From an uncultured virus (IMG/VR IMGVR_UViG_3300035539_000076) (lineage: Duplodnaviria > Heunggongvirae > Uroviricota > Caudoviricetes): DNA of 20,000 bases. Under the pieces are notes generated by a model. The model made no database searches, was not told the origin of the DNA, and was given only the letters and a program-made list of their open reading frames with translations. Numbering within the stretch: the stretch's first letter is position 1; the number at the start of each line of letters is the position of its first letter. Below, piece after piece: positions 1 to 20,000 of this stretch. The stretch is taken from the IMG/VR virus record IMGVR_UViG_3300035539_000076; one strand, 5' to 3'. The position numbers and the translations under genes were made by a program.

Positions 1-2
1 AT

Positions 3-95
3 GTTGCAGATGTCGAAGATGTTGAAAACTTGTACAAACAGCCAGATGTCATAAAGGTGGGTAACATGTCTTTAGAAGATAAGAGCTGGTTATAA
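3..95 (+). CDS. 3' end of a hypothetical protein running in from the left edge (...VADVEDVENLYKQPDVIKVGNMSLEDKSWL*)
   Basis: Frame is open from the window edge to TAA at 93-95, which overlaps the ATG at 95 (TAATG). Confidence 0.5.
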   Translation, partial: VADVEDVENLYKQPDVIKVGNMSLEDKSWL

Positions 96-211
96 TGATG
101 GTTTATCTCGGGGTAATATTGTTTTCTATTTTTATAATTGTTTTGGTAGTGGGGATCAGAATAGATTTAGATATAATTCAACAGAACACAAATTTAAAGG
201 AGGAATGTTCA

Positions 212-502
212 ATGGTTAAGTACATTACTGAACAAGAAAAAGAAATGTTGGATGAGGTGACTAATTTTTGTAAAGATTATATCGGAACAACGCTTGAAGA
301 GATGTTATCTGCTTTACAAAAGGAATTTCATATCTCTGCCAATGACATCAGCAAAGAAAGTGAAAAAAGAGGAATTACTGAAGACAAAAAAATTAAACAA
401 GCTGAGGGAATATTGGTTCTTACTCAACCAAAAAGCATTTTCCTTATCGTTCAAAAAACAAACGGCAAAATAACGTCTATGGAAATAGAAACGTGTTCAT
501 AA
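212..502 (+). CDS. Hypothetical protein (96 aa), paralog of 535..822; a longer membrane-anchored form could start at 95
   Basis: AAGGAGGA RBS at about 197-204 precedes the ATG at 212. Shares YIGTT, EMLSAL, KRGITEDKK, KQAEGI and GKITSMEI with the next ORF. Confidence 0.8.
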   Translation: MVKYITEQEKEMLDEVTNFCKDYIGTTLEEMLSALQKEFHISANDISKESEKRGITEDKKIKQAEGILVLTQPKSIFLIVQKTNGKITSMEIETCS

Positions 503-534
503 CAAAATCACTCAGACAACAGGAGGGGAATTTA

Positions 535-822
535 ATGGCTATCACTAAGGAAAACGAAAGGTTGTTGGATTCAGTTACTAATATTTGTAAAAATTATATT
601 GGAACAACAACTGATGAAATGTTATCTGCTTTAACAAAGGATCTTGGTATTCCGGAGGGAAATGTTAGCAAAGAATTTGATAAAAGAGGAATTACTGAAG
701 ACAAGAAGTTAAAACAAGCTGAAGGGATAATAGTTTTTACAGATTCAATAGACATTCTTCTTATTATCCAAAAAACAGACGGCAAAATAACATCTATGGA
801 AATAAAAAAAAGTCTACAATAA
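535..822 (+). CDS. Hypothetical protein (95 aa), tandem paralog of 212..502
   Basis: AGGAGGGG RBS at 521-528, ATG at 535; high amino acid similarity to the upstream ORF. Confidence 0.85.
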   Translation: MAITKENERLLDSVTNICKNYIGTTTDEMLSALTKDLGIPEGNVSKEFDKRGITEDKKLKQAEGIIVFTDSIDILLIIQKTDGKITSMEIKKSLQ

Positions 823-851
823 AATCACTTGATATATATGTTTTTTACCAA

Positions 852-877
852 GGCAGGGGAACCTGCCCTTTTCTTTT
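852..877 (+). terminator. Intrinsic terminator
   Basis: GGCAGG-GGAA-CCTGCC hairpin followed by CTTTTCTTTT. Confidence 0.8.
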
Positions 878-888
878 GCCTTTTCATA

Positions 889-897
889 TGGTATAAT
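889..897 (+). promoter_or_regulatory. Extended -10 promoter (TGGTATAAT) for 985..1806
   Basis: TGnTATAAT match just downstream of a terminator and upstream of a gene. Confidence 0.6.
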
Positions 898-984
898 TTG
901 TATAAGATATTCTTTCTAAAAACTGCTTTGCAGTTAATATAAAAGGTTTGGAGTAAACCAAAAACTCTGAAAGGATGTGAAATT

Positions 985-1806
985 ATGTATTACAAAGACA
1001 GTTTAAGTGTTTTGCCTGAAGAAGGTATATTACCGGTTGATGTGAGGTTTGAATTGTTGGTGAAGATAGTGGGAAACATCTTGTATTTCGAGAAGAAAGA
1101 AAAAGGTGTAAAACACTTTCTGAACAACCACATCTACAAGTCTTTCGAGCAAAACAAGAAATCATCCAACTTGATGTGGGCTGCAATAGCTGACTTTATG
1201 AATTCAGGCGTTTCCATGATCAACGATTCCATCGATGAGAATCAGGCTAAATATTCCGCATGGGATTATCTAGAAACGGTATACGATATACAAATAAACG
1301 GCAAAGCCACTCATCAGAAAAGGTATTTTAACGAAGATATGATTAAGTATTTAGCCGACAGGATGGATAACGGAATATTAACAGACGATATCATGGTCGA
1401 TTATTTGGATAGTAGTTTGGAGTTCACATATGTGAGGGATAACAAGAGGTATATCCTGGTAGCTAATGATTATATAAATCAACTAAAACCTTATTTTCCT
1501 AACGGCGAATACAACATCATTGTGGATATATACAACTCCAGATACGGTGTTCTCGAGGAATTAGAAACTGATTTGTATAAGGTAATACAGTTCTTGAATT
1601 ATGCCGAGTTTTCCGTGCAGGATGACAAACATGTAGATACTTCTCGTCAAATGCAGGGAATAATATTCACAGCAAAAGGTTCTGTTGAACGATTAGAAAA
1701 AACTGTACAGAAATTCAGGAGAGTGATAGAAGATAGTAGGGTTGTGAAAGATTATAAGAATATAATCCCTTATGCAGAAATTTTTGACAATTATGAAGAT
1801 AAATGA
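985..1806 (+). CDS. Hypothetical protein (273 aa)
   Basis: Long ORF with AAGGATGTGA RBS-like site; no recognisable motif. Confidence 0.85.
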   Translation: MYYKDSLSVLPEEGILPVDVRFELLVKIVGNILYFEKKEKGVKHFLNNHIYKSFEQNKKSSNLMWAAIADFMNSGVSMINDSIDENQAKYSAWDYLETVYDIQINGKATHQKRYFNEDMIKYLADRMDNGILTDDIMVDYLDSSLEFTYVRDNKRYILVANDYINQLKPYFPNGEYNIIVDIYNSRYGVLEELETDLYKVIQFLNYAEFSVQDDKHVDTSRQMQGIIFTAKGSVERLEKTVQKFRRVIEDSRVVKDYKNIIPYAEIFDNYEDK

Positions 1807-2060
1807 TATAATTTGTATATAATAATACTACCTTTACTAAATATTAGTAAAATAGCTGGCAAGACCTAAGGGTCTTGCTTTTTCTTTATCTATATGTTAT
1901 AATAAAAATAATCCATAGTGAAATTTTTTTAAAATTTCCTTTTGCTCGCAAGACCTTAGGGTCTTGCTTTTTCTTTATCTGTATGTTATAATAATTTTGT
2001 CATTATTATATGCGAGACGCCGATATATTTTATATACGCAGGGCTATTGTCCTGCATTTT
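1804..2060 (+). ncRNA. Candidate cluster of three small RNAs of about 65 nt
   Basis: TGnTATAAT at 1804-1812, 1895-1903 and 1984-1992, each followed 44-46 nt later by a terminator hairpin (1859, 1948, 2038); no RBS-led ORF inside. Confidence 0.45.
1859..1994 (+). repeat. 47-bp direct repeat, two copies (1859-1905, 1948-1994): terminator hairpin plus extended -10 promoter
   Basis: GCAAGACC-TWAG-GGTCTTGC-TTTTTCTTTATCTRTATGTTATAATAA; two mismatches between copies; period 89 bp. Confidence 0.9.
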
Positions 2061-2240
2061 CTATTTTTTAGAGTAAAAACCACCACCACGTAATACAAAA
2101 TCCATCTTTCCATAAAGTCTTTCCATAACATCGCCACATCTTCCACATATAACTGTTTTTTGTTTATCATATTCCTCTATAGTCATACTTACTTTAGATA
2201 CATGTCCACAGTTAACACATTTAAAGTTGTAAGTTGGCAT
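2061..2240 (-). CDS. FmdB-family zinc ribbon protein (59 aa; not in ORF track)
   Basis: MPTYNFKCVNCGH...ICGRCGDVMERLYGKMDFVLRGGGFYSKK has MPxY-CxxC...CxxC and a C-terminal GxGFY typical of the family; AAGGAG RBS upstream. Confidence 0.85.
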   Translation of the reverse strand: MPTYNFKCVNCGHVSKVSMTIEEYDKQKTVICGRCGDVMERLYGKMDFVLRGGGFYSKK

Positions 2241-2294
2241 ATAAACATCTCCTTATATAGTATTCTTCTATATTATACAACAAGATCATGTGTT

Positions 2295-2333
2295 TGTATA
2301 GGTAAAAAAAGAGGCGCGTGGTGCGCCGTCTTT
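2295..2333 (-). terminator. Intrinsic terminator with conserved ACCTATACA tail
   Basis: Minus strand GGCGC-ACCAC-GCGCC-TC-T7-ACCTATACA. Confidence 0.75.
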
Positions 2334-2367
2334 ATTCTTCACCCGACAAATCGGGCTGAGTAAAAGA

Positions 2368-2772
2368 TTATCTGATATACTCTATACATATTCCTCTGCC
2401 ATTGGTTTTTAAAAAATTTTCTATATAACGATTTAAATCTTTTTCATCTTCATCGTCAGTAGGAACTATTGAAATTCTTTTTACTTCTTCATCTCCGTTT
2501 CTATATTCTTTATAACCAACCAAATTATAATGAAGTTCTTGGTCTTCATATGCTTGTTCTGGATCAACCATAAATCTTTCGTAATAATCCTCAATAAATC
2601 TCCTAATTTCTTCAGCTTGTTCTTTTGAATACATTTCATATTGGTCTGCTCTATCATTTCTTAAAAATGTGAAATTTCCTTTCGAACCCCAAATTCTTTG
2701 GTCTTTTTCTCTTGTTTCATAGTTTTCATCAAAATCTCCTTCAATTATTTCCATAAAATTAACTAATTTCAT
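2368..2772 (-). CDS. Acidic hypothetical protein (134 aa)
   Basis: ORF with AAAGGAG RBS, its own promoter motif and leader, and a downstream terminator. Confidence 0.85.
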   Translation of the reverse strand: MKLVNFMEIIEGDFDENYETREKDQRIWGSKGNFTFLRNDRADQYEMYSKEQAEEIRRFIEDYYERFMVDPEQAYEDQELHYNLVGYKEYRNGDEEVKRISIVPTDDEDEKDLNRYIENFLKTNGRGICIEYIR

Positions 2773-2786
2773 ATTAAAACTCCTTT

Positions 2787-2819
2787 CCTCAGCCAGCCTT
2801 GCGGTCTGGTCTTACGAGG
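2787..2819 (-). ncRNA. Conserved structured 5' leader motif, copy 1
   Basis: CCUC-GUAAGA-CCAG-A-CC-GCAA-GG-CUGG-CU-GAGG directly before AAAGGAG. Confidence 0.7.
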
Positions 2820-2845
2820 GCAGATTAGAATATTTTCTAATCCTT

Positions 2846-2863
2846 ACATATTATATATACCAA
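2846..2863 (-). promoter_or_regulatory. Repeated phage promoter-like motif TTGGTATATATAATATGT
   Basis: Identical 18-mer at 3749-3766 and 19056-19073; always intergenic and upstream of minus-strand genes. Confidence 0.8.
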
Positions 2864-2884
2864 GAATTTTCATTTTTTATTTTC

Positions 2885-2921
2885 TGTATAGGTAAAAAAA
2901 GAGGTGCGTGTTCAGCCTCTT
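2885..2921 (-). terminator. Intrinsic terminator with ACCTATACA tail
   Basis: AGAGG...CCTCT stem overlapping the stop of 2912..3211, then a T-tract and ACCTATACA. Confidence 0.65.
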
Positions 2922-3211
2922 GAAATTTTCTTTAAATTTGCCAAGGCTATTTCTTCAGCCCATGACAAAATGTTAAAATCATTTAATTCTTCTAGGCCAT
3001 AACGGCCTATTTTGTCTTTGATTCTTTCTAGCTCAAGTATTTCTTGAGCTTTTTTCTTTTTTGCATCTTCCGCAATTAAATGCGGAAATAAAATTTCTTT
3101 TAATTCTTCCTCAAAATCGTCAAAAGACGATTTTGGGATACTTTCTACTTTTAATTCATATTCCTTTTTCATCCATGATTTGATGGAATCTACCTTATCT
3201 TTCAATGTCAT
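2912..3211 (-). CDS. Hypothetical protein (99 aa)
   Basis: ORF with AAGGAGGG RBS; lies downstream of the hammerhead. Confidence 0.85.
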   Translation of the reverse strand: MTLKDKVDSIKSWMKKEYELKVESIPKSSFDDFEEELKEILFPHLIAEDAKKKKAQEILELERIKDKIGRYGLEELNDFNILSWAEEIALANLKKISRG

Positions 3212-3242
3212 ATAATAATCCCTCCTTCGGGTATTATTGATT

Positions 3243-3266
3243 TGTCAGAATTATAGGCTTCCGACA
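3243..3266 (-). other. Hairpin with GCCUAUAA loop (second copy at 10263-10282)
   Basis: UGUCGGAA-GCCUAUAA-UUCUGACA. Confidence 0.55.
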
Positions 3267-3281
3267 CGTAGCCTTTGTTAC

Positions 3282-3347
3282 TGACCTGTCTCATCAGTGG
3301 CAGGAGGTCATCCCTACCAGACGAGGGCAGAACCCTCGTTTCGACAG
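3282..3347 (-). ncRNA. Type II hammerhead ribozyme
   Basis: Minus strand CUGUC-GAAA-CGAGGG-UUCUG-CCCUCG-UC / UGGUAGGG-AUGACC-UCCUGCCA-CUGAUGA-GACAG-GUCA. Full CUGAUGA/GAAA core, GUC triplet, three helices, and loop I UGACC complementary to 3' GGUCA. Confidence 0.93.
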
Positions 3348-3351
3348 TGGC

Positions 3352-3675
3352 TTAAACGTACTTAACGAATCCGGGCACAGCCACAATGTGCCCTTTTTCA
3401 TTTCGAAGAGCTTCCCCAGTGTTTGGGGATACTACATCGTTTCTATCGGTAGCTTGTGCTACCATTGCTGATACTACGTAGATGGTATCTTTTTCAGGTG
3501 CAGGTAAACCTTCTACACCTGTGGATCTTGATTCTTTAACTTCAAAACCGTTAAGTCCTTCAACGGTTTTTGTTTCTGTTTTTACTCTGGGAATAATCCC
3601 AGAGGGTTGGATGGTTATTGTTTCTGATCCTTTTTTAATATTTAATGGGTGGGGTGTGCAATTTATTATATTCAT
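3352..3675 (-). CDS. Small NxTPH-motif protein (107 aa), possible Crn4-like ring nuclease / anti-CRISPR
   Basis: IINCTPH...PSG..PRV...GLP...YVVS..VA...R.D...P...R...G.I pattern of a widespread viral family. The link to Crn4 is from recollection and is unverified. Confidence 0.5.
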   Translation of the reverse strand: MNIINCTPHPLNIKKGSETITIQPSGIIPRVKTETKTVEGLNGFEVKESRSTGVEGLPAPEKDTIYVVSAMVAQATDRNDVVSPNTGEALRNEKGHIVAVPGFVKYV

Positions 3676-3689
3676 ATTAAATCTCCTTT

Positions 3690-3722
3690 CCTCTGCCAGC
3701 CTTGCGGTCTGGTCTTACGAGG
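3690..3722 (-). ncRNA. Conserved structured 5' leader motif, copy 2
   Basis: CCUC-GUAAGA-CCAG-A-CC-GCAA-GG-CUGG-CA-GAGG then AAAGGAG; part of a ~95-bp repeat shared with 2770-2863. Confidence 0.7.
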
Positions 3723-3748
3723 GTGGACTAGAATATCTTCTAATCCTT

Positions 3749-3766
3749 ACATATTATATATACCAA
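3749..3766 (-). promoter_or_regulatory. Repeated promoter-like motif TTGGTATATATAATATGT
   Basis: Exact copy of the 18-mer. Confidence 0.8.
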
Positions 3767-3803
3767 CATTTTTTGATTTTTTTCATTTTATTATATGTTA
3801 GTT

Positions 3804-3846
3804 TATATAGGTAAAAAAAAGAAAGAGAGCTTTCGCTCTCCCTTTT
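3804..3846 (-). terminator. Intrinsic terminator with ACCTATATA tail
   Basis: GAGAGC-GAAA-GCTCTC hairpin followed by TTTCTTTTTTTT. Confidence 0.85.
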
Positions 3847-4026
3847 TTATATTATCAGAACTAGTAGCAATACTGCTACTGTTCCAACTTGCAGCACACC
3901 AAGTGCTGCAAGCGGTCCTACAAACACAAGAACAAATAATACTGGTACCAATAATAATAAATACGCAGGTCCAACAATAACTAACATCAATAAAGAAAAC
4001 AAAACAGAAATTAAAAAATTAAACAT
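3847..4026 (-). CDS. Uncharged hydrophobic membrane peptide (59 aa; not in ORF track)
   Basis: MFNFLISVLFSLLMLVIVGPAYLLLLVPVLFVLVFVGPLAALGVLQVGTVAVLLLVLII; AAGGAGG RBS, own promoter, leader and terminator. Confidence 0.75.
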   Translation of the reverse strand: MFNFLISVLFSLLMLVIVGPAYLLLLVPVLFVLVFVGPLAALGVLQVGTVAVLLLVLII

Positions 4027-4039
4027 ATAATGTCCTCCT

Positions 4040-4074
4040 TTAGCTGCCAGCCGATTGGTCTGGACTTACGCTAA
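4040..4074 (-). ncRNA. Conserved structured 5' leader motif, copy 3
   Basis: UUAGC-GUAAGU-CCAG-A-CC-AAUC-GG-CUGG-CA-GCUAA then AGGAGG; outer helix differs in sequence but still pairs. Confidence 0.7.
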
Positions 4075-4079
4075 TTTTT

Positions 4080-4097
4080 TCATGTTACATATACCAA
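4080..4097 (-). promoter_or_regulatory. Variant promoter-like motif TTGGTATATGTAACATGA
   Basis: Same TTGGTATAT core, same position relative to leader and gene. Confidence 0.6.
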
Positions 4098-4182
4098 GGA
4101 TTTTCTAATTTTTATTTTACCGTTCAACAACAACCTTTCGTGATACAATCTATAATGAACATAGACTAGGGAGGTTTTATTA

Positions 4183-5622
4183 ATGAAAAGTTTAACAAAA
4201 ATGGCTTCCCAAATGGTTCCTCAAGGATATGGTGTAGAAGACCATTTGGATAGAGATATATACCAAGAATATTCGCAAAAACAGAGAAAAAAAGATAAAA
4301 AAAGAGTATTGAAAAATAATGCTATGGGTGCTGCTTTAGCTGGTGGAGCAATAGGTGCTGGGCTTGGTGCTGCGTTAGGCCACAAAGGACAAAAAGCTTG
4401 GCAACAAGCTGGAGTTGATTTTCCTTGGCTTAAGACAAAAGCGGGATTATTAGGTGGTGCCGCTGGAGCTGGTATTGGTGCTACTTCAAGTATTGCTGGA
4501 TTAGCCAACGCTACAAACAAAGAAAGAAAAAGACAGGAGAAAACAGCTAGTATAAATATGCAAAAGATAGCTGCATTTTCTGCTGGAGTTGATTATGTTT
4601 TATACAATGACAACGTAGAACCTATGTTAAAACTTGCCAAATTAACTGAGATAGAAAAAAGAAAATTACAAGATATGAGGGCAAGAGATTATCAAAGTAT
4701 GAGTGATGTAGATCGAAGATATTTTAATGATTTTAAAGAAAATGAAAAAAAGTGGAATAGGGAAGAAACATGGAGAAAGCTTTTAGGGGGTATGGGAACT
4801 GGTGCATTAGTAGGAGCCGGTGCTGGTGCTATAAGAGGGGCTACAAAATCAATACCAACAGACAATAATGCGCCAAATCCAGCAGATAGACTTCCGGGGG
4901 TTGTACAAAAAAGCATAGCTGGAGTAGATACTATTACAGGGGCGGGTTCTCCTGATCAAAATCAAACCCCTCCTCAAGCAAACCCTAGTAATACGCCTAA
5001 CAAATGGGGTAATGCATTAAAAGGTGCTGCAGGCTGGGGAGCTGCCGGTGCTGCTGCAGGTGTTGCTGGTGGATGGATAGCTGATCGTGTAGCCAAGAAA
5101 AAACGTCAAGATCAAATAGACGAATATTCTTACACTAAAGCTTTAAAAGGTGGAAGTCCATATAGGCCTGCATATGATGCGGCTATGAATAGATTGAAAA
5201 CTGCTTCAGACCATAGCATATCTGCAACTGTAAAAATAGAAGATGACTTTAAGTTTGCTAAAGAAGCTTATGCCAACCTTGGAAAGTTCATGCAATCTTT
5301 GAGAAATACTAGTCAAAACGCTGGCAAGTCTATGCAACAATTAAACAAAGCTAAAGGTAAGTATAAAAATTTCCATTCTGATTTAGGCAAAGGATATTTA
5401 TCTAAATCATTAAGTTCACAGGCTTCTGGAGCTAAAGAGGTTGGAGGTTATAACAAATTACATAAGGTGTATAACAGCAATAATATGTCAGGGAAAAAAA
5501 CTCAAATAGCTGAAAGTAGAGATTTGAGAAAAGCTCAAATTGATCTTGAGGTTTCTAAAAAAACAAACAAAAATCCATATAGTAAAAAAATAGATTATGA
5601 TTACGCTTTAAACAGAAAATAG
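4183..5622 (+). CDS. Gly/Ala-rich glycine-zipper protein (479 aa), putative virion internal/ejection protein
   Basis: Several GxxxG hydrophobic segments separated by Lys-rich stretches; GGGAGG RBS; TGATACAAT at 4141-4149 upstream. Function is inferred. Confidence 0.7.
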   Translation: MKSLTKMASQMVPQGYGVEDHLDRDIYQEYSQKQRKKDKKRVLKNNAMGAALAGGAIGAGLGAALGHKGQKAWQQAGVDFPWLKTKAGLLGGAAGAGIGATSSIAGLANATNKERKRQEKTASINMQKIAAFSAGVDYVLYNDNVEPMLKLAKLTEIEKRKLQDMRARDYQSMSDVDRRYFNDFKENEKKWNREETWRKLLGGMGTGALVGAGAGAIRGATKSIPTDNNAPNPADRLPGVVQKSIAGVDTITGAGSPDQNQTPPQANPSNTPNKWGNALKGAAGWGAAGAAAGVAGGWIADRVAKKKRQDQIDEYSYTKALKGGSPYRPAYDAAMNRLKTASDHSISATVKIEDDFKFAKEAYANLGKFMQSLRNTSQNAGKSMQQLNKAKGKYKNFHSDLGKGYLSKSLSSQASGAKEVGGYNKLHKVYNSNNMSGKKTQIAESRDLRKAQIDLEVSKKTNKNPYSKKIDYDYALNRK

Positions 5623-5635
5623 GAGGTAATTTTTT

Positions 5636-6019
5636 ATGATTAAAACAGCAAGATATTACAAATTAGCCGAAGATGAAAAAAAGAAAAAAAGAATTAATCC
5701 ATGGTTAGCTGGAGGATTAGCCGCTGCAACAGCTGCCGGCGGATTGGCATATGCTAATCACAGAATGGATGGAGCTTTAGTGGATAAAGCTAAAGGTTGG
5801 TTTAATGGTGGAAATCAGCAAACACAAGGTGGCAGCATGGAATCTAATCCTAGAGGGGGGGTACCTCAAATGTCTAATCCTGATTCAGAAAATGTTCAAG
5901 TGCCTAAATTACAACAAGCCCCTGATCTATCGCAACAAATAGATTCTCAATCCCCAACTCAGTTTGCCCAAAATACTACTAGAAATCAAATGCGCAATTC
6001 TTTATTTGGCAATAGATAA
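5636..6019 (+). CDS. Small protein with one Gly/Ala-rich hydrophobic helix and a Gln-rich tail (127 aa)
   Basis: AGGAGG RBS; KKKKRINPWLAGGLAAATAAGGLAYA segment. Confidence 0.8.
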   Translation: MIKTARYYKLAEDEKKKKRINPWLAGGLAAATAAGGLAYANHRMDGALVDKAKGWFNGGNQQTQGGSMESNPRGGVPQMSNPDSENVQVPKLQQAPDLSQQIDSQSPTQFAQNTTRNQMRNSLFGNR

Positions 6020-6030
6020 AGATAGATAAG

Positions 6031-6054
6031 GCAGGAGCAAAACTCCTGCTTTTT
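6031..6054 (+). terminator. Intrinsic terminator
   Basis: GCAGGAG-CAAAA-CTCCTGC-TTTTT. Confidence 0.8.
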
Positions 6055-6075
6055 CTGATATTGGAGGGTTATGAC

Positions 6076-6678
6076 ATGATAAACAATGAATTTATAAAAA
6101 CAGCTGCAGGAACTAATTATTTGAATTATTATGGAAATCAAATGACAGAGCCTGTCAATATAAGAGGAATATACCATAGTGATGAAGATGAAGATTTAAT
6201 GAGAACAAATACGTCTCAAGCTTTGTCTTTGGAAAATCAAAGTAGAAAAAAGAAGAAAAAAGGTGGTGCCGTTGGAGGGGTAACTGGTGCTGTCTTAGCC
6301 GGGGTGCCAACAATAGTGGCTGTGGGAAATGAAAAGGGCCTTGGAGCTGGGCTCGCTGCTGGAGGCGCTGCTGGTGCTGCTGGAGGATTGCTAGGCTATT
6401 TTACAGGCAAAAAGGTTAGCGGCAATAAAGAGAAAGAAAAAGCCAATAATTATAAGCAAACTAATACAATTAATTATGTTGGAATAGTAGATAGGAATTA
6501 TAAGAAATCAAATCAAGATAAAAATAAAATGCCTATTCCTAGAATAGAAGGCAATGAAAAGAATAGAAATTTAACAAAACAACACCATCAATCTGCTATC
6601 AATATGGCTGAATTATTTGGGAAATTAGATGGATTAAGGGCACAATATAATCTACAGAATGCCCCCAGCCAAATATAA
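6076..6678 (+). CDS. Glycine-zipper protein (200 aa)
   Basis: GGAGG RBS at 6063-6067 favours the ATG at 6076; paired Gly/Ala helices follow a poly-Lys stretch. Confidence 0.8.
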   Translation: MINNEFIKTAAGTNYLNYYGNQMTEPVNIRGIYHSDEDEDLMRTNTSQALSLENQSRKKKKKGGAVGGVTGAVLAGVPTIVAVGNEKGLGAGLAAGGAAGAAGGLLGYFTGKKVSGNKEKEKANNYKQTNTINYVGIVDRNYKKSNQDKNKMPIPRIEGNEKNRNLTKQHHQSAINMAELFGKLDGLRAQYNLQNAPSQI

Positions 6679-6714
6679 TGTATAGGTAAAAAAAGAGGGC
6701 ATTGCGCCCTCTTA
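6679..6714 (-). terminator. Terminator between convergent genes, with ACCTATACA tail
   Basis: GAGGGC-GCAAT-GCCCTC-T7-ACCTATACA on the minus strand; the same hairpin recurs near 7011 and 7396. Confidence 0.8.
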
Positions 6715-6715
6715 A

Positions 6716-6988
6716 TTAATTTCTTTCTAAAAAATTGTTAATCTCAGCTGTTAATCCTTCCATCCTTTGCTCTTCTTCATATGTTATATTATCAAAAATG
6801 TAATTGTATAATTTATCAAAATCAACTTTATATTCTTCATCATTATCAGTTTCATTTTCTAAAGCTATCAATATATCAGATTTTAAGTTCAATTTATAAA
6901 TATTGACTGTGTCACTATTGCCATTCTTGAATTGTTCAATTTCTTTATTTATTTGTTCATCTATTTCTTTTAAAGTTTTCTCTGCCAT
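6716..6988 (-). CDS. Acidic hypothetical protein (90 aa), paralog of 7042..7374
   Basis: AGGAGG RBS favours the ATG at 6988 (MAEKTL...); shares EI..FKN, L.LK.DIL and YK.DFD.L with its neighbour. Confidence 0.85.
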   Translation of the reverse strand: MAEKTLKEIDEQINKEIEQFKNGNSDTVNIYKLNLKSDILIALENETDNDEEYKVDFDKLYNYIFDNITYEEEQRMEGLTAEINNFLERN

Positions 6989-7423
6989 GATAACGCCTCC
7001 TATAAAAAAAGAGGGCATTGCGCCCTCTCTTACATTTATAATTAATATCTTTCTCCATTCAAATATCTTTCTACGAATTCATAAATGTCATCACTCCACG
7101 CTTCATAAGACACATCAGTATAAGAATCAACAAAATCAATAAGATCATCAAAATCCATTTTATAATCTAAAGTTGCTTTATCATCTTCATCTTCCATGCT
7201 ACTTATTTCTTCTACCTTTTCTAATATATCTTTTTTTAATGTCAATTCTTCCATTCTTTGTGTGTTGCGATATATCTCTGTTAGAAAATCATCATCTTTT
7301 GTTTCAGCGTTTTTAAATGTTTTTATTTCTTCATATAGTTCTTTATAAGCTTCTCTCAAAGTTTTTTCTGCCATAATAATACCTCCTATAAAAAAGAGGG
7401 CATTGCGCCCCCCTTACATTTAT
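6972..7423 (-). repeat. Duplicated ~67-bp unit (6972-7039, 7358-7423): terminator hairpin + RBS + MAEKTL start
   Basis: ATAAATGTAAG..GGGCGCAATGCCCTC-Tn-ATAGGAGG..TTATYATGGCAGARAAAACTTT in both copies. Confidence 0.85.
7042..7374 (-). CDS. Acidic hypothetical protein (110 aa)
   Basis: ORF with AGGAGG RBS; paralog of 6716..6988. Confidence 0.85.
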   Translation of the reverse strand: MAEKTLREAYKELYEEIKTFKNAETKDDDFLTEIYRNTQRMEELTLKKDILEKVEEISSMEDEDDKATLDYKMDFDDLIDFVDSYTDVSYEAWSDDIYEFVERYLNGERY

Positions 7424-7575
7424 GCTTTTGGATGAACTTCTACAACTAAACCTTGTTGTAATTCTTTAGCTTCTTTTTCAGCTTCTTCTTTTGTATCAAA
7501 TAACTTTGTATCCCCTTGTTCATCGGTTATAATACATATATTATCTTGCCAAAAAGTTTCTAATACTATATACAT
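7420..7575 (-). CDS. Small hypothetical protein (51 aa; not in ORF track)
   Basis: MYIVLETFWQDNICIITDEQGDTKLFDTKEEAEKEAKELQQGLVVEVHPKA; TAATG coupling to the upstream gene; AGGGGTGA RBS. Confidence 0.75.
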   Translation of the reverse strand: MYIVLETFWQDNICIITDEQGDTKLFDTKEEAEKEAKELQQGLVVEVHPKA

Positions 7576-7892
7576 TATTCATCACCCCTTAATTTATTTA
7601 AAAATTCTTCTGGAAGATCATCTATACGATCTTCCGCATATGATGGTGGTTGGTTGGCTATGCAATTGATGTTGTTAAGGTTGAGCATTGAGCATCCATG
7701 CTCGGATATCCCGTAAGTGTATGATACAGTGCCTTCTTCTTCATCTAAAATAATTTCTACTTCACCATAATCGTTGAAATCTTCCACTGTAAAATCACTT
7801 CTGTTATCTAGGTTTGCTTCCTCTATTTTGTCTAAAATATCTTCGTAAACTTCTTCATTAAACATTTTTAATTCGTCTGCTGTTAATTTCAT
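7575..7892 (-). CDS. Highly acidic hypothetical protein (105 aa)
   Basis: ORF packed within the operon, AGGGGG RBS. Confidence 0.85.
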   Translation of the reverse strand: MKLTADELKMFNEEVYEDILDKIEEANLDNRSDFTVEDFNDYGEVEIILDEEEGTVSYTYGISEHGCSMLNLNNINCIANQPPSYAEDRIDDLPEEFLNKLRGDE

Positions 7893-7903
7893 TTTATTAC
7901 CCC

Positions 7904-8326
7904 CTAGTCGTTTGATATCTTTTTTAAAGTGTAACTTAAATTTCTTTCTTTTAATTCACCATACAACACTGATTCTTTTAAACTGCTGATAGCTTCATCC
8001 ATATTAGATCCGTATACATACATCAGTATTGCTTCTCCAGAATCAACTTTAAGACCTTCGATATTCAAATCCGTTTCTACTATAACGGCATATGTTTTTA
8101 CTGTATCGGGGTCAACTATTTCTATTATATCCACATCATCTATGGAAAAGTCTGGGAACTGATCTTTATATTCTAGAATAACGCTTTCTACCTTGTTTCT
8201 AGCATCTTCAAAGTTATCTGCATATATTGTTTCTAAAATAGTTTGGCCGGAGATGGACTCATCTTCATCCAGATGAGCCGCCATAACCCCATGCACCATG
8301 TCTACTACTACACCAATTCTTTTCAT
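7904..8326 (-). CDS. Acidic hypothetical protein with internal two-fold repeat (140 aa)
   Basis: GQTILETIYADNFEDA and GEAILMYVYGSNMDEA halves; GGAGGAG RBS. Confidence 0.8.
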   Translation of the reverse strand: MKRIGVVVDMVHGVMAAHLDEDESISGQTILETIYADNFEDARNKVESVILEYKDQFPDFSIDDVDIIEIVDPDTVKTYAVIVETDLNIEGLKVDSGEAILMYVYGSNMDEAISSLKESVLYGELKERNLSYTLKKISND

Positions 8327-8545
8327 TTAAATCTCCTCCATATCTTTTGTTTGTGTTATTTCTGCAATTTTAATATTACTATCTTCAAAACCAATATGGA
8401 ATTGGTTTCCTTCTTCGTAGAACTTTTCTTTCGCTTCTTCAAAAGAGTTGGCATCTACCATATCCAGTATTTGCATGTTTTCCACAACATTTCCATCATT
8501 GTCCTCAGTATATCCTCCATCAGTGAAGATAACATATTTTTTCAT
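8327..8545 (-). CDS. Acidic hypothetical protein (72 aa)
   Basis: AAGGAGGAG RBS; ILDMVDANSFEEA motif resembles the repeat in 7904..8326. Confidence 0.85.
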   Translation of the reverse strand: MKKYVIFTDGGYTEDNDGNVVENMQILDMVDANSFEEAKEKFYEEGNQFHIGFEDSNIKIAEITQTKDMEEI

Positions 8546-8559
8546 TTTAACTCCTCCTT

Positions 8560-8997
8560 CTAATATATTGATACTACAATTACATTTGTTAAAAGTTTTA
8601 TTTCGTATTTAGCATAATAGTCTCCAAAATACCCCCACATTGGTTTGGGAAATTGACCCATAGTTTCACGATAAGATATTCCTTCATATAATACTTGAAT
8701 TATTTTTTGTTTAAATTCGGAAGAAAAAGGTGCAACCCTTTGTTCTGAAACAAATTTATCGAAATCCTCTGGAGCGGATTGAAGGTCAAATGAGAAATAA
8801 ATTTTTTCATCTTCTTTCATCAATAAAACTTGAACCTTTTTGTTTGCGGTAACATCTGCTACAATACCAAGACCCATATCTTGATATGCAATACCATTAT
8901 TTTTCCAATATTTTAATAACTCCATCCTCAGTTCTTCAGCCGCAAACGCGAACATACTTATCATCAATATTAAAGTTACTACCAATAATTTTTTCAT
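8560..8997 (-). CDS. Secreted/periplasmic protein with signal peptide (145 aa)
   Basis: MKKLLVVTLILMISMFAFA has a basic N-region, hydrophobic core and AxA site; AAGGAGG RBS. Confidence 0.8.
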   Translation of the reverse strand: MKKLLVVTLILMISMFAFAAEELRMELLKYWKNNGIAYQDMGLGIVADVTANKKVQVLLMKEDEKIYFSFDLQSAPEDFDKFVSEQRVAPFSSEFKQKIIQVLYEGISYRETMGQFPKPMWGYFGDYYAKYEIKLLTNVIVVSIY

Positions 8998-9074
8998 ACT
9001 AAATCCTCCTTATTGACTACTGTGTCGTAGTATTCTTTTTTTAAATGTTCTTCATCAATATAAGGTTTCATCAT
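8994..9074 (-). CDS. Mini-ORF (26 aa)
   Basis: MMKPYIDEEHLKKEYYDTVVNKEDLV; AAGGAGGG RBS and ATGA overlap with the next gene. Confidence 0.55.
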   Translation of the reverse strand: MMKPYIDEEHLKKEYYDTVVNKEDLV

Positions 9075-9091
9075 TTTAATTCCCTCCTTTT

Positions 9092-9471
9092 TTACAATAA
9101 GTTATTAATCTCATCCAACACATCTTCGTACGCCCAAAAAACATCATGTTCATTTTCATTTTCTGCAATTTTCTGTAATTTTTCATATTTAGATTTTAAA
9201 TATAGTAATGACTCTTTACCATTTAATTTTTTTGGTAATTGTTCATTTAAATCATTCAATACTTTCGAAACATTTTCAAGTTGCAAAATTTGAGAACTCA
9301 GTATTTGTTCGTTTGTTTTATATCTTTTGAATCTATTTCCATAAGCTATTTCTTCGATCACGTACTCCATTCCTTGACAATAAAACTGTTCTGTTATAGT
9401 TTTAGCATTTTTTTCTTAACTTTTAATTCATCAAATAAATTATTAATTACTTCGTCTTCATCTAAAAACAC
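9092..9471 (-). CDS. Hypothetical protein, apparently frameshifted at an A7 run (9408-9414)
   Basis: RBS and GTG at 9471 start a 25-aa ORF; adding one A joins it to 9092..9370, which lacks a well-spaced RBS. Confidence 0.5.
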
Positions 9472-9493
9472 AACACTATACCTCCTTTAGCCT

Positions 9494-9511
9494 ATTTATA
9501 TTATATACCAA
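9494..9511 (-). promoter_or_regulatory. Variant promoter-like motif TTGGTATATAATATAAAT
   Basis: TTGGTATAT core, intergenic, upstream of AAGGAGG. Confidence 0.6.
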
Positions 9512-9521
9512 CATAAACTGT

Positions 9522-9917
9522 TTAAATACCACATCTTTCTAATATTTCTCTATCTAAATTTTCAAAGAATAAAGATTCATCTGATTGATATACAATTTCA
9601 GGTTCAAGACTTCCAGGCACGTAATCCATATAATCGTCCGTATCAACCCTTTTTAAATTATCTCTTTTTTCGTTTATTTTAGAATAATACAAATCGCCTC
9701 TATATGAATCATTTAACCAGTGCTTTGCAAATTGCAAAATCACCACATTCCCAGTTTCATCTTTCCATTTTGGGAAATTTTTCTTGTTAACAAATTTACC
9801 ATTTGACCATCGTATTTTTCTCTCAATAAGTTTATCTCTAACCCTAAATAATTGTTCTTTATTCCTAATTATCAATGTGAAATCTGATGCTACTATAGGT
9901 GATAGATGTTTTGACAA
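9522..9917 (-). CDS. Hypothetical protein (131 aa, TTG start)
   Basis: AAGGGGG RBS before TTG. Confidence 0.75.
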   Translation of the reverse strand: MSKHLSPIVASDFTLIIRNKEQLFRVRDKLIERKIRWSNGKFVNKKNFPKWKDETGNVVILQFAKHWLNDSYRGDLYYSKINEKRDNLKRVDTDDYMDYVPGSLEPEIVYQSDESLFFENLDREILERCGI

Positions 9918-10231
9918 TTTAATTCCCCCTTTTTTATTTTATTTTCTATTTCACGATATTCATATTGGCGTCCGTTTCCTCTACACCAATGAATATTGAA
10001 TTTTTTACCTTCCGTTATTTCTAGAAGATAACGAGGTTCACTAAAACCTCTTGACTCTGTAATTTTTTTTAATAAGTCCATGGTAATTTCTTCCCCTTCT
10101 TCATCATTTTCGATAAACACAAACCTATCGAAACTCGCAAACTGATCATTTGAATTTGTTTCTTCTGTTTGAGTGTCGATAATTATAAAACCATCGTATT
10201 CCTTAATTTTAGTAACATATGATACATACAT
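9893..10231 (-). CDS. Hypothetical protein (112 aa)
   Basis: GAGGAGGG RBS; first gene after the promoter motif at 10310-10336. Confidence 0.8.
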   Translation of the reverse strand: MYVSYVTKIKEYDGFIIIDTQTEETNSNDQFASFDRFVFIENDEEGEEITMDLLKKITESRGFSEPRYLLEITEGKKFNIHWCRGNGRQYEYREIENKIKKGELNCQNIYHL

Positions 10232-10262
10232 ATTTATTCCCTCCTCGGGTAATCTAAGTTGG

Positions 10263-10282
10263 CCGGGATTATACGCTCCCGG
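10263..10282 (-). other. Hairpin with GCGUAUAA loop
   Basis: CCGGGA-GCGUAUAA-UCCCGG; loop matches 3243-3266 but the stem is different. Confidence 0.55.
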
Positions 10283-10309
10283 TTTTGCGTTTTAACAACT
10301 TAATACTAT

Positions 10310-10336
10310 GTAATGTTAACATATAATATATACCAA
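10310..10336 (-). promoter_or_regulatory. Promoter-like motif, long subtype TTGGTATATATTATATGTTAWCATTAC
   Basis: 27-mer recurs at 13977-14003 and 18739-18765 with one variable position. Confidence 0.8.
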
Positions 10337-10379
10337 AATTATTTATAATTTTCTTCTCCATCTCGATCTTCATACCCCT

Positions 10380-11276
10380 TTACTCATAAAAATCTTCTTG
10401 TGTATACATTTCTTTTTCTTCATTATAAGCGTAACCCCAATCTTCGGCATAGCCTAATTTTCTTTTCTCTAATTCATATAAAAAGGATTGAGGGTTGTCA
10501 TCTAATCCATATTCGTGCATACCGTCGTTATCCCAAACTTCTATCCAAGCATTTTCAATATTATATGTCTCGATTAAAAAAAAGCTTTTTGGATCAAGTT
10601 CAAGAGTTTTCTTTCTTAACTCTGTAAAAATATTGTATGGCGATGTGTGTTTGGTGTCAAAATTCATGTTGAACTCATTACGTTTCAAATTCAAATCTAT
10701 TTCTATATCCCAGCCATAACTATTACCCCATTGCTCATTCATATCTTTATAAATTTCTCTAAACCCTTCATAATATTTTTGATACTTTTCATTGAGAATT
10801 TTGCCATTATTATAGTATTTTTCTATAAACCTATTTTCTGTCATATTCATGATTATTGGGGAGAATGTTTCTTGTGTATCCTTTGAATATAAAAAGAGTT
10901 TTGCTTTATCATATTTAATTTGGTTGATAGATTTTTCTAAATGATTTATTACTTCTTTAGATTCTTTGGTATTTGGTTGGATATTGTTCTCTGCCATAAA
11001 ATTAACTAGACTAATTTTCAAATCTTTGTTATCATATATATCTGCACCCAAATGATCTTCTTCTTCTGAGGTTATAGGTATTATTTTATTGAAATCTAAT
11101 ATCAAAGGATGTTGTTCTTCTACATTGTTCCCATCGAAGTAATGATAATTTCCAATTATAAAATCTTCCCAATAATTGAAAGAAGAAGGAACGGCCATAA
11201 ACCGCTCCTTAAATCTATCAAATGTTTCTTTTGAACTGAATTCTATATTTATATAATTATGAGTTGTAGTTCCCAT
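10380..11276 (-). CDS. DUF1281/YubB (Api92)-like ferredoxin-fold domain protein (about 298 aa)
   Basis: N-terminal HNYINI, LDFNKIIP, EQWG..YGW and FDT...SP..IF motifs resemble this mobile-element family; GAGGTGAG RBS favours the ATG at 11276. Confidence 0.55.
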   Translation of the reverse strand: MGTTTHNYINIEFSSKETFDRFKERFMAVPSSFNYWEDFIIGNYHYFDGNNVEEQHPLILDFNKIIPITSEEEDHLGADIYDNKDLKISLVNFMAENNIQPNTKESKEVINHLEKSINQIKYDKAKLFLYSKDTQETFSPIIMNMTENRFIEKYYNNGKILNEKYQKYYEGFREIYKDMNEQWGNSYGWDIEIDLNLKRNEFNMNFDTKHTSPYNIFTELRKKTLELDPKSFFLIETYNIENAWIEVWDNDGMHEYGLDDNPQSFLYELEKRKLGYAEDWGYAYNEEKEMYTQEDFYE

Positions 11277-11277
11277 A

Positions 11278-11649
11278 TTACTCACCTCTCAATAATGATA
11301 ATATGTGTTCGTCATGTTTTGATTTGTTTGAATCTATATCAACTTTAGTTTCTATCTGATTTTTTAAATCCAACAGTTTATCAATATCTTGTGCTTTAAC
11401 TTGAATCATCAAAATAGTTGTAGGCATTGTTACCTCTAGAGCATATATTTGATCTTTATTCATCGTGAATGTTTCTACTTTCATAGCTCTTTGAATGGAA
11501 TATCTTATTAGCGTTTCACCTGCCATGTTTTCCACAACTAAGCTGTATGGAGATACCCGAAAGTTGTATCCCTCTTCATCATAATTAAAATTGCTTATTA
11601 TAACAGGATCTTTTTCTTTAGTAGTTGTTGTAATAGCTAATCTTTTCAT
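11278..11649 (-). CDS. Hypothetical protein (123 aa)
   Basis: ORF tightly packed in the operon; AGGAG RBS. Confidence 0.8.
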   Translation of the reverse strand: MKRLAITTTTKEKDPVIISNFNYDEEGYNFRVSPYSLVVENMAGETLIRYSIQRAMKVETFTMNKDQIYALEVTMPTTILMIQVKAQDIDKLLDLKNQIETKVDIDSNKSKHDEHILSLLRGE

Positions 11650-12129
11650 TCACATCACTCTCCTATTAATTTTCCTTACATACTCTCTTATCATCTTAAA
11701 ATTAACGAACTTCTTGTCGCCTATATCGAATATATTTACAAGATTCGGCTTATCACCTTCAGTCAATTCATAAAAGGCGTGTGTGCCGTTTAAATCTACA
11801 TAGAGATATCTATCTTCATATAAATGTAATTTAGCTAAATCCATTGCTGTTATTTTCTTTTTGAAAAACTTAGGTGTTATGTTTTGAATTAAATAGTCGA
11901 AATCAGATGGATGCCCGTCCCGTTTAGTTTCTATATAATATGGTATATCAGCTATATCATAACAGGTGAAGTTGATGCTTATATCACCATCTGTTTCGTT
12001 TATTTCTTTTGTTTTAGGCACTTTAAACCCACAAAAATCAATATCATAATTCCTGTTTGAAACTGTTATGCCTCTTTCTGTTCTGGTTATTATACATTTT
12101 CTGTTATTTAATACCAACTTGGTATTCAT
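11650..12129 (-). CDS. Hypothetical protein (159 aa)
   Basis: ORF with AAGGAG RBS. Confidence 0.85.
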   Translation of the reverse strand: MNTKLVLNNRKCIITRTERGITVSNRNYDIDFCGFKVPKTKEINETDGDISINFTCYDIADIPYYIETKRDGHPSDFDYLIQNITPKFFKKKITAMDLAKLHLYEDRYLYVDLNGTHAFYELTEGDKPNLVNIFDIGDKKFVNFKMIREYVRKINRRVM

Positions 12130-12134
12130 TTATA

Positions 12135-12592
12135 TCATCTCCTTTGTATTTTTACTGGGTATTCAATACCTTGGTATTCCCAAGTTTCCTTTTCTTTAAT
12201 TCTTTTCAAATCTGATGATGTTAAATTACCGGAGATTATCACTCTTCCGGATAAATTATGTTCATCTCTTTGCAAGATCAAATTGTCTCTATCCCAGCCA
12301 TTCTCTAACCCATGAGGTACATAATAAACAACATAATCTTTATTTGTTCTATACTGCATGATTTCCAAATAGGCTGGGGCTTCTTCTGGTTCTGTAATAG
12401 TGCATAATAATCTTAGTTCTTCGGCTTCATCTTTCTTTTTCCTAAAAGTCACAACGCCATATTTTTAGCGGTATTAATTATATAGTTCTTATCCAAAAAA
12501 GAATATCCCAGATCGGTTAAATCTTTAACCAACTCGGGGATATCTTGTACTCTTATTTTTGATTTTTTTAATTCTTTTATACTTTTTATCAT
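12135..12592 (-). CDS. Hypothetical protein: either a 47-aa ORF (12449..12592) coupled to 12135..12452, or one frameshifted gene
   Basis: GAGGAGGAG RBS and ATG at 12592; stop overlaps GTG at 12452; one extra A in the A5 run near 12462-12466 would fuse them. Confidence 0.6.
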
Positions 12593-13152
12593 TTTAACTC
12601 CTCCTCAAATTCTACTGGAACTTCAAACTCATCAGAAGGTGTTCCCTGATCTAATTCTATATCCCAAAACAAAACAGCTTGTTTGAATATTTTTCCATCT
12701 TCATCTGTGTATTCAACATCATCCAAATCAACTACATATTGACCTTTTATCGTTGGGTGTGTGATTATTATATCGCTAGGGAAATTATCATCAGTGGCAA
12801 CTATCTTAACTGTTTTTCCTATCATTCTCTCAGGGTCATCTTCTAGTTCTAATAATTGCCCATCAGTTATGTCACTAGTCCTTTTTAATGTGCCGTATAC
12901 TTTGTTATGTTCTATCAAAGATTCTGATATGATTGGGAATAAAGCATCTTTAATTGAATATAAAAGGCCTTCTCCATGCAATGTGAATTCACTGCCATTT
13001 AAATTTGGAGATGTATGAATCTTATTATCTTTCACATATACTTTGATTTCTGATTTGAAAGGTTTTAAGGTTTTAACAACAACTTCTGTAAAACCTTCCT
13101 TTTTAGTTTCAAAAATATTTAAAATTTTCTTTATTTTTCTCACAATAACCAC
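12589..13152 (-). CDS. Hypothetical protein (about 185 aa)
   Basis: Long ORF in the operon; exact GTG start is uncertain. Confidence 0.8.
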   Translation of the reverse strand: MVIVRKIKKILNIFETKKEGFTEVVVKTLKPFKSEIKVYVKDNKIHTSPNLNGSEFTLHGEGLLYSIKDALFPIISESLIEHNKVYGTLKRTSDITDGQLLELEDDPERMIGKTVKIVATDDNFPSDIIITHPTIKGQYVVDLDDVEYTDEDGKIFKQAVLFWDIELDQGTPSDEFEVPVEFEEELK

Positions 13153-13159
13153 CAGCCTA

Positions 13160-13954
13160 TTAATTAATTTTTTTCAAACTGTTTGGACTTATATCGTCCA
13201 TAGGATCTATTACCAATTCTCCATTCCAATCTTCTTCTTCTGTTTTATTTAATTTTTTTGCAAAGTTGTATAGCTCTTCAAATTGTTTTAACAAGTTTTT
13301 CTTTTCAATAAACTTGTCAATAGCTATTTTTTGTCTGAGATTTAAACTAACATTTTTATTAGTACCGATAACATATTTTTCATTTTCATCAAATCCTTCA
13401 ATAGAATAAGTTATAGAATTTCTCCATTCAGTAGATACTATTTTAAAAGTTTTGACATTGTAGTTATTAATATTAAATATCTTTTTTATTTTGTCAAAAA
13501 ATATACTACCTTGATGAATTGAAGTTGGCATTACTTTATTTAACTCAAAGAATCCTTCAACATCTCTTATTTCTACCATTCTTTCACCTTGATCCACAAC
13601 TTTTTTTACCCTAATTTGCATCTTAACTCCTCCTTTTTGTTGAGTTTTCTCATAATATCGGCTTCTTTGTTTCTTTAATTTTTCTTTTTCATAACGTTGT
13701 TTGTCATATTCCCTTTTTTTCTCTTTATATTTCTCATTATATTCCCTTTTTTTCTCTTTATGTTCCTGATAATACTTTTTAGAATATTTCAAAGCATATT
13801 CTTTATGTTCTCGATAATATTTCTTTTGTCTTATCCTTGCTACCTTTTTTACACATTCTTTACAAATGTTTAAATACCCATCAGCTGTTGTCGGATGTTT
13901 GTAAAACTCACTAATGTCCTTAGCTTTATGACATTTTTTACATACCTTAGTCAT
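13160..13954 (-). CDS. Zinc-finger/Lys-Tyr repeat module of the kind found N-terminal to phage HNH/EndoVII nucleases, fused in frame to a 153-aa protein starting at 13621
   Basis: KVCKKC...EFYK....DGY...CKEC, KEKKREY twice; internal AGGAGGAG plus ATG at 13621; no HNH catalytic motif seen. Confidence 0.7.
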
Positions 13955-13976
13955 TTTACTACCTCCTTTAAAATTA

Positions 13977-14003
13977 GTAATGATAACATATAATATATAC
14001 CAA
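13977..14003 (-). promoter_or_regulatory. Promoter-like motif, long subtype
   Basis: TTGGTATATATTATATGTTATCATTAC. Confidence 0.8.
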
Positions 14004-14016
14004 AAAACTTAATAAA

Positions 14017-14640
14017 TTAATACATAGTGCCACATAATGGGCAGGAATCTAAACTTGCTTCATTTTCAGTTATATTCATACCGCAGGATGGACATTTAAA
14101 ATCGTAAACATCAAGGCCTGCCTCCGAAACGGTTTCTTCAAATAATTCAGGATCTTTACCTCGATTTATAACTGTTAACGATATTAGAAATTGTTGAAAA
14201 TCAAATTTAAGATACATATCATCTGGTGAGTAAAGTTCTAAGATTAGTTTTACACCGTATAATTCACTAAGTGCATATAATCGTTTTTTTATAAATTCTA
14301 TATAGTCTTCAGTAAATAAATAATAATTTGCATAGAATTCAAATAAATATATATTGTCTTCATCTTTTTCTAAATCCACCAATCTCATATCATCATAAAC
14401 TACATCTGTTTTTATTATTTTGATATTTGATATGACAAATTCTAAAAAATAATTCCTGCTTAAAAACTTTATTTCATCATGATCTAGTTTGTTTATTATA
14501 AATCCATCTACTTCGTATTCGCTTGTTGCTATTGCAGCATGAGGTTGTTTGAAATCCTTATCGAACTTTTCCTTACTTTGTTCTTTTCCTTTTACTATTA
14601 ATCGCATTTTATTTGCATTTTTGTCTGTGCTAATATACAT
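14017..14640 (-). CDS. Hypothetical protein with C-terminal zinc ribbon (207 aa)
   Basis: CPSCG...CPLCG at the C-terminus; AGGAGGG RBS. Confidence 0.85.
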   Translation of the reverse strand: MYISTDKNANKMRLIVKGKEQSKEKFDKDFKQPHAAIATSEYEVDGFIINKLDHDEIKFLSRNYFLEFVISNIKIIKTDVVYDDMRLVDLEKDEDNIYLFEFYANYYLFTEDYIEFIKKRLYALSELYGVKLILELYSPDDMYLKFDFQQFLISLTVINRGKDPELFEETVSEAGLDVYDFKCPSCGMNITENEASLDSCPLCGTMY

Positions 14641-14656
14641 TATTATTCCCTCCTAT

Positions 14657-14690
14657 AAAAGAAAAAGGATGCAGTGATTGGCTGCATCCT
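14657..14690 (-). terminator. Intrinsic terminator immediately upstream of the RBS of 14017..14640
   Basis: AGGATGCAG-CCAATCA-CTGCATCCT-TTTTCTTTT then ATAGGAGGG. Confidence 0.8.
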
Positions 14691-14791
14691 AGGGGTTTGT
14701 GAAACATTTGCGTGTTAATTTGGTATTAATCAAGTCATTATTATTGTATCATAATTATAAGTGAAATACAATCTCAATTTACATTTCGCTG

Positions 14792-14820
14792 AAAATGGGT
14801 AGGCAATGTCACACCTACCC
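14792..14820 (-). terminator. Intrinsic terminator after 14834..15892
   Basis: GGGTAGG-10 nt loop-CCTACCC-ATTTT. Confidence 0.6.
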
Positions 14821-14833
14821 TGCATGTTGATTC

Positions 14834-15892
14834 TTAGATTTGATATATAGCATTAACTATATTTTGCACATGTTCTATGTTATCCACATATAACTCTAAA
14901 GGTTTATAATATATCTTATTTGGTATTACAGTTAAACGACTGTTGTTTTTTATATCATAAAATATATCCTGTAAAGCTGTTTTTCTTATTTTTGGGAATG
15001 TACTTGCAACCTTTCTTTTCAAATTAGATTCTAATATCTCATCTATTTGATTTAGAAAAGATGATCCATTTTGTTCGTCTAAATAAGAGGTTGACTCTAA
15101 CTCTAATGAATAGCCTCCAGTTTTGCCATACTGGACTATTATCTTAGTTAACGAAGATCTTAGTTCCATGGTTATTTTATCATCAGGATTTCCACCATAG
15201 ACTTTACAAGTATTGAATATCAAAGGAGATTTAGGTATAAACGAATAAAGATATTCGGTTAAACCATCTACATCCATTTCATCTTGTCTATGTAGGAATT
15301 CGAATAACTTTTTAAAATTTTTCTTTGACATTTCAGCGTACATCTTGCTAAAATTGAATATATTCAAATCTATAACATTCTGGTAAACCCTGAAAGTATG
15401 GATTTTATCATCTTGATTATTCAAAATGTCATTAACTTTGGTGATAGGACTTATAGCCAACTTACCTAAGTATTCCATATACTTCTTGTGCATCCAACTT
15501 CCTTTTATGTTAGATTTATCGTATAGGTGGAGTGTGTATCTCGTGTTTTTGATGTCTATAAATTCTGACACGATATAAGCTACAGAATCGATACCTTTGC
15601 CTGTTCTTTCTATAAACTCTAAAATATTCTCTGGATAAAATCCTATTATATAATTTCTTCTAGGGTCGTATGTATTTGTTAATTCTAGTTTTTTGTTTTT
15701 CTTTTTAGCTATTTGAGGGGATAATCTTGCAAAAATGCCCAATTTTAGTTTTTGCCCTTCGTATTTGATTTCCCTAAAGAAATTTATGTTGGTAAGTTCT
15801 CCGTATATATCGTTTTTCAAAATATTTTTTAACCTATCATACCCTGTATATTGTAAAGGTTTTGTATTGCCAATAGTCACATATTTGGCCAT
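14834..15892 (-). CDS. Hypothetical protein (352 aa)
   Basis: Long ORF, GAGGTGA RBS; no family recognised. Confidence 0.85.
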   Translation of the reverse strand: MAKYVTIGNTKPLQYTGYDRLKNILKNDIYGELTNINFFREIKYEGQKLKLGIFARLSPQIAKKKNKKLELTNTYDPRRNYIIGFYPENILEFIERTGKGIDSVAYIVSEFIDIKNTRYTLHLYDKSNIKGSWMHKKYMEYLGKLAISPITKVNDILNNQDDKIHTFRVYQNVIDLNIFNFSKMYAEMSKKNFKKLFEFLHRQDEMDVDGLTEYLYSFIPKSPLIFNTCKVYGGNPDDKITMELRSSLTKIIVQYGKTGGYSLELESTSYLDEQNGSSFLNQIDEILESNLKRKVASTFPKIRKTALQDIFYDIKNNSRLTVIPNKIYYKPLELYVDNIEHVQNIVNAIYQI

Positions 15893-15909
15893 GCTTTTTC
15901 ACCTCTCAT

Positions 15910-15936
15910 AAATAAAGAAGCCCAATTAAGGGCTTC
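15910..15936 (-). terminator. Intrinsic terminator after the helicase
   Basis: GAAGCCC-TTAATT-GGGCTTC-TTTATTT. Confidence 0.7.
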
Positions 15937-17671
15937 AAATCCTTTTGTTTTTCATAACTCTTATTCTGTTATTACTCTGTTTTTTCTTTGGTTTAGGTTT
16001 TTCTATCTTCCCAATAACCTTTTCTTTTTTCGGTTGTTTGATTATTTCTTCTGGTTCATCATCTATAATAGCCACTTTAGCTTTTTTAACGTCTTTATTT
16101 TTTTCTTCTTGTTTTTCTAACTGTTTCTTTTTGAAGAATTCAAATTCCATAAGTTCTTCATGTACTATATCATCTACCAGATCATTTCTTTTTAATTGCT
16201 GATGCCTGGGCTTGTTTAGTTTAAGATATAAATTATAGCCTTGTATTGACTCATTTAAAAATAACTTCCCATAACTTCTGGTGATTGCAACATACGCTAT
16301 GTTAATCTCTTCTGCGTCTTGGCCACGTATTTTTCCAGTTTCACTTGTTTGGGAAACTTTACTAAGATCGATAAGCTCGGTGAAATCTTCATTTAACCTA
16401 ACTGCAGGATATTCCATACCTTTTGATTTATGTACTGTAGAGAATATAACATCGGCATCTTTTTTCTTTAAATCAGGCAGTGATTTTATAATTTTCATAT
16501 ATTTAGGTATTTCATATGTATATACTTGTATTACTTTAACTGCTGTAGATAAAACTCTGTCATTGGCTTCTTCTATATAATCAAGTAAATCATCCCAGTG
16601 TTTATATAATTTTATTTCTGGACTTTTAATATATTTTTTCTTACCTAAGTATAAGTTGTATACATCCCAAATGAGAGAAAAGTTATAACTACGTTTTCCA
16701 CCTTCAAATGCTATTTTATTACCTTTTTTTATTTGGTCTATTAATCCCGCAAACACTCCTATATTACTTCTACATAAATATGTGTATGGATATGAAACAA
16801 CTGGTTCTATTTTTTGATTGGGATTTAGCCCTGATATTTTTATCTTTTTTTTATCATTTACTATACTTAGAATGCCTCGGGCTAAATCTGCTACCTCTTG
16901 TGAAAATCTGAAAGATTTAGATAATGGATATGCCTTAAAATCATGAAAATATTCTAAAGCATTTACCGACATTCTGAACCCATATATCTGTTGAAACCTA
17001 TCTCCGACCAGTACCATCTTTGCATGATTCTGCCTTTTAAGTATATCTATAAATACCCCATTTAAATCTTGAGCTTCATCTACGAATATATGGTCATACT
17101 TCAATATTGGATTGGATAATTGATAAAGCTTTAAATAAAAACTATGGGATATTTTAGTTGAAGTATTTAGATCTTTTTTTAATTCGAAAAGTTTGTGTAA
17201 GTCGTTTATGAGTTTTTTATCAAAACTATGCCAATTGAAATGAACTTCAGATAAAGGCATATCTTCTATATACCTATAGGCAGAATTCAAGTATAAGTTG
17301 AAAAACCTCAAAATAGATGAAGCATATCTTATATTGATACTATTTCTTTTTAATCCTAAATCTTGTAGAACGTCAATAACCTTATAATCATTAACGAGTT
17401 TATCTTTGTATTTGTATCCAACGTGTTTATATGCCAATGCATGAAAAGTTTTTATAGTTAAATTTTTTATATCCGAACCTTTATGTTTTAATTCTATCTC
17501 AATGCTTTTATTAAATGCCAGATATAGAACTTTTTCATTGTTGGAAATGGTTCTTATTTTGTGTAATATGGTTGTAGTTTTACCAGAGCCAGCCACTGCC
17601 TCTACTAAAATCTTCGGTTCATTTGCGTTTATAATATCCTGTTGTTCGTCAGTCAAATTAATGGTAATCAC
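15935..17671 (-). CDS. UvrD/Rep-like superfamily 1 helicase with a Lys-rich C-terminal tail
   Basis: AVAGSGKTT (Walker A), TFHALA, VDEAQD (Walker B), VGDRFQQIYGFR, LSKSFRF, STVHKSKGMEY, YVAITR; start codon uncertain. Confidence 0.93.
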   Translation of the reverse strand: MITINLTDEQQDIINANEPKILVEAVAGSGKTTTILHKIRTISNNEKVLYLAFNKSIEIELKHKGSDIKNLTIKTFHALAYKHVGYKYKDKLVNDYKVIDVLQDLGLKRNSINIRYASSILRFFNLYLNSAYRYIEDMPLSEVHFNWHSFDKKLINDLHKLFELKKDLNTSTKISHSFYLKLYQLSNPILKYDHIFVDEAQDLNGVFIDILKRQNHAKMVLVGDRFQQIYGFRMSVNALEYFHDFKAYPLSKSFRFSQEVADLARGILSIVNDKKKIKISGLNPNQKIEPVVSYPYTYLCRSNIGVFAGLIDQIKKGNKIAFEGGKRSYNFSLIWDVYNLYLGKKKYIKSPEIKLYKHWDDLLDYIEEANDRVLSTAVKVIQVYTYEIPKYMKIIKSLPDLKKKDADVIFSTVHKSKGMEYPAVRLNEDFTELIDLSKVSQTSETGKIRGQDAEEINIAYVAITRSYGKLFLNESIQGYNLYLKLNKPRHQQLKRNDLVDDIVHEELMEFEFFKKKQLEKQEEKNKDVKKAKVAIIDDEPEEIIKQPKKEKVIGKIEKPKPKKKQSNNRIRVMKNKRI

Positions 17672-17686
17672 CTCCCTTGCCGTAGG

Positions 17687-17695
17687 ATTATATCA
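17687..17695 (-). promoter_or_regulatory. Extended -10 promoter (TGATATAAT) for the helicase
   Basis: TGnTATAAT just upstream of GGGAGG. Confidence 0.6.
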
Positions 17696-17710
17696 CATAA
17701 TTCTTTTTTA

Positions 17711-18043
17711 TTAAAGCCCAACACGGGTTTTAAAATCTTCTGTATTTTTATATTCTAACAAAGTAAAGTATCTTATAGTTGTTGCATTATTAATTTCATC
17801 ATATTCATGATATCTCTCATGTAACGTAGCTAATATATCTGCATATATCTCACCCATAGCCTGAGAATATTTATCTGTTTCGTCAACTATACTCTGAGGA
17901 TATATTTGCGTCATGGCTATGGTGATCATCAGCTGTACGTGAGATTTCATTGGTTCATTAGAATCCCTTATGTAACCGTTTTTCTCAAATTCATGGTTTA
18001 TTAATTGCATAGCTTTTTCTTTAACTTTATCTTTATTAACCAT
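17711..18043 (-). CDS. Hypothetical protein (110 aa)
   Basis: ORF with AAGGAG RBS. Confidence 0.85.
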   Translation of the reverse strand: MVNKDKVKEKAMQLINHEFEKNGYIRDSNEPMKSHVQLMITIAMTQIYPQSIVDETDKYSQAMGEIYADILATLHERYHEYDEINNATTIRYFTLLEYKNTEDFKTRVGL

Positions 18044-18060
18044 ATTAGTTCATCTCCTTA

Positions 18061-18564
18061 TTACATTTTTTTTTCAAATTCAACCATGCTTGCTATTTTG
18101 TTGTCATATACCTCAGTGTCTTTGCATAATGTTAGTGTCATATCTCCTTCTGTATATGTGAGTATAGCTTGCTTTTTATAATGATAAAATCCATTCCAAC
18201 CATATTTTTCATATTTTTCTAGTTCTTCCAGCTTCTTGAAATTATACTTGTTCACATATTCCACAAAATGAGCATAGTCGTGTATATATGTTCTGAATAT
18301 ATATGTTTTAGGATCTTTTTCAAAATCGAAATCATCTAACATCTTAACTACATTTTCGTCTATTATCTGGCCGTTTCTTACAGCTACTTGATAATCAAAA
18401 TTTACCGGGATACTAGGTTCACCTTCAAATCCCGAAGCTGTATATAACTGTTGTTCACCTCGATACTTTTTATAATACTTGTTTAGATTATCTTTGAAAA
18501 CTGTTCTGTTCCAAGAGTCTGTCCCTAAAGGATATAATTTCTTTAAATTACTTGTTGTTGCCAT
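18061..18564 (-). CDS. Hypothetical phage protein (167 aa), apparently two small domains
   Basis: AAGGAGTGA RBS favours the ATG at 18564; G.DSWNR.VFKD...LYT...FEGEP and LTYTEGD motifs. Confidence 0.8.
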   Translation of the reverse strand: MATTSNLKKLYPLGTDSWNRTVFKDNLNKYYKKYRGEQQLYTASGFEGEPSIPVNFDYQVAVRNGQIIDENVVKMLDDFDFEKDPKTYIFRTYIHDYAHFVEYVNKYNFKKLEELEKYEKYGWNGFYHYKKQAILTYTEGDMTLTLCKDTEVYDNKIASMVEFEKKM

Positions 18565-18718
18565 TTTGATCACTCCTTTTGTTTGTTTTTTTGAATGTTG
18601 GTGAATACACTTCATAACAATATATTCCTTTATGCAAAGTCAAATGTCTTACCTCTCTGCCTTCTTCAATATGTTTCAAAACGCTCTCAATATTCTTGCT
18701 CTGCAATGTTCTACACAT
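18548..18718 (-). CDS. Small hypothetical protein (56 aa)
   Basis: AAGGGGTGA RBS before the ATG at 18718; first gene after a promoter motif. Confidence 0.65.
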   Translation of the reverse strand: MCRTLQSKNIESVLKHIEEGREVRHLTLHKGIYCYEVYSPTFKKTNKRSDQNGNNK

Positions 18719-18738
18719 AAAATCACCCCTTTGATTTT

Positions 18739-18765
18739 GTAATGATAACATATAATATATACCAA
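18739..18765 (-). promoter_or_regulatory. Promoter-like motif, long subtype
   Basis: TTGGTATATATTATATGTTATCATTAC. Confidence 0.8.
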
Positions 18766-18786
18766 AAAACAAACATATTTTGCAAG

Positions 18787-18828
18787 CGTATAAGTAAAAA
18801 AAAGAAGACCATCAAAGGCCTTCTTTTT
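18787..18828 (-). terminator. Probable terminator with ACTTATACG tail variant
   Basis: AGAAGGCC-TTTGAT-GGTCTTCT hairpin overlapping the stop, then a T-tract and ACTTATACG. Confidence 0.65.
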
Positions 18829-19003
18829 CTATAACCATCCTCAACCAAGTGAGGAAAAGGATGACACCTATAGACGCCGGCATCATCCATACCACCATCA
18901 ACAACGGTGGGGTGAATACTCTGAAGGCCATAAGGCCTAAGAATATTGCATTCTCTATAATTGCAAGCCACCATATTATGGCAATTATTTTTTTTAAATT
19001 CAT
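18812..19003 (-). CDS. Small membrane protein with two predicted TM helices (63 aa)
   Basis: Two hydrophobic stretches; AAGGAGG RBS; own promoter, leader and terminator. Confidence 0.8.
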   Translation of the reverse strand: MNLKKIIAIIWWLAIIENAIFLGLMAFRVFTPPLLMVVWMMPASIGVILFLTWLRMVIEKEGL

Positions 19004-19017
19004 TTTATTACCTCCTT

Positions 19018-19056
19018 TTGGGTGCGGTCGATTTCTCGTTTACCGTCTTATCCCAA
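19018..19056 (-). ncRNA. Conserved structured 5' leader motif, copy 4 (most divergent)
   Basis: UUGGG-AUAAGA-CGGU-AAA-CGA-GAAA-UCG-ACCG-CA-CCCAA then AAGGAGG. Confidence 0.65.
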
Positions 19057-19073
19057 CATATTATATATACCAA
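19056..19073 (-). promoter_or_regulatory. Repeated promoter-like motif TTGGTATATATAATATGT
   Basis: Exact copy of the 18-mer. Confidence 0.8.
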
Positions 19074-19143
19074 TATATAGCCGTGATTTGTTGTGTGATA
19101 TGCTAAAATATTAATGATTATAATGATAATAAGGAGATGATAT

Positions 19144-20000
19144 ATGATGGACTGGTCTAAATTCAACAAAGGTCTTTTAACCGAGAGGTACGTGGTTAGA
19201 CATATAAAAGAAACAAAAAAAGATGATTCAATCCGAACTTTAAGTGCGGGAGGATATCATTCTGCAGCCATAACAGAAATAGGGAAGTTGTATATTTGGG
19301 GATGGAATTATCACGGTCAACTTGGGGATGGCACTACAACTCAACTAAATGCCCCAACGCTAATAGATGCGTTTGGTGGTGAAAAGATAGTGTCTGTTAG
19401 TTTAGGACAATACTATTCCTCAGCCATAACGGAGACAGGTAAACTTTATACTTGGGGGTATAATTATTATGGTCAACTTGGCGATGGTACTACGACTCAG
19501 CGAAATACTCCAACCTTAATAGATTCGTTTGACGGCGAGAAAATAGTAGCTGTTAGTTTAGGTTATTATCACTCCTCAGCCATAACGGAGACAGGTAAGT
19601 TATATACTTGGGGGTCCAATGGTTATGGCCAACTTGGTGATGGCAGTACAACTCAACGAAATACCCCAACCCTCATAGACGCATTTGGTGGAGAGAAGAT
19701 AGTGGCAGTTAGTTTAGGAACGTATCACACTTCAGCCATAACAGAAACAGGTAAACTCTATACTTGGGGCTATAATTATTACGGCCAACTTGGCGATGGC
19801 AGTACAACCAATATATCTACTCCAACCTTAATAGATTCATTTGGCGGCGAGAAGATAGTGGCTGTTAGCTTAGGTCAATATCATTCCTCAGCCATAACAG
19901 AAACAGGTAAACTCTATACTTGGGGCTATAATTATTACGGCCAACTTGGCGATGGTACTACAACTCAACGAAATACCCCAACCCTCATAGACGCATTTGG
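19144..20000 (+). CDS. RCC1/BLIP-II repeat beta-propeller protein (partial, runs off the window; not in ORF track)
   Basis: AAGGAG RBS; 52-aa repeats VSLGxYHSSAITETGKLYTWGxNxYGQLGDGxTTQRNTPTLIDxFGGEKIVA. Confidence 0.93.
   Translation, partial: MMDWSKFNKGLLTERYVVRHIKETKKDDSIRTLSAGGYHSAAITEIGKLYIWGWNYHGQLGDGTTTQLNAPTLIDAFGGEKIVSVSLGQYYSSAITETGKLYTWGYNYYGQLGDGTTTQRNTPTLIDSFDGEKIVAVSLGYYHSSAITETGKLYTWGSNGYGQLGDGSTTQRNTPTLIDAFGGEKIVAVSLGTYHTSAITETGKLYTWGYNYYGQLGDGSTTNISTPTLIDSFGGEKIVAVSLGQYHSSAITETGKLYTWGYNYYGQLGDGTTTQRNTPTLIDAF
19267..20000 (+). repeat. 156-bp tandem coding repeat, about 4.7 copies in the window
   Basis: GCCATAAC at 19267, 19423, 19579, 19735 and 19891. Confidence 0.95.

Follow-up and report, generated by a model that had tools for sequence, protein, structure and literature searches.

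We identified in the mRNA leaders of phages and mobile elements a genuine family of structured RNA that is absent from Rfam. The starting point was the window, a stretch of 20,000 nucleotides from an uncultured Caudoviricetes virus (IMG/VR IMGVR_UViG_3300035539_000076), in which an earlier note had proposed a structured, cis-acting RNA in 5' leaders, adjoining the Shine-Dalgarno sequence (SD); our analysis supports that proposal. All four copies claimed on the minus strand were found when the sequence was read (Table 1), and the same phage (G001) carries a fifth. As claimed, each of the four lies between a TTGGTATAT promoter box and a strong SD and is followed by an unrelated small gene, encoding two hydrophobic peptides, an acidic protein and an NCTPH protein. 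The consensus across members reads RUAAGW, CCAG-A-CC, a variable loop, GG-CUGG and CW. It folds as a closing helix (P1) of 3-5 bp and free sequence, an asymmetric internal loop (5'-RUAAGW opposite 3'-CW), a 4-bp P2 (CCAG/CUGG), a bulged A, a 2-bp P3 (CC/GG) and a free cap loop of 4-6 nt; the invariance of P2 and P3 outside copy 4 is partly forced by the search pattern, which fixed both helices.

Table 1. Features of the motif-bearing leaders in the window (positions are those of the whole stretch).
Feature	Position	Strand	Sequence or context	Basis
Motif copy 1	2787..2819	-	CCUC GUAAGA CCAG A CC GCAA GG CUGG CU GAGG, then AAAGGAG and AUG	P1 CCUC/GAGG; loops GUAAGA / CU; P3 loop GCAA; covariance model R1, 49.0 bits; whole-leader MFE fold agrees
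Motif copy 2	3690..3722	-	As copy 1, with CA replacing CU; P1 CCUC/GAGG; loop GCAA	R1, 50.4 bits; leader fold z = -3.7
Motif copy 3	4040..4074	-	UUAGC GUAAGU CCAG A CC AAUC GG CUGG CA GCUAA, then AGGAGG	R1, 49.3 bits; MFE fold
Motif copy 4 (probable divergent member)	19018..19056	-	UUGGG AUAAGA CGGU AAA CGA GAAA UCG ACCG CA CCCAA, then AAGGAGG	Passes strict descriptor; MFE fold gives three helices; R1 only 8.1 bits, E=4.2
SD AAAGGAG, spacer and AUG	2770..2786	-	134-aa acidic protein gene (ORF 2368-2772), behind copy 1	Unpaired in fold
SD AAAGGAG and AUG	3673..3689	-	107-aa NCTPH protein gene (ORF 3352-3675), behind copy 2	
SD AGGAGG and AUG	4024..4039	-	59-aa hydrophobic peptide gene (ORF 3847-4026), behind copy 3	
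SD AAGGAGG and AUG	19001..19017	-	63-aa hydrophobic peptide gene (ORF 18812-19003), behind copy 4	
Class-A promoter box, copy 1	2847..2863	-	TTGGTATATATAATATG	Sigma-70 scan found no -35 element
Class-A promoter box, copy 2	3750..3766	-		
Class-A variant promoter box, copy 3	4081..4097	-	TTGGTATATGTAACATG	
Class-A promoter box, copy 4	19057..19073	-	Motif begins at next base	
Extra 5' hairpin, copy 1	2822..2843	-	GGAUUAGAA-AAUA-UUCUAAUCU, between promoter and motif	MFE fold
Extra 5' hairpin, copy 2	3725..3746	-	Between promoter and motif; stem A-U changed to G-U relative to copy 1	MFE fold
Type II hammerhead ribozyme	3280..3346	-	Copy-2 transcription unit, between the 107-aa and 99-aa genes	Rfam RF02276, 42.1 bits (gathering score 37), E=9.9e-6, full-length, CUGAUGA and GAAAC cores

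A strict descriptor (4-bp P1, RTAAGW, 4-bp P2, hairpin, CW and P1'), composed after the copies had been seen, was run on both strands of the window and matched exactly four sites, the four copies; it averaged 0.065 matches (maximum 2) in 200 dinucleotide shuffles, 12 of which had at least one. Whole-leader minimum free energy (MFE) folds reproduced P1, P2 and P3 and left the SD and AUG unpaired in all five leaders folded. RNAalifold returned the same structure, and the motif alone folded at -7.4 to -14.6 kcal/mol. P1 takes 12 different paired forms among family members. Compensatory changes fall on both sides of all four P1 pairs (27 cells) and 99% of cells are paired; the covariation score was reached in 0 of 500 shuffles, and slid controls collapsed. 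The earlier claim of covariation in all three helices is strongly confirmed for P1 by the added family members and is not fully borne out for P2 and P3, for which copy 4 is the sole source of variation. P1 includes one U-G pair and the adjoining cassette hairpin places C or U opposite G, which points to pairing in RNA rather than in duplex DNA.

Copies 1-3 are sequence repeats of one another, with identical P2 and P3. The covariance model built without copy 4 (R1) scored that copy at the level of noise matches in other DNA, and IMG/VR held no homologue of it. It passes the descriptor and folds into the three helices, and we treat it as a probable, divergent member. If it is a true member, the sequence of P2 and P3 is not essential. 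Among 12 distinct GC-rich cassettes, variation is confined to the linker, R, W, the loop of P3 and the spacer after P1; UAAG, CA, the bulged A, P2 and P3 are unchanged throughout. The core is likewise constant across lineages that differ in P1, loop, flanks and G+C content (36-73%). These alignments show purifying selection on the nucleotides of the internal loop, bulge, P2 and P3.

The placement of the motif is also fixed. It lies directly 5' of a strong SD, its last base 12-15 nt ahead of the start codon. Of 22 contexts listed, 19 have a called start, and in these 16-24 nt separate the CW loop from that start; in the window the spacing is 18, 18, 18 and 19 nt. Position follows the SD and start codon rather than the transcript start, and no terminator lies behind the motif, which makes the antitermination signal suggested earlier unlikely. 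In this phage the motif accompanies five of five class-A promoters and none of nine others, which fits the regulon suggested earlier. The window cassettes are repeated as a series of terminator, TTTTTACCTATA box, promoter and leader, and the terminator, box and promoter coincide at 5 sites against 0.63 expected. In the GC-rich contigs the order is hairpin, motif and SD; upstream hairpins or ribozymes are always 5' of the motif. The proteins encoded downstream across the family are unrelated (ArdC-N, DUF4326, DUF488-N3a, AAA_24, acidic orphans and membrane peptides), and the motif is absent from four other viral contigs with homologues of the NCTPH protein. Thus, the motif is independent of the gene it precedes.

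Nor is the motif private to this phage. One metagenome scan and one genome scan yielded about eight further lineages: the core recurs in phage-like contigs from metagenomes, which are unrelated to this phage and higher in GC, and in a Clostridium MAG, where it belongs to a plasmid-like element. The latter was the one real lineage in a scan of one genome per species (185,579 species); it sits on two contig ends, with a ctRNA-like match nearby and a downstream gene matching ArdC-N. Apart from this mobile element, the motif was absent from the cellular genes in that scan. Outside this phage it is preceded by other promoter types, hairpins or HDV-like ribozymes. The HDV-like ribozymes lie directly upstream in two metagenome lineages (L100-type and L101), where the matches (34.6-37.2 bits, only one reaching its gathering score) end 29 nt (L100) and 5 nt (L101) before the motif. 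For most lineages, cmscan with Rfam models found no ribozyme within the available, fragmentary sequence.

The earlier statement that the motif belongs to no known family held when Rfam 15 was searched by cmscan with permissive filters (E<=10 on the window and 11 short loci, E<=1 on 12 more): no family overlapped any motif copy in the window or the 23 loci. We also compared it with well-studied RNA recognition sites. The upper geometry (helix, single bulged A, two base pairs and tetraloop) is, we take it, like that of the MS2-type coat-protein operator. That operator depends on particular adenines in its loop and includes the start codon, whereas the loop of the motif can vary in both sequence and length and the start codon is 12-15 nt away. 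UAAG and the opposite A could presumably form the U-A pair and AA platform by a G-C pair of the 11-nt GAAA tetraloop receptor, and MFE folds pair the G of UAAG with the loop C in several members. Unlike that receptor, however, the motif has CA in place of the UAUGG strand, an extra purine before UAAG and no consistent GNRA partner loop. In kink-turns a bulge of three nucleotides leads into tandem sheared G-A and A-G pairs, with GA on both strands; this candidate was rejected on a short strand of CW with A or U at the would-be 2b position. The 5' UAAG(U), the C-rich start of the helix and the opposite C presumably resemble A595-A596-G597-U598 and C643 of 16S helix 21, the site of ribosomal protein S8. 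The S8 site contains a (G597-C643)-U641 triple, an invariant bulged A642 and an A595-(A596-U644) triple (PMC4176348). The 3' loop strand of the motif is C and W only, and among 20 distinct members the equivalent of U644 is A in all but two, which have U. With U641 and A642 missing and U644 mostly replaced by A, the defining triples of the S8 site (h21 or spc mRNA) cannot form.

Most likely, although we hold the view tentatively, the motif is a portable leader module recognized by a trans-acting factor that controls translation. It travels within a portable expression cassette, in which an upstream boundary (promoter, hairpin or self-cleaving ribozyme) is followed by the motif, then by the SD and a small gene of early or anti-defence type. 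The loop, P2 and P3 nucleotides would build a defined three-dimensional surface, which a macromolecule acting in trans (a phage protein, a host protein or the 30S platform are candidates) would recognize at a constant spacing from the site of initiation. In transcripts of one temporal class, the motif would then work as an operator or enhancer of translation. The binding, the partner and the sign of the effect are inferred. A precedent is given by Aca1 and Aca2, which bind 5'-UTR hairpins that begin at the transcription start and end about 20 nt before the start codon, and so repress anti-defence operons (PMC13551039). Like those hairpins, the motif is a short, structured, covarying leader RNA of phages and mobile elements, at or near the transcript start, that ends a short fixed distance before the start of early, anti-defence-type genes; the Aca hairpins act as translational operators, as the motif would. 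In contrast to the motif, the Aca hairpins mimic a DNA operator, that of an HTH protein encoded alongside them, and they differ from it in sequence and asymmetric loop. No DNA inverted repeat matching the motif was seen in the promoter sequences read. An Aca-type RNA operator was rejected on finding no HTH or RHH domain in 21 downstream proteins (E<=0.01) or in motif-linked proteins of the window.

Some observations were counted against recognition by a factor: the L101 motif has no SD behind it, one L123 cassette has a decayed SD, a Pfam search of the 192 G001 ORFs with 75 aa or more turned up no evident RNA-binding protein, and blastp gave 0 matches between proteins of different lineages, the DNA of which is fragmentary.

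Could the fold work passively? A stable hairpin could shield the SD from upstream RNA and block 5'-to-3' decay with no specific partner, as a natural counterpart of the synthetic insulator RiboJ, in which a ribozyme and a 23-nt hairpin precede the RBS, the proposed role of the hairpin being to keep the RBS open and the mRNA stable (PMC6206723). The stability of the motif, the unpaired SD and AUG and the RiboJ precedent fit this explanation, as do the order of ribozyme, motif and SD in the L100-type and L101 lineages, with the hairpin adjoining a free SD, and the hammerhead in the copy-2 transcript. However, most copies, those in the window included, stand behind a promoter or plain hairpin rather than a ribozyme. 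Furthermore, a hairpin that acts passively can do without fixed nucleotides in loop, bulge or stem (the hairpin sequence of RiboJ is arbitrary; PMC6206723), yet these are the most conserved positions of the motif. Predicted SD accessibility was not consistently above that of motif-shuffled leaders either (over 18 members, a fraction of 0.02 to 0.82 of the shuffles were no less open than the native leader), and we regard passive insulation as unlikely. Processing or decay, with the motif as a nuclease handle for cutting at the SD to end early expression or as an SD-independent companion of ribozymes, draws on the same HDV-like matches and hammerhead; in L101 the motif lies between two HDV-like matches and would be released on a small RNA. 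Most lineages lack a ribozyme in the available sequence, a single nearby match attains its gathering score and cleavage is purely predicted, so that we give this role a low probability. The motif matched no hammerhead, HDV, twister, twister-sister, pistol, hatchet or hairpin model, and its 33 nt are, to our knowledge, fewer than in any natural self-cleaving class.

We think it quite improbable that the motif is a small ligand-sensing aptamer, with a junction and bulge pocket whose ligand alters ribosome access to the adjoining SD. The conservation is of the kind expected of small aptamers, in that the junction and bulge are constant whereas the closing helix covaries and the terminal loop is free to change, and we take its size and SD-adjacent position to resemble those of the smallest translational riboswitches. 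Against it, reading the leaders revealed no expression platform of the kind by which translational riboswitches such as the preQ1-I-like ones hide or free the SD, neither an alternative pairing that hides the SD nor a terminator behind, and the SD was unpaired in the five leaders folded; the downstream genes have no common metabolic theme, no Rfam riboswitch family matched and cellular genomes other than the one mobile element lack the motif. Least probable is that the motif is only repeated DNA within a regulatory cassette prone to recombination and has no function as RNA. Whole cassettes are indeed repeated in the window and in the GC-rich contigs, and two L123 cassettes 114 nt apart flank a truncated gene, as expected from recombination between them. 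They are like the PeSL cassettes of T4-type phages, repeated composite regulatory units that flank small accessory early genes, bear signs of exchange and are described as exchange points (PMC4122927, PMC2839356). As presented there, PeSLs pair a promoter with a terminator stem-loop and act as DNA homology, without a leader RNA that has a conserved internal loop and compensatory changes. Homogenization of repeats cannot account for the compensatory changes among the 12 P1 forms, the G-U pairs, the constant strand and placement with respect to the SD or the conservation among phages that share no other similarity. The cassette and RNA roles are, in any case, compatible.

If a factor reads the 33-nt fold, the motif would place early and anti-defence genes of unrelated phages and a plasmid-like element under common post-transcriptional control, would rank among the smallest natural RNA recognition modules and could provide a compact natural part for expression engineering. 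The repeated pairing with ribozymes suggests a testable idea, that ribozymes in phage operons cut polycistronic RNA into units each with a defined leader. A bolder proposal, which we consider doubtful, is that the motif belongs to a new class of portable RNA modules which, right beside the SD, dock on the ribosome or respond to a small signal. With promoters, hairpins or self-cleaving ribozymes, it would supply phages and plasmids with ready-made, insulated cassettes for entry-phase anti-defence genes. If true, it would be a natural ancestor-in-function of the synthetic ribozyme-hairpin insulators, with a specific molecular partner in addition.

Reading the minus strand of the window bore out the four copies of the leader motif described in the earlier note, with their helices and loops, and each copy is followed, 0-3 nt to its 3' side, by an A-rich Shine-Dalgarno (SD) sequence (AAAGGAG, AGGAGG or AAGGAGG) and then by a start codon. 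The promoter proposed upstream of every window copy is also there (TTGGTATAT box present in 4/4), and the genes behind the copies are, as the note held, unrelated: they encode an acidic protein (134 aa), the NCTPH protein (107 aa) and two hydrophobic peptides (59 and 63 aa), and Pfam gave no match to any of them at E<=1e-5. On both strands of the window, a strict descriptor (4-bp P1, RTAAGW, 4-bp P2 enclosing a hairpin, CW and P1') matched the four copies only. Dinucleotide shuffles gave 0.065 matches per shuffle (maximum 2; any match in 12 of 200), which is the relevant number for copy 4 and implies too high a significance for copies 1-3, because the descriptor was post hoc and these copies are sequence repeats. 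A relaxed descriptor returned no convincing additional variants from the window, from metagenome loci or from G001, a 183.5-kb IMG/VR contig, and a scan with a copy-4-like pattern found a single chance match, in a coding region. When whole leaders (promoter-box end to start codon) were folded, P1, P2 and P3 formed both the minimum free energy and the centroid structure in all five, and the SD and AUG were unpaired in each. Copy 4, a candidate member of the family, was left out of every model because its P2 and P3 fall out of register in MAFFT alignments.

Positions 1-8302 of the window match positions 8302-1 of G001 with 100% identity; G001 is therefore the same phage, and it stops before copy 4. 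It carries a fifth copy, whose P1 is unlike those of copies 1-4 and which has a class-A promoter upstream with a different 5' hairpin. The window and G001 together have 14 promoter-box sites with an extended consensus. The motif lies behind all five TTGGTATAT(A/G)TAA(T/C)ATG sites (class A), behind none of the eight TTGGTATATATTATATGTTA sites (class B), where leaders are short and unstructured or carry a different hairpin, and is missing from one atypical site (9511). Thus, the motif marks one promoter subclass in this phage. Class B differs from class A by one base of the box, and most class-B copies keep the GTTA(n3)TTAC start. A sigma-70 scan found no -35 element for the promoter boxes. The box could be read as an extended -10 (TGnTATATA), in which case transcription would start near the G of the conserved ATG and P1 of copy 4 would therefore be intact. 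The class-A ATG shares its frame with the loop UAA in three copies, where it opens mini-ORFs of 5 (copy 3), 3 (copy 4) and 11 codons (copy 5); in copies 1 and 2, TAA follows it immediately. This frame may be coincidental or may reflect a leaderless mini-ORF.

Some class-B sites have features of their own. The leader of the ORF at 9893-10231 contains another long hairpin, similarly lopsided (AAGUUG, a 13-nt 5' loop, CCGGGA-GCGUAUAA-UCCCGG, a single C and CAACUU), with its 3' end 24 nt before the start codon. At G001 ~105.6 kb (locus L009), a hairpin and T-run with no ORF begin about 20 nt past the promoter, and the product may be a small RNA. In IMG/VR the promoter pattern occurred in 64 stretches, the related ones being from G001 only, and the motif was not found in 66 further loci that were searched.

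Megablast of the window against phages gave no match, relatives of its helicase did not exceed 32% identity, and a cultured relative was not found. Pfam analysis of 192 G001 ORFs (each >=75 aa) identified DnaG, DnaB, SNF2, terminase, ThyX and thymidylate kinase and, among the same ORFs, no recognisable RNA-binding protein. A 381-aa ORF matched RNA polymerase Rpb1 domain 5 (E=7e-9), a fragment that suggests, from sequence, a split multisubunit phage RNA polymerase such as those of jumbo phages. The genome also encodes several large, paralogous RCC1-repeat proteins (74-94% DNA identity within repeats) and harbors an IS200/IS605 element with a TnpA Y1 transposase and TnpB. Just 3' of the copy-1 unit is the gene for a 59-aa zinc-ribbon protein (Zn_ribbon_8, E=7.7e-9), with its own promoter-like site upstream.

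Positions and sequences of the motif copies, related lineages and neighbouring features
Feature	Source and position	Strand	Sequence or remark
Copy 1	window 2787-2819	minus	CCUC-GUAAGA-CCAG-A-CC-GCAA-GG-CUGG-C(U/A)-GAGG (copies 1 and 2)
Copy 2	window 3690-3722	minus	as copy 1
Copy 3	window 4040-4074	minus	P1 UUAGC/GCUAA, loop AAUC
Copy 4	window 19018-19056	minus	UUGGG-AUAAGA-CGGU-AAA-CGA-GAAA-UCG-ACCG-CA-CCCAA
Copy 5	G001 155.68 kb		UACC-AUAAGU-CCAG-A-CC-AUAUU-GG-CUGG-CA-GGUA
Class-A box ATG	window 19057-19059, 4081-4083, 3750-3752, 2847-2849	minus	
Class-A box ATG	L010 (G001 locus with copy 5) ~1515		
Class-B sites	window 18765, 14003, 10336	minus	TTGGTATATATTATATGTTA
Class-B sites	G001 9626, 26649, 105601, 165901, 172352 (L007-L012)		TTGGTATATATTATATGTTA
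Repeated box	window 2297-2308, 2887-2898, 3806-3817, 6681-6692, 18789-18800	minus	TTTTTACCTATA
Long class-B leader hairpin	window ~10230-10320	minus	
Conserved hairpin of GC-rich cassettes	L099, L100, L102, L109-L111, L121-L125		GGCCCUACG(C/U)GCAUACACUGGCGUAGGGCC
Lineage	GC-rich contigs, several copies each		P1 UGCCC/GGGCA
Lineage	one copy		P1 UACCC/GGGUA
Lineages	single copies		P1 AGCA/UGCU; AAUCA/UGAUU; AUC/GAU; GCC/GGC; CGGGC/GCCCG; UCCGU/GCGGA
Lineage	two contig ends of an uncultured Clostridium MAG		P1 AAAA/UUUU
Type II hammerhead ribozyme	window 3280-3346	minus	RF02276, full-length, 42.1 bits vs gathering score 37, E=9.9e-6
HDV-like matches bracketing the motif	L101 492-434, 367-301	minus	intergenic, phage-like contig
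Leader with GUAAGA	L101 ~110-55	minus	
Rpb1 domain 5 ORF	G001 L092:19-1161	plus	
RCC1-repeat proteins	window 19144-19998	plus	
RCC1-repeat proteins	G001 54-66 kb		
IS200/IS605 element	G001 L095:17948-19542	minus	
Zinc-ribbon gene	window 2061-2240	minus	

Outside this phage, a metagenome scan that left P1 and the loop free but fixed UAAGW, the bulged A and both P2 and P3 gave 40 matches in 31 stretches, and a scan of the genome collection gave 10 stretches. We built a covariance model (R1) from copies 1, 2, 3 and 5 only and ran it on 38 sources, comprising the window, L010 and 36 of the 41 scan loci; the other five (L115, L118, L119, L125 and L137) repeat L105, L099, L100, L109 and L130 by sequence. 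At E<=1, R1 returned 47 matches, 28 of them at 34-50 bits and all with P1 paired; the remaining 19 (<=31 bits) fit the search pattern only. In the Clostridium MAG, the motif precedes a gene with a match to the N-terminal anti-restriction domain of ArdC; nearby is a match resembling a plasmid ctRNA (38.8 bits, under the gathering score of 45). An IMG/VR scan with P3 free yielded at least 118 stretches; among the matches listed, only three G001 copies combined a P1 of >=4 bp with an SD. Blastn of the motif gave no match in phages and three chance matches only in plasmids (E=7).

The family set separates the helices. Of the covariation that the earlier note saw in all three, that in P1 stood; P2 and P3 are invariant across the set, and the search pattern fixed both. 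In an alignment of 25 rows (20 distinct), all four P1 pairs are changed on both sides, in 27 cells, and 99% of cells are paired; the P1 covariation score was reached by 0/500 shuffles, slid controls collapsed, and RNAalifold recovered the identical structure. P2 and P3 nonetheless seem to be truly constrained, in that the pattern recovered lineages alike in nothing else (G+C of 36-73%, with P1, loop and flanks all different) and in that the variable columns among 12 distinct GC-rich cassettes are exactly the linker, R, W, loop and spacer.

The position of the motif is similarly regular. The CW loop lies 16-24 nt from the start codon in the 19 of 22 listed contexts with a called start, and 18-19 nt from it in the window copies. 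The three contexts without one are L110, where the locus ends too soon, L123, whose SD is decayed and whose gene is truncated, and L101. Adjoining the SD is the rule, to which L101 and L123 are exceptions. The 5' neighbour varies by lineage: the phage promoter alone (copies 3 and 4), promoter plus hairpin (copies 1, 2 and 5), a sigma-70-like TTGACA-17-TATACT promoter read in the sequence (L117), an HDV-like ribozyme match or, in GC-rich cassettes, a conserved 10-bp, 30-nt hairpin, GGCCCUACG(C/U)GCAUACACUGGCGUAGGGCC, 7 nt before the motif. This hairpin has an invariant 10-nt loop, starts ~25-30 nt past the stop codon of each preceding gene and has no Rfam match. Genes 3' of the motif encode ArdC-N, DUF4326, DUF488-N3a and AAA_24 proteins, as well as membrane peptides and several orphans that are very acidic. 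The NCTPH protein has homologues in four other viral contigs, and these homologues lack the motif.

Rfam cmscan gave no match on the motif, in line with the note, which did not recognise a known family in it, and no description of it was found in Rfam 15 or, supplements aside, in the literature searched. Four known elements were rejected on their defining features. The 5' strand of the motif resembles the S8 site of 16S helix 21. The U641/A642 that define this site (PMC4176348) are, however, missing, and the equivalent of U644 is mostly A. A kink-turn would require GA in each strand, but the motif has CW in its short strand. With its bulged A, 2 bp and tetraloop, the upper hairpin of the motif matches the MS2 operator in geometry, but its loop is free. 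UAAG/CA could form an AA platform like that of the tetraloop receptor, but the partner strand differs.

The fixed site of the motif, immediately 5' of a strong SD that is free, suggests a role at initiation, and its independence of gene, promoter type and upstream element suggests a self-contained module. We tentatively favor a translational operator or enhancer recognised by a factor, a reading to which we give somewhat less than even confidence. P1 would serve as a structural clamp, the loop, bulge and P2/P3 would present the read-out surface, and a host or phage factor would read it; no protein common to the lineages was found in the DNA fragments compared. A RiboJ-like passive insulator or stabiliser (RiboJ being a synthetic ribozyme, hairpin and RBS) would fit the order of parts, but is rather unlikely given the invariance of the motif sequence. 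In an SD-accessibility comparison, the share of motif shuffles with an SD as open as the native one or more so ran from 0.02 to 0.82 across 18 members. A small aptamer is a reading that we hold to be improbable.

A role as a handle for processing or decay, or as a companion of ribozymes, is about as improbable as the aptamer; ribozyme matches do occur near the motif. In L101, a drz-agam-1 match (37.2 bits; gathering score 37) has its 3' end 5 nt upstream of P1 and a second, weaker HDV-like match (25.1 bits, E=0.12) lies 3' of the motif, where there is no SD, so that the motif would sit on a small excised RNA. HDV_ribozyme matches in L100, L119 and L122 (34.6-35.9 bits, under the gathering score of 50; E ~0.04) end 29 nt before P1. 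The hammerhead in the window is flanked by two genes: the stop codon of the copy-2 gene (107 aa) is 5 nt upstream and the start codon of a 99-aa gene 68 nt downstream, so that it would cut the copy-2 transcript between them. L101 also contains two look-alikes of the motif. One overlaps a weak HDV match; the other is a leader with a sigma-70-like TTGACA-17-TATACT promoter, GUAAGA, a GC hairpin, GA and an SD but no proper P1, and may represent a reduced form related to the motif. That the motif is a mere DNA cassette repeat is very improbable, although its cassette character is real. The TTTTTACCTATA box has five minus-strand sites vs 0.63 expected (>=5 in 0/200 shuffles), lies 35-51 nt 5' of the TTGGTATAT promoter in three copies and has a terminator hairpin, by scan, on its 5' side at 2297 and 3806; terminator, box and promoter form a repeated composite cassette, and L123 likely carries a recombination scar. 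Such a character is compatible with an RNA function, as in the T4-type PeSL cassettes (promoter plus terminator stem-loop).

For the operator or enhancer reading, the closest documented behaviour is that of 5'-UTR hairpins to which Aca1 and Aca2 bind, holding down anti-defence operons (PMC13551039). Unlike in those systems, a co-encoded regulator was not seen downstream of the motif. Structured leaders are a known kind of element, and the motif adds a new RNA family to them.

Follow-up and report, generated by a model that had tools for sequence, protein, structure and literature searches.

A complete type II hammerhead ribozyme between a predicted Crn4b-type ring nuclease gene and an orphan gene in phage DNA, a candidate mRNA-splitting junction

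Organization of the two-gene unit

The window analyzed here, the whole 20,000-nt stretch of DNA, holds on its minus strand a unit in which a gene for a predicted Crn4b-type ring nuclease (crn4) and a 99-aa orphan ORF are separated by a type II hammerhead ribozyme (Table 1). Positions 1-8.3 kb of the window match a 183.5-kb linear viral record, G001, which is ~82% complete and has a G+C content of 30%; from 2000 to 4300 the two are 100% identical. Along the minus strand, the order of elements is terminator, promoter-like motif, leader, crn4, hammerhead, two hairpins, 99-aa gene, and probable terminator, followed by the next promoter and leader. The ends of the unit are marked by a terminator plus promoter motif on one side and by a terminator on the other, with no full promoter or terminator called inside, whereas neighboring cassettes have a terminator plus promoter instead of a ribozyme. 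The terminator-tail motif is shared by seven places in the record, and the stem that closes the unit (2920-2894) was missed by a simple terminator scan.

Table 1. Features of the two-gene unit, listed in the direction of the minus strand
Feature	Coordinates	Strand	Evidence
Intrinsic terminator of the upstream 59-aa gene, opening the cassette	3813..3843	-	Stem 3843-3822 plus T tail, terminator scan
Repeated phage promoter-like motif, TATAAT at 3758-3753	3749..3765	-	Direct-repeat families D3/D4/D6 in the window
Structured 5' leader motif running up to the RBS	3690..3722	-	Folds; region z -3.5
Predicted Crn4b-type ring nuclease gene, 107 aa	3352..3675	-	PDB, profile, and fold matches
Type II hammerhead ribozyme	3282..3347	-	RF02276 42.1 bits, pair check, ensemble, descriptor scan
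8-bp spacer hairpin, loop overlapping TATAAT	3243..3266	-	-9.5 kcal/mol
Hairpin around the downstream RBS	3214..3238	-	-7.7 kcal/mol
99-aa orphan ORF, second cistron	2912..3211	-	ORF with RBS
Probable terminator closing the unit, bulged stem plus T7 tail	2894..2920	-	Repeated terminator-tail family (D14)

The promoter-like motif at 3765-3749 recurs in G001 with 12 same-strand matches (no more than two mismatches) and four weaker ones on the other strand. We infer a promoter function for it, and its repetition, together with the small non-structural genes, suggests early transcription of the unit. The leader that comes next has a fold standing directly before an RBS in four copies, at 3722-3690, 2819-2787, and 4074-4040 on the minus strand and at G001:C1 ~155680-155715. 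The outer helix of this fold occurs in three different sequences, all still paired; the inner helix with its bulged A is constant, and the loop is variable. No Rfam family matches the leader at E ≤ 5. The fold could be a protein-binding operator or a stabilizer. In other viruses, three outside matches to the motif, two of them identical, were attributed to chance, none lying in a promoter-RBS setting.

Helix II of the ribozyme begins at the fifth base past the crn4 stop codon (3354-3352), in agreement with the start 5 nt after the stop given by an earlier, sequence-only reading of this DNA, and G12 lies 9 nt past the stop. That reading also held that no terminator or promoter motif precedes the 99-aa gene. 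Indeed, scanning the minus strand from 3351 to 3212 gave neither a terminator-like nor a sigma-70 promoter-like site, but the statement needs amendment for a bare, perfect TATAAT hexamer at 3255-3250, in the loop of a downstream hairpin. This hairpin (3266-3243) and the one around the downstream RBS (3238-3214) each fold modestly better than shuffles (z -2.6 for both, with 4/200 and 2/200 shuffles as good, respectively), and an alternative pairing competes with the former in longer folds. The latter partly hides the RBS of the second gene, placing AAGGA in the loop and the following GGG and spacer in paired positions; the earlier description of this RBS as occluded is apt for the GGG and spacer but not for the AAGGA, which is open. 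In the model, cutting the RNA leaves access to this RBS unaltered at 37 °C and almost unaltered at 55 °C, and its release by cleavage is ruled out in silico.

The 99-aa protein matches no Pfam, NCBIfam, or PHROG family. A search for relatives returned only the protein itself among near-length proteins, none in viral contigs, and Atlas matches all under 0.9. Farther along the window, where plus- and minus-strand units converge, a duplicated 51-nt block (1855-1905 and 1944-1994) carries a strong terminator-like hairpin.

Identity and fold of the ribozyme

The element at 3282-3347 on the minus strand is a complete type II hammerhead by sequence, having all three helices, an undamaged core, and a pseudoknot that involves loop I. 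This identification, first made from the letters, was borne out by an Rfam cmscan of the 20-kb window, whose sole match is Hammerhead_II (RF02276) at 3346-3280 on the minus strand, scoring 42.1 bits (gathering score 37; E 9.9e-6) and covering model positions 1-66 of 66. Read from the sequence, C3-A9 occupy 3297-3291 and G12-A15.1 occupy 3342-3339, with U16.1 at 3321, C17 at 3320, and the cleavage triplet GUC at 3322-3320. The core matches CUGANGA, GAAA, and the NUH triplet, the conserved G10.1-C11.1 pair (3290/3343) and the A15.1-U16.1 pair are present, and every base of the CUGAUGA, GAAA, and GUC elements listed previously is consensus. With C17 at 3320, the predicted cut falls between C3320 and U3319, where it had been placed before.

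Helices I and III are loop-closed and helix II, of 4-5 pairs, is open, the topology that defines type II. Helix I has eight pairs, two of them G-U, and helix III has seven, A15.1-U16.1 included. Five Watson-Crick pairs are available to helix II and five to the pseudoknot of loop I with the 3' tail, but G3286 is common to both fifth pairs, so the real fold would be 5+4 or 4+5 and never 5+5; the 5-bp helix II and 5-bp pseudoknot of the sequence-only reading are each correct alone and cannot exist at once. In a fold of 3276-3352, which includes flanks and leaves out the pseudoknot energy, the active secondary structure is the MFE, with pair probabilities at 37 °C of 1.0 for helix I, 0.99 for helix III, and 0.64 for helix II, the last rising to 0.83 at 55 °C. 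The MFE of a longer stretch (3270-3360) is a decoy hairpin in which the core pairs with the pseudoknot strand; in the shorter stretch this hairpin has a probability of 0.18 at 37 °C. The folding program cannot score the pseudoknot, which competes directly with the decoy.

A descriptor scan found exactly one type II motif in the window and the overlapping 183.5-kb record, and none in 30 block-shuffled windows. The hammerhead has a G+C content of 57%, against 30% for the record. It is the only Rfam ribozyme in the record, which suggests that the phage is not generally reliant on such a device. No second ribozyme bracketing a gene occurs in the window or in the ~82% complete record, so the hammerhead is not one of a cluster. 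A circular RNA, which requires two ribozymes, was discarded as a reading, only one having been found. By its sequence, the element is a true new member of a known family, in that family's usual setting.

The upstream gene product

The 107-aa product of the upstream gene has no Pfam or NCBIfam match, and its assignment comes from structural databases. A direct phmmer comparison with PDB 9R7B gives E 2e-4, and a profile built from 50 of the 59 relatives found matches only the three Crn4 sequences in the PDB (best E 3e-13). The AlphaFold2 model of the protein (pLDDT 97) returns Crn4 chains for all of the top seven Foldseek matches, the best with E 9e-9 and a TM of 0.80 to 9R7B; the next match has E 1.7. 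Residues N5, T7, P8, H9, and R91 are invariant in 50/50 aligned rows, and T7, H9, and R91 align with PDB-chain residues (T13, H15, and R112 of Crn4a). In the hairpin-arm region, the profile shows gaps of 16 residues against 9SMA and of four against 9R7B, and the protein has the short arm of the Crn4b type, which is ~10 residues shorter than that of Crn4a. Crn4 enzymes have a conserved Thr/His/Arg set of which the His and Arg are essential for catalysis (Chi et al. 2025, PMC12830947). On sequence and model, the protein is a Crn4b-type ring nuclease with the catalytic Thr, His, and Arg.

Breakdown of cA3, cA4, and cA6 has been reported for cellular Crn4, and an anti-CRISPR role is proposed, unconfirmed, for phage copies in the same paper (PMC12830947). 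By sequence and model, the protein described here is likely an anti-CRISPR or anti-CBASS factor that blocks CRISPR alarm signals. A second Crn4-like gene occurs in the record at L052:8531-8887 (G001:C1 168531-168887), encoding 118 aa with a profile E of 2e-23 and keeping the Asn, Thr, His, and Arg. It overlaps the stop of a 475-aa gene that looks by eye like an SMC/SbcC-type ATPase, and no Rfam ribozyme lies nearby.

Phage and host context

The five runs that hold half or more of the sampled words are labeled oil-field metagenomes, and two of the five are marked as possible sources of this DNA. A class II ribonucleotide reductase encoded by the phage matches PDB 1XJE with E 9e-167, far above the next family member; we take 1XJE to be the Thermotoga maritima enzyme, and from this match the host is probably a member of the Thermotogota. 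Among the RNAs of the record are a tmRNA, with a tRNA-Ser gene beside it, and a HEARO RNA (L045:2115-2635, L047:7952-8161). On the plus strand of the window, 4183-6678 holds three Gly/Ala-rich ORFs (479, 127, and 205 aa) in which K-x-A motifs recur. They match no Pfam or PHROG family, and their products may be processed head-internal proteins. A 156-nt tandem repeat of at least five copies, at 76-83% identity, occupies 19254-20000. Type III CRISPR systems were present in all Thermosipho genomes of one study (PMC6211235).

Layout of other type II hammerheads

The arrangement at this locus was compared with that of other type II hammerheads in viral and metagenome contigs collected with two patterns drawn from this motif, a set of at least 198 loci that is biased toward this sequence subfamily and not free of relatives. 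The descriptor found at least 231 distinct motifs at these loci; 192 were left without rows from the same phage and near-end motifs, and 153 after similar upstream flanks were merged. Among the matches listed, a stop codon closing at least 50 codons lies 1-12 nt before G12 in 124/153, with a spacing of 2-3 nt in 81/153; the 9-nt spacing seen here occurs in one of the 153. The nearest stop triplet closes a frame of at least 50 codons in 119 of 145 cases, and the other two frames are open that far in 37/290, again among the matches listed. An RBS plus start follows downstream in 110/137 of those listed, at a median of 60 nt past the cut, against 108 nt here. Because the order stop, ribozyme, RBS is common in this survey, the arrangement at this locus appears to be the standard one.

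Two further properties emerge among the matches listed. A pseudoknot of at least 4 bp is present in 140/168, compared with a mean of 61 (maximum 75) when the tails are swapped, and two or more type II motifs occur at 55 of 145 loci. The genes upstream are mostly without assignment: 24 of the 146 upstream ORFs listed have a PHROG match, five with a named function and two of these anti-restriction, a count that, standing without a control set, does not show anti-defense genes to be enriched there. No pertinent report of a ribozyme beside anti-defense or ring nuclease genes, or linked to stop codons, came up among the matches listed in a literature search of mainly open-access main texts; Dataset S1 of PMC3088659 may already give stop-codon spacing.

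Association of crn4 with ribozymes

Viewed from the gene rather than the ribozyme, the pairing is rare. RF02276 scores above its cut-off in 0/30 other crn4-carrying viral records, which rules out an obligatory link between crn4 and hammerheads. In the opposite direction, crn4 occurs in one of 89 hammerhead-carrying viral records, many of them mutually related. This record, L139, is an unrelated 64.5-kb phage in which crn4 (9-386), two small genes, and a type II hammerhead (1000-1065) follow on one strand, with crn4 and ribozyme 0.6 kb apart. Scanned with Rfam, 20 plus 5 viral crn4 loci and five genome loci contained no hammerhead and one pistol ribozyme; nine further viral crn4 loci, four of them apparent duplicates, lay outside these scans. 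The pistol ribozyme (L015:4553-4615) lies 1.7 kb downstream of crn4 and directly past a stop codon; the genes around it are small, and a repeated motif precedes genes of this region. By tblastn, crn4 is found in 20 of 50,697 phage records. At such rarity even one hammerhead neighbor is above expectation, yet one case makes no statistic.

Sequence variants in related contigs

Four DNA runs (X5, X6, X9, and X11) were aligned to the window at 80% likeness; the evidence for swapped genes comes from single contigs, several at a depth of ~5. One X6 contig (record 20) carries crn4 and the ribozyme together with 22 substitutions and ends at the 3' edge of the pseudoknot. A single change falls in the ribozyme, in loop III; the difference between 1/66 positions there and 20/324 in crn4 is not significant (p 0.23).

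Other contigs depart from the reference on one side of the ribozyme. In X9 record 23, 623 other letters lie between the same promoter region and the ribozyme's 3' half, in place of 410 letters comprising the leader, crn4, and the 5' half of the ribozyme. This variant has an extra U after A9 and keeps the core, helix II, and most of the pseudoknot strand; X9 also holds the reference allele. On the downstream side, X6 record 19 follows the spacer 3259-3214 with two differences and then continues into other sequence starting with GTG, and in X6 the gene at 2368-2772 is replaced by 485 other letters. X5 record 9 departs from the reference at 3284. That another gene fills a swapped slot is judged from the length of the insert. 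Taken together, these sequences suggest that either gene slot can be refilled and that related phages swap genes at the ribozyme, which would act as a junction.

In X5 record 9, the 27 loose letters past 3284 resemble a terminator tail fused to an inverted leader start, either a real rearrangement or an assembly artefact. X11 record 3, aligned to 3285-3323, is another type II hammerhead in which helix III differs and is yet paired, with an RBS and ATG almost at once after it.

Proposed function and alternatives

On balance, and with a little more confidence than doubt, we favor a reading in which constitutive cleavage, in a region of this large phage where cassettes are reshuffled, splits the two-gene message into two separately decaying RNAs with structured, protected ends. 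A single transcript would start at the repeated promoter, span leader, crn4, ribozyme, and 99-aa gene, and stop at the terminator. Once the pseudoknot strand has been made, the hammerhead, judging by its family, would cut between 3320 and 3319, and the products, held together only by the 4-5 bp of helix II, should part. From the type II topology, the 3' end of the crn4 mRNA would consist of hairpin III and carry a 2',3'-cyclic phosphate; the downstream mRNA would open with a 5'-OH directly on helix I, with the pseudoknot retainable. Each gene would then be left with a separate mRNA that has structured ends and decays at its own rate. Because the cut leaves modeled RBS access unchanged, any uncoupling would act via RNA ends and stability; the sequence-only reading, which had self-cleavage uncouple the two cistrons with an occluded RBS downstream, is supported in its cleavage site and its two-gene unit, and splitting is also the interpretation preferred here. 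As a short conserved block between variable genes, the ribozyme may also mark a site of gene exchange in related phages, as the contigs suggest.

Whether the 5'-OH end is protective or destabilizing depends on host nucleases, and an alternative follows from the second outcome. Were the 5'-OH product quickly degraded, cleavage would keep crn4 high and the 99-aa gene low or brief, aided by the partly paired RBS. RNase J attacks 5'-OH ends, and a hairpin surrounds the RBS of the second gene. Decay after self-cleavage has a precedent in glmS (PMC6765202). The 3' product, however, would have no unpaired 5' base and would begin with an 8-bp helix able to carry the pseudoknot, which should make it a poor exonuclease substrate. 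The multi-ribozyme loci between successive genes, which make up 55/145 among the matches listed, are moreover hard to read as silencing everything downstream, and we regard this outcome as unlikely, if deserving of attention.

Somewhat less credit is due to the view that the hammerhead came with its cassette from a ribozyme-punctuated array of another element, may cut, matters little, and is kept mainly as a recombination handle. Its single copy in the record, its high G+C content, and the reliance of the neighboring cassettes on terminator plus promoter are all compatible with such an origin, as are the 30 other crn4-carrying viral records that lack RF02276 above cut-off and the phage's own second crn4-like gene, which has no Rfam ribozyme nearby. 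Against neglect of this kind, the core and helices are undecayed in the reference and, where covered, in X5, X6, and X9, and the X9 variant retains the core and pseudoknot strand behind a different insert.

The close approach of the ribozyme to the stop codon raises a further possibility, that a ribosome at the crn4 stop melts helix II and the cut thereby reports crn4 translation. A G12 only 2-3 nt past the stop, as in 81/153 of the other type II hammerheads among the matches listed, is well inside the footprint of a terminating ribosome. The 9 nt found here, a spacing seen in 1/153 of those listed, is among the least suited, since only the outer part of helix II would be within the ribosome's reach, and the outermost pair already competes with the pseudoknot. 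No regulation is needed to explain the spacing, for which close packing and recombination at the module suffice, and gating of this sort is improbable at this locus. Finally, it is very improbable that the second gene has its own promoter at TATAAT 3255-3250, leaving the hammerhead only to form the crn4 mRNA 3' end in place of a terminator: the perfect -10 hexamer is flanked by a 7-of-8 inverted repeat and the distance from cut to start is long for the matches listed (108 nt against a median of 60), but the site has no -35 box and no copy of the phage's repeated promoter motif, TATAAT is common in DNA of 30% G+C, and on the minus strand the repeat's single mismatch reads as a G-U pair, as would suit an RNA hairpin.

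A broader and distinctly speculative extension may also be considered. The hammerhead could be a portable junction that combines a gene-exchange block with self-installed RNA end caps, making captured genes independent, nuclease-resistant messages, and it might be preferred for genes that must act at once against cyclic-oligoadenylate defense. The Crn4b-type gene here would be one instance, beside the crn4 of L139 and that of the phage with the pistol ribozyme. If so, ribozyme-punctuated regions would be anti-defense islands and a guide to new anti-defense genes.

Independent of that extension, the locus offers a clean test case, with one ribozyme, two genes, a putative promoter and terminator, and apparent natural variants in which the upstream or downstream slot is exchanged. 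Its upstream product should give a measurable output, namely cyclic oligoadenylate breakdown and relief of type III CRISPR defense. The Crn4b-type neighbor and the apparent slot variants together make it a convenient test system. The locus also adds a predicted Crn4b whose catalytic residues are intact, encoded by a phage that probably infects Thermotogota, hosts in which type III systems abound.

Relation to known systems

The closest relatives of the ribozyme are the RF02276 hammerheads of Perreault et al. 2011 (PMC3088659), who described pseudoknotted type II hammerheads in prophages, some in clusters, and proposed that they cut long transcripts into single-gene mRNAs; the splitting idea has thus been in print since 2011. 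Tandem phage hammerheads in that study cleave in native transcripts of ~2 kb, 14 of 18 consensus motifs were active, and ribozymes flank the anti-restriction gene ardA (PMC3088659). Cleavage in Desulfovibrio cells has been reported for three type II hammerheads with phage-like genes nearby (PMC8782182), and reviews treat the role of self-cleaving ribozymes between small bacterial or phage genes as unresolved (PMC6765202). The present element shares with the hammerheads of PMC3088659 the open helix II, consensus core, pseudoknot between loop I and the 3' tail, and intergenic position among small phage genes, as well as a proposed role in mRNA splitting and, in ardA, a precedent for an anti-defense neighbor. 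It differs in being a single copy where theirs are clustered, in lying 9 nt from stop to G12 where 2-3 nt is common among the matches listed, in the longer spacer with two extra hairpins, and in having a Crn4b-type ring nuclease as its neighbor.

The upstream protein resembles the Crn4b of Chi et al. 2025 (PMC12830947; PDB 9R7B, 9SMA, 9QS9) in its predicted fold, its conserved Thr/His/Arg, and its encoding by a phage. Its identity to 9R7B is ~25%, and it is known here from sequence and model alone; it differs further in being followed by a ribozyme and accompanied by a second divergent copy elsewhere in the record.

The cassette structure recalls the PeSL cassettes of T4-type phages, in which a terminator and promoter flank small non-core genes and act as exchange points (Arbiol et al. 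2010, PMC2839356). Both have repeated blocks of terminator plus promoter, and in X6 it is between such blocks that the gene at 2368-2772 of the window is replaced. The promoter sequence and phage group are other than those described for PeSL cassettes (PMC2839356), and the structured leader and ribozyme appear here as extra conserved junctions.

The proposed effect on the second gene, for its part, has a counterpart in engineered systems. RiboJ-type ribozyme insulators are used in synthetic biology to give a downstream gene a fixed 5' end. The likeness lies in this self-cleavage, which sets that end whatever stands upstream; in contrast to RiboJ, the present element, as judged from its sequence, is natural, has type II topology with a pseudoknot, and would leave an upstream piece that is itself an mRNA.
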